Part shown: piece after piece, positions 1-64,000 of the stretch | Layout of the letters: each line of letters starts with the position of its first letter | Numbering within the stretch: position 1 is the first letter of the stretch | DNA from: Candidatus Babeliales bacterium | GTDB taxonomy: Bacteria; Babelota; Babeliae; Babelales; JBFXEV01 | DNA: 64,000 nt | NCBI GenBank assembly: GCA_050179755.1 | Contig: JBFXEV010000001.1 | Coordinates: 1,257,994 to 1,321,993 of the forward strand | Direction: 5' to 3' | Made by a program: the position numbers and the translations under genes | Notes under the pieces: generated by a model | What the model was told of the DNA's origin: nothing | Database searches by the model: none | The model's input: only the letters and a program-made list of their open reading frames with translations

Positions 1-2
1 CG

Positions 3-284
3 TTACAAGAAATACTTGATGTTATAGATATTATTACGCATGACTTGCCGCCGCTTCTTGAAAAGTATGAATTTGATTCTGATATTTCATGGCGAGCATG
101 GTTTCGTAAATATTGGTGGGCGCCGCCACTTATCGTTGCATCAATTGTAACTCATATATTACTAAATTGGGAAGCAAAAAAATTGCTTTCTGAAGCTTCA
201 CTTGTGGTACCACCACAAAAATCTAGTATTGTGGATGATGAAGGAGATGAAAAATGGCTGGCACTGTTTTCTATGCCCATGTAA
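3..284 (+). CDS. Hypothetical protein, 5'-truncated by window edge; WWxPP-motif family, paralogue of 27719..28444
   Basis: Frame is open from base 3 (LQEILDVIDIITHDLPPLLEKY...WFRKYWWAPPLIV) and aligns by eye with IRELLALLDSIAREIIELL...WLWHNWWVPPAII of 27719..28444. Confidence 0.7.
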   Translation, partial: LQEILDVIDIITHDLPPLLEKYEFDSDISWRAWFRKYWWAPPLIVASIVTHILLNWEAKKLLSEASLVVPPQKSSIVDDEGDEKWLALFSMPM

Positions 285-1777
285 TATGCTTGCTTATTGT
301 CTGCGGCCTGCATGCAAAGCCAGTTACCTACGATTATGATTTGGTAGTCATAGGTGCAGGTGCGTCTGGCCTGGTAGCAGCAATTGCTGCTGCAGAAAAA
401 GTAAAGCGTGTGGCCATTATAGAAAAAGAAGATAGAATTGGCGGTAGTCACACGTGGACGGGCGACATCCCTTCAAAAACACTTATTAATTTAGCTAATA
501 TGTCGCATGAACTTGTTACTGCAAATAAATTTGGATTATGCGATACGCGTAACGTGCATGTGAATAGTTCTCATGTTCTTCCCTATATTCGCAGCGTGTG
601 CCAAAAAGTGTATGATATTCACTCGCCAGATTTTTTTATTTGCAGTGAAATAAAAGTTATTCATGGTGTTGCGCAATTTGTTGATAGCCATACCATACGT
701 ATTGATGGTACTGATCAGATCACGGCAGATAAATTTATAATTGCTACCGGTTCCACGCCAAAGATTCCACCTGTTGCCGGCATTAAATCAATTAAGTATC
801 TCACTGCCGATACTTTTTTTAGCCGCGATACGCTACCTCTTTCAATGATAATTGTTGGCGCAGGCCCCCTTGGCACCGAAATTGCTGCAGCTCTTAATCG
901 TTTAGGAGTAAAAGTAACGCTTATTATGAAATATGGTGTTATATTGCCGACTTTCGACTTTGAACTTGTTGAATTACTTATGGCAATCTTACACGATGAA
1001 GGTGTGACCATTCGTTGCAATGTAGAAGCGCATGAAGTGGAAGAGCAGGATGATGGTACCATTGTTTTGCATTGTGTAAATAAAAATGGCATGCGTGAAA
1101 CATATGCTGCTGACTCTCTTTTTTTGGCAACTAATCGCAGAGCACGAGTGCAAGAACTTAATTTGCAAGCAGCCGGCGTAGAAATAACAAATCGTGGCAT
1201 TACCGTAAATAAGTATATGCAAACGACAGCTGATAATATTTTTGCATGTGGCGATGTTGTTGGTCAGTATATTTTAAGCCGTGTTGCCTATTATCAGGCA
1301 AGAATTGCAGTGCAGAATGCCACGCGCCAGTGGTGGCAAAGTTACAAAAAAACGTCGTATACTGATGTTGCAAAAGTGGCATTCACTCAACCAATGATAG
1401 CGTCTACCGGGCTTACCGAGCAGGAAGCACGCAAGCAATATGGCAGCACTATTGTGATTCATCGTATCAGTTATAATTATTTATCTAAAGCACTTATTGA
1501 TAATAAGCCCACTGGTATGGCCAAATTTGTTTATGATAGTAATGGCATTCTTTTAGGGGCACATATTCTCGGCGAGCAAGCAGGTAATTTGATTGATTTA
1601 CTGAAAGTTGGTAAACGCCTTGATATACAGTTAAATGCCTATTCCTCTCATGTCTACACCAGCCCCAGTTATCTTGATTTGTTGTGGCTTGCGTTAGAAA
1701 AATATCGAGCCGAGTTCCCACCAGCTACAACAACGTGTGTGGTTTGTAATACCATTCTTGATTGGTTTGCCAATTAA
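254..1777 (+). CDS. Class I pyridine nucleotide-disulfide oxidoreductase homologue (LpdA/MerA-like) lacking the redox CxxxxC; N-terminal signal-like segment
   Basis: GAGASG FAD motif, IIATGS, GAGPLG NAD(P) motif, IFACGD; the redox loop reads GGSHTWTGDIPSK. Confidence 0.85.
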   Translation: MAGTVFYAHVICLLIVCGLHAKPVTYDYDLVVIGAGASGLVAAIAAAEKVKRVAIIEKEDRIGGSHTWTGDIPSKTLINLANMSHELVTANKFGLCDTRNVHVNSSHVLPYIRSVCQKVYDIHSPDFFICSEIKVIHGVAQFVDSHTIRIDGTDQITADKFIIATGSTPKIPPVAGIKSIKYLTADTFFSRDTLPLSMIIVGAGPLGTEIAAALNRLGVKVTLIMKYGVILPTFDFELVELLMAILHDEGVTIRCNVEAHEVEEQDDGTIVLHCVNKNGMRETYAADSLFLATNRRARVQELNLQAAGVEITNRGITVNKYMQTTADNIFACGDVVGQYILSRVAYYQARIAVQNATRQWWQSYKKTSYTDVAKVAFTQPMIASTGLTEQEARKQYGSTIVIHRISYNYLSKALIDNKPTGMAKFVYDSNGILLGAHILGEQAGNLIDLLKVGKRLDIQLNAYSSHVYTSPSYLDLLWLALEKYRAEFPPATTTCVVCNTILDWFAN

Positions 1778-1925
1778 CATGCTATCCAAACTCTTGCATT
1801 GAAAATGAATTTTGTGATGTCATAGAATTAGAAATTGTAAAAAAGTAGATCGTATGAGAGGAGGTTTAGTATATCTACTATTTTTACAACGCATAGAATA
1901 ATAGTACATTTTCAAAGGAGTAACC

Positions 1926-2621
1926 ATGTTAAGAAAAATAAGTTTAATGTTAATGCTCATCAGTGTGTATGGTGCCCAAGCAACACAAGAGGCTACTGAT
2001 CTTTTGGCAACAGCGACCTTAAGTCTCAATTGCACGGATACGGTACAAACTGCAACACAATATACTTTTTTACAAACAATTTTTTGTGATTTAAATCACT
2101 TTAAAGAATCGCTTGCAGCGGACCGCCAACTATATCAGCAATGGAATAATTCACTTGTAGATCTTGGAAACTCGTTGCAAGTGCATCACGAGCAGCAAAC
2201 AGCAGCACTTCATCAAGTCAAAAGTGCCATTTTACAATTAAAGCAGGTAATTTCACAGCAGGAACAACAAGGGCAAGATTACCTGATGACTATTAATGCG
2301 CTTTCTGAGCAGTTGTATGCTTTGCAAAAGCAAACAGATCAAGAAATTTTGGCACTTCAAAAACAACTTGATGAAACTAATCAAGAATTAGATTTACTTG
2401 AAGATGAATATGGTGAATTTATTGATGCAAGTTTTGCGCACACACAAGCTTTTTATAACATGCTGCAACTTGCAAAACAAGAATATACAGCACTTCTTGG
2501 CGAACGCACACAATTCTTTAATGCATTGCAATTATTGACTGACAAATTGCATTCACAAGATGAACAAGGAACTGCTCAAATCTATGATTTACTGGCAAGC
2601 CTTGCAGCCGATAGTAATTAA
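1926..2621 (+). CDS. Exported Gln/Leu-rich coiled-coil hypothetical protein
   Basis: AAGGAG RBS, signal peptide ending AQA, heptad-like Q/L/E pattern. Confidence 0.7.
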   Translation: MLRKISLMLMLISVYGAQATQEATDLLATATLSLNCTDTVQTATQYTFLQTIFCDLNHFKESLAADRQLYQQWNNSLVDLGNSLQVHHEQQTAALHQVKSAILQLKQVISQQEQQGQDYLMTINALSEQLYALQKQTDQEILALQKQLDETNQELDLLEDEYGEFIDASFAHTQAFYNMLQLAKQEYTALLGERTQFFNALQLLTDKLHSQDEQGTAQIYDLLASLAADSN

Positions 2622-2630
2622 TTTGCTCAT

Positions 2631-2660
2631 AATGTAGGGGGCATTTTTGCCCCCTACATT
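2631..2660 (+). terminator. Intrinsic terminator-like hairpin
   Basis: aatgtagggggca-tttt-tgccccctacatt perfect inverted repeat just after the stop at 2621. Confidence 0.75.
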
Positions 2661-2715
2661 TTGCATCACTATTCTTTTTTGGGTATCCTAACAAGGAAAA
2701 ATAAAGAGGAAGAAT

Positions 2716-3651
2716 ATGCAGCAACAATTCACGCACACGCAACTTGATGTTTTGGCAACTTGTGAGCCTTTTTTAGCATCGCAAGATATTGCAGCCACGT
2801 CACTGATCACCTACAAACACGTACTTACTCAATTTGCCTTATGGTGCAAAGATAAAAAAATTACAACGCCTACTCGAATGACAATCTTGGAATACAAAGC
2901 GTTTCTTGAAAGTAGAAGATTAAGCGCGTTTACTAAGTCGCTCTATATAGTTCTTGTGCGTAGATTTTTTTCGTGGACGCATGAAAACAATATGTATCCT
3001 GACGTGGCGCATGGCATTAAAACCGCTCGCACCAAGCAAAAAAGCCATCACAAAGATTCGCTTTCTATTGCTGATATAAAGACATTGCTTGCTCATATTG
3101 ATCAAGGTACCTTACAGGGGCTGCGTGATTATGCGCTCATTAATATGTTAGTGCGTACAGGGCTTCGCATAAAAGAAGTGGCATCGTGTGAATTTTCTGA
3201 TATTGAGTCTCACCATGGTAGCTACCGGCTTTGGATACAGGGCAAAGGCAGGCACGGTAAAGATGAATTTGTAATTCTTACGCAAGCAACGCTTGCTCCG
3301 TTGCAAGCATATATTGCAGCGCGTAATCTCAAGCAAAACGCTCGAGCGCCCCTTTTTGCGTCGGTAAGTGACAAAAATTTTGGCAAGAAACTGACTACTT
3401 TTTCAATTTCAAGATTAATTCGGCAATATTACCAAAAAGCTGGCATTAAAACAAAACGCGTTACCGCGCACAGCTTGCGCCATACGTTTGGTGTACTCTC
3501 TATGCAAGCAGGAGCTTCGCTCCATGAAGTGCAACTTGCCATGCGCCATACCGCCCCCAGTACCACGCAAATATATCTTGGTGATATTGAACGGATTAAG
3601 CGCCTTGAAGGGGCGCCAGAGCATAAATTGAGTCAATTATTGGATACATAA
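2716..3651 (+). CDS. Tyrosine recombinase/integrase (XerC/D-like)
   Basis: Catalytic set present: TGLR, GKG, HSLRH, MRH, TTQIY; N-terminal SAM-like domain. Confidence 0.92.
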   Translation: MQQQFTHTQLDVLATCEPFLASQDIAATSLITYKHVLTQFALWCKDKKITTPTRMTILEYKAFLESRRLSAFTKSLYIVLVRRFFSWTHENNMYPDVAHGIKTARTKQKSHHKDSLSIADIKTLLAHIDQGTLQGLRDYALINMLVRTGLRIKEVASCEFSDIESHHGSYRLWIQGKGRHGKDEFVILTQATLAPLQAYIAARNLKQNARAPLFASVSDKNFGKKLTTFSISRLIRQYYQKAGIKTKRVTAHSLRHTFGVLSMQAGASLHEVQLAMRHTAPSTTQIYLGDIERIKRLEGAPEHKLSQLLDT

Positions 3652-3661
3652 AGGAATTTTA

Positions 3662-4021
3662 ATGAAAAAAAGACTATTAGTTGCATTAATGGCGTGCATA
3701 GTTGTAAGTTCATCGTATATGCATGGAATGTTAATTCCTGACCCCGATGAAATCAGAAGAGTTGCTGATTTTTATGCAGATAAGCCAGTAGCTTTTTATA
3801 TGATTATGTGCTGTCCTATCTATACAGTTATTGGTCTAAATTTAGTCATAAAAGTTGCTGAAAAAGCGCCTTCTTATCAGCAAGTAAAATCAGCAATTTC
3901 TTCATGCAATTGCTGCAAAAGAATAGAAATAGCTCGCAATGAATTTATTAAAACTCAAGAAAACGGCCTTCTTGCCGCGCTATTCACAAAAGAAGAACTA
4001 ACAAGACAAAAGATGGAATGA
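3662..4021 (+). CDS. Small exported Cys-rich protein with a hydrophobic segment (triplet member 1)
   Basis: Signal peptide ending MHG|M, internal hydrophobic helix, SSCNCCK. Confidence 0.65.
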   Translation: MKKRLLVALMACIVVSSSYMHGMLIPDPDEIRRVADFYADKPVAFYMIMCCPIYTVIGLNLVIKVAEKAPSYQQVKSAISSCNCCKRIEIARNEFIKTQENGLLAALFTKEELTRQKME

Positions 4022-4044
4022 ATGCCGCTAAATTAGGAATCGAA

Positions 4045-4410
4045 ATGAAAAAAACTTTATGTTGCTTACTCATGCTTGTGAGCTTGATCGAAACTACCTC
4101 GCTCGGTATGATGCCACTTAGTCAACAAGAATTAACAGAAATAGCACAAGCATGTGATGCGCATCCTTATGTATGCTATGCATTTTTAGGAGCTCAAGCT
4201 GTGTGTTATACAGTTTTGGCGGGCTTGGCCGTTAAAGATTATTGTTGCCCTCGTATGCCCTCATTTTTATCTTGTTGCACAGGACTAAAAAAAAAAGTTA
4301 CTGGTCTAGTTGCGCAGCAGCAAGCTGTTACCGCTCAAGCACCTTTAAAAAACCCGGGCAAAGAACGATTGTTAGCGCTTGTGGCAGCAAAGCATGAGAA
4401 ATTGCCATGA
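4045..4410 (+). CDS. Small exported Cys-rich protein (triplet member 2); ORF track starts at 4018
   Basis: MKKTL signal ending SLG|M; IAQACDAHP, hydrophobic helix, FLSCC. Confidence 0.65.
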   Translation: MKKTLCCLLMLVSLIETTSLGMMPLSQQELTEIAQACDAHPYVCYAFLGAQAVCYTVLAGLAVKDYCCPRMPSFLSCCTGLKKKVTGLVAQQQAVTAQAPLKNPGKERLLALVAAKHEKLP

Positions 4411-4916
4411 AAAGAATAATAACGAGCATCATAGTAGTGTGTAGCGTAGGTTGCGACTCCCCACTGTATGCCATGCAATATATGGATGCACCAAATATGG
4501 AAACGATCGCTCGTGTGTGCCAAACGCACCCCGACAGTTGTTTTAGAGATATTGTAATACCTCTTGGCATACTCGGAACTTTATTTACTATTATTGAAGC
4601 TAGCGTATATATACATGATCATATGCCTGCTATTCAAGCATGTTGCGTTAAGGCATCTTTTTTTTCTTGTTGTAAAAGCAAAAAGCAAAAGCGGCAAGAA
4701 ATGTATGATGCGCTTTTAGAAAGAATGCCCGCACGTAAAGCACGCAAAGCGTATACATTGCAAGTATTGCAAGAGGAAGTGCCGAATTCAACAAGGCAGC
4801 AACGGCGAACTGCATGTGCGCTATTACAGCAAAAAAAATGGAATCAAGGGGCAGCAATTGCTGCTGCACAGCATAAAGGAGATATTAAAGTTATTGCATT
4901 ACTAAAAAAAATCTAG
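4407..4916 (+). CDS. Small exported Cys-rich protein (triplet member 3)
   Basis: Signal ending LYA|M; IARVCQTHP, hydrophobic helix, FFSCCK; ATGA overlap with the upstream gene. Confidence 0.65.
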   Translation: MKRIITSIIVVCSVGCDSPLYAMQYMDAPNMETIARVCQTHPDSCFRDIVIPLGILGTLFTIIEASVYIHDHMPAIQACCVKASFFSCCKSKKQKRQEMYDALLERMPARKARKAYTLQVLQEEVPNSTRQQRRTACALLQQKKWNQGAAIAAAQHKGDIKVIALLKKI

Positions 4917-4999
4917 CGAATTAAGTAATGATAAGATAATTTGGTAATAATGTTAAATATTATGTAGAATTTCACTCAAACATGTATTATTCATAGTCT

Positions 5000-5395
5000 C
5001 TGGAGCCGCTCTCGCCGCGGCCGGCGCACGCCTTTTTGGTGCCAAAAAGGGTGCAAAAACCAATTAGGGACGCTCCGCTCCCTAAGAACCCTCTCTCCCG
5101 GTGAAGACGCCTATCTCGAATTTCCCTACATGAAATTCTCACTAGACTCCACCGTTTCGTGTAAGATTTTCTTTTTTAATTTTTATAGTTATTACTGTGG
5201 ATGGAAATCAATTGGCCCACAATGTAATTTTATTAGTAGATCCTATGCGCGCTGCGTGCATACCTCGTCGTGAAACGACGCGAGGTATAGCGCTCAGCGA
5301 TCGAGCGGAGTGGTCCAGCAGAATGCTGATGCTTTTTTGCGTCCTTTTTTTGCACAAAAAAAGGCATGCGCCGGCCGCGGCGTGAGCGGCTCCAG
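5000..5395. mobile_element. MITE-like element with ~60-bp imperfect terminal inverted repeats
   Basis: ctggagccgctctcgccgcggccggcgcacgcctttttggtgccaaaaagggtgcaaaaa (5000-5059) is nearly the reverse complement of 5334-5395; GC-rich in an AT-rich background; no clear target-site duplication. Confidence 0.65.
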
Positions 5396-5454
5396 CGATT
5401 AGCAACCTAAACAGTAAAGACTTTTTCTAAACAAATAATAAAAAAGAAACGTTT

Positions 5455-5532
5455 ATTTTTGAGTCTTTTTTTCTGCGTCCGCCGTAGCCTTGGCGAAGGA
5501 GAATGAACAAAAAAAGTCATGCGCCGCCCGCG
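5455..5532. repeat. Degenerate third copy of the MITE end, interrupted by a REP-like unit
   Basis: caaaaaaagtcatgcgccgcccgcg resembles 5355-5379; gtccgccgtagccttggcgaagga sits at 5477-5500. Confidence 0.5.
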
Positions 5533-5764
5533 TAAGGACACTAGTGATAAATCTTGAAATGAAGCAATGGAACTTCTCTGTTGTTATATTCTCACGCATG
5601 AAGCGCTCATACTATTAGATAACAAATGAGTGTACGGCCATGCAATATATGCATATTTAAAAACATGCAATAAACAATTGAAAAATTAATCTCATACATG
5701 ATACTCTTTCAATAAGCAGGCTGCGACCTGAACAATATTTTATTACTTACACAAAGGACCCATC

Positions 5765-6586
5765 ATGAAGAACGTATCATTTACTGCAAAAGCCGCGGTG
5801 CTATTACTGGCTAGTGGAATACATCTGCATGCAATGAAAGCTCCGCAGGTCACCAGAGAAACCGTACTTGCACAAATAGAACAATTGGCGTTATCTCAAG
5901 GTAACAAAGAAGCTGCGCAATCTTATTTATCTGGTCTTGCCAGCGATATACAAAAAATAGCAACTAGTGCATCAGTTACTGCTCTGCCCACTCAAGCTGC
6001 ACAGTTGCAAGCTAGACTAAAGGAAGGTTCTGAGAGAGTAAGAAAAGCTATAAGAGAATCACGTGGCATGTTAAACCATGCAAAATTAGTTGAATTAGCC
6101 CAAACAGGTAGATTACCCCGTACTGTATCTAAGTCTGATTTTGAAGCCTATATGAAATTATATAGACCATTACCAAAGTTAGTTCTTCCAAAATCAAAGG
6201 AGCTTACAACGTTATTGGCGCAAGCATTAAAACCGATTTACCAAGCAGGCATAAAAACAAATGATATAGATGAGGCTGTGGCTATGCTCACTATGGCCTT
6301 TTATACCGCAATAAAAAATTTGGGGGCGTCAGCAACAACAGAGATGAAAGAAATATTTAATCCACAGGAAATAGCGCAATTGGTCGCGAGTGGTGGAGAA
6401 GAAGCAGTATTGTTAAAAAAATATACAGAAACAGCTGCACCTTATGTTCCTGCCTTACAATCTGCTTTAAAAGCAATTAGTGATGCTGGTAAGCAATATA
6501 AATTTGAAAGCATTTATGATGATGCAAACGCAGAGCTTGGTGATGTGTATCTACAGTGGGGGAACTTAATGCTATCAAAATTTTAA
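5765..6586 (+). CDS. Exported alpha-helical hypothetical protein
   Basis: AAGGA RBS, signal ending LHA|M, 273-aa ORF. Confidence 0.75.
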   Translation: MKNVSFTAKAAVLLLASGIHLHAMKAPQVTRETVLAQIEQLALSQGNKEAAQSYLSGLASDIQKIATSASVTALPTQAAQLQARLKEGSERVRKAIRESRGMLNHAKLVELAQTGRLPRTVSKSDFEAYMKLYRPLPKLVLPKSKELTTLLAQALKPIYQAGIKTNDIDEAVAMLTMAFYTAIKNLGASATTEMKEIFNPQEIAQLVASGGEEAVLLKKYTETAAPYVPALQSALKAISDAGKQYKFESIYDDANAELGDVYLQWGNLMLSKF

Positions 6587-6604
6587 TAGCACAGAAACTG
6601 CATC

Positions 6605-6645
6605 GTATGGGTTGATGCCAAATGGTATCAACCCATACTTTTTTT
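6605..6645 (+). terminator. Intrinsic terminator
   Basis: gtatgggttgatgcca-aa-tggtatcaacccatac followed by a T-tract. Confidence 0.8.
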
Positions 6646-6823
6646 ATCTACTAATTTTGTAACTCTTTTCTTTATAATTAACCCAATCTTTCAACATTAC
6701 AGATAGTAACTCTATATTGACAAAAATTGCCATTATGATATATTTTTAATGGTTACTCAAAAAATAATTAAAATTTCTCACCATTAAACATATTCACCTC
6801 AAAACTAATCGAAAGGGATTGTC

Positions 6824-7525
6824 ATGAACTCAACCTTTTATTCAACACATATGGCGCGCCGCATAGAGCAATTTATGTACAAAGTATATGGTTGGATGTT
6901 TGCAGGGCTTGCAATAACTGCAGCAACATCATTTAGCTTGTTCAATTTCTTCCCGCAAATAATGGTTGCCATACTCACCAATCAGATGCTTTTTTGGGGA
7001 TTGTTTTTAGCGCAAATTGGCTTGGTAATGGTGCTATCGGCTGCGTTGCAACGATTAAACTTTGTAACTGCGGCATTGATGTTCATTCTCTATGCTAGTT
7101 TGGTTGGTATAACATTATCGCCAATATTCTTGGTGTATACGTGGGGATCAATCTATACCACGTTCTTGATAACGAGCGGTATGTTTGGCGCAATGGCCCT
7201 CTATGGCTACTACACTGAAAACGATCTTACCAGTTTAGGCAATATTCTCCTTATGGGATTAATTGGTCTGCTACTTGCTGGATTTATTAATAGATGGGTT
7301 GGCAGCTCACAAACTGATTTTTTACTCTCTATTGGTGGCGTGATTATCTTTACTCTTTTGACAGCGTATGACGTACAAAAGATTAAAACCATGAGCACGT
7401 ATGCTGCAATGCATGAAGAGTCAGAAAGTAAAATTGCTATTCGTTGTGCTTTAACACTGTATCTTGATTTTATTAACTTATTCTTATATGTATTACGCTT
7501 TATGGGTAATAAAAAAAGAAACTAA
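6824..7525 (+). CDS. Bax inhibitor-1/YccA family membrane protein
   Basis: About 7 TM helices; KVYGWM, AYDVQKIK and ALTLYLDFINLF signatures. Confidence 0.92.
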   Translation: MNSTFYSTHMARRIEQFMYKVYGWMFAGLAITAATSFSLFNFFPQIMVAILTNQMLFWGLFLAQIGLVMVLSAALQRLNFVTAALMFILYASLVGITLSPIFLVYTWGSIYTTFLITSGMFGAMALYGYYTENDLTSLGNILLMGLIGLLLAGFINRWVGSSQTDFLLSIGGVIIFTLLTAYDVQKIKTMSTYAAMHEESESKIAIRCALTLYLDFINLFLYVLRFMGNKKRN

Positions 7526-7541
7526 GTTAACATTAATAAAC

Positions 7542-7598
7542 AAAAGTAAAAACCCGTTTGTATGGCAAAAAAGCTACATAAGCGGGTTTTTACTTTTT
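7542..7598. terminator. Terminator-like long hairpin
   Basis: aaaagtaaaaacccgtttgt...acataagcgggtttttactttt. Confidence 0.7.
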
Positions 7599-7685
7599 CT
7601 CTCTATTACCACCCTTGCATAAACCCCAGTTTCTCAGTTATTCTAAGAGCATAAGTATTGGCAAGCCATACTTGGAGAGTAGAAT

Positions 7686-8648
7686 ATGTCCATCAAAATA
7701 ATTTATTATATAATGTTCATTATAAGCATGCAATCACACGCAATGGAGCTTATATGTCCTTTGCCAACAAACGCAATGATGCATGCTGTTGCAGAAACTG
7801 TTTTTGCAATGCCACCTTATGATATGTATTACGCAAAACTTACATTGCCACTGAAATCTACTATAACTCTTGGATCTTCCCTGCTTTCTTTAGGTCTTAT
7901 TGGCTCTTTTATTGTTGGTAGCACTACAATGGGGTTTCTTTTGCATGGCAGGCAAAAACTACTTGTTGATGCTGCTATTTTGAATAATCCTTGGTGGGCA
8001 CATATTTTAATAAAAATCGGTGCAAATCCTTATAAGATATTTCAAGATCAAAATCTACAGACAACGCCACTTCATGAAATCGTGAAATGTCATAGTCATG
8101 TTTTATTGCAATTATTTCTTTCAATTTCAGGCGACGTTAATGTACAAGATTCAGATGGTAACACACCCGTTCACCTGGCAGCTATGAATGCCGAAGAAGA
8201 TGCTGCAATTCAAATTCAAGAATTATATGAGCACGGAGCTTGCTTACAAGCTACCGATATTATTGGTCATGCACCTTTACATATTGCAATGCAATATCAT
8301 GCGCACGCAGCTACTGAAAAACTACTGCAATTCGATGTAGACGTAAATGCACAAGATTTTTATGGCAATACCGCACTTCATGATGCCGCAGCGAGTGAAA
8401 ACCTCTACGGCATTATTCGCCTTTTACAATACGGCGCGCATAAAGATATATTAAATAATAGTGGGCTCTCCGCTTGCGATGTTGCCCAACAATATGGCCA
8501 TCAAAGCGTTGTAGATATGCTTGCAGCGCAACGGCGCTGTCTATTGAATCTTGATAATGCACTGCCCCAAAATCCGCAGTTAAAACGTATATCTAGATTT
8601 GGAACAAATATTATGGCAAAGCTTTTTAATAGAGAAATAGGCAAATAA
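7686..8648 (+). CDS. Exported ankyrin-repeat protein with a TM segment
   Basis: TPLH, GNTPVHLA, GHAPLHIA and GNTALHDA repeats; signal ending SHA|M. Confidence 0.88.
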   Translation: MSIKIIYYIMFIISMQSHAMELICPLPTNAMMHAVAETVFAMPPYDMYYAKLTLPLKSTITLGSSLLSLGLIGSFIVGSTTMGFLLHGRQKLLVDAAILNNPWWAHILIKIGANPYKIFQDQNLQTTPLHEIVKCHSHVLLQLFLSISGDVNVQDSDGNTPVHLAAMNAEEDAAIQIQELYEHGACLQATDIIGHAPLHIAMQYHAHAATEKLLQFDVDVNAQDFYGNTALHDAAASENLYGIIRLLQYGAHKDILNNSGLSACDVAQQYGHQSVVDMLAAQRRCLLNLDNALPQNPQLKRISRFGTNIMAKLFNREIGK

Positions 8649-8670
8649 TAATTTTAAAAAAGGATAGTTA

Positions 8671-10230
8671 ATGGCACAGAAAGCACTCAAATATGTAGTT
8701 CTTATTCCGCTTATTATCTTAAGCGTAATTTCCTTCAAGTTATTGTATAAAGCACCTGAAACAAAAATACTACTTAATCAAACAACCAATGGCGATGAAA
8801 CCCGTTATATAGATAAGCGAGGTAGTTTTGGGAAAGGACTTAAAAAAACAAAAGAAGGCTTAGTTGACCCAGAAGCCTTTGCACAAGTAGTGCGTACTGT
8901 TAATACGCGCAGCATAGAAGAATTTAATAAAATCCCGTGGGGCGTACAACCACCACTAATTATATATAATACGTTGCGCTGGGCTATTGCTGAAAACGTA
9001 ATGGGTAAAGAAGTTTGGCTTCAAGTCACCCCACCACCGCCAACCGTTGCTTCTTCTGAAAAAGCAAGTGAAGTAGTAGAATTATATTGGCATGCGTTGC
9101 TGCGTGATATTCCTTTTACACAGTATGCCACAAATGAACGAGTAGCAGTAGCCACTGAAGATCTTTCGCGTTGTTCAGATTTCAAAGGCCCTAAAGTTAA
9201 TGATAAAGTAACAGCGCAAACACTTTTCAGAACAACGTTTGATGGGGTTCTTGAAGGCCCCTACGTTTCACAATTTTTCTATTACGATATACCACTTGAA
9301 GATGAAGCAAAATTATCACAAAGATATACTACGCAGCAAGCTACTCTTTCTAACGAGTTTATGACATCGCTTGAGGAATGGCGCTTTATTGAATTAGGCA
9401 ATCAACCAGTGCGTAAGATAACGTATGATCCAAAAAAACGTTATATATGCACCATGCGTGATTTGGGCAATTATGTGCACATGGACCCGCCTCAATGGCA
9501 TTTTTTATGCACCCAACTTATTTTGTTAGGTTTTGGGCAAGAAGCCTTAAAGCAAGGAGCGCCAGCACTTACCCCTTCATTGCAACCAGCACAAACTGAA
9601 TTTTGCAAATTGCATCTTGGTGGCTTAGTATCATTGTGCACCGAAATGACCTCTCGCGCTGCATGGTACCAAAAATGGTTTATACATCGCTCGTTGCGTG
9701 CAGAGGAATATGCCTATTTAGTGGATCAACAAATTAAAAATATCTTTGACGCTGGGTTACATGAAGACGTGATTAATTCGCAAGCTGCGCAAGAAATTTT
9801 TGCATTGAATTCTCAACTTAATAATGGCGAAGGCACCTATTTACTCCCTCAAATGTATCCTGAAGGTTGCCCGCTGCATCCATCTTACCCTTCTGCGCAT
9901 GGTTCGGTTGCCGGTGGGTGCATTACTATATTAAAGGCATTCTTTAATGAAGATTTTGTGTTCGCCAAGCCTGTGATTCCTAATGCCGATGGTTCTGCCT
10001 TAGAAGCTTATAAAGGTGAGCCGTTGACCATTGGGCATGAACTGAATAAGTTTGCCATGAACATTGCCTTTGCCCGCAACATGGCCGGCGTGCATTATCG
10101 CTGTGATGCGGTGGAAGCTATGCTAATGGGCGAGAAAATAGCTCTTGCATTGCTTGCAGATTGGGCAAAAACAAATAATATGCATTTTACGCTTAAAAAG
10201 TTTGATGGCACATCAGTTTCTATTGGCTAA
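8671..10230 (+). CDS. Vanadium-dependent haloperoxidase (PAP2 superfamily)
   Basis: AWYQKWFIHRSLRAEE, HPSYPSAH and RNMAGVHYRCD vanadate-binding motifs; ELYWHALLRDIPF; N-terminal anchor. Confidence 0.85.
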   Translation: MAQKALKYVVLIPLIILSVISFKLLYKAPETKILLNQTTNGDETRYIDKRGSFGKGLKKTKEGLVDPEAFAQVVRTVNTRSIEEFNKIPWGVQPPLIIYNTLRWAIAENVMGKEVWLQVTPPPPTVASSEKASEVVELYWHALLRDIPFTQYATNERVAVATEDLSRCSDFKGPKVNDKVTAQTLFRTTFDGVLEGPYVSQFFYYDIPLEDEAKLSQRYTTQQATLSNEFMTSLEEWRFIELGNQPVRKITYDPKKRYICTMRDLGNYVHMDPPQWHFLCTQLILLGFGQEALKQGAPALTPSLQPAQTEFCKLHLGGLVSLCTEMTSRAAWYQKWFIHRSLRAEEYAYLVDQQIKNIFDAGLHEDVINSQAAQEIFALNSQLNNGEGTYLLPQMYPEGCPLHPSYPSAHGSVAGGCITILKAFFNEDFVFAKPVIPNADGSALEAYKGEPLTIGHELNKFAMNIAFARNMAGVHYRCDAVEAMLMGEKIALALLADWAKTNNMHFTLKKFDGTSVSIG

Positions 10231-10268
10231 ATGCCAAGCATCAATTCCCTGAATTATATGCTATTTAC

Positions 10269-10302
10269 TATGCCAGATTGAAAATAGTTTCAATCTGGCA
10301 TA
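10269..10302. terminator. Terminator-like hairpin
   Basis: tatgccagattgaaa-atag-tttcaatctggcata. Confidence 0.7.
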
Positions 10303-10427
10303 AATCGTTAACAAAACCCTATCAATTTTAAATTCGCATTTCAGCCACTCATTTGCTATACTAAAAACGTCATCTAGAGCGACAATGCACACTAAATTTT
10401 TTTTTAGACCCCCTTAAAACGCTTATT

Positions 10428-11957
10428 ATGAAATTATTTCTATTTTTCCTCTCTACGATTATTTTGTGTACAGGCAACATAGCGCACGCTATGAAACTTG
10501 CAGCAGCTTGCTCGACAATTGACTACAGGGCTCAACAGAAACTTAATGAAGATTTGTGCTATAACGCTAGTCATAACGCTGGGGCACTCTCACAACTCAT
10601 TGAGACTGGTGCTCAAGTAAATGCATATGTTGATGGGCGTACCGCATTGCACTGCGCTGCAGCCTCTGGCTCTCTTGCTATTGGTGCCATGCAGGTGCTT
10701 TTACAAGCAGGGGCAAATCCTTATGCGGTCGATATACATGGCGATTCATCGTTGTGTACTGCCATTGCCTATGGCAACTATGATGGGGTAAGAATGATGC
10801 TAGCATCTGGTTTTAATCCCCATGCTCGTGATGAATCTGGGCACACACCACTTGATTATTTTATGCAGCGTGCACGCGTGAAAAATCTAGAAAACTATAG
10901 TACCGCTGGGGTAGAACGTGAAAATCAAAGGCTCCGCAATCTTACTTTGAGAGCGCTATTGACTACTGTTTCCCCTTATGAGTTACAGCATGTGCCGTTT
11001 ATTATTCTTTGCTTAATGAAGCCCATTACTGTTTCTCTAACAAATGGAGAAGAAAAAGAGCTGCCTGACGAACTCCGGCGGCGCATTGCTCAACTATTAG
11101 TACCAACGATTATTGATGAGAAATTAGCTCTCGCAAAAGAATATCTCCCCGATCTTCCAACCGATAAATTAAGAGCATTACTAACAGTCAGCGCTAGAAA
11201 CGCTTTTAAACGCAAAATGCCTACACTTCCAAAATTACCAGCACAGGATATCATGGTAGTATTAAGTGATGAAGATAAAAAACATATAACAGATTTGCCA
11301 TACTTTGTGTTGTTTCATTATAAAAACCAGATAGTGTTACAGGCATTGCTAAAGGCTGGCGCTGATCCCAATCAAATAACCTTACGCGGCGAAACGGCTC
11401 TATTTTTTGAAGTATCAAAAGGATCATTGTCTTCTCTTGCTACAATAAAAATGTTATTGGATGCAGGTGCCGATGTAAATGCAAGAACAATAGGCGGCAA
11501 TACTGCTTTACACAGAGCAGTTTGGCTTGGCGTTAATCAGTTATGCCCTGCTATTCAATTGTTGATTGAAGCCGGTGGCGATACTACTATTGCAAATGCA
11601 AGCGGAGTAACACCTTCTCAACTTGCCATTAATGCCGCATTGTTGTTAGAAAAAAAAGTCAATGAAAATATAATACGCATATTGATTACAACTGTTTCCC
11701 CTTATGATATAGAAGAGGTAATCCCTCACATAATAGCACTTAGAAAAAATGGTAGATACCCCCTTAATGCAGCTGAAATTATAGCAGATTCATTAATTCC
11801 TCATATTATTGCGCAAAAATTAGAATTAGTGCGTGCCTATCTACCAAACACTCCTCAAGAGTTTATTCGTTTTCGTCCTGAAATACTTGCAAGTATTAAT
11901 CGCCTTATTCGCACATGCCCTGCTATAAAAGCTGCTGAGCGGCAACACAACAATTAA
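10428..11957 (+). CDS. Exported ankyrin protein made of two [ANK + TTVSP helical domain] modules
   Basis: GRTALH, GHTPLD, GETALF and GNTALH repeats; LLTTVSPY and LITTVSPY modules. Confidence 0.88.
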   Translation: MKLFLFFLSTIILCTGNIAHAMKLAAACSTIDYRAQQKLNEDLCYNASHNAGALSQLIETGAQVNAYVDGRTALHCAAASGSLAIGAMQVLLQAGANPYAVDIHGDSSLCTAIAYGNYDGVRMMLASGFNPHARDESGHTPLDYFMQRARVKNLENYSTAGVERENQRLRNLTLRALLTTVSPYELQHVPFIILCLMKPITVSLTNGEEKELPDELRRRIAQLLVPTIIDEKLALAKEYLPDLPTDKLRALLTVSARNAFKRKMPTLPKLPAQDIMVVLSDEDKKHITDLPYFVLFHYKNQIVLQALLKAGADPNQITLRGETALFFEVSKGSLSSLATIKMLLDAGADVNARTIGGNTALHRAVWLGVNQLCPAIQLLIEAGGDTTIANASGVTPSQLAINAALLLEKKVNENIIRILITTVSPYDIEEVIPHIIALRKNGRYPLNAAEIIADSLIPHIIAQKLELVRAYLPNTPQEFIRFRPEILASINRLIRTCPAIKAAERQHNN

Positions 11958-12062
11958 TTCTTGGCATGCATCGCGCAATTGCTTGCTCTGCAAGATATCT
12001 TTTTGGTAGACTTTTTACAATATTAAATACATTAATTTTTGTAAAAACAAAAAGGACCGCAA

Positions 12063-14441
12063 GTGATTAAACGACTATTTTTCTTCATCCTTATCTTGTG
12101 TTGCAATGCTGCAGCAATAGCTCAAGAATATGGCGTTGCCATTCCAGTCTCTTTTGATCCTCAAGCACAAGAATGGTCTGTGTTGCTTGGCCTTCAGCAA
12201 GATAATCAATGGTGGCCATTCCGGGAGCAATTGCAGCAAGGAGAAAAAGCAAATGTTGCAGCCCAACGTGCTTTAAATACCAAAACAAATGGTGTCTACA
12301 ATATTTCTATTACTGGAGTGCCATGGGAAAAAATAGGCAACACGTTTTTTCATCTTGTACCAGTAGAATTTATTTCAGGATCAAAGTTATATAACTCAGC
12401 AACCAGTAAAGCAGTTTCTGACTTTGTATGGATCCCCGCAAAACATCTTTTGCAAAAAGGCACAATTAAACCCCATAAAGTGAAAACAAATACAACTGTT
12501 GGTGAAAGCTTTGTAGATGCTTTTAAAATGCTTTGGCCAAAAAAGCAGTATGAACTTTCGGCTACACAACAAGCTGCACCCACCACAAAAGCAGGAACTG
12601 GTACACAAACACCACTTGGTGCCACTACAAAGATAATGGGCAATCAAGGAACTCAATGGGGAGGCAATGCCGATTCCATTTATTTTTATGTAAAAGATGC
12701 ACCATATTATGAATTTACCAATTTCTATGAACAAGATATAAAAATTGATGGCAAAGTTTGGCCCACAAGTGAGCAATATTACCAAGCAATGAAATTCACG
12801 GATAATAATTTGCAGGAAAAGATACGCCAATTTAAATCTGATGCTGCAGGTTCTGGCCCGCGTAAAGCTTTTGATTTTGCTCAAAAAAATAAATCGTCTG
12901 TTCGTGCAGATTGGCAACAAATAAGCCTTGATACTATGAGAAAAGCCGTACGAGAAAAATTTACACAACACAAAGGCTTGGCCAATCTTTTACTCTCTAC
13001 TGGCACTAAAACTCTTGTGGAAGCTGCAGGCGGCAATGATGACTTTTATGGTGCTGGTGCTGATTATAATGGCAAAAATTGGTTAGGTCGCATTCTTATG
13101 GAAGTGCGCGATGAGTTGCGACAAAAGAAAATTCCATCGCCTGCTGCAGTGGCAGTAGCCGCACATAAACTACAAACACCTTCAAGTGTATTACTTTCTC
13201 AAGCGCTTAAAAATCTAGAAACAAAACTTATAGATCTTCAAGATTCATTGCACGGTGCTCAAAAAAAAAGTAGTCTAACAAGCTCTCTTGAAGAACAGCG
13301 AGAAGTATTTAATCCGTTTATGCATGTAACAGGTATTTCTGAAAGTTCTTTTAAAAAATTAAGTGAAAACCAAAAGCACGCACTTAAAAAAGGAAATGCC
13401 TTCTTAAATCAGCAGACAAACGCAGTCTGGAATATGGGCACTGTTGATATTGCTTCTGTTGAGACATTACGTAAAACAAAAAAAGATGGCAAGGGTAGCG
13501 TATTTAATGTAATTGAAGGTGTGGATACGCCATGGAATCACTGGTTTAGAGAATATGTTGATGTTACTGCACTACAAGCAGATCCCTCCAATAAAGATGC
13601 TGTGTTTCAAGTAGCTTCAAATTTTAATGGCCTTGAAGGTTCTGGTGCTCCACATGAAGGTATTATGCCTTATTTAAACCCAAATCTGTATGTGCAAGGA
13701 GAGGCGGCAGCAATTTCTGCAATGCCTGGCATTATCTATCGCATGTATTATATGCCACATCAAGTAAATGGTAAGATATACCAAGGGCAACTACAAGAGC
13801 AACTCAATTTGCTTGAGCAGTTTACTAGTGGGCAGCATAAAATTCCTGTGCATGATGGCTATATTGGCAAAGTGCCAGACATAGAGGCATTTGCAAAATT
13901 ATCCGACATAGAATTAAAGCAGCTTGCAGGTAACGTACATATAGCATTCCACCAAGATATTCAAGTTTCTAGTGGCCTGGGACCACTTAAAAATGAATTG
14001 CCAACTTATAAAGCAATAAAAGTTAGCAATCCAAGTCAACGCATTAATCAAATATTTGCAGCAGCAATGAACCCGTATCAACACAATGTAAATTCTGCAG
14101 GATTTAAAAATCTTGCACAGATGCTTTTGTATGCAGCGTACGAAGGCGGCTTAAAAAGTGCATATGCACACGGTAAAAAGAAAGTATTTTTAACTTTAAT
14201 TGGTGGCGGCGTATTTAAGAATGACCTTTCATGGATCACGCAAGCAATTGAAGAGGCGGTCAAACCATTTTTAACGTATGGTAATATGGAAATTAATCTT
14301 ATTGTGTATTATAGTGGCGATTATAAGAACAAAGATTTAGCTGCATGGAATAATTTTGAAGCTAAAATGGCAGCGCTTGTGCAAAAAAGCGGTGGAGAGT
14401 ATGTGCAGTATAAGGCTGATGGAAAGCATATTAAAAAATAA
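12063..14441 (+). CDS. Exported multidomain protein: degenerate Nudix-like + NADAR (YbiA-like) + macro/PARG-like domain
   Basis: NADAR motifs FTNFY, WPTSEQYYQAMKF, EKFTQH, GKNWLGRILMEVR; C-terminal FQVASNFNGLE...QG and LTLIGGGVF; signal peptide. Confidence 0.8.
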   Translation: MIKRLFFFILILCCNAAAIAQEYGVAIPVSFDPQAQEWSVLLGLQQDNQWWPFREQLQQGEKANVAAQRALNTKTNGVYNISITGVPWEKIGNTFFHLVPVEFISGSKLYNSATSKAVSDFVWIPAKHLLQKGTIKPHKVKTNTTVGESFVDAFKMLWPKKQYELSATQQAAPTTKAGTGTQTPLGATTKIMGNQGTQWGGNADSIYFYVKDAPYYEFTNFYEQDIKIDGKVWPTSEQYYQAMKFTDNNLQEKIRQFKSDAAGSGPRKAFDFAQKNKSSVRADWQQISLDTMRKAVREKFTQHKGLANLLLSTGTKTLVEAAGGNDDFYGAGADYNGKNWLGRILMEVRDELRQKKIPSPAAVAVAAHKLQTPSSVLLSQALKNLETKLIDLQDSLHGAQKKSSLTSSLEEQREVFNPFMHVTGISESSFKKLSENQKHALKKGNAFLNQQTNAVWNMGTVDIASVETLRKTKKDGKGSVFNVIEGVDTPWNHWFREYVDVTALQADPSNKDAVFQVASNFNGLEGSGAPHEGIMPYLNPNLYVQGEAAAISAMPGIIYRMYYMPHQVNGKIYQGQLQEQLNLLEQFTSGQHKIPVHDGYIGKVPDIEAFAKLSDIELKQLAGNVHIAFHQDIQVSSGLGPLKNELPTYKAIKVSNPSQRINQIFAAAMNPYQHNVNSAGFKNLAQMLLYAAYEGGLKSAYAHGKKKVFLTLIGGGVFKNDLSWITQAIEEAVKPFLTYGNMEINLIVYYSGDYKNKDLAAWNNFEAKMAALVQKSGGEYVQYKADGKHIKK

Positions 14442-14447
14442 AAAAAA

Positions 14448-14470
14448 GGGGATAGAATCTCTCTATCCCC
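14448..14470. terminator. Hairpin between convergent genes
   Basis: ggggataga-atctc-tctatcccc preceded by an A-tract. Confidence 0.7.
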
Positions 14471-14479
14471 TGGGTTGTA

Positions 14480-15100
14480 TTACTCAGTAAGTTGAGCTAC
14501 TTTTTCAGCTACAGCATGAATGCCGTGCTTTGTTTTTTCTTTAACCGTATATGCAGCATCTGATACTTTTTCAGCACCAGCATACGTGCTATCCTTAATA
14601 TACGTGCCCGCATTTTTAGCTTGTGTAGTCACCACATCTGTTGCGTAACCCAGAGATCTTTTAATTGATTGCCAATATGTTGGTGATAATGGATCGCTGC
14701 AGGTAATAACAATTGCAATATCATTTTCATTTTTATGATCAATTAAGAAATCTACATTATGGCCATTTTTAGTAGCATGCTCATTGCAAGCATCTACAAA
14801 CGAATAGAGATTAACATAGAGCATGTGCTCCAACTCATTGCTAAACTCTTGCGAAATATCAACGGTCATTGCAGATTCGTCTACTTCAAGTCTAAGCCTG
14901 TATTGATGTGAAGTTATTTCACAAATTTCATGCATACTCGTTGATACTTGTTTAAAGAGCTCTTGTTTAAATGTTTCATCTTCAGCACAATTGTGCACGG
15001 AATCAATAGTTATTGATATATGTTTAGATTCTCGTGATAGTACTGGGTTTGCTGTAAGAGAGAAAAGACCAATGCAGAGAATTTTGAAAATGTTGTTCAT
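14480..15100 (-). CDS. Exported hypothetical protein with an LEA-like amphipathic C-terminus
   Basis: Signal peptide; tail AGAEKVSDAAYTVKEKTKHGIHAVAEKV. Confidence 0.7.
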   Translation of the reverse strand: MNNIFKILCIGLFSLTANPVLSRESKHISITIDSVHNCAEDETFKQELFKQVSTSMHEICEITSHQYRLRLEVDESAMTVDISQEFSNELEHMLYVNLYSFVDACNEHATKNGHNVDFLIDHKNENDIAIVITCSDPLSPTYWQSIKRSLGYATDVVTTQAKNAGTYIKDSTYAGAEKVSDAAYTVKEKTKHGIHAVAEKVAQLTE

Positions 15101-15487
15101 AATGAGTAATCCTTATGTTATTTAAGAGTGATGTAAACAAGTGTTTACGTTATATGGATTATAAGAGTCATGACGTCTTAAACACAAGATAACACCATAT
15201 GCTAGCCAAGTCAACATATAAAACCAATAAAAATGGCGTTATTCCAGCATTATAGCGATGTTACAGGTAGAGGTCATCGCGTGTGAGATGCTTACTTTGA
15301 AGATTTTCGATAACTCATGTGGACAAGTTTTTGAATCAATAACCCTACTATATTTGGGGCTAAAGAATCTATTGAATCCCACCAAGAATTGATGATTATC
15401 AGACATTTTGTTTCTATAAGAATCTATGCAAATTGGTTACGCATGTAAGCAGATTTTTTTCGAGCAATCTGCTCATTAGATACTGCT

Positions 15488-16333
15488 TTAAATGCTTGAT
15501 CTAATTTCCTTATCAGCTGAGGATACATTAATTTCTATTGCGTCCTTTAGTTTTTCGGGATCAGATACATAATGCAACGCCATGGCTACTATATCTGTTG
15601 CAAGTAAATTTGTCCATTGATCAAAGCTTTTCACTTCAGCACGCTTTTTTGAGTTTTCTGTAACCCACACTGTTTGCCTGCCAGCGGCCAAGTCTAATTC
15701 AATGAGCTGCGCTAAAGCAACTTTTCCGTGAATATTTTTTTGAACATTATGAAATTGCAACATAATATCAGAGCGTGTACCTTTGCGCGGCAAGGTAGGG
15801 TCATAACAGACACTAATAATTTTATTAAATGCCCAGCCATCAGCATGTTCGCCTAAATCCCAACGCAAAAGAAGCTGCTTTGCGGCACGCTGATATATAA
15901 AATAAGTTCCTTTAGCTGCTACAAAGGTATGTAACTCTTCATCTACATTGGCCAGATCTTCTAATGCAGGAATTGCATCCCCGCGTATTTTATCAAACAT
16001 AAGGCTACGAAATACCTCAAATATTGTGCACAGTTCTTTGCGAGCTTCTTCCGTATATACGTCAAGCAAGGTAGAAGCTACCGAGCGCGCAACCGATGGT
16101 GGTATGTGTTTTTGCTCCTGAGCCTGCCCATGCGCGTCAATTAAATTATCAGGAAGTAACACAAAAACCTCTTTATGTACTACACGCGGCCTAACAGTTT
16201 GTTCCAAAGGAATAGTAATAGATAATTTTGAAAACCTTGCTTCTGGGACAAGCGCGCTTGTTTTTTGCTGCATGCCAAAACTTGGATTAATCACAGCAAG
16301 CAGAGCAACAAAATATAGTGATAGTAATTTCAT
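15488..16333 (-). CDS. Exported hypothetical protein
   Basis: Signal ending SFG|M; 281-aa ORF. Confidence 0.7.
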   Translation of the reverse strand: MKLLSLYFVALLAVINPSFGMQQKTSALVPEARFSKLSITIPLEQTVRPRVVHKEVFVLLPDNLIDAHGQAQEQKHIPPSVARSVASTLLDVYTEEARKELCTIFEVFRSLMFDKIRGDAIPALEDLANVDEELHTFVAAKGTYFIYQRAAKQLLLRWDLGEHADGWAFNKIISVCYDPTLPRKGTRSDIMLQFHNVQKNIHGKVALAQLIELDLAAGRQTVWVTENSKKRAEVKSFDQWTNLLATDIVAMALHYVSDPEKLKDAIEINVSSADKEIRSSI

Positions 16334-16670
16334 TTTTAAACCTTATTATTTTTTTGAGAATAAATGTTTGTCTTGAGGGTGAAAGTTAAGAAAAGCTCCC
16401 CAATAGTTCTGAGCCGCTTATCTGCTGTTTTTACTTGCAAAAGCGCGCCATGGTACTTTCTTTCATAAGTAGCTGCTCATCTATCTAAAAACCTGTATTA
16501 GTATACAGCAAATCAATAATAATTCTCCCCTTTTTCTATGTCAATAAACTCAAATTTATTGACTTGCTTTTCTACCCTGTTTTTAGCCTTCTACTCCTGT
16601 ACTCTTTCAATCAGCCCTGCTGGTATGGTATGCTAAGTGTAGGATAATAGGTCCCAATCTTAAAAAGGAG

Positions 16671-16865
16671 ATGACTATGTTAGGTTTAATTATTGCCTTT
16701 GCAATACTTTCACTCGTTGCGGGTGTTTTAGGATTTACAACAGTAGCGGTAGGCTTTGCAGCAATTGCTAAAGTCTTTTTCTACTTGTTCCTTATCGGAC
16801 TTGCAATTTCTATAGTTATGTATTTTGTTCGCGGCAAAGACAATCGCCCGCTCAACAGACCATAA
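16671..16865 (+). CDS. DUF1328 (UPF0391) small membrane protein
   Basis: AGVLGF...AAIAKVFFYLFLI pattern, two TM helices, AGGAG RBS. Confidence 0.85.
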   Translation: MTMLGLIIAFAILSLVAGVLGFTTVAVGFAAIAKVFFYLFLIGLAISIVMYFVRGKDNRPLNRP

Positions 16866-17052
16866 TTTTTTCTACAAATTTCTTGTAGAAAATTAAAAAA
16901 CTTAGATGGCTTTTTTTATATCAAAAATATATTAAAAGCCATTTTTGTTTAATCATTTTTAAAATGCAAATAAAATTGATGTTTGGCGCAAGATCATAAA
17001 TTCACACACAATCATCAAGGCAGTGGTGAAATAATAAAAATAACCACCATTT

Positions 17053-17883
17053 TTATTGTGGTTTTTTTTGAGAAGCGTACAAAATTTTTCGCACATCACG
17101 TTCAATGAGGTTTTGAAAATTCATTTCAAATAAATCAACGGAAAGCAATGGTATGATACGGCCAAGTTTTTCTTTAGTTTCTTGATCACACACTTTTAGT
17201 TTATCCGTGCGTAAGCACAAAACATCAAGTTGAAATTTTACTACCTCACCGGGCGTAAAACCTTTTTTATTTCTTAATTGAAGTAGTTTTTTGCCCTCCA
17301 TTATACGCCAATTGGTTATTAACCTAACAGCTTCTTCAAAGTCATCTGTTCCTTGCAGCCTATAATCAATATGATGGCGAGCTTTAACAAGTATAATTTT
17401 TACTAAATTTTCAAAACCAGATTCGGCTGCACTATGTAATGGGGTATTAAGAGATATAGCGGCAGGAAAAACCACTGATGCATCATGCTCCAAAAGCTGT
17501 ATTACAATATTGGGAGCGTACTCACTGCTGATTATCGCAGAATGTAGTGGAGTAGCAGATCCATGTGTAGTTGATGCGTTCACATTCGCACCTCGAGCCA
17601 ATAATAAGGCAACAACTTCATGTTTACCTGCTCCTGCTGCATAATGCAAAAAAGTTTCACCGGCAGCATTGCATCCATTAACCGGAATTGGCTTGCTTAT
17701 AATGCCACCAGCTAACTTACTTGCTACAAAGCTATCCCAGCCTTTGCGAATAAATATTGCGACCGATTCAAATTCTTTATCACTGAGCACCATTGGTTCT
17801 TTTGATACATCCATGGCATAAAGTAGTGAGCAGCACAAGATAGTAATAAGAATTATAATAGGGGAACGCATAAGACCTCTCAT
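17053..17883 (-). CDS. Exported ankyrin-repeat protein
   Basis: GETFLHYAA, ATPLHSA, NTPLHSAA; signal ending LYA|M. Confidence 0.85.
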   Translation of the reverse strand: MRGLMRSPIIILITILCCSLLYAMDVSKEPMVLSDKEFESVAIFIRKGWDSFVASKLAGGIISKPIPVNGCNAAGETFLHYAAGAGKHEVVALLLARGANVNASTTHGSATPLHSAIISSEYAPNIVIQLLEHDASVVFPAAISLNTPLHSAAESGFENLVKIILVKARHHIDYRLQGTDDFEEAVRLITNWRIMEGKKLLQLRNKKGFTPGEVVKFQLDVLCLRTDKLKVCDQETKEKLGRIIPLLSVDLFEMNFQNLIERDVRKILYASQKKPQ

Positions 17884-17936
17884 AGTGTCTACTATGAGTA
17901 TAACGATTTTATACGAAGTCTTACAATGAAATTTTT

Positions 17937-18755
17937 TTAAGAAGCTTCACTAACATTTACAGAACTATCTTGAATGCGAAAGCGCTCAATACCAATTGCA
18001 AGACCAGTGGTAGTATCAATACTAATGCACACGCCACACAGAATCATGGGGCCTTTATCTTCAACTTCAAACTTGACCGGCATTTGCATGCGCATGTTTT
18101 TGATAATAGGCTCTATTTGCATACCGATCATAGAATTGAGCGCGCCGCCCATGCCAAGATCACTAATATAAGCAGTGCCTAATGGCAATATGCGCTCATC
18201 GGCAGTTTGCACGTGCGTATGTGTGCCAACCACTGCGCTTACTTTGCCATCTAAAAAATAACCAAGGCCATATTTTTCTGAAGTAGCTTCTGCATGCATA
18301 TCAACCAAAATAATTTTAGTTTTTTTCTTGAGCAATGGCAGTATGGACTCGACCGTTCTAAATTGGCAATCTACAAGCTCTTTCATAAAGATGCGGCCTT
18401 GCAAATTAATCACCCCTATAGTATGCATACCAACGGTAAAAGTAGTGTATCCCTTACCAGGGCAACCGGGCGGAAAATTTGCAGGCCGCACTAAATCATC
18501 ATGCTGATCAAGATAGGCATTAATTTCATTGTGACGCCATATATGGTTACCAGAAGTTACCACATTAACGTGATGTTGTTTGAAAAAGTTCATAACCCGA
18601 GGAGTTATCCCTCTGCCTTGAGCACTATTTTCACCGTTCACCAGTACAGCATCAGCTTTAAACTGTTCACGCAAAGCATTAATATGTTTTTGAAACACAG
18701 CTCTTCCGGGAGCCCCTACTAAATCACCAAAAAAAAGAACCCTGAGTGTGCTCAT
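17937..18755 (-). CDS. ymdB: YmdB-family (TIGR00282) metallophosphoesterase
   Basis: GDLVG, NGEN, SGNH, DMHAEATSEK and GTHTHVQTAD motifs; conserved position after rny. Confidence 0.93.
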   Translation of the reverse strand: MSTLRVLFFGDLVGAPGRAVFQKHINALREQFKADAVLVNGENSAQGRGITPRVMNFFKQHHVNVVTSGNHIWRHNEINAYLDQHDDLVRPANFPPGCPGKGYTTFTVGMHTIGVINLQGRIFMKELVDCQFRTVESILPLLKKKTKIILVDMHAEATSEKYGLGYFLDGKVSAVVGTHTHVQTADERILPLGTAYISDLGMGGALNSMIGMQIEPIIKNMRMQMPVKFEVEDKGPMILCGVCISIDTTTGLAIGIERFRIQDSSVNVSEAS

Positions 18756-18762
18756 AATAACC

Positions 18763-20331
18763 TTACCGCGCGTATTCGATTGAACGCTTCTCGCGAATAA
18801 CGTTCACTTTAATTTGCCCTGGAAATGACATTTCTTTTTCAATAAGTCGCGCTACGTCACGTGCAAGAAGTGCTGCTTTATCATCATCCAAGAAATCTTC
18901 TTGTACAATAATGCGCAACTCCCTACCCGCTTGTAATGCATATGCTTTTTTAACGCCATCAAATGTTGCAGCTATTTCTTCTAGTTTTGCAAGACGCTTA
19001 ATATATGCAGAAAGCGTTTCACGCCGCGCTCCAGGCCGTGATGCAGAAATGGTATCTGCAATCTGCACAATTGGCGCATACACAGAAATAAATGGAACAT
19101 CATCATGGTGAGCAGCTATTGCATTCACTACAATATCTTTTTCGCCACAACGTTTTGCAATTTCCCCGCCAAGAATAGCATGAGGGCCATCAACTTCGGC
19201 AGTAATTGCTTTACCAATATCATGGAATAAACCAGCTCGTGCTGCAATATCACCATCAAGGCCAAGCTCTTGCGCAATCATCCGTGCAAAAAAGCCAACT
19301 TCCATGCTATGCGTAAGCACATTTTGAGAGAAGCTTGTTCTAAACTGTAATTTACCAAGCAGCGTCACCATCTCAGGATGAATCCCTTGCAAGTTAAATT
19401 CTAAAATAGCATTTTTACCGTATTCAATAATATTTTCATCAAGCTCGCGCTCGCATTGCATAACCGTTTCTTCAATACGCGTGGGGTTGATACGCCCGTC
19501 TTGTACTAATTTTTCCAAAGCTCTGCGTGCTACTTCACGCCGTATTGGGTTAAACCCAGAAATAGTTATAATTTCCGGCGTTTCACCAATCACAAATTCC
19601 ATGCCAGTAGCCATTTCAAGGGATTTAATATTACGGCCTTCTTTGCCGATAATACGCCCTTTCATTTCCTCGCTTGGCAAATGAACTACATTAGATGAAT
19701 GCGTGGATACTTGATCGGCAGTATAACGCTGCATTGCGCCCACAATAATATCTATTGATTTTTGTTTTGCAATTTGACGAGAATCTTCTTCTACTTTTTG
19801 AATCCACTTTTCATTAGAAAGTTTTACTTCACCATCAAGCGTTGCAAAAAGCTCTTTGCGAGCTTCCTCACGCGTCATATTGGCAACAGTTTCTAACTTA
19901 GTAATAAGTTCTGTATACAGTTTTTTGAGAGCTTGCTCATTAACGCGCAACTTATCAGCAGTATGCGATATTTGGCGCTCCTTTTGCTGCAACTCAGCCG
20001 CCAATTGCTCGAGCCTTATTTCTTTTTGATCAACGAGAACAGATTTAGCGTTCACCTTATCAAGTTGGCGCTCTGCATCAAGGCGATCACGCTTTAATTC
20101 AGTATCAAATTCGCTACGTCGTTTGCGTAATTCTTCTTTTAATTGCGCGAGCGAGTCTTTGCGTTCAAGTTCAATGCTTTTTTTGGCCCGTTCCCAAGTA
20201 TCATTTGCCTCATGCAAAAGTTTACTGGCAGCAGACCACTTAGATTTAGCAAGCCATAATAACCCAATGCTCAGCAGAATACCCATTCCACCAACCATCG
20301 CAATTATCTGGTAGATTGTCAGTATTTCCAT
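18763..20331 (-). CDS. rny: Ribonuclease Y
   Basis: N-terminal TM, coiled coil, KH motif KGRIIGKEGRNI, HD motif FHDIGK, SASRPGARRE. Confidence 0.97.
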   Translation of the reverse strand: MEILTIYQIIAMVGGMGILLSIGLLWLAKSKWSAASKLLHEANDTWERAKKSIELERKDSLAQLKEELRKRRSEFDTELKRDRLDAERQLDKVNAKSVLVDQKEIRLEQLAAELQQKERQISHTADKLRVNEQALKKLYTELITKLETVANMTREEARKELFATLDGEVKLSNEKWIQKVEEDSRQIAKQKSIDIIVGAMQRYTADQVSTHSSNVVHLPSEEMKGRIIGKEGRNIKSLEMATGMEFVIGETPEIITISGFNPIRREVARRALEKLVQDGRINPTRIEETVMQCERELDENIIEYGKNAILEFNLQGIHPEMVTLLGKLQFRTSFSQNVLTHSMEVGFFARMIAQELGLDGDIAARAGLFHDIGKAITAEVDGPHAILGGEIAKRCGEKDIVVNAIAAHHDDVPFISVYAPIVQIADTISASRPGARRETLSAYIKRLAKLEEIAATFDGVKKAYALQAGRELRIIVQEDFLDDDKAALLARDVARLIEKEMSFPGQIKVNVIREKRSIEYAR

Positions 20332-20443
20332 AGCCTATCTTCCATTCATATATACTTAATACCACGCGGTTTTCCCACGCTCGATGCTCATGCGGCTCAC
20401 GCCTTTAACAAAAAAATGAACGAAACAAAAAGGCAATACTGCT

Positions 20444-20737
20444 TTATAGCTCTTGTTGAGATGGCAATGTCTTTTGAATCAATTCTATAAGCTGTAAGGC
20501 ATGATCATCATATACTTCTTGTGATGCTTGCCCTTCAAGAAACCTATGCGCCATTTGTAAGGCCACAAGCACGGCGGCACGCTTTTCATCCACTAAAGGC
20601 GTTTTTGTTTTCACTTCTTTTAAGGATGAATCTACAAGCGCCGCTGCCTGATTAATATAATCAAGGGGGCGATCACTGACCAATGAGTATGATTGACCAC
20701 AAACAATCACATCATACCGCTTTATTGCTTCACTCAT
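20444..20737 (-). CDS. zapA: Cell division protein ZapA
   Basis: GQSYSL...AAALVD...AAVLVALQMA pattern; synteny with rny. Confidence 0.8.
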   Translation of the reverse strand: MSEAIKRYDVIVCGQSYSLVSDRPLDYINQAAALVDSSLKEVKTKTPLVDEKRAAVLVALQMAHRFLEGQASQEVYDDHALQLIELIQKTLPSQQEL

Positions 20738-20988
20738 GGTTGCACTTCATTGCTTACTAAAGCATTAATATTTCTAATTAAATCATCCACTACTGCCTTA
20801 GTTGCTTCTTTTTCTTGATGTAATTGATCAAGCGCTTGTGTCTCTTGACGCACTGAAGATTCAAGAGCTTGAACTTCTTTTAAAAGCATCGCATTCTCTG
20901 CTTCCAGCGCTGCATTTGCTTTTTTTAAGTCATTCACCAACCCCACAAGTAGGGCGATTTTTTCTTCTAACAAGGTTAATGCATTCAT
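20734..20988 (-). CDS. ZapB-like coiled-coil protein
   Basis: LEEKIALLV...LEAEN coiled coil directly upstream of zapA. Confidence 0.7.
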   Translation of the reverse strand: MNALTLLEEKIALLVGLVNDLKKANAALEAENAMLLKEVQALESSVRQETQALDQLHQEKEATKAVVDDLIRNINALVSNEVQP

Positions 20989-21105
20989 GGTATCTCCTTT
21001 TTTAAGCGCTCGATTAGAGCTCTTTACCTGTTTGGTAAGAAACTATCTTACAAAACTCAAGATAGCTTCTTACACTTGCAGTATACTCATCTTGCAAATT
21101 GAGTG

Positions 21106-21465
21106 TCAAGAAGAGCGTCCTTGACCAGATAAAGTTACCAATTGCGTAAATATTGCAGGATCATAAATGGCTAATTGACTTAGCATTTTGCGATTTAAAG
21201 GCACTTGCGCTAATTTTAATCCGTGAATGAACTTGTTATATTTAGTGCCATTTTGCTTGCATGCTGCACTGATACGAGCAATAAACAATGCTCGCGTATC
21301 ACGCTTCATTAATTTACGGCTTTTAAAAGCATACGCCATTGCACGCATTAACGTTTCATGAGCACGCTTGAAAATATTTTTACGTTGGCCCCAGTAGCCT
21401 TTAGTTTGATCGAGTAGTCTTTTGTGGCGTTTCTTTACCACAATACCACGTTTAACACGTGTCAT
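21106..21465 (-). CDS. rplT: 50S ribosomal protein L20
   Basis: MTRVKRG...KGYWG...LNRKMLSQLA. Confidence 0.97.
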   Translation of the reverse strand: MTRVKRGIVVKKRHKRLLDQTKGYWGQRKNIFKRAHETLMRAMAYAFKSRKLMKRDTRALFIARISAACKQNGTKYNKFIHGLKLAQVPLNRKMLSQLAIYDPAIFTQLVTLSGQGRSS

Positions 21466-21503
21466 CGTTTATATTCCTTCTAAATCCAGTTCATTATAAT
21501 AAA

Positions 21504-21698
21504 TTAATATGGCAACAACCATGCAACTACTTTAGCATCAGCTTTGCATAAGTAGGCAGCTTGTCTTAAATCGCGTTTGCGCTTACTTGATTTTTTACCA
21601 AGCAAGTGGCGGCGAAACGCTTGTGAATACTTTATCAAGCCGCTTTTCATTTTCTTAAAGCGTTTTTTAGCACTTGATTTTGTTTTTATTTTAGGCAT
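21504..21698 (-). CDS. rpmI: 50S ribosomal protein L35
   Basis: MPKIKTKSSAKKRF...RHLL..KSSKRKR. Confidence 0.97.
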   Translation of the reverse strand: MPKIKTKSSAKKRFKKMKSGLIKYSQAFRRHLLGKKSSKRKRDLRQAAYLCKADAKVVAWLLPY

Positions 21699-21720
21699 GA
21701 ATATTATTTCCTATTAATAC

Positions 21721-22278
21721 TTACTTACTTTTAACAAAATAAACACGTGACCAAAAAGGGCCTTGTTTGGCTTCTTTTTCATGAGCAAAATTACCAACTT
21801 CTAGTTCACGAAACGTTTGTTCTACACGCTCAAACATGTCTGTACCACGCTCTTGCCGCGTAGTTATTTCACGGCCACGAAATTGAAGCGTCATCTTAAC
21901 ATGCTTGCCTTCTTTTAAAAAACTTGCAGCCTGTTTGATTTTGGTCTGAAAATCGTGTTCACCTATTTTTGGGCGTACTTTGATTTCTTTAACCTGAATC
22001 ACCGACTGATGCTTTTTAGCTTCTGTTTGCTTCTTTTTCTTTTCATACAGTAGCTTGCCGTAATCCATAATTTTGGTAACCGGCACATCATCTTTACCAG
22101 TTGGCGCAATAAGCACCAAGTCAAGTTCTGCAGCACGTGCTATGCTAATAGCCTCATGCAACGGAAGCACACCAAGATTTCCTCCATCTTGGCCAATTAC
22201 TTGCACCATGTCCGCCTTAATATTATTATTAATCGGCGGCAATTGTGGGCGTGGTTTTCTGCTAGTGTCGTTCAAAAT
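21721..22278 (-). CDS. infC: Translation initiation factor IF-3, probably with an ATT start
   Basis: KIMDYGK, KEIKVRPKIGEHD, FRGRE; in-frame ATT precedes the TTG, and AUU starts are typical of infC. Confidence 0.95.
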   Translation of the reverse strand: MLNDTSRKPRPQLPPINNNIKADMVQVIGQDGGNLGVLPLHEAISIARAAELDLVLIAPTGKDDVPVTKIMDYGKLLYEKKKKQTEAKKHQSVIQVKEIKVRPKIGEHDFQTKIKQAASFLKEGKHVKMTLQFRGREITTRQERGTDMFERVEQTFRELEVGNFAHEKEAKQGPFWSRVYFVKSK

Positions 22279-22291
22279 GATGCTCTTTCCT

Positions 22292-23356
22292 CTACGCTTT
22301 ATGTTGGCGTTCTTGGTATACTATCTGAATTCGCTCTTCTATTTTACGAGCAATGTCAGGATTATCACGTACATACTGTAATGCTTGCTCTCGCCCTTGC
22401 GCTATATTTTTGCCCTCAAATGAGAACCAAGCACCTGATTTACCAAGTACTTCATAGTGCAATGCTGCATCAAGCAAATCAAGTTCTTTACTAATTCCTT
22501 GGCTAAATATCAAATCAAGTTCCACCCGTTTAAACGGAGCTGCAACCTTATTTTTAACCACTTTAATACATACTCGATTTCCAAAATGATCTTCATCTTT
22601 TTTAAGTGAAGCAATGCGGCGTACTTCAATACGCATTGAAGAATAAAATTTCAACGCATTACCACCAGTGGTAGTTTCTTTAGGTGCAAACGGCATGCTA
22701 TTAATAGTTTGGCGCACCTGGTTAATAAAGATCAGCACCGTCTTAGACTTATGTACCACCGGCGTTAACTTACGCAAAGCCTGTGACATTAAGCGAGCCT
22801 GCAAGCCCACGTGCACGTCACCCATTTCACCATCAAGCTCAGCCTTAGGAACTAATGCTGCCACCGAGTCAATAACCACTATATCAATAGCGCCAGAACG
22901 AATAAGCATTTCGGCAATATCAAGCGCCTGCTCACCATAATCTGGTTGCGATATAATAAGATCATCTATATTAATACCTAAATTTGCAGCATAGACTGAA
23001 TCAAGCGCATGCTCTGCATCAATAAATGCACAAATACCCCCGCGCCGTTGCGCTTGGGCAATAGCATGCATAGCAAGCGTTGTCTTACCAGAAGCTTCTG
23101 GTCCATAAATTTCAATAATACGGCCTCGCGGAAAACCGCCTACTCCTAATGCGTGGTCTATCAAGATTGACCCGGTAGAAATAGTATCAACTGACATATT
23201 GGGAGTATCTCCCAACCGCATAACCGAGCCTTTGCCATATTGTTTATCAATCTGCGCAAAAGTGACTTCTAACGCTTTATTTTTTTGTACTATTTCTTGA
23301 TCAGTCGCCACGGCAAGGCCGGGGCTAGCTTTCTTTTCGACAATTTTTTGACTCAT
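22292..23356 (-). CDS. recA: Recombinase A
   Basis: [48 protein letters not shown]. Confidence 0.99.
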
Positions 23357-23361
23357 GCTGC

Positions 23362-25308
23362 TTATGCTTTCGGTTGTAAATTGATCTGATCGCTTAATTT
23401 CAGTGTAGCATTTCTATATAAAGAAGCAACCAAAGAACGCTGTTTACGCGCTATTTCCTCTTGGTATAATTGCTGAGTAAGCGCCTCATTTTTTGCTTCA
23501 AACTGAGCCTGGTCAAACGGCTCAACTTCTGTAACCTTGATAATAAATCCATGCTGCCCTTGAGCAAATGCATCACTAGACCCCTTGCCAGCAAGCCCTA
23601 GGAGCCGCTCTGCAGGAACACCTGCTGCTGTTAGCTTTTCGATTTCAGCCTGGCTTTCTTGGGTCATTAAAGGCGTTTCCTTATAAGAACCCCCTAGCAT
23701 GCGGGCTACTTGCTCAATAGGCATTTCCTGCAGAAGCCCTGTTGCTTTTTTGAGATCTGCATCTAACAACCGCTGAGCTTCTTTTGCAAGAAAATCTTTC
23801 TTTACCTGAGCTTTTACTGTTTCTAATGCCGGTTCATGGCGCTTGACTACGCTGGTGACGTGCACTAACACGCCATTATCGCCTGCAAGGGCCGTTTGCC
23901 AATCTCCTTGTTTACCAGAAAATAAAGCTTTTATGATTGGCTCTTCGCCACGTTCAGCATTTTGGAGCGCTTGCTTTACGCCACCTTTTTGTGCAATAAA
24001 CTGGTTAATTGCTTGTACATCGCCACTGCGTGCTATCTGACGCGCTTCACGCTCAAATGCTTTTTGAAATTGAGCACGTTCAAGGCGTGCAACGATTGCT
24101 GGTTTTACTTCTTCAAATGATTTATATTGGATTGGTTTTCGTGCAACTCGCTGAATAATTTCCAAGCCATCATCTGTGCTGAAAATTTCAGAAACAGCGC
24201 CATCCTCTTTTAACGCAAAAAGAGCTTTACGCACTTCAGGGCTCAATTGCTCACGCGTTAACCAACTTGATAAACCGCCTTTGGATGCAAGGCTTTTATT
24301 ATCTGAATATTCTTTTGCAAGTTGTGCAAATTGTGCAGGATCTTTTTTTGCAAGCTCTTCTACTTTTTGCGCTTTCTCACGAATAGTATCAGTGATTCCT
24401 TCTTTAGGATCTTTTGCTATCGTAATTGATCTAATCTGAAATTGTGTAGGAGATTCCACATACGTATGTTTTACTCGTTCATATTGGGCTTTTGCTTGAT
24501 CATCAGAAATGGCAATGCCAAAAGCCGATGGTGCAAATTGCCATACGTCACCACTGCGTTTTTCTGGCTGCATATAACGCGCAGCTTCTGCCTTGAAAAA
24601 GCTTTGTAATTGTTCATCATGTACACCAGCAGCTTCTGCTTTCTTTATATATGATTCAAGTGGCAATGTAACAATGCCATATTTACGACCAAGGCTTGAT
24701 CGCTCATAAAGTTCTTGTAAGTCATTCGGTTCAATATAAACAGAGCCTGCAACAAGCCCCATAAGCGTGCTTGCACGCAATGCGCGCTCTACTGCTCTAT
24801 CAAAATCAGCTTGATGAAGACCTAATTGCGTAAGATAATGATGCAACGCTTCACCATTAATAAGTCCAGTACGTAAATCAAGAACTTCTACTGGTATCAC
24901 ATGTAATAAATTGTTTATGATAAATTGCGAATCAATCAGCTTACGTGCCACCAAACCATGATCAACAGCCAAGTGAGTTTCTCGTGCCGCTTGATCCATG
25001 AGCGTATCTTGCACTAATCCGTCATAAGCATTTTTTTCAGGATTATCTAGACCGAGCATGCTCAAATACATGTCAGCCTGTGGCCCCATACGCTGACGTA
25101 ACAATTCCACGCGATCACGCTCATGCTGTAAACGCCAAGCAAAATCTGTAAAACTAACTTCATCTCCATTTACTTGCACTGCTGCAGTGGATTTCATACT
25201 TCTTTCTAAAATAGCCGGTAGGTATCCTATAACCATTGCAATCATAGTAAGCCAGAGTACTATTTGCAAAAGAGTCTTTTTAAAACTTTTGCGCGTTTGG
25301 GTAATCAT
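23362..25308 (-). CDS. PpiD/SurA-like membrane-anchored parvulin chaperone
   Basis: N-terminal TM, VNGDEV SurA_N-like region, [10 protein letters not shown]...KGGL parvulin motif. Confidence 0.85.
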
Positions 25309-25325
25309 CGCATTCCTCTCTTAAT

Positions 25326-25943
25326 TTAAGCATTTTGTGCAACAATACGCACATCATGTAATTTTTCTATCTGTTTTATACGATCTACTAACGCCACTAA
25401 CTGCTGATGATCAGCAAATGGTTTAGTGACTACTTGATACCACGTTCTCTTTTTACCACCTGCCATGCGGCTTGTTTGTGGAGCAACCACTACTTCAGAT
25501 ACGCCACTATGTGCAAGTTTTTTAACAAACTGATTTGCATTACGTTGACTACCAAAACCAATCAGTTTTGCAACATACTGCTTATCTGATGCACCCGGCG
25601 TTGTAACCTGCTCTGCTGTTACTACTTCTTGCGTTTCTGATTGTGCGTCTTGCACACTAGAATCTTCAGAAGTCTCGTTACTCATTGCAAGTGAATCAAG
25701 CGGACTTGGTGCTGGTGCTATAGTATTCAATGCAACTTGCATTTTGTCAACGAGTGCCTCTTCAGTAACTGCCGTCATAAATGCTTGTGTTGCGTGCTTT
25801 TTCCCCCAAAAATACCCGGTTACAAAAATAAAGAGGCACAGCACGCTACTTGCTGCAACCATACGACTTACCGAAGTACGATTCAATGCAAGTACTGTTG
25901 TATCTTGACACGGGCATGGACCATCAAATGTTTTTTTCATCAT
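25326..25943 (-). CDS. SPOR-domain membrane protein (FtsN/DedD-like)
   Basis: TM (FIFVTGYFWGK), low-complexity linker, C-terminal GFGSQRNA...WYQVV SPOR-like domain. Confidence 0.7.
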   Translation of the reverse strand: MMKKTFDGPCPCQDTTVLALNRTSVSRMVAASSVLCLFIFVTGYFWGKKHATQAFMTAVTEEALVDKMQVALNTIAPAPSPLDSLAMSNETSEDSSVQDAQSETQEVVTAEQVTTPGASDKQYVAKLIGFGSQRNANQFVKKLAHSGVSEVVVAPQTSRMAGGKKRTWYQVVTKPFADHQQLVALVDRIKQIEKLHDVRIVAQNA

Positions 25944-26033
25944 AAATATCCTTTTTATGGTATATCATAACCAGTATTCAACCTATGGATGGCACCAGTA
26001 TAGCATCTTTTTATTCATCTGCCAGCATTTATA

Positions 26034-26987
26034 TTAAACCATTAACGCGCGCAATTTTTTGATCAACTGCTCAGCATATTCTTGCATGTTACGCTCAGAC
26101 ATAATAATAGTTTCTACTGGATATTTGTGCTCTTTTAATTTTTTTTCCAACATACGCCAAAATGTGCGTTGCCGCTTTGCGTATTGCCGCGTTCTTTGCG
26201 CAATGAATTCTTCAAGCATTTCATGCTCTTCTGGCCCCGGATCAGCAACCTCTAAAAATCTCAATATATCATCATACCCAATAATTTTTTTACGCAACAA
26301 AAATGGCTCCCACGGCGTACCTTTTAATGCTTTTACTTCATCTATCCATCCTGCCTGAAGCATCTGCCGCACACGCTTTGCAATGCGCATACTAAGTTCT
26401 TCTGTATCTCGCGTCAAAAAAATCATATGATATGGCGCCAATGGGTCATACGTGGGCACATATTCAGACGGCTTAATGCCGGTAATGCGCCAAATTTCAA
26501 GGGCACGTTTAATTCTAAAGTGATCGTGAGGGTCAATATGGCGTGCGCGCTCGGGATCAATAAAAGAAAGCTGCTGCCAAAGATCTTCACCTGGCGGTTC
26601 ATGCGTTACCGGCACTGCATCAACTTCCGCCTTTGGCGGAAAAAATAATGAAGCCAAATAAAAACTTGATCCCCCTACCACAATAGGCAATTTACCACGC
26701 CGCCAAATATTTTCTAAAATAATTTTTAAACAATCACGATATTGCGCTACCGTTAAATCGCGAGGTTCATCTAAAGTATCAAACCCATGATGTGGTATGT
26801 CACTTGCTTGCCAATCGGGCTTGGCAGTGCCAATAGAAAGAGGCGTATAACATTGCCCCATATCAGCGTTTACAATTTCTGCAGACAATGCGCGTGCAAG
26901 ATGTTCGGCAAAGTCAGACTTACCCACGCCAGTAGGGCCTGCAATAATAAGAAAATAAGGGTGCTTAAGCATAAAAAGGCTTTCCAT
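26034..26987 (-). CDS. miaA: tRNA dimethylallyltransferase
   Basis: GPTGVGKS, IGTAKP, VGGSSFY, TRQYAKRQRTF. Confidence 0.96.
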   Translation of the reverse strand: MESLFMLKHPYFLIIAGPTGVGKSDFAEHLARALSAEIVNADMGQCYTPLSIGTAKPDWQASDIPHHGFDTLDEPRDLTVAQYRDCLKIILENIWRRGKLPIVVGGSSFYLASLFFPPKAEVDAVPVTHEPPGEDLWQQLSFIDPERARHIDPHDHFRIKRALEIWRITGIKPSEYVPTYDPLAPYHMIFLTRDTEELSMRIAKRVRQMLQAGWIDEVKALKGTPWEPFLLRKKIIGYDDILRFLEVADPGPEEHEMLEEFIAQRTRQYAKRQRTFWRMLEKKLKEHKYPVETIIMSERNMQEYAEQLIKKLRALMV

Positions 26988-27084
26988 TAACTGAGTATAC
27001 TGTTAAGGTTACCCTGCTCAAGAAAAGGTGTAAAGTATGAGTTAGTCCTGTAATAAACTCATGTTACAGGACTCGTTTGAAAAT

Positions 27085-27615
27085 TTAGATAGAAGTTTGT
27101 TTAAGTGGCAAAGTAAACACGCCTTGGAAAACTGATCGTATATATTCAAGCGCTTTCGCTTGAGGTGTTTGCTGAGAGATTGCAATTTCTTCTGCCAATA
27201 ATGTTTCGGCACGGTCAAGTAAGGTTTTTTCACCATATGAAAGCTCTTTATGAAGCTCAATATGCTTTAATTCTCGATACATTACCGAAATATCTTCCAG
27301 CTTACCCGACATTAACTTGTGTTGATACTCTTTATGACGGCGTGACCAGTTAGCGGCTGTTAACTCTGTAGCATCTTTTGTACGCGTGGGTTTTGCAAGT
27401 ACTGCAAAAACAGTTTCAAGCGTTTCGGCGCGCGTGATAGCTCGTAAACCTATAGTATGGGCATTAATAGTTGGAACAAGGAACGTCATTTCTTGGCTTA
27501 AAAATTTTAATTCATAAAATGAACTGGTACAACTTCCCATTTTTTTAACAATGATTCGGTTGACGAGAGCAACGCCGTGACCAGGATAGACTACTTTTTC
27601 ATACTGCTCAAACAT
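27085..27615 (-). CDS. carD: CarD/CdnL family transcription factor
   Basis: VVYPGHGV, GLR, NWSRR, LSYGEK...LAEE. Confidence 0.9.
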   Translation of the reverse strand: MFEQYEKVVYPGHGVALVNRIIVKKMGSCTSSFYELKFLSQEMTFLVPTINAHTIGLRAITRAETLETVFAVLAKPTRTKDATELTAANWSRRHKEYQHKLMSGKLEDISVMYRELKHIELHKELSYGEKTLLDRAETLLAEEIAISQQTPQAKALEYIRSVFQGVFTLPLKQTSI

Positions 27616-27718
27616 GGCAAACCCTTTTATTTAGATACGGCACATTACCAATACCAAAAAGCAGTTTCCTGTACAAAACTAGTATACTCTCTTTATTACA
27701 ATATTTGAATTAACGCCA

Positions 27719-28444
27719 CTAGGCGCACACCATCGCTCTTTCTTTGCTATTTTCTTTTGCACCGCCAGCCGCTTCAGCCTTTTCAGATGTCATAATAGTT
27801 ATTATTCCTTCCACAAGCGAATTTATTGAATGAGAAATAATTGCCGGCGGCACCCACCAGTTATGCCACAGCCATACAAAAAAGCTATCTTCACCCTGAT
27901 ATGTTTGATCAAGTAATTCAATAATTTCGCGCGCAATAGAATCAAGCAATGCAAGCAGCTCTCGAATTGGCAATGCAGCAATGAGCCGATATAATTCAAG
28001 CATCTGTGCAACTGTCACGCGCATGGTAGAACGTTGCAATTGGCTAAGCATGGTACTATATAAATGCATATCAAGAAAGGCTACTTCTTTGCACAATAAC
28101 TGATCTTCCGGAGATTGGGTATATGACTTTTTAAAGTGATGCCAAACTCTAAAAAATGGATCGAGGCTTTGCTCACGCTCCATATCATTAAAACAAGTTA
28201 TCATGACCGGATGTGTAACTTGCACTACCGAGCGCAATAGGCTCATATCAAATGCATGTTTACGCGCAGTTTTTACCGCACATCGCTTACTCGTTTGATA
28301 CCACGATTCCACGTTGGTCATATGTTCATCTAAACGAGCAACAACTTCTTGCACATCAAAATCTTCATTTACCGTTACCAGAGCAGGATCCATCGCACAC
28401 AATTTTGCACCAATAAGTACTATCATAAGCGTAAGATGTTTCAT
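27719..28444 (-). CDS. Exported hypothetical protein, WWxPP-motif family
   Basis: GGAG RBS before MKHLT; signal ending LCA|M; WLWHNWWVPP. Confidence 0.7.
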   Translation of the reverse strand: MKHLTLMIVLIGAKLCAMDPALVTVNEDFDVQEVVARLDEHMTNVESWYQTSKRCAVKTARKHAFDMSLLRSVVQVTHPVMITCFNDMEREQSLDPFFRVWHHFKKSYTQSPEDQLLCKEVAFLDMHLYSTMLSQLQRSTMRVTVAQMLELYRLIAALPIRELLALLDSIAREIIELLDQTYQGEDSFFVWLWHNWWVPPAIISHSINSLVEGIITIMTSEKAEAAGGAKENSKERAMVCA

Positions 28445-28590
28445 AGTAAGCTCCTTTGCACTAAGCATCTAAATTCCATCTTAGTTGTAGCATAGGAATA
28501 TATCTGTTGAAAAGAGATGCCGCAATATTGCGTTTACCTGGCTTTTATACTACACTTTTTGCAAGTTCGTTTATTGCACAACAGGATTTT

Positions 28591-29850
28591 ATGCTTCACA
28601 GACGTATAACTAGTTTAGTTCTTGTTTTGTTTTTCAATCATCTGTATGGCATGCAGCCATACCAAGCACAAGTTGTTCACATTACGTCGCCCACAGGCGT
28701 AACACATTTTGATATGGCTACCAGTACATTTATTTCAAAAGACGGCGTACGCAGATTGAAAATGCCGCCACTTAAAATTACGGTTGAATTAAACCCTGAT
28801 ACGCGGCCCTACCCGCGTGTTTGCACAGATCAACCTCCACAGTTTCCTTTAAAGACGGCGCTTGCTTGGGATAAACCAGATGGGCTTATAGAGTATTACT
28901 CAAACTGGCGTGGTCTTCATTTAGTTTCAGATTATCAACAAAGTATAGCAGGTTCTTTAGAACAAGCTGCAAAATTTCCTGCCAAAAAGGTAACGGCAAT
29001 AATTGCCTTTCTTCTTACAAAATTAGATCCTCATTATATAGCACGTGTTGACTGCTTACTTGACGATGCTACAGATAATGATCACAGAGAACTTATCCGT
29101 TATATTGCAACACATTTTGCCTATCCTTACACCGCATGGGCTTTATACGACTCAATCAAAAGCCAAAATATAAAGCGCCTTGGTAGTTTACTGGCAGCTG
29201 GCGTATCTGTAGACAAAGGTCTTGGAGCAAAAGGACTATCCCAAACAATTATACATGATGACAAGGAATTTGCAGTGATTACTGAACATCTTGCACATTT
29301 TCCGTTACATCTTGCAGCAAATCTTGGTGCTGCTGAAGTGGTGCTTTTACTTCTTAAATACAATGCAAACGCCACGCGCCTTGATTGTTATAATAATCCG
29401 CCTGTTAAAGCTGCGTTATATGGATTTAAAGAACAAGAAAGTGAAGAAGTTGTTAGTAAAAGAATCTTTCTTATAAAAGAATTACTTAAGGCAATGCCAG
29501 CAGATAAGCGGCCACTCCCTCATGAAGCTGAATTGCTGCTAGTGCCTACAACAGTGCGAGCAAAAGTTAATGAAGTGTTTCAATCATTCTTACCGCCCGC
29601 ACCACCGCAAGTAAAAATGATTGAAGATTTCACACCTCAAGAATTAGCGCATTTTGAAAAAAATAAAAAAAGAATCTGTGCTGCTTCAACATTACTTACA
29701 GCACTTTGTACTGGTGCTTGCATAGTGATTTATGAAAAATGCTGCAAAGATGCTAATTCAGATGAAAAACCAACGCAATGGAAAGTTCCTCCTACTGCAA
29801 CAGCAAAAGGAAAAAGTAATGCTCATAAAAACCAGAGAAGAACTCAATAA
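28591..29850 (+). CDS. Exported ankyrin protein with a C-terminal hydrophobic anchor (divergent member of the PWDYY-domain family)
   Basis: AGGA RBS; signal ending LYG|M; FPLHLAA; C-terminal TM; paralogous to the next gene. Confidence 0.8.
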   Translation: MLHRRITSLVLVLFFNHLYGMQPYQAQVVHITSPTGVTHFDMATSTFISKDGVRRLKMPPLKITVELNPDTRPYPRVCTDQPPQFPLKTALAWDKPDGLIEYYSNWRGLHLVSDYQQSIAGSLEQAAKFPAKKVTAIIAFLLTKLDPHYIARVDCLLDDATDNDHRELIRYIATHFAYPYTAWALYDSIKSQNIKRLGSLLAAGVSVDKGLGAKGLSQTIIHDDKEFAVITEHLAHFPLHLAANLGAAEVVLLLLKYNANATRLDCYNNPPVKAALYGFKEQESEEVVSKRIFLIKELLKAMPADKRPLPHEAELLLVPTTVRAKVNEVFQSFLPPAPPQVKMIEDFTPQELAHFEKNKKRICAASTLLTALCTGACIVIYEKCCKDANSDEKPTQWKVPPTATAKGKSNAHKNQRRTQ

Positions 29851-29873
29851 ACATTCATTTTAAAAGGGATATT

Positions 29874-31076
29874 ATGTACAACGTTGCTTTTTTTCTTGTA
29901 TGCACCGCATATAGCTCCTTCTCATATGCTATGGTGCAGCAAGCACCACCGCAACCATTTAATGCGCCTATTGAAGTATCTATGGGCCATACTGTGCGCT
30001 TACGCGGCGGTGCTACTCCACTTTCTATTTTAGAATCTGAGCGGGTAGCCAAAATACAAGACCCACGCAAAAATTTAAAAAAATGCCTGAGAACAAGCGA
30101 GCGCGCGTTAAAGCATCGTGCTATTAATGCAATAGAGCAAGACGCAACAAGTGAGCTTTCTGATTATTTAAATTCATGGACTAGCTGGGTGCTTCCCTGG
30201 GACTATTATCATGAGGAAGTGGCTCTCTTACTTACCCATGCTGCACAAAAGCCTCACGCACAAACAGAAAACTGCTTAGCACTTTTACTGCAAAAGGTTC
30301 GCGTGCAAGATCTACCGCAACCTGATTGCTTATTAAAAAATGCATTAGATAATAAGCATGTGCCCCTAACAGCCTATTTATATAAACATTTTCCTGAAAT
30401 TGCACGCTGGGAACTTATAGATGCAATAACTCATCAACAAGATGCTCATCTTACTACATTGCTCCAGGCTGGCGTTGACCCAAATGTTGGCGTGGGCCCG
30501 CATGAAAAAGAGGTTATTGCGGTTGAAGAGAGCGGCGAAGTTGCTTTGCATCATGGCATACAATATCCATTACATATGGCTGCATATCGTGCTCACTATA
30601 ATGCGGTGGGGATTCTTTTAGAACATGGTGCAAGCGCAACGCTACGCACACGCGTTGATAATTATAGCCCATTTGATATTGCCATACGAGGTTTTGAAAA
30701 ATTAGATTCTGTTACTGGTCCCGATACAGAAGATACACAGCAAGCTCGGCTTTTTGTAATACGCATGCTTCTTAACGCTTTACCAGATCACGAAGTACCT
30801 TGCCTTGCCTATACGCGAGCAAGAATTACAAAACTACCTAATAAGTTGCAAACTAAAATTTTACAAGTGGTGCAAGAAAGGCTTATGCCACGACCATGCA
30901 TAATGAGCGACGATGCTCCCCGTAACGCACACTTAGAGCAATCTAATGAATACTGCTTTGGTTTTACACTCATGGGTTGCGCATGGGCCTTAGGACTTGC
31001 AGCAAGTCTTTACACAAACCGTGAAGGCTTAATTGATGAGTGGGAAAAATCGAAAATGAACAAAAAAAGTGAGTAA
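29874..31076 (+). CDS. Exported ankyrin protein with PWDYY domain and C-terminal TM
   Basis: WVLPWDYY, YPLHMAA, MSDDAP; signal ending SYA|M. Confidence 0.82.
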   Translation: MYNVAFFLVCTAYSSFSYAMVQQAPPQPFNAPIEVSMGHTVRLRGGATPLSILESERVAKIQDPRKNLKKCLRTSERALKHRAINAIEQDATSELSDYLNSWTSWVLPWDYYHEEVALLLTHAAQKPHAQTENCLALLLQKVRVQDLPQPDCLLKNALDNKHVPLTAYLYKHFPEIARWELIDAITHQQDAHLTTLLQAGVDPNVGVGPHEKEVIAVEESGEVALHHGIQYPLHMAAYRAHYNAVGILLEHGASATLRTRVDNYSPFDIAIRGFEKLDSVTGPDTEDTQQARLFVIRMLLNALPDHEVPCLAYTRARITKLPNKLQTKILQVVQERLMPRPCIMSDDAPRNAHLEQSNEYCFGFTLMGCAWALGLAASLYTNREGLIDEWEKSKMNKKSE

Positions 31077-31090
31077 GAAAGTAATTAATC

Positions 31091-32506
31091 ATGCACATTG
31101 ATGCACTGTATGGGCAAATATCGCAAGCGGTGAGATGGAATGCATTTTCTTACACCGTTTTTAAAATAACAAGTACCATACTCACTTTTGTGCTTTTTAA
31201 GCAACTTTCAACAAGCGATTTTGCTTTATGGACCGGCATTAATAGCTTGGTATACCTTATATTACTTTGGGCAGATATGGGTATGCGTAAAACCATACCC
31301 ACTTTTTTGCCCCAAATTAAGGATAGTAACCGTAAAACATTTATTTATATAATCATTGGTCTCTATTTTGCCGTATTAAACATCACATGCCCCCTTGCGC
31401 TTGCTTTTGTAGGAAGCTATGCAGAACAGGTTCATTTACCTATAAATAGCGAACTACTATTTGCAAGTGGCCTTCTTTATTTCGGACATGGCCTTGAAAT
31501 GCTCTTTCAAACAATTTTCCACGCTTATTTATGGCATAGAGTATATAATATGCTACTTGCGGTGATACAAGTTAGTTACATGCTTATGGTAATGGGCGCT
31601 GTATATATATGGCCCTCATCTGCTGATACCGTATTTTATATAGTGCTTGGCAAAGGAATTGCAAGTATTATATGCGTGCTCATTGGATGGCTTTTTTTGG
31701 TGAAAAAATTAAAAAACACACATGCTACCGGCACGAGCCCCATCTCAAAAAAATTTATGCATCAATTCCTCAAACATGCAGGGCTTATGTGGCTTGCTAC
31801 CATATGCAAAAGTTTTTCAGAACGTAATGTAACCGTACCATTGGTTACCTATGCGCTCGGGCCACTGCTTGGTAATATTTTTAAAGTTGCCCAAGAGGCT
31901 GCTTTGCTTTTTCAGCGCATTGTATTTAGAACTATTGGCACTACCGATACTTCACTTTTTGCCTATGTTAAAAATGAATCTGACATTGCAAAAAATGACC
32001 TATCCAAAGTGTTTTCCCAACTTGCAAGCAAACTTGCCTATTTAACGCTCCCCCTGATTGGGCTTATTTGGTTCATGCAATGCCAAGTATCATGCTGCAA
32101 TACCCCAAACTTTGGATTTCAGCTTTTTTTTATTATTTCAATGGGCTTGCTAGTAGAATTGCTGCTGAGCCCCTATGAACGAATCTTAGAAGTATATGCG
32201 CAGTATTGTGAACTTGCTTATGCGTATATTTTTTATCTGGTTTGCTTAGGCGCTCTTTTTGAAATGCTCTTGCATAATTATATTTCATTAATTCCCTTTG
32301 TTATAACATTATATAGCATTCGATTGCTCTCTATGGGCATTATGGCATATGCAGTGCATCGTAAATATAGCATTGCATACCCGCTTAAAAAAATTATTAT
32401 GCTATTTATATGTAGTATGATAGTAAGTTATATATTCCATCTTATAGCGCAGTATGCGTGCGGAACCGCGTTGCTTACCCTGCTAACCTCATTTTTTGCG
32501 ATTTAA
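31091..32506 (+). CDS. Polytopic membrane protein, probably a MOP/Wzx-like flippase
   Basis: About 12-14 hydrophobic segments; early LSTSDFALW...ADMGM pattern resembles Wzx/MurJ-type N-termini. Confidence 0.6.
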   Translation: MHIDALYGQISQAVRWNAFSYTVFKITSTILTFVLFKQLSTSDFALWTGINSLVYLILLWADMGMRKTIPTFLPQIKDSNRKTFIYIIIGLYFAVLNITCPLALAFVGSYAEQVHLPINSELLFASGLLYFGHGLEMLFQTIFHAYLWHRVYNMLLAVIQVSYMLMVMGAVYIWPSSADTVFYIVLGKGIASIICVLIGWLFLVKKLKNTHATGTSPISKKFMHQFLKHAGLMWLATICKSFSERNVTVPLVTYALGPLLGNIFKVAQEAALLFQRIVFRTIGTTDTSLFAYVKNESDIAKNDLSKVFSQLASKLAYLTLPLIGLIWFMQCQVSCCNTPNFGFQLFFIISMGLLVELLLSPYERILEVYAQYCELAYAYIFYLVCLGALFEMLLHNYISLIPFVITLYSIRLLSMGIMAYAVHRKYSIAYPLKKIIMLFICSMIVSYIFHLIAQYACGTALLTLLTSFFAI

Positions 32507-33386
32507 AACTATGCTCAATATATATTACATTATTATTCTCTGTTTATGGCAAAGTTCACTTTTGGCAATGGAATCAACGCCCGCTGCTATCAGCAGAGGG
32601 CACGCAAGCACACCAGACGTCTTTCCCACAACAAGATATGATGCCATTAAAGCAGAACTTGAAGCTCAACACCGCTATGAATATGAACTTGAAGACAAGC
32701 TGGAACGAGGGCAGATCACGCAAGAGGAATATAATGCATATCATGAAAAGCATTTGAGAGATACGATTTCACAAATATTTCCAAAAGAACCTCACATTGA
32801 TGCCGCTAATAACTGTGGCAATACACGGCTCCATTTGACAGTACGCTTTGCTAATGCGGCAACCCCGGACTCGCTTAAAGCGTGCAGAACTTTAATAAGG
32901 CAAGGAGCTCACCTAAATACAAAAAACATACTTAAACAAACGCCATTATACCTTGCAGCGGTGCACAAACGATCATTAGCTATTACTACAACATTATTGT
33001 ATCCAAGCATTCAACCAACATTAGAAACCTTATTATTATGCCGAAAAAAAGGACAATTCCCCATCGACATTCGAGTATTACGCAATATTTTGGTGCATTA
33101 TATTATTTTTAATGCAATACAAACACAATTAGCAGTCTTAGAGCCATTACTTACAGAAGTTTTAGAAAGCACAACGCTCTATCGGCCTAACCCTATGGCC
33201 GGTAGAAACGTGCCCGTGATTTACAAAAAAAAAATGGGTGATTTAGTAGAAAAAAATGAAGAATTAAAAGCATTACTTGATCCAAAAAATAAAAACGTAT
33301 TAAAAGATTTAATAACAAAAAAACTGTATGCATCTATAGCCCTTACTCCAATACCAAAAGAAAAAGATGAAACCAAAATTGCTTAA
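32496..33386 (+). CDS. Exported ankyrin-repeat protein
   Basis: GNTRLHL, QTPLYLAA; signal ending LLA|M; LLDP tail. Confidence 0.8.
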   Translation: MRFKTMLNIYYIIILCLWQSSLLAMESTPAAISRGHASTPDVFPTTRYDAIKAELEAQHRYEYELEDKLERGQITQEEYNAYHEKHLRDTISQIFPKEPHIDAANNCGNTRLHLTVRFANAATPDSLKACRTLIRQGAHLNTKNILKQTPLYLAAVHKRSLAITTTLLYPSIQPTLETLLLCRKKGQFPIDIRVLRNILVHYIIFNAIQTQLAVLEPLLTEVLESTTLYRPNPMAGRNVPVIYKKKMGDLVEKNEELKALLDPKNKNVLKDLITKKLYASIALTPIPKEKDETKIA

Positions 33387-34641
33387 TATTGCATTATCAC
33401 TGCTTTTTACTATTTCATTGCAAGCCATGGAAGTTATTAAGCGCCCCATATCTGAAAAATATCAAGCAGAAGCAGACAAATTAAAAGATGCCTATTTACA
33501 AGGCAAAGAAAGTATTTGGTACAAAGAAGCAAAAGCAAAAACAACACCATCTTGGTTTACAAAAGAACGCTCAGTAATATTTGCCGAACGTAATACCAAC
33601 TATGCGCTTGTTTTTTTAGGGGAAAGTATGCAGCTAGCAGATCATGCACGCATGCAATCGCTTGGCCTAAAAATGGCATGTTCCAAAAAGAGTCGCTCAA
33701 GGTTGTTGCATCAGGCAGCAGAATCTGGCTATACAGCTTTCTGCCTATTTTTACTCGATGCTCAGATATTACCAATCAATCATCGTAGAAATCATGAGAA
33801 TACGCCACTCCACCTTGCAGCTGTAAATGGGCATCTGGATACCTGCGCATTGCTTTTAGAGCACGGCGCATCAGTTAGTGTGCAAAATTGCGCGAGCCGA
33901 ACGCCTTTGCAAGAAATAGTGCTGCGGCCGAGAACCGATGAACATAGACAATGCGCTCTGTTATTGAGACAACATGGTGCACAACTTGATTTTTTTGAGA
34001 CTATATATGAACTACCAATAGATGTAGATGGTCTGCGTAAAACGAAAAGTGAAAGAAGAACAACCCTGTGTAATAAAGAATTCTCGCCAGCTAATATTTC
34101 TATGCTCAGCATGAGATTTCCCTTTTTGGCATCACTGGGTTTATCTCTTAGTGAACAGGATCTCACTGGCAGAGCCATGCTGCATCATATTGCCAAATAT
34201 ATAGCAAAAACGGTAAATCAACCGCAACAAAAGCTACCTAAAGTCCATATGCCTGACATTCTTAAAATGGTATTTGTAGAACAACAGCTCAATGAAAAAA
34301 GGCGCGCATTAACCGTTGCTGCAATGCATAAATACCGACATGACTCATTGTGGGCACGACTGCCTAGAGACGTCTTAAAAAACCATATCTTACCAGATAT
34401 CGCCCCCCTTATGTATAATGATGAAGCGGGATGCATTAAGCAATTGCTCACACGTTTAAAAGAATTACTAAGTTTAAAAGATACCCAGGGAAAATTACCT
34501 CAAGATTATGCGCCTGACAAACAAGAAATTGGCACTTTTTTTGACCCAGACAAAGTTTCTACCAAAAGGGAAGCTTTTGAGTTTTTTATCAAAGATCAGT
34601 TATTAATAATGGCAGCAAGAAAGACCCTGCTGCAGAAATAA
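33367..34641 (+). CDS. Exported ankyrin protein with a C-terminal F-box-like motif
   Basis: LLHQAA, NTPLHLAAVNGH; RLPRDVLKNHILPDIAP. Confidence 0.83.
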   Translation: MKPKLLNIALSLLFTISLQAMEVIKRPISEKYQAEADKLKDAYLQGKESIWYKEAKAKTTPSWFTKERSVIFAERNTNYALVFLGESMQLADHARMQSLGLKMACSKKSRSRLLHQAAESGYTAFCLFLLDAQILPINHRRNHENTPLHLAAVNGHLDTCALLLEHGASVSVQNCASRTPLQEIVLRPRTDEHRQCALLLRQHGAQLDFFETIYELPIDVDGLRKTKSERRTTLCNKEFSPANISMLSMRFPFLASLGLSLSEQDLTGRAMLHHIAKYIAKTVNQPQQKLPKVHMPDILKMVFVEQQLNEKRRALTVAAMHKYRHDSLWARLPRDVLKNHILPDIAPLMYNDEAGCIKQLLTRLKELLSLKDTQGKLPQDYAPDKQEIGTFFDPDKVSTKREAFEFFIKDQLLIMAARKTLLQK

Positions 34642-34738
34642 AAATAGAAGGTAAATAACGACGGTATAGATAATCTCTTTAATCCAGAATGCGTTGAACT
34701 TGATGTTTACCGCGTGACAACATGAAAGGTCATCACAC

Positions 34739-35269
34739 ATGCATAAAACTACTTTACCTTTATTATTATCTCTAGCCATTTGCGGCAAACAAGGGCTCTA
34801 TGCAATGGAGCAAGCGCCTACACGCAATCAATCTTTGCCATCATGCGAACTGAGCAGATCTAGGCCTTTAAACAATGTATCTGGTCATCAAGCAGTAGAT
34901 TACCACGCATTAATTAATACCATACTTGTCGATGGTCAGTTATTGGCATGGGCACGCTCGAGCGAACCAACTGCTGCTGCAAAAATTACCGCGCTTATTG
35001 AGCATCAAGCTGATCCTAATACGCGTACACATCTTTCTGGCTATTCTGCGCTACAAACAGCTGCAATGACACCAAATATTGCAAGCGTGAAAGCGCTCGT
35101 TGTAGCTGGCGCTACCGTAGATGAGCGCGTGATAAGCTGTTTAAAAGGAGTGCGCGATGCATCTTATGCAAGCGAACGTAAAGAATCATTAAACGAGATC
35201 ATTGATTATCTTACTCAAATAAGAGATGAACAAGCGAATCAAGCACCAAAAGAGGCAAAGGAAGAATAA
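34739..35269 (+). CDS. Exported protein with degenerate ankyrin repeats
   Basis: ADPNTR..SGYSALQTAA...LVVAGA; signal ending LYA|M. Confidence 0.72.
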   Translation: MHKTTLPLLLSLAICGKQGLYAMEQAPTRNQSLPSCELSRSRPLNNVSGHQAVDYHALINTILVDGQLLAWARSSEPTAAAKITALIEHQADPNTRTHLSGYSALQTAAMTPNIASVKALVVAGATVDERVISCLKGVRDASYASERKESLNEIIDYLTQIRDEQANQAPKEAKEE

Positions 35270-35278
35270 TTGATTATT

Positions 35279-36604
35279 ATGCCAAAAACACGAACATTAA
35301 TTTATTTACAGATTGCCACGTTAGCATTATTAACTTGCAATAATAATATATATGCCATGTTAGTAGCGCGCGCGCACAATGTAACGGTAACACATCGACT
35401 AATTCAACAACGCCCAAATGCAGAAGCTGCACCCGCTGCCCTAGCAGATGCTGGATCACAAAAAGTTCTTTGGCAACCAGAGTTTAGCGCGATAGAGCGA
35501 GGTGACCTGCCTGCCGTTAAAACTAATTTACGCGCATGGCGTTATACGCTTTTACCTTGGCATTACTATGGCCAAGCGGTAGCTGACTGTTTGTGCCATG
35601 CAGCTCGATTTTCTGCAGAAAACACAGGGCCAATCGCAGACTATTTACTCAAACGCGTAGAAACACGTTATATAACCGACCCAGAAACGCTACTGGCACA
35701 TGCAGTTGATCATAATCATACGGGAATTATTAAGTACGTTGAAAAAAAGTTTGGTGAACATTTAACAGCCCATGCACTTGATTGCGTCATTGCCACTGGC
35801 AAAGCGCCCGCTTTTCAAGCACTCTTAAGCGCTGACGTCAATCACGAATCTACGTTCATTTATAGGAATGGCCCAACCGCACTTGAGCGAGCGCTCAAAA
35901 CTTTTAATCCCCACGATACTGCAGAAACTACCTCCGGCCGACTTTTGATTCTGAACAGATTGCTTAAACTTTCTAACGCCACTGCTATTCCTGCGGGATT
36001 TGAAGCGCGCTTATGTGGGCTTCCAGAGTTTACCAAAAATAAAATAGTAGGTCTTTTACAAAAGTACCTTATTCCTGCAAGAGTGTGCATGAGTGATGAT
36101 GCACCCACGATACATGATGCTTCCGTGGGCACGGCGCTCACTGAACAAGATGGCTTAAATCAAGGCCAACCATCATTTTTCATGAGTCCATTGCATCAAG
36201 CTGCTGCTAAAAAAGATTATGCTGCATGTTTGGCAATTCTTACTGAATTTCAAGATCCAATACGGAAAGATGATATATTTCCTAGGGAGGCGTTACTTAT
36301 TACTAAAACAGCAAGTCTTAAGGAAACCAAAGTATATAACGATGCTGTGCAAACTATAGCAGCATTTACCGTTAGAATGACACAAAAATTGCTAGCAGAA
36401 TGCGCTCATTCCAAAAGAAAACGCTTGCAAGTAGATGCTCAAGGTCTTACAGCACAGGATATCGCACGATCAGCAAAAGCCCCGCAAGAACTAATTGATT
36501 TACTTGATCCCTATAAGCACGAGCCACTTCGGCAGGCTATTGGCAAAAAATTAGAAAAAATATTTACAGAAAATGGTCAAAAAATTAAATTGCAATTTAA
36601 GTAA
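35279..36604 (+). CDS. Exported ankyrin-like mosaic protein (PWxYY domain + C-terminal module)
   Basis: LLPWHYY, MSDDAP, SPLHQAA, QGLTAQD...LLDP. Confidence 0.8.
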   Translation: MPKTRTLIYLQIATLALLTCNNNIYAMLVARAHNVTVTHRLIQQRPNAEAAPAALADAGSQKVLWQPEFSAIERGDLPAVKTNLRAWRYTLLPWHYYGQAVADCLCHAARFSAENTGPIADYLLKRVETRYITDPETLLAHAVDHNHTGIIKYVEKKFGEHLTAHALDCVIATGKAPAFQALLSADVNHESTFIYRNGPTALERALKTFNPHDTAETTSGRLLILNRLLKLSNATAIPAGFEARLCGLPEFTKNKIVGLLQKYLIPARVCMSDDAPTIHDASVGTALTEQDGLNQGQPSFFMSPLHQAAAKKDYAACLAILTEFQDPIRKDDIFPREALLITKTASLKETKVYNDAVQTIAAFTVRMTQKLLAECAHSKRKRLQVDAQGLTAQDIARSAKAPQELIDLLDPYKHEPLRQAIGKKLEKIFTENGQKIKLQFK

Positions 36605-36614
36605 TTGGGAAAAT

Positions 36615-37628
36615 ATGCATGCACTTTTAAGGTACGCTCGATTATATAGAACTTGTAGCATTACATTATTTAGTTTTATACTGGTCATGGCATATGAACT
36701 ACATGCTATGGAAAGAAACCCAAAAAGAGCAATGCTAGATGAGTATCTTGCCACAGAAAGGCATTTCAGATATTCGTTTGATACCTATACTGAAATATTA
36801 TCCGACGCAAAAGCCGGCGAATTTCTTGCAGCTCTTGATACTCAGGGCCGCCCATTACTCCACGAGGCGGCCGAGAAAGATCGAATTAACTTAGTGCTTG
36901 CATTGCTGGAAGGCGGCGCAAATGTGAATGCACGAGATGCGCAAGGTAATACAGCACTTCATTGTGCCGCAGCCCATGAAAGAAATTATGGAACAGTGCA
37001 TCAACTGATTGCTGCAGGAGCGAACGTAAACGCAACCAATACTACTGGGCAAACAGCATTGCATTACGCACAGAGTGCTACTATAGTTTCTACACTTATA
37101 GAATCTGGCGCGGATTGTCCTTTTGAGACATTTGCACAAAATAACGCACAAACACGTGTGCAAGTAACGCCGTTTCAAATGGCTCTTGAACAAAGAAATG
37201 AAAGAATCCTGATAGCTATGCTACATACAGTTTCTCCTCAAGAAGTGAATTCAATAATACCAAAGATCTTAGCGGAAAAAAATAAGCTTGATTTGAATGA
37301 AATAACTTGTATAAAATCTGCACTGAGACTCGATCCTGTATTTATAAACAATTTAGTACACAAGAGACAAGGATTATTGATGCAGCATTGCCCTTTTATG
37401 GCTCACTTAGGTTTTCTACTTTCTCTGAATGCAAGTATTGCAAGAGCTATTAACAGACAAATCGTTGAAGTGAACAATGAGAAACAAAGATTAATTACTG
37501 TTCTTGCCATACGTCACTTCTATAACGATTCAGAACTTGCATTACTACCAAGTGAATTGGTACAAAAGAACCTGTTTCCCTATTTATGCCCTCTTCTCTA
37601 TACATTAAAACAACAACCTCTCAAATAA
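36615..37628 (+). CDS. Ankyrin protein with a TVSP module and a C-terminal F-box-like motif
   Basis: GNTALHCAA, GQTALHYA; MLHTVSPQEV; LLPSELVQKNLFPYLCP. Confidence 0.85.
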   Translation: MHALLRYARLYRTCSITLFSFILVMAYELHAMERNPKRAMLDEYLATERHFRYSFDTYTEILSDAKAGEFLAALDTQGRPLLHEAAEKDRINLVLALLEGGANVNARDAQGNTALHCAAAHERNYGTVHQLIAAGANVNATNTTGQTALHYAQSATIVSTLIESGADCPFETFAQNNAQTRVQVTPFQMALEQRNERILIAMLHTVSPQEVNSIIPKILAEKNKLDLNEITCIKSALRLDPVFINNLVHKRQGLLMQHCPFMAHLGFLLSLNASIARAINRQIVEVNNEKQRLITVLAIRHFYNDSELALLPSELVQKNLFPYLCPLLYTLKQQPLK

Positions 37629-37770
37629 AAAAAAGCATTATTAATAACACAATAATAATCAAAATGTAGCATTTTTTTATTTGCGCACAATATTCAATTA
37701 GTGTATATTAAGTAAAATTAAAACAGAGTAATAACAATAATTAATTATAAATTCAAACAAAAGGATTTTT

Positions 37771-38232
37771 ATGAAATCAAAAAATGCTTACGTTAAAACA
37801 TTGTTATGTGGATTTGCTCTCTGCGCAACGAGCAATATTTTTTGCATGGTGCAATTGCCAGTTAAATTACTCGTCGCAAGAACTTTATGCTCTACAACTA
37901 TTCCTGCAGGTTCTGCAACATTGCAAAATCTAAATGAAGAATTGCAACTTTTACACTACGACTTATACAAAGTAAAAGAGCGGCTACGTGAGGTTAAGGC
38001 ATTAATTCAAGCAAAAGAAGAAAGGTACCTAGATAAATCTTCTGAGGCTACTAATGGAGAATGCTGTTCAGAAAAGAATAGAAAAAAAGATTCTAATACC
38101 GTAATTACCTATTATGATAAGCCGCAACAGCAAAAAAAACCAATACGCTGGGATTCAAGCATGGATAGACAATTGCCTGAGGAAGAATGGTCACCATGGA
38201 AAGAGGAACAAGATCGCACAAAGTTTTGGTAA
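37771..38232 (+). CDS. Exported hypothetical protein with a short coiled coil
   Basis: AAGGA RBS; signal ending IFC|M. Confidence 0.65.
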   Translation: MKSKNAYVKTLLCGFALCATSNIFCMVQLPVKLLVARTLCSTTIPAGSATLQNLNEELQLLHYDLYKVKERLREVKALIQAKEERYLDKSSEATNGECCSEKNRKKDSNTVITYYDKPQQQKKPIRWDSSMDRQLPEEEWSPWKEEQDRTKFW

Positions 38233-38329
38233 ATTCTCCAACTAACGTTTGTTGATTTGTATTTTTTATATGAGCTGGTGTATATTACCTATAGTATCCA
38301 TCAGCTTTTTTAACTTTTAAGGATCAACA

Positions 38330-39436
38330 ATGTTCTATGCATTTCTTCTTCTTAGTTTAGCATCTTGCCACCACGCTCACGCAATGCTGGTCAACAGCTT
38401 GCCATCAGCGCCTGCCATGAACGGCACATGCAGTGCGTTTGAAGCGCCAGCATCTTTTGTCTTGCTTGCGCATGGTATCCCATTGAATGCAGGGTCTGGC
38501 GATCTTGCAGAAACTGATTGTGATATAACCTCATTACCGCCGGCATTAAGAAAAGTGGTGCTACAAGACAATGTGCTTAAAGCCGTTGATCGTGGTGATG
38601 CAGACCAAGTTGAAAGCCATTTTTCTCAATTAAGGCATTGGGTGCAACCATGGGATTATTATCGCCAGGGAGTTGCTATTGCATTATATCATGCTGCAAA
38701 ATTGCCACAAGAACAAACTGGTGCCGTTGTGGAATGTTTGCTCAAGAGAGTAAGCGCTACCGAAATAGAACAGCCTGCACTTTTGCTAAAAGCAGCAACA
38801 GAAAATAGACATTTTGCACTTATACAATACGTTGAAACAACGTTTCGCGGTAATCACACTGTTCAACCCGTATGCAAGGCACGCGCAGCCAACGAGAGCC
38901 TATTACACCAAGCTGCACGAGCAGGCGATTATGAAGCCTGCCTTGCTCATATAACACATTGGTCTGGACCAATAAATAAAGATCAAATAGTCCCTGTAGC
39001 CGCTGCCAAAATAATAGAAACAGCTCGTGATGAAAAATCACCAGCAGTTAAGCAAGCACGTATAAAGCTTGCACGATTTGTAGTTACACTAGGCAAACAC
39101 ATAAACACACGCTTTGCAGTAGCACGTAGCATTCGCCTTGCAAAGAATGCGCAAGGCCAAACCGCGCAACAAGTGGCAAAAGCTGCTGGCGCATCAAACG
39201 AACTTATTGCATTGCTTGACCCTCAAAACAAAGAGGTTATTCGCACAGCTATTATGATTGATATTGATAAACGTATTGAAGGTTATGTTGAACAACCTTT
39301 TGATAAACCAGTTGAAACAAAAAGCGCTGAGTCTACACTGAACGGTGACTGTGATAAGCCAGGCTTTAAGCAAGGTGATGTAATTGAGGTTAACGGCAAA
39401 ACCTATGTTGTTACAAAACACGAAAAAGTTATCTAA
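38330..39436 (+). CDS. Exported ankyrin-like protein (PWDYY family), paralogue of 35279..36604
   Basis: WVQPWDYY, LLHQAA..GDYEACLA, QGQTAQQ...LLDP. Confidence 0.8.
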   Translation: MFYAFLLLSLASCHHAHAMLVNSLPSAPAMNGTCSAFEAPASFVLLAHGIPLNAGSGDLAETDCDITSLPPALRKVVLQDNVLKAVDRGDADQVESHFSQLRHWVQPWDYYRQGVAIALYHAAKLPQEQTGAVVECLLKRVSATEIEQPALLLKAATENRHFALIQYVETTFRGNHTVQPVCKARAANESLLHQAARAGDYEACLAHITHWSGPINKDQIVPVAAAKIIETARDEKSPAVKQARIKLARFVVTLGKHINTRFAVARSIRLAKNAQGQTAQQVAKAAGASNELIALLDPQNKEVIRTAIMIDIDKRIEGYVEQPFDKPVETKSAESTLNGDCDKPGFKQGDVIEVNGKTYVVTKHEKVI

Positions 39437-39454
39437 TATTTTTTATTTAAATAA

Positions 39455-39483
39455 CAGATGTAGAGTGTATAACTCTACATCTG
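39455..39483. terminator. Hairpin after 38330..39436
   Basis: cagatgtagagt-gtata-actctacatctg. Confidence 0.65.
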
Positions 39484-39520
39484 CTTAATGTGCTCGCAAA
39501 AGCTACTAAAGATATTTCTT

Positions 39521-40639
39521 ATGCATATAAGCTTTCACGCATTGCTCACTGTAACTATGATAAGCACCTTCCCATTAAAAGCGATGGAGAAAAATGAAAT
39601 AGGCAAAATAAAAATTCCCAGTATTTTCAGTATTGCCAATACCAAGCCTGCCAAACGAGCTGAACCTGCATACACAATCCCTGCTCAGCACCAAGAAGCC
39701 TGCACGGCACTTATGGAGGCGCATACAAACAAAAAAAACAGCGTCTGTTATAAACCGGTAGCGACTATATGGAATAGTTGGAAAACAAAACTAGCAACAG
39801 CAATTGAACAGAAAGACTCACAAGCATGCGCAGAACTTCTTGCGCAAAATGGCTTAGCATATGTTGGTCAACAAGATTTATTATTTCAAACACTGCAGAA
39901 AGGCTATTACCCCCTTTGCCATGTATTACTTACTACCAGGCTGGCATCAGCACATTATGAAGACAATAGCCATAAAACACCATTATATCATGTACTTGCG
40001 CATGGCAGCGCACTGCCACCTGGCGAACTTCTTGCTCTATGCGGCCTGCTAAAGCATCATGGCGCTGCTATTGATAAACCATTAAAAGATGGTCGCTGTA
40101 TTTTTGAAAGCCTTGCCAGTAATCTTGATTTACCCATATTCTATTTTATTTTTCCTACGCTCAGAAAACTTGGCCTAAGCCCAGAAATACCTGATGATCA
40201 TGGTGTTACGACCATGCATAGGCTAGCCCGCTCTAAAAATATTAATACTAAAAGTCTTACGAATGCCGTCATTCCCTATCAAATTTATAATGAACGTAGA
40301 ACGCTGCTTACCGTGCTTTTAATACACAAATATCACCCACGTTCGGATATTGGCCGAATACCAAGAGACGTTGTGCGTGCACATATTATTCCCTATATTT
40401 GCCCTTTTGGCCGAAGACTACTTAATAGAACGGTTACTACGCAACTTGTTTTATTACGTAGACTGCTTTCTGCAAAAACCAAGCTTGGGCGCACGCCAAA
40501 AGACATTCTCGATGAAACTGGCATTATGAGACTTCATAATAGCGACTTGCTTGATCCTCAAAAAGTTGAGCAACACAGAAATTCTTTTATTGTAGCCACA
40601 AGATTATTGATGACAACATTAGATGCAGCACGCAAATAG
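39521..40639 (+). CDS. Exported degenerate-ankyrin protein with an F-box-like motif, paralogue of 33367..34641
   Basis: HKTPLYH; ERRTLLTVLLIHKY...RIPRDVVRAHIIPYICP; LLDPQKVEQHR. Confidence 0.8.
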   Translation: MHISFHALLTVTMISTFPLKAMEKNEIGKIKIPSIFSIANTKPAKRAEPAYTIPAQHQEACTALMEAHTNKKNSVCYKPVATIWNSWKTKLATAIEQKDSQACAELLAQNGLAYVGQQDLLFQTLQKGYYPLCHVLLTTRLASAHYEDNSHKTPLYHVLAHGSALPPGELLALCGLLKHHGAAIDKPLKDGRCIFESLASNLDLPIFYFIFPTLRKLGLSPEIPDDHGVTTMHRLARSKNINTKSLTNAVIPYQIYNERRTLLTVLLIHKYHPRSDIGRIPRDVVRAHIIPYICPFGRRLLNRTVTTQLVLLRRLLSAKTKLGRTPKDILDETGIMRLHNSDLLDPQKVEQHRNSFIVATRLLMTTLDAARK

Positions 40640-40794
40640 CGCACCGACAGCTTTAATTACTTTTAAGCTGCTATATACTAATACCTGGTATTCATCAGCT
40701 TTTTAACAATTTTCTACTTTAAATTTACAGGACTCCATGATTTACATTACGCTTCTTATTCTCACCTTAGTAACACCAACTCAATAATTTTTTA

Positions 40795-42081
40795 GTGATG
40801 CATTACACACACATTAAGACCTTCATTATTATTAGTATGCTGCTACACACATGCTTGATTACCTGTATGCAGCAACAAGCGGTAACACCTGGGCAAGAAG
40901 TTGATGCACTTCTAGACGTGTATCGCAATGGCGTAAGCAGCCATTACTATCAAGTGGCCGCCCGCATCAACCAATGGCCGTTAGCTTTAACGACCGCAAT
41001 TTCGGATAAGAATATACATGCATGTTTATTCCGTTTGCCCACATCTAATCTAGAAGAATGGCGCGCCAAAAAGAACAAATCAACATTGCTGCATTTTACT
41101 GCAAGTGTTGGCTATTTTTCCTTTTGCAAGTTTCTTCTTATGACTGGCATACAATGGGATCTGAGCCTGCAAAATAAACGAGGCAAGACTCCATTTTCTT
41201 GTGCCGCCCTTAAGGGCCACATGGACATTTGCGAGTTACTTGTGCGGCATAATCCTGATAATCCTGGATTGCAAGATGATTGGCCACAGCTTGCATCTAC
41301 AATTAAAGCAATACCAGCAATTGTAAGGCATCTTAAAACCGAACAAGTTCAACGCATGCTTGCCCAATCCACATTTTTGCCAGATAATCGTGGATTACAA
41401 GAAGATTGGCAATCGCTTACATGTATAATTAAAGCAATACCAGAAATTATGGGGCATCTCAAAACCGATCAAGACCGACGCATGCTAACACAATCCACCT
41501 TGTTACCTTTTATTCCGTTGCCCGTGTTAATTTTCAAATTGCATGACTTTCTTGAAGCAATTGAACCATTATGGAACAGTTACGTGCATCGCCGGAAGGA
41601 CGTTAACGTCTTTCCTTTGCTCATGCAACACAAAGCAGGTTCTACTAAACAGATCCCCATACTTAGCTGGCAAGGGGCTGAAGAAAGCGTACAAAAGTGC
41701 AAAGATGAATTGCTTTACATTCTGCCTTTTTATCAACTCCATAAAGAGCGCAATAACGCAACTACGCCTACCGTAGATCCATTCTACAAGATGCGCCAAA
41801 CCCAACGTATATGTACACTACTTGCAATTCATAAGCTTCGCGCAGAATCACCAATTTCTTGGCTTACCAAAGATGTTATCCGGTACAAAATAGTGCCATT
41901 CCTCATTGGTAATGATGTTACTGATTGCGTTAATCAACAACTTATCTTATTGCAAGAACTTCTCTCTATTATAGAGTGCCGGAAAGACGCAACTCGGCCT
42001 CTTAATGTTGCTTTTAATCCAAAGCTGGTTGAGCAGCACCGAGAAATAATTACCAACACCACACGTAAACTCATGAACTAG
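40795..42081 (+). CDS. Exported ankyrin protein with an internal 42-aa tandem duplication and an F-box-like motif
   Basis: TLLHFTA, GKTPFSCAA; repeat at 41254-41505; WLTKDVIRYKIVPFL. Confidence 0.8.
   Translation: MMHYTHIKTFIIISMLLHTCLITCMQQQAVTPGQEVDALLDVYRNGVSSHYYQVAARINQWPLALTTAISDKNIHACLFRLPTSNLEEWRAKKNKSTLLHFTASVGYFSFCKFLLMTGIQWDLSLQNKRGKTPFSCAALKGHMDICELLVRHNPDNPGLQDDWPQLASTIKAIPAIVRHLKTEQVQRMLAQSTFLPDNRGLQEDWQSLTCIIKAIPEIMGHLKTDQDRRMLTQSTLLPFIPLPVLIFKLHDFLEAIEPLWNSYVHRRKDVNVFPLLMQHKAGSTKQIPILSWQGAEESVQKCKDELLYILPFYQLHKERNNATTPTVDPFYKMRQTQRICTLLAIHKLRAESPISWLTKDVIRYKIVPFLIGNDVTDCVNQQLILLQELLSIIECRKDATRPLNVAFNPKLVEQHREIITNTTRKLMN
41254..41505 (+). repeat. 2 x 126-bp in-frame tandem duplication
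   Basis: cctgataatcctggattgcaagatgattgg (41254) versus ccagataatcgtggattacaagaagattgg (41380). Confidence 0.88.
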
Positions 42082-42144
42082 TAGATGTGCTTCTTAAAGG
42101 TAGTTGGCACCTCTACAGTAATGAGCTGAAGTAATATTACTAGA

Positions 42145-42918
42145 CTATTGTTTTGTAGGAGAATCAATTTGTTCTTGCACAGCAGCCTTTATCCTAGGAG
42201 AATTTTTTATCACCCTGTTAACGCTTACGGTAATAGCATCACGCAATTCAGCTTCAGGAACATTTGGCAAATAACGCTGTGCCAGCGCTAGTTTTTCGGC
42301 AACAACCTGTGGCACTAATTGAGCTGCAATAAACGCACCCACATCTTTCACAACTCCCCCTGTTCGTCTTATTTTAAATGCAATAATTCCTGGTATTACG
42401 TGTTGAATTTCGGCAGGAGAAGCTGTTGTGAGCATTGCCTTTAAGGCGGGAGCAATAATTTGTGGTTCTTCATGTTGCGAATGTTCTAAAATATTATCCA
42501 ATGGCGTTTTGCCAAAGCTATTTCTCACATTTTTATCAGCACCCAATTCTATCAATTGTACAATGGCATTAGTTGCCAATTGATTGGCAGCATGATGCAA
42601 TGGCATATCGCCTACATTATTTTTGTGATCAATCCTAAGACCAGCAGCAACAAGCAATGGTATTGCATTAAGTTGATTATAGTTATCCCGACTGATAGCA
42701 AGCCATAAGAAACTTGATCCACTCATATCCAAGGTCAAGGTTTTAGGATCAGCACCAGCATTAACCAGTTGCACCACTTCTGTCATATTCTGGGCAGCAG
42801 CGGCAGAGCGTAATTGCTGATTTAGTGTCTTTGGCTGGCCATCTTCGGCCATGGCAGTAACTGATCCAGTTTTTAGGCACATGAAGGTAATTAAGATCAA
42901 CATTATTCTTTTTTTCAT
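42145..42918 (-). CDS. Exported ankyrin protein with a TTxSP helical domain
   Basis: GDMPLHHAA, GKTPLD; MLTTASPAEIQH...EKLALAQRYLP. Confidence 0.86.
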   Translation of the reverse strand: MKKRIMLILITFMCLKTGSVTAMAEDGQPKTLNQQLRSAAAAQNMTEVVQLVNAGADPKTLTLDMSGSSFLWLAISRDNYNQLNAIPLLVAAGLRIDHKNNVGDMPLHHAANQLATNAIVQLIELGADKNVRNSFGKTPLDNILEHSQHEEPQIIAPALKAMLTTASPAEIQHVIPGIIAFKIRRTGGVVKDVGAFIAAQLVPQVVAEKLALAQRYLPNVPEAELRDAITVSVNRVIKNSPRIKAAVQEQIDSPTKQ

Positions 42919-43464
42919 GACAAAACGCTCCTTTAAAAAATAAATCTATTATAATTACCTATTTCCTTAATTACAACATAACATAAATTGATATTGTAAG
43001 ACAATATTTTATTTCTAATAGTACCTCGCCTCGCGCATCATAGCATTTCCTTGATCGGGCTGTTGCGTGATTTAAGGAATGCGCTTACGCATAGTGCCGC
43101 AAAAATTGCTAGTTCCAAAACAGTGGGCCGCCCTTCTTCCCTTTTAAGAGAAGAGAAAAATATATGATGAGAAAGTTTTAGGCATCTTGAAACTGGTAAA
43201 TACGTTTTTTACATACATTTACCATATTCTTAAAAATCAACACTCATTAGTGAAAAGGAAAAGAAAATAGAATCAACGAAAATTACAAAATCTAGTGCGT
43301 GCTTTGGTGCGAGCGCTTTTTTATTTTTACATGACGTGCGATTGGTTTTTATGTTTACGCGCGTTTTATTATGTGGTTTTCAAGAGAGCTATTTTTAATG
43401 TAGTGAATTTTATGCCTCTCTATTATTGAAATTAAACAATAACCTAAACCTATTTTATAAGAAT

Positions 43465-43745
43465 TTAGCATAGTCATATATATACATATACATAGGAATA
43501 TAGAGTACGTATAACTCACTATCTATGTTTATTCTATTCTTATACATAATAGGCCGCTAGGAAGAGTAGGAAGAAGTCTTAGTAGAGAGCGATCGTAATA
43601 GTATATAGAATAATACGTATGTCTTATATATAAATAATCAACTCTATTAATAATCAGACATACAAATAATCATATATATAAACTATATATACATAATATA
43701 CATATATATATATAAATAATCCGATATATAAATAATTAGAGAGTA
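43465..43745. repeat. Very AT-rich, TA-dinucleotide-rich low-complexity tract with 3 copies of atatataaataat
   Basis: Copies at 43626, 43708 and 43724; no ORF. Confidence 0.75.
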
Positions 43746-43749
43746 TGTA

Positions 43750-43972
43750 GCTAGGGCAAGTGGCCCTTAACGGAGTCGGGCGCCATCAGCTCCATCTTGA
43801 ACCCCTTGTAAAGCTTACAAAGCTCGTGCCCCCGTGAAAAAGCTGAGGGGGACTGACGGAGTGCCGGGAGCGCGCAGTCAAGAAGGCTACCCTCCGGAAA
43901 TTCACGCGAAGGCTGGAAGTGCCGTCTCCGCTGCGGCGAATTCGGCCAAGGCTCTTCAAGGGATTCTGGTCC
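43750..43972 (+). ncRNA. Candidate structured non-coding RNA of unassigned family
   Basis: GC-rich intergenic island with several stems enclosed by cttgaa(43796)/ttcaag(43955); strand is tentative. Confidence 0.5.
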
Positions 43973-44012
43973 AAATAAATATTACACGACATTTGTGCAA
44001 CCTGCACGAACA

Positions 44013-44042
44013 AAAGCTGGCAAGCTTTCGCCTGCCAGCTTT
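44013..44042. terminator. Bidirectional terminator-like hairpin
   Basis: aaagctggca...tgccagcttt. Confidence 0.7.
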
Positions 44043-44062
44043 CTCTACAAATATCTTAGTTA

Positions 44063-44416
44063 TTAATTACCGTAAGTCATACCGTAACCAACCACTTTGC
44101 CACTTGCATCATGATATGCAGTGCCCTGTAATTTACCTTGGAAATATTCACGCGTCATAGTAGTAGCCGTAGGATATTTCAATTTCACACGATCAATTTC
44201 CGCGCGAATCGCAGGAGTTAAATTTTCATTATGATCAACATTTACTAATGTATAAACAACTTCAGCATTATCGCCATCAGTTACTATAACGCCAAATTTT
44301 GTACTCGGTTTTACTGGTGTGCCAACGCGCGCATAATCGCCCACCATAGCACAAAGCAAGCCTGTAGACAGTAATACATAAGCAAATAAAGCTCTATTTA
44401 ATTTAGTATTCATCAT
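44063..44416 (-). CDS. Small exported protein, paralogue of 44474..44884
   Basis: Signal ending LCA|M; shares the K.G.I...TL...K..P.A...G...D.SGK.V pattern. Confidence 0.72.
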   Translation of the reverse strand: MMNTKLNRALFAYVLLSTGLLCAMVGDYARVGTPVKPSTKFGVIVTDGDNAEVVYTLVNVDHNENLTPAIRAEIDRVKLKYPTATTMTREYFQGKLQGTAYHDASGKVVGYGMTYGN

Positions 44417-44427
44417 GATTATCCTTT

Positions 44428-44464
44428 TTTAAAGGCTTGCACCAAAAACATGCAAGCCTTTAAA
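44428..44464. terminator. Hairpin between the paralogous pair
   Basis: tttaaaggcttgca...tgcaagcctttaaa. Confidence 0.65.
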
Positions 44465-44473
44465 CAGCAAAAA

Positions 44474-44884
44474 TTAGTTTGTGTAATATATATCTCTGCT
44501 TAAATCAAATACCGGCTTGCCAGATGTTGTGTCATAAAATACCGTCATACCTTTAACGGTGCCAACAGTTTGAACGCCCGTACCCAATAGTGCGCGTTGC
44601 GCATCTGGATTTTGTTTCTTTAATTGAAGTAACGTCTTTTTAACTGAATCAGTAATTTTAGCATTGCCTTCAATATCATTAAGATCATAAAGCGTCAATA
44701 CACCATGCTCAGTATAAATAGGGTCACCATAGCTAGAAAACGTAATTGAACCAATCTTTTTTAAGTGCGTAGTTGGCGCAAAGGTGCGTGTTTCTGCAGC
44801 CTTAATTTTTAACTCTTGGGCAACGATTGAGTTGCTTACAATCAAAGTTAACGCGGCAAGCGCAGCTGTCATAAATTTATTCAT
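44474..44884 (-). CDS. Small exported protein
   Basis: GAGGAG RBS; signal ending IVA|Q. Confidence 0.75.
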   Translation of the reverse strand: MNKFMTAALAALTLIVSNSIVAQELKIKAAETRTFAPTTHLKKIGSITFSSYGDPIYTEHGVLTLYDLNDIEGNAKITDSVKKTLLQLKKQNPDAQRALLGTGVQTVGTVKGMTVFYDTTSGKPVFDLSRDIYYTN

Positions 44885-45129
44885 GAAATACTCCTCATTT
44901 GTATGTAATTATATATAAGCCAAAATCACCCGACTTGGCCATTCCTCACTCTCATTGTAACAATTTAGTATCATAATTATCAATAATCTTTTCTGTTTTG
45001 ATTTAATAGCCGCATTCCGCGCGCATTACACGACAATTAAGCAAAACCAAAACAACCCCCCTTCTCTTTAAAAAATCTCCAAAATAACCCATCATGTATA
45101 ATGAGCTTGCCATAAGCATTTTATCAACC

Positions 45130-45156
45130 AAATCTGAGTCAGTTACTATAAGATTT
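45130..45156. promoter_or_regulatory. Possible HspR (HAIR-like) operator upstream of dnaK
   Basis: aaaTCTGAGT-cagttac-TATAAGAttt: imperfect dyad with the 7-bp spacer of CTTGAGT-N7-ACTCAAG; an hspR homologue is in the window. Confidence 0.4.
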
Positions 45157-45169
45157 TTTACAGTAGTTG

Positions 45170-45198
45170 TTGACATTTCTTTACAATACAGCTATAAA
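45170..45198 (+). promoter_or_regulatory. Sigma70-type promoter of dnaK
   Basis: TTGACA-17 bp-TATAAA. Confidence 0.7.
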
Positions 45199-45299
45199 TT
45201 ATAGAGCATTGCAAGTCCCTCCACGCTTGGCTTGGCTGGATGTCCGGGATTGCTCACAAAACTAAACAAAAAACAGTATGTTTTTATCAAAGGATATGT

Positions 45300-47180
45300 A
45301 TGGGAAAAATTATAGGAATTGACTTAGGAACAACCAACTCAGCTGTCTCCTTTATGGAAGGCGGCAAGCCAAAAATCATCCCAAGCAAAGAAGGCACTAA
45401 TACTATACCATCAATAGTAGCTTTCACCAAAGATGGCCAGCGCTTAGTAGGCACCGTGGCAAAACGCCAAGCGGTCACTAACCCAGAAAATACCATCTTC
45501 TCTGCAAAGCGCTTTATTGGTCATAAATATGATGAAGTGACCAATGAAATCAAAAACATGCCATATAAGCTGACCAAGCGCCCTAATGGCGATGTGGCAA
45601 TTATTGCACAAGGTAAAGAATATACGCCGCAAGAAATCGCAGCTGCCATCTTGGGCCTTATCAAGCAAACAGCAGAAGACTACCTCGGTGAAAAAATCAC
45701 TGAAGCAGTAATCACCGTACCAGCATACTTTAATGACTCACAACGCCAAGCTACCAAAGATGCTGGCCGGATTGCAGGCCTTGACGTAAAGCGTATTATT
45801 AACGAACCTACGGCAGCAGCGCTTGCCTATGGTGCTGACAAAAAGAAAGAAGGCACTATCGCAGTGTTTGACTTTGGTGGTGGTACGTTTGACGTATCTA
45901 TCTTAGAAGTATCTGATGGCGTGGTGGAAGTGAAATCGACCAATGGCGATACGCATCTTGGGGGTGATGACATTGACCAACGCTTGATTGATTACTTGGT
46001 AGAAGAGTTCAAAAAAGAACAAGGCATTGATCTTAAAAAAGATCCTATGGCGCTCCAACGGCTTAAAGAAGCTGCTGAAAAAGCTAAAAAGGAACTTTCA
46101 ACGCTTTCTGAAACCGAAATTAACCTGCCATACATCACGGCAGACCAATCTGGCCCTAAGCACTTAAATATTAAAATAACTCGTGCAAAGCTTGAAGCAT
46201 TGTGCAGTGATTTATTTGCACGCCTTCTTGAGCCGTGCAAAAAAGCACTCAAAGATGCTGGCCTTTCAGTAGATAAAATTGATGAAGTAATCTTGGTAGG
46301 TGGTTCAACCCGTATGCCTAAAGTACAAGAACTAGTGAAACAGTTCTTTGGCAAAGAACCAAATCGTTCAGTAAACCCTGATGAAGTGGTGGCAGACGGT
46401 GCAGCAATTCAAGGCGCAGTACTTGCCGGTGACGTGACTGACGTATTATTACTTGATGTAACACCATTATCTTTAGGTATTGAAACTTTAGGTGGCGTGG
46501 TGACTAAGCTCATTGAGCGCAATACAACTATCCCTGCCAAAAAGTCACAAATATTTTCCACAGCAGAAGATAATCAAACATCTGTGGAAATCCGTGTGTT
46601 CCAAGGTGAGCGTGAATTTGCAAAAGACAATAAAATGCTTGGCCAATTTAAGCTAGACGGCATCCCTGCAGCGCCACGCGGCGTACCACAAGTAGAAGTA
46701 ACGTTTGATATTGACGCCAATGGTATCTTGCACGTTTCTGCAAAAGATAAAGCATCTGGCAAACAGCAAACTATCACTATTACTGCGGGCAGCGGTCTTT
46801 CTGAAGCTGAAATTAAGAAAATGGTTGATGATGCCAAAGCACATGAAGCTGAAGATAAAGCAGCTCGTGAAGTGGTTGAAGAACGCAATAAGCTTGACGG
46901 CATGATCCTGCATGTTGAAAAAACTGTTACTGAAAACAAAGACAAACTCCCCGCAGAAGAGGTTTCTAAAGTAGAAGCTGCACTTGAAGTGGCAAAACAA
47001 GCACTCAAAGAGCATGCTGATAATAAAGAAGCGCTCAAGAATGCGCATGATGAACTTATTAAAGCTTCTCATAAAGTTGCTGAGATTTTGTATAAGCAAG
47101 GTCAAGGCGAGCAAAGCGCAGGAGCAAGCGAAGAAGGACCAAAAGAAGGCCCTATTGACGCTGAAATAAACGAACAATAA
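45300..47180 (+). CDS. dnaK: Chaperone DnaK (Hsp70)
   Basis: [34 protein letters not shown]; start MGKIIG. Confidence 0.99.
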
Positions 47181-47196
47181 AGCTTGATTCCATAAA

Positions 47197-47226
47197 AAAG
47201 GTGGGAATCTTTCGATTCCCACCTTT
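47197..47226. terminator. Intrinsic terminator after dnaK
   Basis: aaaggtgggaatc-tttc-gattcccaccttt. Confidence 0.85.
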
Positions 47227-47260
47227 ACTTCAATTACCTAGTATGAGAGGGGGTTTATTA

Positions 47261-48646
47261 TTATTTTGCTCCCTGGCTCTTGAGAAAATCTTCTAATGAC
47301 TTTTGTTTATTGTAGCGAGCTTTGAATAAGGGCGTTTCCTTATTAACATTGGGTGCATTTACCGTAGCTCCTGCCTTAAGCAATAATTCAGCAGCGCGTA
47401 AACAACCGTAATAAGCAGCCTCGTGCAATGGCATGTTGCCATATGCGTCGGGTTGATTGATTGTTTTGGTTTTTTCATTAATAAAGATAGCTACCAACTG
47501 TGTTAAATCACAATTACCTGCAGCTATGTGCAAGGGCGTTTTCTTTTCTTTAATTAACTTTTGCTCAAGTTGTGGCAATATTTCTTTTTCAATAATGGTG
47601 AATATGCCTGTTTGGTTAGCAAACTTAGTTGCATTATCATCAAGGCCAATGCGCTGCATTAATTCATTTTTCAACTGCATAAATATAGCAAGCTGTTCAG
47701 ATTTATCATATGTACGAATAAAGCCAAATATAAAGCTTGTAAGCGCTACGGCATACCAGCGCTTCAGCAGCTCTTTGTTGCCTTGAAAGAAATCTGGGTT
47801 ACCTCGTTCCATTATGCGAGGTGATAACACAAAGAGTTTAGACAAGTCCTCACTGATACTTCTTGGTTCTTCAAGACTTCTTGCAAAGCCTTCATTATCG
47901 ATCAGGGTAACTAAGCGAGATTTTGGATCATAAAAAATGTTACCTGCATGCAAATCTTTATGAATAACTGTTTTATTCAGAGCACCATATTGCTTATAGA
48001 ATCTGGCCATTGCTGCACCAAGATCATAATACGCCTGGCTTGCAAGATCCATTGCTGCTTGACTAGATTGGCTTTTAACTTGTTCCATTACCGATTGTAA
48101 TGAATTACCTTTTGCTTTTGACATGAGAACTAAGTAATGATCTCTTTTGCCATCATTGTATTTTAAATACGTTCGCGCCAGTATTAAACTTAAATTATTC
48201 TTTTTCTCTGGATGAATGTACGGCTCTAGCCTAAGTGAATTATATGCGCGCTCAAGACGCGCAATTTCTTCTTTTGGCTTCATGGTATATTTAATTTCTT
48301 TCAAAATATACTGATTGCCATTTTCACTTGTAACCATGAAAAGTTGTTCATTTGCCCAGTGGGCAGTTTTAGCTACGTCAAGCATTGAGCGAGCTTTGGC
48401 TATTTTTTTTAAGCTTTCAGGAGCTTCACCTTTTTGGGCTGCATGTTCCAAAAAAAGTTTTACAGAACGGCTGTTACCTTCTTTATCGTCAACTTTAAAA
48501 TGCCCAGTTTCTTTAGCAAACTGTATTTTGTCTGATGGCTCAATAGTATATATGGGTCGTTTTAGCGGCTTGGGGCTTTGCGGAGCCATTGCAAGCACGG
48601 ATGGAATAAATAGACCTATTAATAACAACTTGCTATATGTATTCAC
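47261..48646 (-). CDS. Exported protein-kinase-like protein with C-terminal ankyrin repeats
   Basis: GGAG RBS + GTG start; signal ending VLA|M; YILKE, IHKDLHAGNI, LIDNE; TPLHIAA, MPLHEAA, ETPLF. Confidence 0.85.
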   Translation of the reverse strand: MNTYSKLLLIGLFIPSVLAMAPQSPKPLKRPIYTIEPSDKIQFAKETGHFKVDDKEGNSRSVKLFLEHAAQKGEAPESLKKIAKARSMLDVAKTAHWANEQLFMVTSENGNQYILKEIKYTMKPKEEIARLERAYNSLRLEPYIHPEKKNNLSLILARTYLKYNDGKRDHYLVLMSKAKGNSLQSVMEQVKSQSSQAAMDLASQAYYDLGAAMARFYKQYGALNKTVIHKDLHAGNIFYDPKSRLVTLIDNEGFARSLEEPRSISEDLSKLFVLSPRIMERGNPDFFQGNKELLKRWYAVALTSFIFGFIRTYDKSEQLAIFMQLKNELMQRIGLDDNATKFANQTGIFTIIEKEILPQLEQKLIKEKKTPLHIAAGNCDLTQLVAIFINEKTKTINQPDAYGNMPLHEAAYYGCLRAAELLLKAGATVNAPNVNKETPLFKARYNKQKSLEDFLKSQGAK

Positions 48647-48956
48647 GGAATCTCCATTTTCTGCTTCATACCAAATTCTGGTAAAAATCACTTCTACTCA
48701 TAATAAAGCATAACAATTTTAAGCAGCAAAACGCCATAGTTAACCCTATTGACGCTGAAGATTCAGAAGAATAAAAGCATTTTACGTGAAACTTGCACAA
48801 CTTAATCAGCGTTTGTTCGATCTGCAAAATGTACAAGAAGATTTGCAGAATATACACATAAGAATTCTTTCTTTATTGTACTGCCAGTAATCAATGTTAA
48901 TAATGGCACAGAAGTTTCAAAAGAGTAATTTTATGGGGACCACAGGGTCCACTTTT

Positions 48957-49853
48957 TTAAAATCGTATATAACCTTGCTTTAACTCTTCTTGATAAAAAA
49001 TCACCAAGCCAATCACCACTACAAATAGTGAAAAGAAAAAGGTAAGCGTCACCTGCTCACCCAAGAAATACCACCCAAAAATAGCCGCATACAAAGGGCA
49101 TAAAAATCCGGCAAATGACATAAAAGTTGCCGTATACGTGCGCAGGAGATAGCCATATAAATTATAATAAATTAAATTAGCTGTAATTATGACTGCTATA
49201 GTAATTTTTAAAAACTGCGCCCAGTCACTCACGGGTACCGGATTCCATGCTTCAAACACGCCCGAAGTCACTAATGCAAGCAATCCACCACCCATCATAC
49301 CAATGCCATTGATAGCAAGCGGTGAATAACCATCTTTAACTAGCATTCGCATTACAATCCAACCAACTACGGCAGCAAATACCGAACATATCATCAAAAA
49401 TTCACCCCACGATATACAGCATAAAGAATCACCGGGCGCTTGCACTAACAATTCTGGCACAAATCCTACAAATCCAATAAGTAACCCTAGCCATTTTTTA
49501 GGCGTCATATGCTCGCTAAAATAGAAATAGGAAAATAACGCAGTAATAAATGGTGATAGATTATAAATAAAAGCACCTCTAAATGAACTCATATACTGCA
49601 GCGCAAGCAAATCAAATACATACGAAAAATAAATATGCATAAGCACAATGAGTGCAAATTTGCCGTACTCTTTTTTGCGCACTGCAAGCATATATGGATT
49701 GCGCCAGTAGCAATAAGCAAGCAATACGGCTCCTGCTAGGATCATGCGAAATGCCACAAAAAAAATAGGTGCGGAATATGCAAGGACCGCTTTTGCAAGC
49801 GTAAAACTAATGGCAATAAACGCGTAAGAAAGAAGAAGGAGTAATAATTTCAT
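48957..49853 (-). CDS. EamA/DMT family transporter
   Basis: About 10 TMs; FRMILAG, LSPFITAL, PLYAAIFGWYFLGE. Confidence 0.9.
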   Translation of the reverse strand: MKLLLLLLSYAFIAISFTLAKAVLAYSAPIFFVAFRMILAGAVLLAYCYWRNPYMLAVRKKEYGKFALIVLMHIYFSYVFDLLALQYMSSFRGAFIYNLSPFITALFSYFYFSEHMTPKKWLGLLIGFVGFVPELLVQAPGDSLCCISWGEFLMICSVFAAVVGWIVMRMLVKDGYSPLAINGIGMMGGGLLALVTSGVFEAWNPVPVSDWAQFLKITIAVIITANLIYYNLYGYLLRTYTATFMSFAGFLCPLYAAIFGWYFLGEQVTLTFFFSLFVVVIGLVIFYQEELKQGYIRF

Positions 49854-49872
49854 TTTAATAACTTTTAATTGT

Positions 49873-49983
49873 CCCGCTCAGAACCCTTCGATACATCCGT
49901 CATTTGCCTATTGCCCATAATATAATCACGGTCATGGAAACTTAAAGTACAACACATAAATGATGGACTACTCAGGGAGTGGG
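49873..49983 (-). repeat. REP-like palindromic element (CCCTTCGATAC...CTCAGGG family)
   Basis: cccgctc..cccttcgatac[tccgtcattt...aaatgatgga]ctactcagggagtggg. Confidence 0.7.
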
Positions 49984-50028
49984 TTGTATAATAATACATT
50001 GAATAATTTTTTACTATAACTTTTTTCA

Positions 50029-50094
50029 CCGCTCACCCTGAGTGATTCTACGTAGCAAAGCGAAGTAGAATTGTATCGAAGGGTCTTTGAGCGG
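50029..50094 (+). repeat. REP-like palindromic element, inverted partner of 49873..49983
   Basis: ccgctcaccctgagtg[attctac...gtagaat]tgtatcgaaggg..gagcgg. Confidence 0.78.
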
Positions 50095-50162
50095 TATTCA
50101 AATAACAGACCCGTCACTTTCCAAGAAAATGACGGGTCTGTATAACATTTTTACTGGATATC

Positions 50163-50390
50163 TTAGCAAACGTCGCAAGAATCGCAGCCAACCATTGCCC
50201 AAACGAACATTGCAAGGCTTACAAGACCAGAAAGTGCAACCAACCACACTGCAGCGTCATGAAGACCTGCTGGCAAGTAACCCATTAAGTCGTGACCACG
50301 AGCTGCAAGCCCGTAGTTAAGCGCTGCAAGGCCTGTTACAACCCACGTTACCATACCCACTAATCTAAGGACTGGAGATTTATTCATCAT
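50163..50390 (-). CDS. Small two-TM membrane protein (DUF378-like) with a Cys-rich tail
   Basis: GLAALNYGL motif; ends CDSCDVC; GGGAG RBS. Confidence 0.6.
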   Translation of the reverse strand: MMNKSPVLRLVGMVTWVVTGLAALNYGLAARGHDLMGYLPAGLHDAAVWLVALSGLVSLAMFVWAMVGCDSCDVC

Positions 50391-50614
50391 AAAAATTCTC
50401 CCTTTTAAGTAAAAAATTGAACGACAATACCACATCTAATCAAAATTTTGCATATTTTTGCAATAAATGCAATAGTTTGAACAAAAAAAATTTATCTAAC
50501 TGACTGATAAGCCTTTTCATAAGGTTTTTTTATAGACAAGAAACTAGTTGCACGATATCTTTTTTTAAAGCAAACTGAGAAATATATCTTATAAATTCAA
50601 GGAAACACCCACTC

Positions 50615-51727
50615 ATGAGTATTGCCGCAGGCCTTGTAGGGCTCCCCAACGTAGGAAAATCAACATTATTTAATGCACTCACCAAATCTTCAATCCCTGC
50701 TGAAAATTACCCATTTTGCACCATTGATCCGCATACGGCAATCACTGAAGTGCCAGATCCGCGATTACAAAAACTTGCAAACATTTACGGCAGCAAAAAA
50801 ATTATTCCCTCCACCGTTTCATTTGTGGATATTGCAGGGCTTGTTAAAGGCGCTGCAAGTGGTGAAGGTCTTGGCAATCAGTTTTTAAGCAATATTCGTG
50901 AAGTAGATTTAATCTTGCACGTACTGCGTTGCTTTGAACATCCTACTATTTTGCATACCACCGGCAAAATTGATCCTGTTTCAGATTATGAAACTATTAT
51001 TGCCGAACTTATGCTCAAAGATTTAGAGTCGATTGACAAGCGTTTGCAAAAAATTGCAACTCAAATGAAAGCTGCGCAAAATGACGTTAAGCTTAAAAAA
51101 AGCTTAGAAGCAGAACAAGCATTGCTTACCAAAGTAAAAACTGCCATTGACTCGGGCGATGAAAAAAAAGTGCGGGAGCTCATGATTGGAGCGCCGAGCG
51201 ATAGCTTGCCATTATTATCTTCAAAAAACTATTTAATTATTGCAAACATTTCTGAAGAAGATATAGAAAATGACGCGTATACTAAAAATCCTCACTACCA
51301 AAAAGTGGTAGAGCGCTTTGGCAAAGATAAAGTGATTCCTGTATGTGTGCGCTTGGCATCCGAGCTTTCGCAAGCTAGTGAAGAAGAGGCAAAAGAGATT
51401 ATGCAAATGGCGGGCCTTAAAGAACATGCATTAGATAAAGTGATCCGTGCAACTTACGATCAACTTGGCCTTATTACGTTTTTTACGTGTGGCCCTAAAG
51501 AAGCTCATGCGTGGCCAATTAGAAAAGGCATTACGGTGCGACAAGCGGCTGGTGAAATTCACTCTGATTTAGAGCGTGGTTTTATTTGTGCAGAAGTGTT
51601 TAATTGCCAAGATTTATTTACGCATGGTTCTGAAGTAAAGCTTAAAGAGGTTGGCAAGATTAAAACTGAAGGCCAGGATTATTTGGTGAAAGACGGCGAT
51701 CTGTTAAATATAAAATTTAACGTATAA
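50615..51727 (+). CDS. ychF: Redox-regulated ATPase YchF
   Basis: GLPNVGKST, NYPFCTIDP, DIAGLVKGA, GEIHSDLERGFI. Confidence 0.97.
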   Translation: MSIAAGLVGLPNVGKSTLFNALTKSSIPAENYPFCTIDPHTAITEVPDPRLQKLANIYGSKKIIPSTVSFVDIAGLVKGAASGEGLGNQFLSNIREVDLILHVLRCFEHPTILHTTGKIDPVSDYETIIAELMLKDLESIDKRLQKIATQMKAAQNDVKLKKSLEAEQALLTKVKTAIDSGDEKKVRELMIGAPSDSLPLLSSKNYLIIANISEEDIENDAYTKNPHYQKVVERFGKDKVIPVCVRLASELSQASEEEAKEIMQMAGLKEHALDKVIRATYDQLGLITFFTCGPKEAHAWPIRKGITVRQAAGEIHSDLERGFICAEVFNCQDLFTHGSEVKLKEVGKIKTEGQDYLVKDGDLLNIKFNV

Positions 51728-51760
51728 AAATTACAGCTATCTTATTCAAAAATGTAATTC

Positions 51761-51788
51761 ATGGATACTATGAATGAGTAGTATCCAT
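51761..51788. terminator. Hairpin between convergent genes
   Basis: atggatacta...tagtatccat. Confidence 0.55.
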
Positions 51789-51793
51789 TGGTT

Positions 51794-52897
51794 TTACCGA
51801 GCATCAGATTCTTGAACGTCGGCTAACCCTACGTCCTTTGCCTCTTCTTTCACGCCTTTTTGTAATCCTAAAGTTTTGTTCCAAACCCTATTAAAACTTT
51901 GACGTAACAACTTTATCCCCGCTTCTAATTGCTGCTCTGTTATTTGCGGATTATATAGTTTGGCCCGCGCCACTTTGCCTGTTACTAATTGTTTAAACAA
52001 TTCCTGTATAATAAGCCTTCCCACATCTTTGCTTTGACCAGTATGTTTTCTTTGTGCAAAAACTCTGATTGAGGGGAAAATATGCTGAATCTCTTTAGGT
52101 GTCACAGTAAAAATAAGCGCATTAAATCTATCTGGCTTTTCTTGAATTATAGGATATTGTAGAGCAGTTTTACCATCATCCCTCGCAGCATTTACATCAG
52201 CACCAGCTTCAATAAGCTTTTGGATATGCGGAATATAGCCACCATCAAGTGCATTAAATAGAGGAGTTCTGCCTCCTTCAATAAATCCGCTCCGCTGGGT
52301 TGTCGCATCAACATCTGCTCCGGCGCTTAAAAGAACATCCATTGGATCTAGATCATTCCATTCTCCACGATAATCCTTTTCGGGATTAAAATTTGCAGCA
52401 AAGTGAAGTGCGGTAGCACCATATGTATTGGGAGTTTCTGTCTTGGCACCGTTATCTAAAAGCATTTTTACCATTGTTCCTTTTCCCAAACTTGCCGCTT
52501 CCTGCAAAGGCGTTTTATCCATGCTCGATCTTGCTTCTAACTGATAGCCACCCTCTTGCAATACTTGAGCCAGCGTTTCTGCAGTACCTTCCCTAATAGC
52601 ATTAAGTAAACGTTGATTGTACGCAAACTGCAAAGGAGTTTGACCAAACTCATTAGGTTTACTTGCATCAACTCCCTGCGACATAAGTTTTTTTACCGTA
52701 TCCACATCTCCCTCAAAACTTGCAAATCTTAAATCGGTTAAATCATTCTGTTCGCGCTGTCGCTCGGCGCGCTGCTCAGCAGCAGATTTTGACATAGATC
52801 GCAACCACGTAGTGAACCGCTCCATCGCAAAAGCCGTAAAAATGCCAGTGTTTGCTAGTAATAATGCCAGCCCTAATTTCTGGATATACGATTGCAT
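51794..52897 (-). CDS. Exported ankyrin protein with a TVTP helical domain
   Basis: Multiple GxTPL/TAL repeats; LIFTVTPKEIQHIFP; signal ending AFA|M. Confidence 0.87.
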   Translation of the reverse strand: MQSYIQKLGLALLLANTGIFTAFAMERFTTWLRSMSKSAAEQRAERQREQNDLTDLRFASFEGDVDTVKKLMSQGVDASKPNEFGQTPLQFAYNQRLLNAIREGTAETLAQVLQEGGYQLEARSSMDKTPLQEAASLGKGTMVKMLLDNGAKTETPNTYGATALHFAANFNPEKDYRGEWNDLDPMDVLLSAGADVDATTQRSGFIEGGRTPLFNALDGGYIPHIQKLIEAGADVNAARDDGKTALQYPIIQEKPDRFNALIFTVTPKEIQHIFPSIRVFAQRKHTGQSKDVGRLIIQELFKQLVTGKVARAKLYNPQITEQQLEAGIKLLRQSFNRVWNKTLGLQKGVKEEAKDVGLADVQESDAR

Positions 52898-53128
52898 GAG
52901 TTAATCCTCCTATAATCCCTAGTTAATTTATAATAAGTGGGCTCTAATTGCCTTTCCCCATACAATTAGTATAGCAAAAAAGGCCCTAATAATGCCACAA
53001 TTTATTTCTATTTGAAAATATATAGATTTTCTACAGAGTAAACTAGTAGAAAGACAGTAAACAGACAATAAAAGGAAATACCGCCTACAAAGAAGTACTT
53101 CATAGGCGGTTTAATTACCTCAATTTAA

Positions 53129-55528
53129 CTATTGTGGTTGCGCAAAAGATCCTTCAAGCGCCGCTTGTACGCGCTGCATCAATTCAATAAACGGTGCACT
53201 CTGCACATCAATGCCTTGAGCTTTGCGCACAAAATCAGTTAAATAATTAATAACACCTGCTGCATTACGCTCATTGATTAAATTAGTAAGCGGAGCAAGA
53301 CTTTCATAAATACCCATAGATGAAGAACCACGGCGCGTTGCACTGAGTTGTTCTGAATAATAACCCGCTTTTGCAACTCCTAAAAGCTGCTCATTCGTTT
53401 CAACATCAAGAAGCACAGGAGCAAGCGATAGATCAAGTAGCGCCCTTCCAGCCTCACTTGAACTTGCTGCCGTCGCTTTTAAAGCACTCACCGTTTTTGC
53501 GGCTGAACCTTTGGGTGAATAATATTTCATTGGACTAGTAACCGCATTGAGTGACTCAATAAGCATCGCAAGATTCTGCTTCACTTTATCAGGATCCTCT
53601 TTAATAAGCTGATACCGTGCTGCAAAATAGTCAAAAATCCGTAACAAAATACCATACGGTTTTATAAGCTCATACATTGATTCAACAGTTATGCCATTAT
53701 CAATAAGAGACTTTTTATTTTTTACTGCCCTATTAATGGCCAAATACACATCGCGTGGTGTACGATACAAACTACCCAAAACTTGTACTAATTGATCATG
53801 TAATACTGGCATTGATTCTGATGCAACTAAGATACGCTCCTTAAATTGCGTTGGCACTTTTCGCGCATCAACAACGATCGCAATAACTTGTTTATCTTGC
53901 GCATCTGATTCAACTAAATCTCTCAGCCGATTTAACAAATCTTGCGGCATGTTTGGTGCAAGCTCTGTAAGTCCACTTACAATCTTGGCAGCATCAAGAG
54001 ACGATTTTGCAAGCTCTGTTTGTAAACCTTGGAGCACCGATGATTCGCGCTCACCCAATTGCCCTTGATATACATTAGTAACAGATTTTAAAAGAGTTTG
54101 TAATTGCGTTAGCGATGCTACTTTTTGTAATCTATCTCGCACAAAATCAGGCAAGCTCATAGTGATGACCGGCTTAGTATTTGCAAGCTGCCATGTAAGT
54201 GCAGATTTAAGTGAATCATTATGTATCTCATTTTCAAAAAGTGTTAAATCAAATATGTGGCGCGCTGCATTACGTTTTATTTCTACTGCACCGGTTGCAG
54301 GTTGCGTTACAAATTCACGAGGATTAAAAAGGAATACAAGTAATGGTGATATTTTCTTGCCTTTTTGCACGCCACGTTGCGTGGTGCCCTCTAAGCCTTT
54401 CCATAACATATCACCAAAGAGTATAAATGCAGGCTGTATACGCAAAAAGTTAAGTGATCGCGCAAGTGCATTTAAGGCATTCTCAGGTGCAAGCGTGGCC
54501 GCTTTATCTTTAGTGAATTGATCCCATACTGCAAGGAATGCCGCATCAGAGGATTGCTGCGCTGCTTCAGTTACGTTCTCTGATCCTTTAACAGCCGGCG
54601 CTTGTCGCTGAGCCACAATGCTTGAAACCACCAATAACTCTATATCACGGACTGAAAGCCTTTGCGGCGCAAACAAACAAGCTGCAAGAGGCGTTATAAT
54701 AGTCTTAAAAAGCGCATCAGGCCGCAATATCATTCCCGTAAACGTTTCATAGAGTTCTTGCAAACGTGCATTTGCATTTGCCTTATCAACTGAAAAGTCC
54801 TTTTGAAGCAGTGCAAAAAGACCCGTTTTTTCCTGCATAAGCGCATCAAGCTCTGCACGCTTTAAAAATTGTTCCTTATTACGCAAATCTTTTAATGCTT
54901 TACCAACTATTTCTTTAAAACGGTTGCTATTAAGATATTCTGTTGTTGCAAGATCTTTAAGCATTTCTAAAAATACTGCATCTGATCGATTTTTCTCATC
55001 ATCCGTTTTTTGCGCAAGTTGCTCTGGAGTAAGTACTGGCAATACGGGAGCTGCAACGGGTTTTGGTTTTGTGCCGATAAACGCAGGCGGCAAACCGGGC
55101 GCCGGTGGCGGCGCAATCGGAGCAGCTGACGGAGTTGGAGGCGCTGGAATATCGCTTGGCTCAGTCGGCTCAATTGGCTCAGTTGGTTCTGACGCAGGAC
55201 TTGTTACCGATGAAGGAGTGCCAGGTTGTGCAGTTTTTGGTTGCTCAAAAATTTGTGCTAAGCGTGCACGTTTTTCATCATCAGAAAGAATTTGGAATGC
55301 TGCACGCTCATCGGGCGTTAAACTAGCCAAAAATTGTGCCATTAATTGTTTAATAGGATCTTTTACTTTTGGCGGCTTTGGAGCAGCCGCTGGCTTGCCA
55401 GCCAAATTATTTTCTAAAGTCTGTAAGTTTCTTACTAAAGACTCAAGCCGATCTTTTAACCTATCTTGCATCATGCCAAGGCTAGCTGATACCCAAAAAA
55501 AAAGACTTACTAGTACATAGTGCTTTAT
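53129..55528 (-). CDS. Large Pro-rich exported hypothetical protein; probable ATA start (ORF track starts at 55474)
   Basis: AAGGAG then in-frame ATA-KHYVLVSLFFWVSASLG|MM; EPxEP and polyproline segments. Confidence 0.75.
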   Translation of the reverse strand: MKHYVLVSLFFWVSASLGMMQDRLKDRLESLVRNLQTLENNLAGKPAAAPKPPKVKDPIKQLMAQFLASLTPDERAAFQILSDDEKRARLAQIFEQPKTAQPGTPSSVTSPASEPTEPIEPTEPSDIPAPPTPSAAPIAPPPAPGLPPAFIGTKPKPVAAPVLPVLTPEQLAQKTDDEKNRSDAVFLEMLKDLATTEYLNSNRFKEIVGKALKDLRNKEQFLKRAELDALMQEKTGLFALLQKDFSVDKANANARLQELYETFTGMILRPDALFKTIITPLAACLFAPQRLSVRDIELLVVSSIVAQRQAPAVKGSENVTEAAQQSSDAAFLAVWDQFTKDKAATLAPENALNALARSLNFLRIQPAFILFGDMLWKGLEGTTQRGVQKGKKISPLLVFLFNPREFVTQPATGAVEIKRNAARHIFDLTLFENEIHNDSLKSALTWQLANTKPVITMSLPDFVRDRLQKVASLTQLQTLLKSVTNVYQGQLGERESSVLQGLQTELAKSSLDAAKIVSGLTELAPNMPQDLLNRLRDLVESDAQDKQVIAIVVDARKVPTQFKERILVASESMPVLHDQLVQVLGSLYRTPRDVYLAINRAVKNKKSLIDNGITVESMYELIKPYGILLRIFDYFAARYQLIKEDPDKVKQNLAMLIESLNAVTSPMKYYSPKGSAAKTVSALKATAASSSEAGRALLDLSLAPVLLDVETNEQLLGVAKAGYYSEQLSATRRGSSSMGIYESLAPLTNLINERNAAGVINYLTDFVRKAQGIDVQSAPFIELMQRVQAALEGSFAQPQ

Positions 55529-55682
55529 GTTTTCTCCTTAAAAATTTATTTCTAGTTTAAGTATAGACACCTGGAAGTTCGAAAGACAATAATCAATATA
55601 TATATGCCTAAAACAGAAGCTCGACTAAAAGTTTCAAGGCATTATCACGTGGCCGCTTACTCCGTCTACGTGTATCCGCGCA

Positions 55683-55865
55683 CGCTCATCCTGAGCTTGT
55701 CGAAGGACAGGCTCGGCACAATACGCCGGACTTACATTACGGAGTGAGTTTACCCTGAGCTTGTCGAAGGGCCGCGGCGGGGCGCACGACTTTTTGCCTG
55801 TCCTTCGTAGTCAGCCAAGCCTGATGGCCTGGATTTGACGTAGGAGGAGCAAGAAAAAGGCTTTT
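55683..55865. repeat. Composite cluster of REP-like units and a MITE-end copy
   Basis: cctgagcttgtcgaagg at ~55690 and ~55754; gccgcggcggggcgcacgactttttg resembles 5014-5038. Confidence 0.72.
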
Positions 55866-56023
55866 GCCTGCGTGGAGCGCCGTGCAAGATGGAAAAACAG
55901 TATGAGTGTACGACTTGTACAAAAACAATACTATACCCTGCAACCCGCCACTCCCTTGTGTTCTCCTCCATAAAATATGCTATACTAAAACTATCTAATA
56001 TTATGGATATAAGGAATTATAGC

Positions 56024-56485
56024 ATGCGCCGCAAAAAAGGCTTTTTTTCAATCTCAGCCGTTGCACAGATGTTTTCAGTGCACCAGCAAACTATTAGACT
56101 CTATGAAAAAGAAGGCCTCATTACCCCTAAGCGTTCTGACGGTAATACGCGCCTTTTCTCTGAAGAAGACATCAATCAACTCGAGCAAATCATCTATCTA
56201 ACCCATCAGCTCGGCATTAACCTTGCAGGGGTAGAAATGGTCTTAAAACTTCAGGATAAAGTTAAAAAGCTTCAAAAACAGATGAATAAAATCTTAGATG
56301 CAACACACGAAGAACTTGAACAAGAAAGTGGAATTTCAAAACGACTTGCCACTACTACGGCTAAACAACTTATGGAAATGAAGCAAGTTGCCATCAAGAA
56401 GCCTAAAAAAGCCGACGAACCCGTATCTGAGCCTATTGATATTGAGATTGATACCGAAGGTTGGAAAATAGAGTACGATCAATAA
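56024..56485 (+). CDS. hspR: MerR-family heat-shock repressor HspR
   Basis: SISAVAQMFSVHQQTIRLYEKEGL..PKRSDGNTRLFS...LGINLAGVE; AGGA RBS. Confidence 0.85.
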   Translation: MRRKKGFFSISAVAQMFSVHQQTIRLYEKEGLITPKRSDGNTRLFSEEDINQLEQIIYLTHQLGINLAGVEMVLKLQDKVKKLQKQMNKILDATHEELEQESGISKRLATTTAKQLMEMKQVAIKKPKKADEPVSEPIDIEIDTEGWKIEYDQ

Positions 56486-56498
56486 TAAAAGGAGTACT

Positions 56499-57365
56499 AT
56501 GTGGAAGAATCAATTTAAAACGGCCGTATTGCTGGCTAGCTTGAGCGCTATGCTCATGTTCCTCGGTAATCTAGTAGGCGGGACAGAAGGCATGACAATG
56601 GCCTTTTTACTTTCTCTTATTATTAACGGCATTACCTACTTTTTCTCCGATAAAATAGTACTCAGCATGTATCGCGCCAAAAAGCTAGATCCGAGCCGTT
56701 ACCAAAACATCTATGCAATGGTAGATGAACTTGCAAAATCAATGAAAATTCCTATGCCCAAACTCTGGATCATAGACACTCCTATGGCCAACGCCTTTGC
56801 TACCGGCAGAAACCCGAGCAATGCCTCTGTTGCGGTAACGAGCGGTATTTTAAATATTCTTGATGAAGATGAATTACGCGGCGTGCTTGCACACGAGCTT
56901 TCTCATGTGATTAATCGAGACATTTTAGTAAGCACTATTGCAGCAACTCTTGCGAGCACCATTGGCTACGTTGCCCAAATGATGCGTTTTACTGCTTTTT
57001 ATGGCCCCTCTGATGATACTAAAGACAGAGTAAATCCTCTTGGCACACTTGCCGCTATTGTACTTATGCCTATTGCCGCATCACTCGTGCAACTTGCCAT
57101 TTCCCGCTCACGCGAATATTTGGCAGATGAAACTGGTGCTGACACCACTCATGAGCCACTTGCACTAGCTTCTGCTCTTGAAAAACTTGAGCAAAATAAG
57201 TCTTTTGCACATCTTAATCCAAATGATATGGGTAAAGCTTCTACTGCAAGCCTCTTTATTGTAAACCCCTTTTTGGGCGGCGCGATCATGAATTTGTTCT
57301 CAACGCACCCGCCAATGGCCCAAAGAATCGCTCGTTTGAGAGAAATGTCACGAAAAAGATTTTAA
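56499..57365 (+). CDS. htpX: Zinc metalloprotease HtpX
   Basis: NAFATGRNP, HELSH, ISRSREYLAD, FSTHPP. Confidence 0.95.
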   Translation: MWKNQFKTAVLLASLSAMLMFLGNLVGGTEGMTMAFLLSLIINGITYFFSDKIVLSMYRAKKLDPSRYQNIYAMVDELAKSMKIPMPKLWIIDTPMANAFATGRNPSNASVAVTSGILNILDEDELRGVLAHELSHVINRDILVSTIAATLASTIGYVAQMMRFTAFYGPSDDTKDRVNPLGTLAAIVLMPIAASLVQLAISRSREYLADETGADTTHEPLALASALEKLEQNKSFAHLNPNDMGKASTASLFIVNPFLGGAIMNLFSTHPPMAQRIARLREMSRKRF

Positions 57366-57432
57366 TTAGATAAGAAAACAGTATACACTTAAGAGGAATA
57401 GAAAATCAGCCAAACACGCGAGGAGGATTCCT

Positions 57433-57897
57433 ATGCCTGGCAACGATCCTTTTGACACACCACCTGAGCAATTAACATTGTCGTATGAACTACTGTACCT
57501 ATTACAATGGATAATTGAAAACGAACAAGAAACTTTAAAGGTATTTATACAAGAGGCGGTGCGGCGCCAACAAGCAGCCGAGCGCCATCAAAAGGAGCAC
57601 GTATACTATACACAAGACGATGAACTGCAACAGAACATTGTAGATTTTTTTGCCGTCCTTGATGCATTGCTCTATGAAGCAGTAGAAGAAGAATCAGTAC
57701 ATAAAGCAACACAAAAGAACTTATTGCCTTCTCTCAATCAAATTGATTCAGCGATTTGTGACACAGACACGTTACAATCGACGGTGGAGGAAACAACTGC
57801 GCATCTTGATGCTCACCCTGAGCAAAATGCAAAGGATGTTCTTCATAAAAAGCTGTTGCAGCAATGGGAGCCGGACGAGCAAACTTTGGCAAATTGA
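57433..57897 (+). CDS. Hypothetical acidic helical protein
   Basis: GAGGAGG RBS; 154-aa ORF. Confidence 0.7.
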   Translation: MPGNDPFDTPPEQLTLSYELLYLLQWIIENEQETLKVFIQEAVRRQQAAERHQKEHVYYTQDDELQQNIVDFFAVLDALLYEAVEEESVHKATQKNLLPSLNQIDSAICDTDTLQSTVEETTAHLDAHPEQNAKDVLHKKLLQQWEPDEQTLAN

Positions 57898-57920
57898 TAA
57901 ATAAATAAAACCTATTATCT

Positions 57921-57955
57921 CCGTTCATTCTGAACTTGTCGAAGGACATGAACGG
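57921..57955 (+). repeat. REP-like palindrome between convergent genes
   Basis: ccgttcat-tctgaacttgtcgaagga-catgaacgg. Confidence 0.7.
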
Positions 57956-57956
57956 T

Positions 57957-58568
57957 TCAAAAAAATCCTAATCTTTCGAGTGCCTCACGCACTTCAAACA
58001 TGGGTAAGCCAAGAATTGTTGTATACGAACCGTTTAATGACTTAAGAAACTGTGCGCCATATCCTTCTATGGTAATGGCGCCAGCAATTTTCAGATAATG
58101 CGGCACTTCTTTAAAATATTTCGGAATCCATTCATCGGGCATATCAAATTCATACGTAGCACTCACAAATTGCATTACACGTTCTTCAGTAACCCACGCA
58201 CCATTTTGCTGTTTTTTACGATCCAAGCAAAATGCAGTTCCCACATACCCACCTCTACGCAGTGCTTTAATTTTTTTAATAGCGTCTTGCGTGTCACTCG
58301 GTTTGCCATGAATAACGCCATCGATATCAACACCCATGGTATCAGCAGTTAACACAAAGCAATGCTTTTGTTGCTGAGCATCTTCTGGCAAAATAACATG
58401 CTCCATTTTATAAAGTGATATTTTTTCTATCACTTCTTGCCACGGCAAGTTCCAATCACATTGTGTTTCATCGGCTGATTGAGTAACTAATATAAATGGA
58501 ATTTGCGCTTCTTTTAAAAGTTGCTGGCGAGCGGCTGATGTTGAGCCTAAAAAAAGTGTATGTGGCAT
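57957..58568 (-). CDS. maf: Maf-family nucleotide pyrophosphatase
   Basis: LGSTSAARQQLL, TADT, GKP, AGA...GSYTTILGLP. Confidence 0.92.
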   Translation of the reverse strand: MPHTLFLGSTSAARQQLLKEAQIPFILVTQSADETQCDWNLPWQEVIEKISLYKMEHVILPEDAQQQKHCFVLTADTMGVDIDGVIHGKPSDTQDAIKKIKALRRGGYVGTAFCLDRKKQQNGAWVTEERVMQFVSATYEFDMPDEWIPKYFKEVPHYLKIAGAITIEGYGAQFLKSLNGSYTTILGLPMFEVREALERLGFF

Positions 58569-58739
58569 AAAAAATCTCGTTAAATTTTGTTAGATATATA
58601 AGTAGAATAGCAATTTAAACAGTAAATTAAATAGTTTTTGCATTTCGCAATCCACATTATGTTTATATTCAAAGCAAAAACCGGAAAACATTATAACAAT
58701 GTTTCCCGGTCACTAATTCTTTACAAGCTATTAAAATAA

Positions 58740-60860
58740 CTAACAAGCATGCATTTTCAATTTAGTATAATCCACTTTCGCTGTTGGCAAAGATACAGTT
58801 GATGGCACGTCTGGCAAAGTTGAATAAACCACGGCGCCGCGGAAAATAGTCAACTCGACTGCTGAATTTGCTACTGGCTCTAAATCTAGTACATCATTGG
58901 TTGCTTTAAACCGTTTGGCAAACGGGAACCAATTAGTATCCCACACCACTATATCGGCAGATTTACCAACTTCTATAGTGCCAATCTCACGTTCAAGCAG
59001 AATCTGTTTTGCAGTATTTCGCGTATAAGATGCTATCAATCTATCAAGCGGGTAAATACGCTCATCGTCTAGATCTCCCAAATTAGGCTTTAATGGGCCG
59101 ACTGGAATTGGCTCAGTAACCAAATCTTGTGGAAAATCAGTATAAGAATAGGTATGAGCAAGATCGGTAGTATAGGGGAATTTAACTTCATCACCATAAT
59201 TTGAATCATATACGCTTTGTGACAATAAACGTGTCATCCCCGTAAAAGTATGTTGATTATATTCTGGTAGCGCTACTGGAAAGTCACTGCCAGTCGCCAC
59301 ATTAATACCAAGATCAAACATGCTTTGGAATGGATATTGTTCATGGTACATTCTATTAAAACCTAGGCGAGGATAATAAAATGCACTCGTAAAAATGTCT
59401 ACCACTGGCCAAATAGGTGTTATACTTGCAGTAACTCCAAGTTGCGCCATTTTGGCAACATACTCATCGCTAATTAATTGCAAATGTGCCATTGCAGGCC
59501 GCATATTCTTTGATACCCCAGCACTTTGCAATGAATCTACTGCGCGCTTTGCAGCACCATCACCAATAGTATGAACGTGTATTTGAAATTGAGCATTATT
59601 TGCTTGCGCCATTGATGCAGTAAGATCTGAATTAGCCCAGAAATCAAGCCCACGATAATTTGTAGTACAATTACAACAAGGAGATGGTGGAAAAAAAGTG
59701 TCACAATACGGCTCAACCAAGAGCGCAGTCCCTACTTCACCACCTTCAAGAATACCGTCAACAAAAAATTTAACCGTATTCACTCTAAATAATGCATTTG
59801 GATCATTGTATTCAATTTTAAACTGTGCGGCCAAAGCAATTTGTTGCGCTGGAGTCAACGCAGCTTGAGATAAATCTGCAGGGTTGATATACCACGAAGC
59901 ACGTACTCTGCATGGCAAAAGTTCAGTCTGTGCCAATTCATTCACATAATCCTGATACGTTTTTTGCAAGGATATAGTTCCATATGCAGTATTCATTGCA
60001 TCAAATAGTGTAGTAACTCCCAGAGAATTATAAAATGCCAATAAACTGAGATAAACTTCTTTAAATAATTCTTTATCAACAAGAGGCAATGCATTTGTTA
60101 CTAACGTGAGAGCATTTTCATTTAACTGACCGGTTGCCAAATTTTCCAGTGGATCACCTGCAGGATAGCGCTCAATCAAGCCATTTACCGGTTGCGTTGG
60201 AAAAGGATACAGTGTATTTAGATCGAGCAATGCAATAAATTGAGAATTTATCCAATAACTGTGTCCATTCTGTTCAAATATTGCCGATGGTCGATCTGGC
60301 ACAGCGGCATCTAAATCTAAAGCGGTAGGCGAAAGCACATTCCCAGTATCTGCTTGAAAGAGCGCACGATTATAATTATATCCTAAAATAAAATCTAGCT
60401 CCGGATTTTCATCTGCAAATCTCTTGATGTTTGCAAGCATTTCTGCCCCGCTCGTTGCTGTAGAGCCATCTTCATTAACCAAAACATCTACACCCACCGA
60501 TACAACTGTAGCAACATAACTGGGGTGCGAATGAGATTCTACAAAACCAGGCAACGTCATCCTGCCATCTAAATCTATAACTTGCGTATCTTTTCCAATA
60601 AACTTTCTCGTACATTTATTTGAACCAACAGCACAAATCTTGCCATCCTTGATTGCAACACTTTGCACTACTTCATTGTTTACACCAGTATAAATAAATC
60701 CATTAATGAGTACCGTATCGGCATTGCGGCATTTTGATGTACAACAGCTGCTTCTATCGCGCCAACTCTCCGTCGTTTTTGATTGCATAGGTAGAAAAGT
60801 TACACTGAATATAAGATTACACAACATAAGCGGGGTGCTTAAAAAATTAGAATACTTCAA
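58740..60860 (-). CDS. Amidohydrolase_3 (YtcJ-like) metal-dependent hydrolase with a signal-like N-terminus
   Basis: LPGFVESHSH, KFFVDG, HVHTIGD, AHLQ, GSDFP, GTIEVGKSAD. Confidence 0.88.
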   Translation of the reverse strand: MKYSNFLSTPLMLCNLIFSVTFLPMQSKTTESWRDRSSCCTSKCRNADTVLINGFIYTGVNNEVVQSVAIKDGKICAVGSNKCTRKFIGKDTQVIDLDGRMTLPGFVESHSHPSYVATVVSVGVDVLVNEDGSTATSGAEMLANIKRFADENPELDFILGYNYNRALFQADTGNVLSPTALDLDAAVPDRPSAIFEQNGHSYWINSQFIALLDLNTLYPFPTQPVNGLIERYPAGDPLENLATGQLNENALTLVTNALPLVDKELFKEVYLSLLAFYNSLGVTTLFDAMNTAYGTISLQKTYQDYVNELAQTELLPCRVRASWYINPADLSQAALTPAQQIALAAQFKIEYNDPNALFRVNTVKFFVDGILEGGEVGTALLVEPYCDTFFPPSPCCNCTTNYRGLDFWANSDLTASMAQANNAQFQIHVHTIGDGAAKRAVDSLQSAGVSKNMRPAMAHLQLISDEYVAKMAQLGVTASITPIWPVVDIFTSAFYYPRLGFNRMYHEQYPFQSMFDLGINVATGSDFPVALPEYNQHTFTGMTRLLSQSVYDSNYGDEVKFPYTTDLAHTYSYTDFPQDLVTEPIPVGPLKPNLGDLDDERIYPLDRLIASYTRNTAKQILLEREIGTIEVGKSADIVVWDTNWFPFAKRFKATNDVLDLEPVANSAVELTIFRGAVVYSTLPDVPSTVSLPTAKVDYTKLKMHAC

Positions 60861-61059
60861 AATAAATTCCTTTCTTTAATAAACTTACTATTACTTAGAC
60901 TATTGTTAGTATATACATAACCGAGGAACCAATGTCAACAAATTGCCCTTCGCAGGTAGCGCCCATAAAATTGATTTATACGAGCGTAAAATATTGCTTC
61001 ATCATCACCCCTTATGCAAAACTAAAGATAAGAACTACATTTAAGCATAGGAGGTTATC

Positions 61060-61878
61060 ATGCAAACAAAAAATTATTTTTTTCTTTTCACCCTATTCTC
61101 TTTTATAATCCAAACAAACACCGCACAACCACAAAAAAAAGCAATCGTCATTGGTGCAACTTCAGGCATTGGCAAAGCCATTGCGCAAGAACTAGTTAAA
61201 AATAATTATATTGTGGGAGTAACTGGCAGACGAGTAGGCTTACTTGAAGAACTCAAACAGACTTCCCCAGATCAGATTATTATACAAGAAATGGATGTGG
61301 AGCAAGTTGACCTCGCGCGCATGCAACTTAGTAATCTTATTACTCAATTAGGCACGGTAAACGTGTTTGTATTCAACAGCGCAACATGGCCAAAAGGCCC
61401 ACAAGATTTAACCGAAGATAAAGAAATTAATTGGAATTGTTTGCAACGAATGATGGATGTAAATGTTGCAGGTTTTGTAGGGCTTACTGAAACGATCTTA
61501 GATCAATTTAGAAAACAAGGGTATGGGCATTTGGTTGGCATTTCATCTGTTGATGCGATCCGCGGTTGTGCGGCAATCCCAATATACTGTGCATGCAAAA
61601 GCTTTATGTCTATATACCTTGAAGGATTGCGCAATAAATTTATTCAAACAAATACGCCGATTAATGTCACTGAAATTAGACCAGGTTGGGTGCAAACATC
61701 ATTTGAAATGGGGCCAGAAGCATACTGGGTTTCTACGCCAGAAGTTATTGCACCGCAAATTGTTGAATCAATTCATAATAATGAAAAAGTTGCGTATGTT
61801 ACGCGGCGTTGGAAATTAATTGGTTGGTTGCTGACTATTTGCCCTGATTGGATTTATAATAAAATGGGTGGGTTTTAG
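61060..61878 (+). CDS. Short-chain dehydrogenase/reductase with a signal-like N-terminus
   Basis: GATSGIG, ISS, YCACK, PGWV. Confidence 0.9.
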   Translation: MQTKNYFFLFTLFSFIIQTNTAQPQKKAIVIGATSGIGKAIAQELVKNNYIVGVTGRRVGLLEELKQTSPDQIIIQEMDVEQVDLARMQLSNLITQLGTVNVFVFNSATWPKGPQDLTEDKEINWNCLQRMMDVNVAGFVGLTETILDQFRKQGYGHLVGISSVDAIRGCAAIPIYCACKSFMSIYLEGLRNKFIQTNTPINVTEIRPGWVQTSFEMGPEAYWVSTPEVIAPQIVESIHNNEKVAYVTRRWKLIGWLLTICPDWIYNKMGGF

Positions 61879-62570
61879 CTAAAACTTAGTTCCTCTATTG
61901 GCCTGGCAATGATCTGCAGCCATGTTTCATCACAAGAAAGAAACAAAATCTCATATCCTTGTTTTACCAATAAGGCCCTAATTTTTTCTTCATTCCAATA
62001 ACAATAATATCTTGGCAAACCCACTTTTTCAGTCGACCATTCTTCCCCTTCTCCATATTTTACAGAAAAAGATAAAATGCCATTACGTTTAAGACTTTGA
62101 TGTATTTTTGCAAGTACTTCAGCCATTTCACTAGGCTGAAAGTGTAAAAATACAGCATTAGCAAAAATTAAATCATATGTTTCATCAAATTGGTCTGTGA
62201 GAATATTAAATAAGCGCGCGGAATATCCATTTTTACATAACAAATCAACAAATCCTTGAGTAGCATCAGTGCGATCTACCATAAATCCAAATGATTCTAG
62301 ATAGTTGGCATCACGCCCAAAGGCTGACCCAATTTCAAGAATAGCTGCTCCAGGTCTCAAAAAACTCACCGTTGTATCCATCCAATCTTTAAAACAACCA
62401 GTTACTTAATTAGTAGTTCCGTTCTGATACTCATCAACGCGAGATTCGTATGATTGCAAAGTAATATTATTATTTGACACAGATTGATCCATCTCGTTCT
62501 CATAAGATTTCGCTGTTAAAAAAATAATCATTAACAAAGACGTTAAATATCTAAAATCTATTTTCATCAT
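61875..62570 (-). pseudogene. Class I SAM-dependent methyltransferase interrupted by an in-frame TAA at 62406-62408
   Basis: The upstream frame MMKIDFRY...TLQSYESRVDEYQNGTTN*VTGCFKDW continues into ILEIGSAFGRD...IFANAVFLH. Confidence 0.75.
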
Positions 62571-62849
62571 TCTAACTCTGTCTATGCATATCTAATGACG
62601 TGATTAACTATAAATACTAAAATTATTCCACTAAAGAACAAACTTGTCTAGTTATTTCTCTATAGTTAATAATACATTCTCATGGAAATGACTCGAGCTA
62701 CCATTGCGCAGTGCGTATTAAAAAAATTTGGAAAAGAAGCAAAAAAAAAGAGTCACTATCAAAATTGATAATGACTCTTATATCTATAACACTTGGAGTT
62801 GCAAATAATCTAGTCTCAGAGCACGAATATTACGGGGCAACGAATCAGT

Positions 62850-63614
62850 CTATGGTTTGTTTCTCACAGTTATCTTCATATGCTGATAATGACTTGTCGA
62901 ATCAGCTCCATGTTCTTTTAAGTATTGCGCAATGCGCCATTGTGAATTCATAACAGCCAAGTCATTTGGCGTTATTTCAACACCCGCAATAAACGTTTTA
63001 GCATTAACATCATTCTTATATTTTTCAATTAATAACTTAACCACATGCTCAGCACCATAAAAGACTGCAGATGACAATAAGGAAAATTGTCCTTGCTTCA
63101 TAGAGATAGGACCAGTTTTTGCGCCATGTTTAAGTAAAAAATCAGTCGCTTCCACATTATCAAACGCTATAGCCTGATATAAGGGTGCTTGGCCATTTGC
63201 ATTGAGTTTATTTACATCAAAACCTTCATCAATAAGTAGCTGTAAAAAAGGTACTTTATTATTAAGTGCAGCAATATCCATGACATTTGCACCAGATTGA
63301 TTTACTTGATTTCTATCAACACCTTTTTTAAGCAATAATTTTCCCGTGTTTACAGCACCTCTATCCGCCGCAATAAATAATGCATTTGTAAGGTGAGGAT
63401 CAAATTTCATTTTGAGTAATCCAGGGTATTCATCAAGCACTTTTGCTAACTTATCTGCATTGTCTTGATCGATTGCTTGAACCATTCGATCAATAATCTC
63501 TTTACTAATCGTTTCGCTTTTTTTACTAGGCTGCGCAGGCTTTTCCATTGCAAGAACGCTGCCGGTCTCAATTAATAGTATGCTAGCTAAAGCTAATATA
63601 TATTTTTTATTCAT
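62850..63614 (-). CDS. Exported ankyrin-repeat protein
   Basis: Several ANK repeats (NALFIAA, GQAPLYQA); signal ending VLA|M. Confidence 0.88.
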   Translation of the reverse strand: MNKKYILALASILLIETGSVLAMEKPAQPSKKSETISKEIIDRMVQAIDQDNADKLAKVLDEYPGLLKMKFDPHLTNALFIAADRGAVNTGKLLLKKGVDRNQVNQSGANVMDIAALNNKVPFLQLLIDEGFDVNKLNANGQAPLYQAIAFDNVEATDFLLKHGAKTGPISMKQGQFSLLSSAVFYGAEHVVKLLIEKYKNDVNAKTFIAGVEITPNDLAVMNSQWRIAQYLKEHGADSTSHYQHMKITVRNKP

Positions 63615-63770
63615 ATTACTTCTCCATAAAAACCAGGTTAAAATATCAGAGATAGGGCTTTTTGCCCTTCTCTATCATAATTTAACACAAATAGAATAGT
63701 GACATCAACAGTCTTGTGAAAATCAGCAGGGCAAACGCATTTAAAAGCGTTTATTTAAGGGATTATTCAT

Positions 63771-63940
63771 ACCGCTCACCCTGAGTGATTCTGCTAAGCG
63801 TTAGCGATTCAGAATAGTATCGAAGGGTCAACGCGGGAAAATGTTATAGCCCTGAAAACTTAATAAAAATTAAATTAACAATGCGCTCTTTAAACCCTTC
63901 GATACATTTTTCCTAACGGAAAAACACTCAGGGTGAGCGG
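63771..63940. repeat. Inverted pair of REP-like elements
   Basis: ccgctcaccctgagtg[attctg..cagaat]agtatcgaaggg (63772) and cccttcgataca[tttttcc..ggaaaaa]cactcagggtgagcgg (63895). Confidence 0.8.
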
Positions 63941-64000
63941 TTTTTATAAGATATTAGTCAAATGTTCGATATCAAGAAACAATCGAATTTTAAAAAAGCG

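What the first reader, a model, noticed from the sequence alone, without database searches (positions are those of the whole stretch)
3662..63614. About 26 unrelated exported proteins expose Met at +1 after the signal peptide: candidate host-delivery or N-terminal mimicry code
Seen: the hydrophobic N-terminus ends in small residue + Met in the genes at 3662 (MHG|ML), 4045 (SLG|MM), 4407 (LYA|MQ), 5765 (LHA|MK), 7686 (SHA|ME), 10428 (AHA|MK), 15488 (SFG|MQ), 17053 (LYA|MD), 27719 (LCA|MD), 28591 (LYG|MQ), 29874 (SYA|MV), 32496 (LLA|ME), 33367 (LQA|ME), 34739 (LYA|ME), 35279 (IYA|ML), 36615 (LHA|ME), 37771 (IFC|MV), 38330 (AHA|ML), 39521 (LKA|ME), 40795 (ITC|MQ), 42145 (VTA|MA), 44063 (LCA|MV), 47261 (VLA|MA), 51794 (AFA|ME), 53129 (SLG|MM) and 62850 (VLA|ME). 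In 14 of 26 the next residue is E, D or Q. Every ankyrin protein follows the rule; exported proteins at 254, 1926, 12063, 14480, 44474 and 61060 do not. Established: Met is uncommon at +1 of SPase I substrates, and Met-E/D/Q/N termini are NatB acetylation substrates in eukaryotes. Inference: a two-step route (Sec, then an unidentified translocator recognising the new Met terminus), or selection for effectors that look like native host proteins to N-degron pathways. A further option is that the second Met is an internal start or the scar of a signal cassette fused to acquired genes.
Basis: partly seen in the sequence, partly recalled or inferred. Interest (0 to 1): 0.8.

Follow-up and report, generated by a model that had tools for sequence, protein, structure and literature searches.

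The report
Met-first rule after signal peptides
In this protist-parasitic bacterium about one protein in six, mostly ankyrin, WD40 and family-less effector-like proteins, has an export signal that ends exactly before a conserved methionine, a lineage-specific pattern that could mark proteins meant for the host cell.

Summary
25 of the 26 listed genes show signal peptide + small residue + Met from a canonical start; the 26th needs an ATA start. Genome-wide, 299 of 869 signal-peptide-like N-termini carry such a Met, against about 57 expected (P about 4e-129). They fall into 203 sequence clusters.

The Met is not an internal start. A Shine-Dalgarno-like motif precedes the annotated start in 115 of 154 genes, but the Met in only 4 of 154.

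The rule is selective. It covers ankyrin, Skp1/WD40, TPR, LRR and family-less proteins. BamA, Pal, thioredoxins, binding proteins and exported enzymes use ordinary sites. Met-class proteins rarely have homologues in other families: 12 of 303, against 82 of 566 other signal-bearing ORFs.

The Met is kept in 14 of 14 distant homologues of one family. It is followed by D/E/N/Q in 63% of cases.

The pattern recurs in most sampled Babeliales lineages. It is weak or absent in others and absent in 1 Mb of other phyla.

Best reading: a selected N-terminal code exposed by signal peptidase, probably grafted onto former start codons. No paper read mentions it.

The parts
3662..4021 (+). Small family-less protein; signal peptide ends MHG|ML
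4045..4410 (+). Small family-less protein; SLG|MM (start at 4045 inside ORF 4018-4410)
4407..4916 (+). Family-less protein; LYA|MQ
5765..6586 (+). Family-less protein; LHA|MK
7686..8648 (+). Ankyrin protein; SHA|ME
10428..11957 (+). Ankyrin protein; AHA|MK
15488..16333 (-). Family-less protein; SFG|MQ
17053..17883 (-). Ankyrin protein; LYA|MD
27719..28468 (-). Family-less protein; LCA|MD
28591..29850 (+). Family-less protein; LYG|MQ (ATG at 28591 inside ORF 28507-29850)
29874..31076 (+). Weak ankyrin match; SYA|MV
32496..33386 (+). Weak ankyrin match; LLA|ME
33367..34641 (+). Ankyrin protein; LQA|ME
34739..35269 (+). Weak ankyrin match; LYA|ME
35279..36604 (+). Family-less protein; IYA|ML
36615..37628 (+). 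Ankyrin protein; LHA|ME (ATG at 36615 inside ORF 36573-37628; missed by my classifier)
37771..38232 (+). Family-less protein; IFC|MV
38330..39436 (+). Family-less protein; AHA|ML
39521..40639 (+). Family-less protein; LKA|ME
40795..42081 (+). Ankyrin protein; ITC|MQ
42145..42918 (-). Ankyrin protein; VTA|MA
44063..44416 (-). Family-less protein; LCA|MV
47261..48691 (-). Ankyrin protein with a weak protein-kinase match; VLA|MA
51794..52897 (-). Ankyrin protein; AFA|ME
53129..55537 (-). 781-aa family-less protein; SLG|MM is in frame, but the signal peptide needs an ATA start following AAGGAG and a five-base spacer. The first canonical start is the Met itself at 55474
62850..63614 (-). Ankyrin protein; VLA|ME
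12063..14441 (+). Contrast: exported NADAR-domain protein with an ordinary site (AIA|QE), no Met
44474..44884 (-). Contrast: exported family-less protein with an ordinary site (IVA|QE), no Met
61060..61878 (+). Contrast: short-chain dehydrogenase with a signal peptide and an ordinary site (NTA|QP), no Met

Best explanation
A class-selective 'Met+1 rule'. The proteins are made from the upstream start with an ordinary Sec signal peptide. The junction has L/A/V/I at -3, often Y/F at -2 and A/G/S/C at -1. Inferred step: signal peptidase I cuts directly before a Met, so the mature protein begins Met-Asp/Glu/Gln/Asn.

Shown here: the Met is held by selection; it marks the fast-evolving, eukaryote-like part of the secretome (ankyrin, Skp1/WD40, TPR, LRR, family-less proteins); it does not mark the conserved envelope proteins.

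Inferred function: the newly exposed N-terminus is read after cleavage. I judge the host cell the more likely reader (about 0.3 of the 0.5). There a retained Met followed by an acidic or amide residue looks like a native eukaryotic N-terminus, is a NatB-type substrate and escapes Met removal and N-degron recognition. The less likely reader (about 0.2) is a bacterial step that sorts these proteins out of the periplasm.

Inferred origin: the Met is probably the former start codon of proteins that once lacked a signal, onto which a signal peptide was grafted.
For: Size. Met sites occur in 299 of 869 signal-like N-termini against about 57 expected (P = 3.9e-129). The first Met after the hydrophobic core peaks sharply at offsets 4-8.

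Junction. It fits the recalled (-3,-1) rule of signal peptidase I: -1 is A/G/S/C/T in 219 of 294, and -3 is L/A/V/T/S/I/C in 239 of 294. Mean signal length is 20.5 +/- 2.9 residues. Met is the commonest +1 residue after sites chosen blind to +1 (40 of 188).

The upstream start is used. An SD-like motif precedes 115 of 154 annotated starts, but only 4 of 154 of the Mets.

Independence. The 303 Met-class proteins form 203 BLAST clusters, 183 of them singletons.

Selection.
- In 133 paralogue pairs of at most 60% identity that both carry the Met, identity at +2 to +9 is 6-20%.
- Among paralogue pairs with at least one Met-class member and a signal on both, 140 pairs share the Met and 102 do not.
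- In the Skp1/WD40 family, all 13 homologues covering at least 88% of the query, plus one covering 65%, have the Met. Twelve have a signal peptide before it and 2 start at it. Meanwhile -1 and +2 vary.

Class selectivity.
- Ankyrin ORFs: 51 of 80 are Met-class. WD40 cluster: 16 of 20.
- 121 of the 145 other Met-class proteins have no Pfam family.
- BamA, Pal, a DegP-like protease, an M23 peptidase, thioredoxins, FKBP, ABC binding proteins and exported enzymes are non-Met.
- A homologue in the sampled relatives exists for 12 of 303 Met-class proteins, against 82 of 566 other signal-like and 101 of 541 signal-less ORFs.

The +2 residue. It is D/E/N/Q in 166 of 263 and small in 30 of 263. After true initiator Mets of signal-less ORFs the figures are 21% and 36%.

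Lineage. The Met enrichment ratio, against the median of the other residues, is 12-17 vs about 3 in families f2, f3, f9 and f11; 10.2 vs 3.1 in f8; 12.5 vs 2.9 in 13 further Dependentiae contigs; and 4.0 vs 3.6 in 1.02 Mb from other phyla.
Against: - No cleavage site is measured, and no SignalP run was possible.
- No reader of the N-terminus was found. Copy numbers of signal peptidase I and of secretins do not follow the rule.
- The rule is not needed for export of ankyrin proteins everywhere. An ankyrin array in an f6 genome uses ...YA|AQ[D/E], and samples of f4, f5, f6 and f7 show little or no enrichment.
- In this genome 18 ankyrin ORFs have a signal-like N-terminus without the Met, and many non-Met exported proteins also lack a family (22 of 45 with Pfam; 66 of 97 with NCBIfam).
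- A few housekeeping-type proteins fall in the Met class: S41 peptidase, a thioredoxin, M15 peptidase.
- Acidic residues early in mature Sec substrates are common in general (recalled), which may explain part of the +2 bias.
- The Skp1 alignment and the two homologues that start at the Met fit an origin as a start codon, which needs no reader at all.
Confidence: 0.5

Rival explanations
1. Historical scar only. Signal peptides were added upstream of the start codons of proteins that once had none, many of them eukaryote-like. Cleavage was tuned to restore the native N-terminus. The Met has no reader of its own and persists through inheritance and mild constraint.
For: In L177:2567-4141 the Met lies one residue before position 1 of the Skp1_POZ profile. 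Homologues P0023 and P0092 start exactly at that Met. Signal gain by N-terminal extension is clearly common in this genome: GAPDH and three thioredoxin reductases keep a Met where their relatives start, downstream of a signal-like extension.
Against: The Met stays while +2 to +9 are randomised in paralogues and while -1 and +2 vary in 14 homologues. No relic Shine-Dalgarno motif is left (4 of 154). The residue after the Met is unlike that after true starts in this genome (63% vs 21% D/E/N/Q). In the extended enzymes the old Met lies 11-25 residues after the predicted cut, so grafting as such does not place the cut at the Met. In Skp1/WD40 paralogues the linker between the Met and the domain varies from about 0 to about 31 residues, yet the Met stays at the junction.
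Confidence: 0.2
2. Cleavage-context effect. This lineage's signal peptidase I cuts weak sites (bulky -3, aromatic -2, non-Ala -1) better when Met is at P1'. The Met then serves processing and nothing after it.
For: The Met-class junction is unusual: -3 is L in 22% and I in 9%, -2 is Y/F in 27%, and -1 is Ala in only 52%.
Against: Conserved exported proteins of the same cell use ordinary A-x-A sites without Met. Peptidase copy number does not follow the rule. The idea does not explain the link with protein class or the strong +2 bias.
Confidence: 0.1
3. Second translation start. The Met is used as an internal initiation codon, giving a cytoplasmic isoform beside the exported one.
For: The Met is always ATG by definition. 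Two database homologues are called from that Met.
Against: An SD-like motif lies upstream of 4 of 154 such Mets, fewer than before random internal Mets (95 of 1277), although 115 of 154 real starts have one. No promoter-like base pattern appears before the ATG. The +2 spectrum is unlike that of true starts. Ankyrin or Skp1/WD40 proteins have no evident role inside the bacterium (inference).
Confidence: 0.05
4. Artefact of ORF calling, of paralogy or of my heuristic classifier.
For: My classifier is crude. About 7 of the 145 proteins scanned are membrane or Rossmann-fold false positives, and some true cases were missed.
Against: The same procedure gives no enrichment in 1.02 Mb of other phyla and none for the other 19 residues. 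There are 183 singleton clusters. Public gene calls for homologues include the signal peptide.
Confidence: 0.03

Closest known systems
Bacteroidetes Q-rule (Gln at +1 of signal peptidase I substrates, cyclised to pyroglutamate by glutaminyl cyclase; PMC5837995 passages read, PMC10653852 abstract only)
   Same: A lineage-specific residue directly after the signal peptidase I site in very many proteins, exposed as the new N-terminus.
   Different: The residue is Met, not Gln; Gln shows no enrichment here (ratio 3.5 against a median of 3.3). By those papers the Q-rule covers most SPI substrates, including periplasmic ones, whereas this rule skips the conserved envelope proteins. No modifying enzyme is known here. 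The Q-rule paper has no occurrence of 'methionine', 'TM6' or 'Dependentiae'.
PEXEL/TEXEL export elements of apicomplexan parasites (recalled, not read here)
   Same: Proteolysis unmasks a new N-terminus whose second residue is E, Q or D on proteins sent into the host cell. That N-terminus, not the signal peptide, licenses the later step.
   Different: PEXEL belongs to a eukaryotic ER pathway with an aspartic protease and an upstream R-x-L. Here the cut is the bacterial signal peptidase site itself and the first residue is a fixed Met.
Sorting by residues next to the cleavage site in bacterial lipoproteins (+2 rule; Bacteroidetes lipoprotein export signal; recalled)
   Same: The first residues of the mature protein decide the final compartment.
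   Different: Those act after Cys+1 of signal peptidase II substrates. The proteins here have no lipobox, apart from a few false positives of my classifier.
Eukaryotic N-terminal rules: MetAP specificity, NatB substrates (Met-Asp/Glu/Asn/Gln), N-degron pathways (recalled)
   Same: 63% of the mature N-termini are of NatB type. Only 11% would lose the Met to MetAP and 10% are Met-hydrophobic.
   Different: Those rules act mainly on nascent host proteins. Whether they act on an imported bacterial protein is unknown.

Membership tests
Sec / signal peptidase I signal peptide | Positively charged n-region and an uncharged hydrophobic core within about the first 25 residues | tested here: met
   This was required by the classifier. 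Mean K/R count in residues 2-8 is 1.4, and mean signal length is 20.5 +/- 2.9 residues in 282 Met-class proteins.
Sec / signal peptidase I signal peptide | Small residue at -1 and small or aliphatic residue at -3 (rule recalled) | tested here: met
   With no constraint on -1, A/G/S/C/T stands there in 219 of 294, and L/A/V/T/S/I/C stands at -3 in 239 of 294. L and I at -3 are commoner than I recall for E. coli.
Sec / signal peptidase I signal peptide | Cleavage at the predicted site | not testable with these tools
   Neither SignalP nor proteomics was available. A crude predictor blind to +1 gives Met as the top +1 residue (40 of 188).
Bacteroidetes Q-rule | Gln enriched at +1 | tested here: not met
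   The Gln ratio is 3.5 against a median of 3.3.
Lipoprotein (signal peptidase II) | Lipobox with Cys at +1 | tested here: not met
   +1 is Met. Cys stands at -1 in 11% of cases. Single false positives such as LVTAC|M were seen.
Type IV prepilin leader | Short charged leader, a cut after Gly before Phe or Met, a hydrophobic segment after the cut, Glu at +5 (recalled) | tested here: not met
   The hydrophobic segment lies before the cut. Position +5 is P, K, A, S or D with no Glu peak.
Twin-arginine (Tat) signal | RR motif in the n-region | not tested
   Not counted. The residue after the initiator Met is K in 33% of Met-class precursors.

The most novel reading that the evidence does not exclude
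Signal peptidase cleavage is used to manufacture a 'native-looking' eukaryotic N-terminus on hundreds of bacterial effectors. That N-terminus is a retained Met followed by Asp, Glu, Asn or Gln. It would be read as a code, either by host N-terminal machinery (NatB-type acetylation, escape from MetAP and N-degron pathways) or by a still unknown bacterial receptor that passes only Met-first proteins out of the periplasm. Either way it would be the first N-terminal-residue sorting or stability code described for a bacterial effector repertoire, and a one-line predictor of effectors in Dependentiae.
Probability: 0.3. Interest if true: 0.9.

Novelty: new variant of a known kind. Interest (0 to 1): 0.78.

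Why it matters
Dependentiae are widespread parasites of protists. By the papers I read passages of (PMC6561590, PMC4378268), their only recognised export routes are Sec and a type II-like system, and it is unknown how their many ankyrin and other eukaryote-like proteins reach and survive in the host.

A conserved Met at the first mature position would help in three ways:
- It gives a simple sequence mark that separates about 240-300 effector-like proteins from the ordinary envelope proteome of one genome.
- It makes the delivery or stability question testable with point mutants and N-terminal proteomics.
- It adds a second, class-selective case beside the Bacteroidetes Q-rule in which a lineage fixes the residue exposed by signal peptidase I.

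Its presence in some Babeliales families and its weakness or absence in others offers natural contrasts for finding the machinery.

Tried and rejected
- Internal Shine-Dalgarno start: rejected.
- A specialised second signal peptidase I: rejected as a correlate. G000 has 2 copies, but G001, which shows the rule, has 1, and G007, which shows it weakly, has 2.
- Secretin number: 2-3 in all five genomes tested, so no correlation.
- Exported GNAT acetyltransferases as a possible N-terminal modifier. The AAC(6')-like protein at G000:589744-591090 was found in 12 of 41 genomes, and its GNAT half only in f1, f3 and f11. The overlap with rule-bearing genomes is loose and not clean. The second GNAT was found in only 5 of 41. 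I dropped this as evidence and keep it only as an idea.
- A signal cassette shared at the sequence level: the signal peptides are diverse by eye. I made no DNA-level clustering of 5' regions, so this was not formally tested.
- Foreign base composition: none. GC is 0.395 in the Met class against 0.391-0.394 in the others.
- Signal-less paralogues starting at the Met inside G000: the non-ankyrin 'signal-less' partners were in several pairs misclassified Met-class proteins (3 proteins).
- RNA evidence: no RNA holder was listed for window 28400-38300.
- The Pfam summary through alignment A1 was swamped by redundant ankyrin and WD40 models and was replaced.
- My first (-3,-1) predictor, with weights recalled from memory, often chose an earlier site. 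38 of its 148 non-Met calls had a Met within -4 to +6.
- Literature. Searches, and term look-ups in PMC6561590, PMC4378268 and PMC5837995, gave no mention of methionine in this context. For PMC4776705 I saw only the search listing, which shows 0 occurrences of 'signal peptide'. Supplementary tables of these papers were not opened and might list cleavage sites.

Full report
**What is in the window.**
One search translated the 57 ORFs of at least 80 residues.
- The 26th gene (53129-55474, minus strand) has SLG|MM in frame. It has no ATG, GTG or TTG upstream, only an ATA that follows AAGGAG and a five-base spacer.
- Pfam finds ankyrin repeats in 13 of the 26 and no family in most of the rest.

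**Is it more than chance?**
The window lies at 1257994-1321993 of a single 1,525,295-base contig. I called 1410 non-overlapping ORFs and looked for a signal-like N-terminus.
- The first Met after the best hydrophobic window falls at offsets 4-8 in 228 proteins, against about 6 per position further on.
- When the 294 proteins with a Met at offsets 2-10 are aligned on that Met, -1 is A116 G37 S28 C21 T17, -3 is L57 A55 V33 T29 S27 I23 C15, and +2 is D66 E53 Q33 K22.
- As a control I applied the same rule (residue X after A/G/S/C/T within 13 residues of the core) to all 20 residues. Met occurs in 299 of 869 signal-like N-termini, 17.1 times its background frequency. The other 19 residues have a median of 3.3, and none of the 14 printed exceeds 4.6.
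- With 3.3 as the null, about 57 are expected (P = 3.9e-129).
- A crude site predictor blind to +1, using -3/-1 weights recalled from memory, still gives Met as the commonest +1 residue (40 of 188), although it often prefers an earlier site.

**Independence.**
The 303 Met-class proteins fall into 203 BLAST clusters at E below 1e-5. 183 are singletons. The largest cluster has 77 members, 46 of them ankyrin proteins. The genes lie all round the genome with moderate clustering: 116 adjacent pairs against 64.8 +/- 6.5 in shuffles. Their GC content is ordinary.

**Which start is used?**
A GGAG/GAGG/AGGA/AAGG motif lies 4-18 bases upstream of 115 of 154 annotated starts of Met-class genes. It lies upstream of only 4 of 154 of the junction Mets, against 95 of 1277 random internal Mets. 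The base profile before the Met shows no promoter-like box. The residue after the Met (D/E/N/Q in 166 of 263, small in 30 of 263) is unlike the residue after genuine initiator Mets of signal-less ORFs (21% and 36%). An internal start is therefore unlikely.

**Which proteins?**

*Met class*
- 51 of 80 ankyrin ORFs.
- 16 of 20 members of a Skp1_POZ + WD40 family.
- Of the 145 remaining stringent members scanned, 121 have no Pfam family.
- The other 24 are 3 TPR, 3 LRR, 3 weak ankyrin, a Macro domain, PLD-like, exo/endo-phosphatase, DUF6624, an OmpH match, M15 and S41 peptidases, a thioredoxin and about 7 membrane or Rossmann false positives.
- An earlier sample of 36 gave the same picture, with 24 lacking a family.

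*Non-Met exported proteins*
- Envelope and periplasmic proteins: BamA, Pal, a DegP-like protease, M23 and M16 peptidases, SpoIID/LytB, thioredoxins, FKBP, ABC binding proteins, DUF885 and Big_9 surface proteins.
- A set of normally cytoplasmic enzymes with signal-like extensions.
- Many family-less proteins.

*Homologues in relatives.* A homologue (E below 1e-8, at least 60% coverage) in 1.1 Mb sampled from 22 relatives exists for 101 of 541 signal-less ORFs, 82 of 566 other signal-like ORFs and only 12 of 303 Met-class ORFs. Most of those 12 are classifier errors. The Met class is thus the fast-evolving, eukaryote-like part of the secretome.

**Is the Met kept?**
- Among paralogue pairs (E below 1e-10) with at least one Met-class member and a signal on both, 140 share the Met and 102 do not.
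- In the 133 Met-Met pairs of at most 60% identity, identity is 6-20% at +2 to +9 and 46% at -1. This count is conditioned on the class definition.
- An independent look used a database search with the Skp1/WD40 protein L177:2567-4141, which listed 120 hits. I examined the 13 homologues covering at least 88% of the query plus one covering 65%. The other 105 hits are WD40-only matches and were not examined.
- Twelve of these have a signal peptide ending G, C, A or S, followed by Met. Two (P0023, P0092) start at that Met.
- All 14 have the Met, while +2 is E, D, T or H.

**Origin.**
In the query the Met lies one residue before position 1 of the Skp1_POZ profile. In two paralogues the linker is about 8 and about 30 residues, yet the Met stays at the junction. 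Together with the two homologues that start at the Met, this suggests that the Met began as the start codon of a signal-less, eukaryote-like protein.

Signal gain by extension is common here. GAPDH and three thioredoxin reductases keep a Met where their relatives start, but in them the predicted cut lies 11-25 residues earlier. Grafting alone therefore does not place the cut at the Met.

**Distribution.**
All 40 genomes drawn from the phylum are of the same order. The table gives the Met ratio against the median of the other residues.

| Sample | Met ratio | Median, other residues |
|---|---|---|
| G001 (f2) | 12.0 | 2.9 |
| G005 (f3) | 17.2 | 2.7 |
| G039 (f11) | 12.2 | 3.1 |
| G038 (f9) | 13.8 | 3.7 |
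| G019 (f8) | 10.2 | 3.1 |
| G027 (f3) | 8.1 | 3.8 |
| G018 (f3) | 9.0 | 2.5 |
| G040 (f6) | 5.9 | 3.8 |
| G008 (f5) | 6.2 | 3.1 |
| G007 (f4) | 5.6 | 3.3 |
| G017 (f7), first sample | 1.4 | 2.7 |
| G017 (f7), second sample | 10.8 (only 6 sites, few typical) | 2.6 |
| G010 (f7) | 0 of 16 | 1.9 |
| 13 further Dependentiae contigs around recA | 12.5 | 2.9 |
| 67 recA loci of other phyla (1.02 Mb, 298 signal-like ORFs) | 4.0 | 3.6 |

- In G040 an ankyrin array has signal peptides ending ...S[V/M]YA|AQ[D/E], so there the Met is not at +1.
- Samples are 40-220 kb per genome, and kin are not independent.
- Protist symbionts of other phyla could not be sampled.

**Machinery.**
G000 has two signal peptidase I genes and two secretins, but their numbers do not follow the rule across genomes. 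Two exported GNAT acetyltransferases were tried as candidate modifiers. Their distribution overlaps rule-bearing genomes only loosely.

**Reading.**
- Shown: the pattern, its size, its class selectivity, its lineage distribution, the use of the upstream start, and the retention of the Met.
- Inferred: cleavage by signal peptidase I directly before the Met, and that the exposed Met-acidic N-terminus is functional.
- The +2 spectrum fits retention of the Met under the MetAP rule, NatB-type N-termini and avoidance of Met-hydrophobic degrons (all recalled knowledge). I therefore favour a host-side reading over a bacterial sorting step, but neither is tested.
- A pure scar, a cleavage-context effect and an internal start are the rivals.

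**Literature.**
- The Chromulinavorax paper reports signal peptides on 44% of CDS and on 78% of ankyrin proteins (PMC6561590, passages).
- The Babela paper reports signal peptides on 79 of 126 ankyrin proteins and a type II system as the only secretion system detected (PMC4378268, passages).
- Neither text contains the word methionine.
- The Q-rule paper (PMC5837995, passages) mentions neither methionine nor this phylum.
- Searches found nothing on the pattern.
Searches agree and extend it.

Noticed in passing
G000:C1:988472-989593; 666206-667669; 1191062-1192516; 1504374-1505453; 1071795-1072766; 1073165-1074136 (outside the window): Normally cytoplasmic enzymes (GAPDH, three thioredoxin reductases, adenosine deaminase, SurE) carry signal-peptide-like N-terminal extensions with ordinary junctions. 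GAPDH and the reductases keep a Met where their relatives start, 11-25 residues after the predicted cut. This suggests either export of metabolic enzymes or two starts.
   Followed up: partly
L177:2567-4141 and paralogues, e.g. L163:3832-12712 (G000 403832-412712): A family of about 20 paralogues fuses a Skp1_POZ domain to WD40 repeats behind a signal peptide. It looks like a mimic of SCF ubiquitin-ligase parts. Full-length homologues exist in other genomes (P0002, P0003 and others).
   Followed up: partly
G000:C1:1396453-1408234: A tandem array of 10 ankyrin genes without any signal peptide, in contrast to the other ankyrin genes of the genome.
   Followed up: no
window 53129-55537 (-): The 781-aa ORF gains a signal peptide only with an ATA start following AAGGAG and a five-base spacer. 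The first canonical start is the junction Met itself.
   Followed up: partly
window 2716-3651 (+): A phage-integrase-family tyrosine recombinase lies directly upstream of three small overlapping Met-class genes (3662-4916).
   Followed up: no
G000:C1:589744-591090: An AAC(6')-like GNAT acetyltransferase with a signal peptide, fused to a second domain that occurs as tandem arrays in f2 genomes. The GNAT half was found only in families f1, f3 and f11 among the 41 genomes searched.
   Followed up: partly
L143-L145 (G040:C1:50000-87000): An ankyrin gene array in a sister family has near-identical signal peptides ending ...S[V/M]YA|AQ[D/E]. This is a different, locally conserved junction.
   Followed up: no
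window 6824-7525 (+); 47261-48691 (-): A Bax-inhibitor-1 family membrane protein, and an ankyrin protein with a weak protein-kinase match (E = 3e-4).
   Followed up: no

Follow-up and report, generated by a model that had tools for sequence, protein, structure and literature searches.

A single gene in a genome of Candidatus Babeliales bacterium encodes a 792-amino acid protein that we propose is an exported two-site eraser of ADP-ribose, acting in a presumed protist host and carrying a dead Nudix domain as a binding accessory (probability roughly 0.5). A secreted effector that counters ADP-ribosylation is the best reading of its context and homology. The gene lies in the window, by which we mean the whole 64,000-nucleotide stretch of DNA analysed. 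The original prediction, made from these letters, had described an exported fusion of Nudix-like, NADAR and macrodomain/PARG-like parts; the open reading frame and every motif it quoted are present at 12063-14441, and the signal peptide is likewise predicted. The features are:

12053-12056, forward strand: Shine-Dalgarno-like AGGA (sequence read directly)
12063-14441, forward strand: 792-amino acid open reading frame, a single gene (sequence)
12063-12122, forward strand: predicted Sec signal peptide, residues 1-20, with basic start, hydrophobic core and A-x-A (by eye and crude script)
12126-12557, forward strand: pseudo-Nudix domain, residues 22-165, basic with pI 9.1 (fold match, profile comparison, box alignment)
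12225-12290, forward strand: degenerate Nudix box keeping E61 and R69, with G1, E16, E19, E20 and G22 replaced by E55, A70, T73, K74 and N76 (alignment)
12558-12656, forward strand: Thr/Ala/Gly/Gln low-complexity linker (sequence read directly)
12657-13127, forward strand: YbiA-type NADAR domain with E237, K244, E320 and D326 (Pfam, TIGR02464, structure alignment)
13191-13262, forward strand: leucine-heptad helix, a terminal module of exported proteins in the phylum that marks the fusion joint (positional and shuffle tests)
13296-14438, forward strand: PARG-fold macrodomain without a name, residues 412-792 (model and structure search)
13605-13637, forward strand: family motif FQVASNFNGLE, strand 3 and loop 1, S519 and E525 near-invariant (family alignment)
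13695-13703, forward strand: QGE (QGP in most family members), aligned to the MacroD GGV turn (profile scan)
14190-14222, forward strand: LTLIGGGVFKN, macrodomain diphosphate-binding loop 2 (family and profile alignment)
14447-14471, no strand assigned: hairpin between the gene and its convergent neighbour, with a terminator-like score on both strands (consensus scan only)

The reading frame opens with GTG, 6 nt after the AGGA, and is unbroken and without differences in contigs of three runs (X1-X3) that are possibly the source of this DNA. It is single copy in a genome that forms one contig of 1.525 Mb with 39% GC. The upstream ankyrin gene ends 106 nt before it, the downstream gene is convergent, and the locus is surrounded by ankyrin genes, with PAP2-like and unknown genes also among the neighbours. 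A promoter scan performed at chance level (9 versus 8.1), the Rfam search of the window gave no match, and a scan of a genome-contig collection returned one short, spurious match. Babelota/Dependentiae are described as protist parasites with Sec-exported effectors, and Sec signals were reported on 44% of the proteins of one isolate (PMC6561590). Based on that description of the phylum, on three ADP/ATP-translocase-family genes and on many ankyrin genes with signal peptides, the present organism is presumed to be host-dependent. The signal peptide passes a crude hydrophobicity script, as do those of 14 of 19 two-domain relatives, and by this crude test about a third of the open reading frames in the genome (460 of 1,414) carry one. 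Being so common, and reaching the periplasm only, it is weak evidence for a target in the host.

The NADAR domain matches PF08719 over residues 207-353 (12681-13121; E 1.9e-32, 113.2 bits against a cut-off of 35.1), exceeds the TIGR02464 cut-off and matches E. coli YbiA at E 2.4e-28. Aligned to the P. nicotianae NADAR (8BAU, with a two-residue offset; PMC11543638), E237, K244, E320 and D326 correspond to the E43, K50, E125 and D130 given there, and 17 of 17 family members keep the four unchanged. E320 is the subfamily-defining glutamate in the last strand, and both the PF08719 match and the catalytic set of the YbiA subfamily are present. The pyrophosphate-binding R79 and R93 of the P. nicotianae enzyme are Q274 and S288 here, positions that vary across the family. 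With its catalytic residues intact, the domain, which the original prediction had called a clear NADAR, is likely an active enzyme. It is the only NADAR of the genome and the only part of the protein matched in PHROGs and PADLOC searches. The fold, the E/K/E/D set and the subfamily glutamate are shared with YbiA-type NADARs (E. coli YbiA 2B3W; P. nicotianae 8BAU; PF08719), but here the domain stands behind a signal peptide and a pseudo-Nudix domain, with two pyrophosphate arginines replaced and no DarT or rib gene adjoining. A DarT1-NADAR toxin-antitoxin pair was rejected: the neighbours are ankyrin, PAP2-like and unknown genes rather than darT, and residue 320 is Glu, not Asp.

For the N-terminal domain, an Atlas model compares with Nudix clusters at TM 0.64-0.77, and of seven structural rows five are assigned to the NUDIX Pfam family and one more bears the name Nudix. 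No Nudix match came from its profile against PDB sequences or from family members against Pfam. The profile does find Nudix proteins of the same phylum with intact boxes (L073, L076, L078, L079); hhalign scores these at 98.5%, a comparison that is not independent since the same profile found them, and scores six Nudix proteins defined by Pfam alone at 21.5% (E 0.001), in an alignment that keeps the box in register. The Nudix box reads Gx5Ex7REUxEExGU, as checked against L073 and L076. Across 19 family members, E16, E20 and G1 are each retained in none and E19 in four. The loss of the catalytic glutamates E16 and E20 in all 19 marks a pseudo-enzyme, and judged by these residues the domain is a catalytically dead Nudix fold, much as the original prediction had described it. 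Hydrolases of the WxDFGG...REFxEET type (those four proteins, and others in giant viruses) have the fold and a gap-free box alignment in common with it, but the domain lacks their catalytic glutamates and box glycines. The intact relatives match Ap4A hydrolase, NudI and MTH1 best, with ADP-ribose pyrophosphatase last of 39 matches, so that cleavage of ADP-ribose by a Nudix enzyme cannot be inferred here. The idea of three folds serving one chemistry therefore stands for the folds, whereas the chemistry holds for two, the Nudix box being dead.

The pseudo-Nudix domain is unusually basic, with a pI of at least 8.8 in 16 of 19 members compared with 21% of 362 exported-protein controls, which fits nucleic-acid binding. 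Within the phylum, a single-sequence search detected it in 18 of 261 genomes and a profile search in 35 of 261. Sixteen of the 18 non-self reading frames from the single-sequence search run on into NADAR and end after 340-450 amino acids, and 12 weaker loci yielded three further fusions of this kind. Signal peptide, pseudo-Nudix and NADAR together form a conserved two-domain protein in 20 genomes, including the present one.

The C-terminal domain was modelled with AlphaFold from a 125-row alignment at pLDDT 96.5 and pTM 0.94 (the whole protein, folded from its single sequence, reached an unusable pLDDT of 36). Bacterial PARGs lead its Foldseek matches (E 1.3e-6). In VIA-align, D. radiodurans PARG comes first (Z 15.7, rmsd 3.7, 235 residues aligned), followed by MacroD types at Z 12.9, and the best 16 matches listed, PARGs, MacroDs and viral macrodomains among them, span Z 11.4-15.7. 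Among viral models, the closest matches are to uncharacterised proteins from Yasminevirus (E 4e-19) and Bodo saltans virus (4e-17). The check that the original prediction had proposed, AlphaFold followed by Foldseek, thus returned a macro fold, and from the model we confidently assign the domain to the macrodomains, with bacterial PARG its predicted nearest relative. Loop 2 has the canonical G[VIA][YF] in 114 of 125 rows, the query included, and is aromatic in 123.

Loop 1 is another matter. The motifs described for PARG, GGGx(6-8)QEE with its catalytic glutamate pair (PMC10951314), for MacroD, Nx(6)GG[VLI]D (PMC6500376), and for the MavL/DUF4804 catalytic loop, WDxx[SA]xPGN (PMC10951314, PMC6500376), each occur in 0 of the 125 family rows. 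PF10021 does not match the domain and PF01661 scores weakly in 4 of 40 members. The profile-profile match to PARG covers the C-terminal 97 columns only, and comparison with a single MacroD gave 7.7%. Aligning loop 1 to PARG and MacroD sub-alignments with hhalign gave nothing usable, and PARG against MacroD fared likewise, so the loop-1 register is that of an ungapped profile scan. There, QGEAAAISAMPG aligns with MacroD SGVAGAIAAALG at a score of 10.1 (next register -1.8) and with PARG QAQEEDLCRGSG at 2.6, which places A548 and A549 at the PARG glutamates. The QGE as a restored PARG catalytic QEE was rejected, since that register scores -6.6 against +2.6 for the best. Of the earlier macrodomain/PARG call, the fold and its PARG likeness survive; the 'QG' belongs with the MacroD turn, and the PARG catalytic glutamates are absent. 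The family has a conserved set of its own, with S519 in 124, E525 in 122, Q545 in 123, R560 in 124 and Q663 in 125 of 125 rows, and E525 is a candidate catalytic acid from its conservation and its place in loop 1.

No Pfam, NCBIfam, PHROG or PADLOC family matched this domain, which belongs to a family of 1,622 clusters at E ≤ 0.001. It occurs in 50 of 261 genomes of the phylum, often in multiple copies, whereas canonical PARG is rare there (3 of 261). Further members come from 21 viral loci, several in giant-virus bins, and 65 plasmid records, IncF plasmids included; there was no match among 50,697 phage records. Most often the domain is a stand-alone protein, and one such relative (55% identical) falls into a cluster with a protein labelled 'Candidatus Dependentiae bacterium'. 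Signal peptides are missing from the plasmid members, and the family is therefore not specific to effectors. Partner domains, scanned in 62 and 24 long proteins, include MacroD (P0007, P0122, L134, L140, P0186), canonical bacterial PARG (P0007, L134 and P0186, which are close kin, and L139 and L144, which are also close kin) and, in the opposite order, NADAR (P0107). Ankyrin, phosphatases, UCH and Ras were also found, and most of the long proteins scanned showed no partner family. The MacroD, PARG and NADAR partners tie the family to ADP-ribose by context. In genome G129 (L089), a NADAR gene with a signal peptide lies directly upstream of a canonical PARG with a signal peptide. Of the 261 genomes, 18 contain both the macrodomain family and NADAR where 9.4 would be expected, a figure to be read with the caveats that kin are not independent and that genome size matters.

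The 'all-in-one' architecture of the original prediction is real in this protein and confined to one genus-level clade, within which it is patchy. Apart from the present protein, the complete set of three domains was seen only in P0003 (63% identical) and in G121, of the same genus. In G121 the gene is cut into three by breaks within homopolymer runs and a neighbouring gene is split too, which makes an assembly error likely. Among 80 metagenome loci that were kept (of 243), none has the macrodomain. A quick macrodomain tree, built from P0003 and 70 of the 125 rows, places the two fused proteins as sisters surrounded by stand-alone ones. A tree of the pseudo-Nudix and NADAR domains joins both to a pair of two-domain proteins in one clade (100/99), and the sister of the 792-amino acid protein is P0159, its closest relative over these domains (72-73%), which has no macrodomain. 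Grouping the fused forms as one clade was rejected on this tree (p-AU 9e-6). Together with the two-domain sister, this indicates that the macrodomain is a detachable module.

The leucine heptads, first seen as a linker, are real, but they are not merely a linker. The helix ends 9 of 23 two-domain proteins (shuffles: mean 0.3, maximum 3), begins 17 of 148 macrodomain-family proteins (shuffle mean 0.9) and ends 12. Among the 432 signal-peptide proteins of the genome, the helix is 12 times as dense at the N-terminus of the mature protein, and 6 times as dense at the C-terminus, as in the interior. A position-weight matrix could not tell exported proteins from the rest; that distinction emerged only from the positional and shuffle tests.

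We suggest the following sequence of events. The protein would leave the cytoplasm by Sec export via its signal peptide. NADAR would then hydrolyse the N-glycosidic bond of guanine-linked, and perhaps cytidine-linked, ADP-ribose on DNA or RNA, as its four intact catalytic residues and the same in vitro activity of NADARs in cited work suggest; NADARs are reported to reverse guanine-linked, and some also cytidine-linked, modification (PMC11125620, PMC12945103, PMC11833690). The basic pseudo-Nudix might hold the nucleic acid or nucleotide substrate, given its likeness to the role proposed for the basic N-terminal extension of DarT1-linked NADARs. The macrodomain would bind ADP-ribose via loop 2 and may cut linkages that resist NADAR (O-linked, phosphate-end, 2'-OH or protein-linked), with E525 as the acid in place of the PARG QEE. 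RNA marks removed by NADAR and by PARG-type enzymes are described as complementary (PMC11833690). The fusion itself would have arisen within one genus-level clade, when two common genes, one for the two-domain protein and one for a stand-alone macrodomain, were joined at the leucine helix that they share; it seems easily gained or lost. A literature search found nothing on protists ADP-ribosylating invading bacteria.

Several other explanations deserve weighing. Instead of marked macromolecules, the substrate could be soluble ADP-ribose or molecules derived from NAD, be they signals, toxic by-products or nucleotides for salvage, encountered in the periplasm or a vacuole, with the pseudo-Nudix as a small-ligand sensor. 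Such a role is argued for tandem NADAR-Macro proteins of DNA viruses (PMC9503650), Sec export by itself stops at the periplasm, the translocase-family genes point to nucleotide import, and a Caballeronia plasmid member of the macrodomain family lies near Sir2 and WYL genes. We consider it unlikely, as the pseudo-Nudix is basic throughout its family and giant-virus members of the macrodomain family come joined to PARG and deubiquitinase-type domains, whose substrates are macromolecules. Less probable again is a division of labour in which NADAR is the sole enzyme and the macrodomain a reader that concentrates it on marked targets. A domain that lacks all three described catalytic motifs, and has alanines at the PARG glutamate positions, may only bind ADP-ribose, and viral fusions to active-type MacroD or PARG could mean that it supplies binding. 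However, a loop-1 glutamate and serine conserved in 122 and 124 of 125 members, an equally constant aromatic loop 2 and a mostly stand-alone existence all count against a mere reader.

We think it quite improbable that the protein gives protection from ADP-ribosylating toxins produced by co-resident microbes or viruses, or reverses a transferase effector of the bacterium itself, as MavL/Larg1 does in Legionella. There is precedent in that amoeba-associated genus (PMC10951314), PARG is reported to protect bacteria from an RNA-modifying toxin (PMC11833690), and stand-alone macrodomain members reside on conjugative plasmids. Yet no transferase gene adjoins the gene, and the genome gave no match to DarT, PARP, ADPrib_exo_Tox or ART, four Pfam models for which no positive control matched, so that absence is not established. 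ARH/DraG was also not found in the genome, by a search that detected its positive control in 7 of 14 cases. There is very little to be said for a YbiA-like N-glycosidase of riboflavin intermediates with an incidental fusion: the TIGR02464 score and the riboflavin genes of the genome agree with it, but the protein carries a signal peptide, and RibA, found in 14 of 261 genomes, is present in only 2 of the 20 that carry this gene family and in 4 of the 49 that have any NADAR, and was not found in G121, which has the same three-domain architecture. Equally hard to credit are three active ADP-ribose-removing enzymes in one chain, since all three folds are confirmed but the metal-binding Nudix glutamates are lost family-wide and the intact relatives are, by best matches, not ADP-ribose-specific.

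Compared with bacterial PARG (D. radiodurans 5ZDA/5ZDB, T. curvata 3SIG; PF10021), its best structural match, the macrodomain shares an extended loop 1 and a loop 2 of the form G-x-G-V-F-x-N, but is 12% identical and has FQVASxFNxLE and QG[PE] of its own instead of GGGx(6-8)QEE. Legionella MavL/Larg1 (the arginine-specific DUF4804 class) are likewise divergent macrodomain hydrolases exported by a protist parasite. Language-model likeness to them is weak (0.82, a lead only), and they are not among the Foldseek and VIA-align matches listed, which does not exclude closeness. Unlike them, the present family lacks WDxx[SA]xPGN (125 of 125), and the protein has a Sec signal rather than Dot/Icm export and no partner transferase that we found. 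Viral tandem NADAR-Macro(-SLOG) proteins, as described in PMC9503650, also place two ADP-ribose-processing folds in one chain amid host-parasite conflict, and giant viruses carry the same macrodomain family; the 792-amino acid protein differs in that it is bacterial and predicted to be exported, and in combining a macrodomain class that has no name with a dead Nudix.

NADAR-macro fusions have already been published: for DNA viruses, PMC9503650 describes tandem proteins and co-occurrence with Nudix, and exported divergent macrodomain erasers have been reported for Legionella (PMC10951314). Our search did not find the present macrodomain family, the secreted pseudo-Nudix-NADAR family or ADP-ribose erasers of Babelota in the literature, where an unnamed family is hard to find by words. 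A bolder and, as a whole, rather doubtful extension is that the macrodomain represents a class of hydrolase whose catalysis has not been described before (Ser/Glu chemistry in loop 1, more than 1,600 clusters, no Pfam model), used by protist parasites, giant viruses and F-like plasmids against ADP-ribosylation; that with the secreted pseudo-Nudix-NADAR family it reveals an immune response in which protists ADP-ribosylate the DNA or RNA of invaders inside their cells; and that in Babelota the leucine helix at protein ends acts as a tag that targets proteins to a second step of export.

More important than the triple fusion are the two families that it brings to light. That of the macrodomain is large and unannotated and has none of the described catalytic motifs, and its small, soluble, stand-alone members on E. 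coli plasmids, such as WP_000118342.1, make the chemistry directly testable without parasite culture. The role of ADP-ribosylation in the defence of protist hosts has hardly been studied. Erasers hint at writers: that a phylum of obligate protist parasites encodes, in 20 genomes, a predicted-exported NADAR with intact catalytic residues and carries a second eraser-fold family in 50 suggests that ADP-ribosylation is a pressure inside protist hosts.

Relatives of the first two domains of the query protein, the 792-aa fusion at 12063..14441 of the window, occur in two other genomes of the phylum. In G226, a signal-peptide protein (L079:982-2094) is the mirror image of the query: here the Nudix box is intact and fused to a degenerate NADAR. 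In G229, a signal peptide precedes a tandem pair of pseudo-Nudix-like domains fused to a RING finger (L074:694-1995), an architecture that suggests a role for the pseudo-Nudix as a binding module.

Other NADAR, PARG and MacroD genes with signal peptides were also noted. A signal-peptide NADAR gene adjoins a signal-peptide canonical PARG gene in G129 (L089:946-3315), and their products share a similar C-terminal tail. A second signal-peptide NADAR, lacking the catalytic glutamate of the subfamily, is encoded next to the locus in the congener G121 (L091:10142-11107). In the query genome, a MacroD-type macrodomain with a signal peptide and leucine helix (L087, G000:C1:260987-261799) is a third ADP-ribose-related domain predicted from a signal peptide to be exported.

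The leucine-heptad helix occurs right behind the signal peptide or at the extreme C-terminus in ~12 of the 432 signal-peptide proteins of the query genome, and in many proteins of relatives. It may be an export tag, or may mediate oligomerisation or membrane binding; these are candidate roles.

Leucine-heptad helix, query copy and examples in the query genome
window 13191-13262, query copy
260987-261799, example protein
835882-836556, example protein
839225-839824, example protein
839955-840470, example protein
1389154-1390692, example protein
653708-655141, example protein
1102153-1103754, example protein

Upstream of the effector-like cluster, the window encodes a tyrosine integrase (2716-3651) and a Bax inhibitor-1 family protein (6824-7525). 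A 519-aa protein with a hydrophobic N-terminus and a PAP2-superfamily match (8671-10230) is 73% conserved in G121; by eye, we take its motifs to resemble vanadium haloperoxidase. Elsewhere, the query genome has riboflavin genes (G000:C1:798026-802849), with RibBA identified by a Pfam match and the RibH and RibE-like genes by eye, although just 14 of the 261 phylum genomes yielded RibA and G121 was not one of them.

The macrodomain family extends to 65 plasmid records, 52 of them conjugative. In E. coli and Salmonella, IncF plasmids carry stand-alone members without signal peptides between traX and repA.

Plasmid macrodomain-family genes
L230:4809-5822, annotated hypothetical
L231:4782-5777, annotated hypothetical
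L232:4779-5783, annotated hypothetical

On viral contigs L139 and L144, proteins of >2,200 aa combine a UCH deubiquitinase-type domain, a macrodomain-family domain and two bacterial-type PARG domains. Two further members, P0100 and P0126, begin with what we take by eye to be an acidic leader with a double glycine at its end, a sequence feature hinting that another lineage uses a different route of export.
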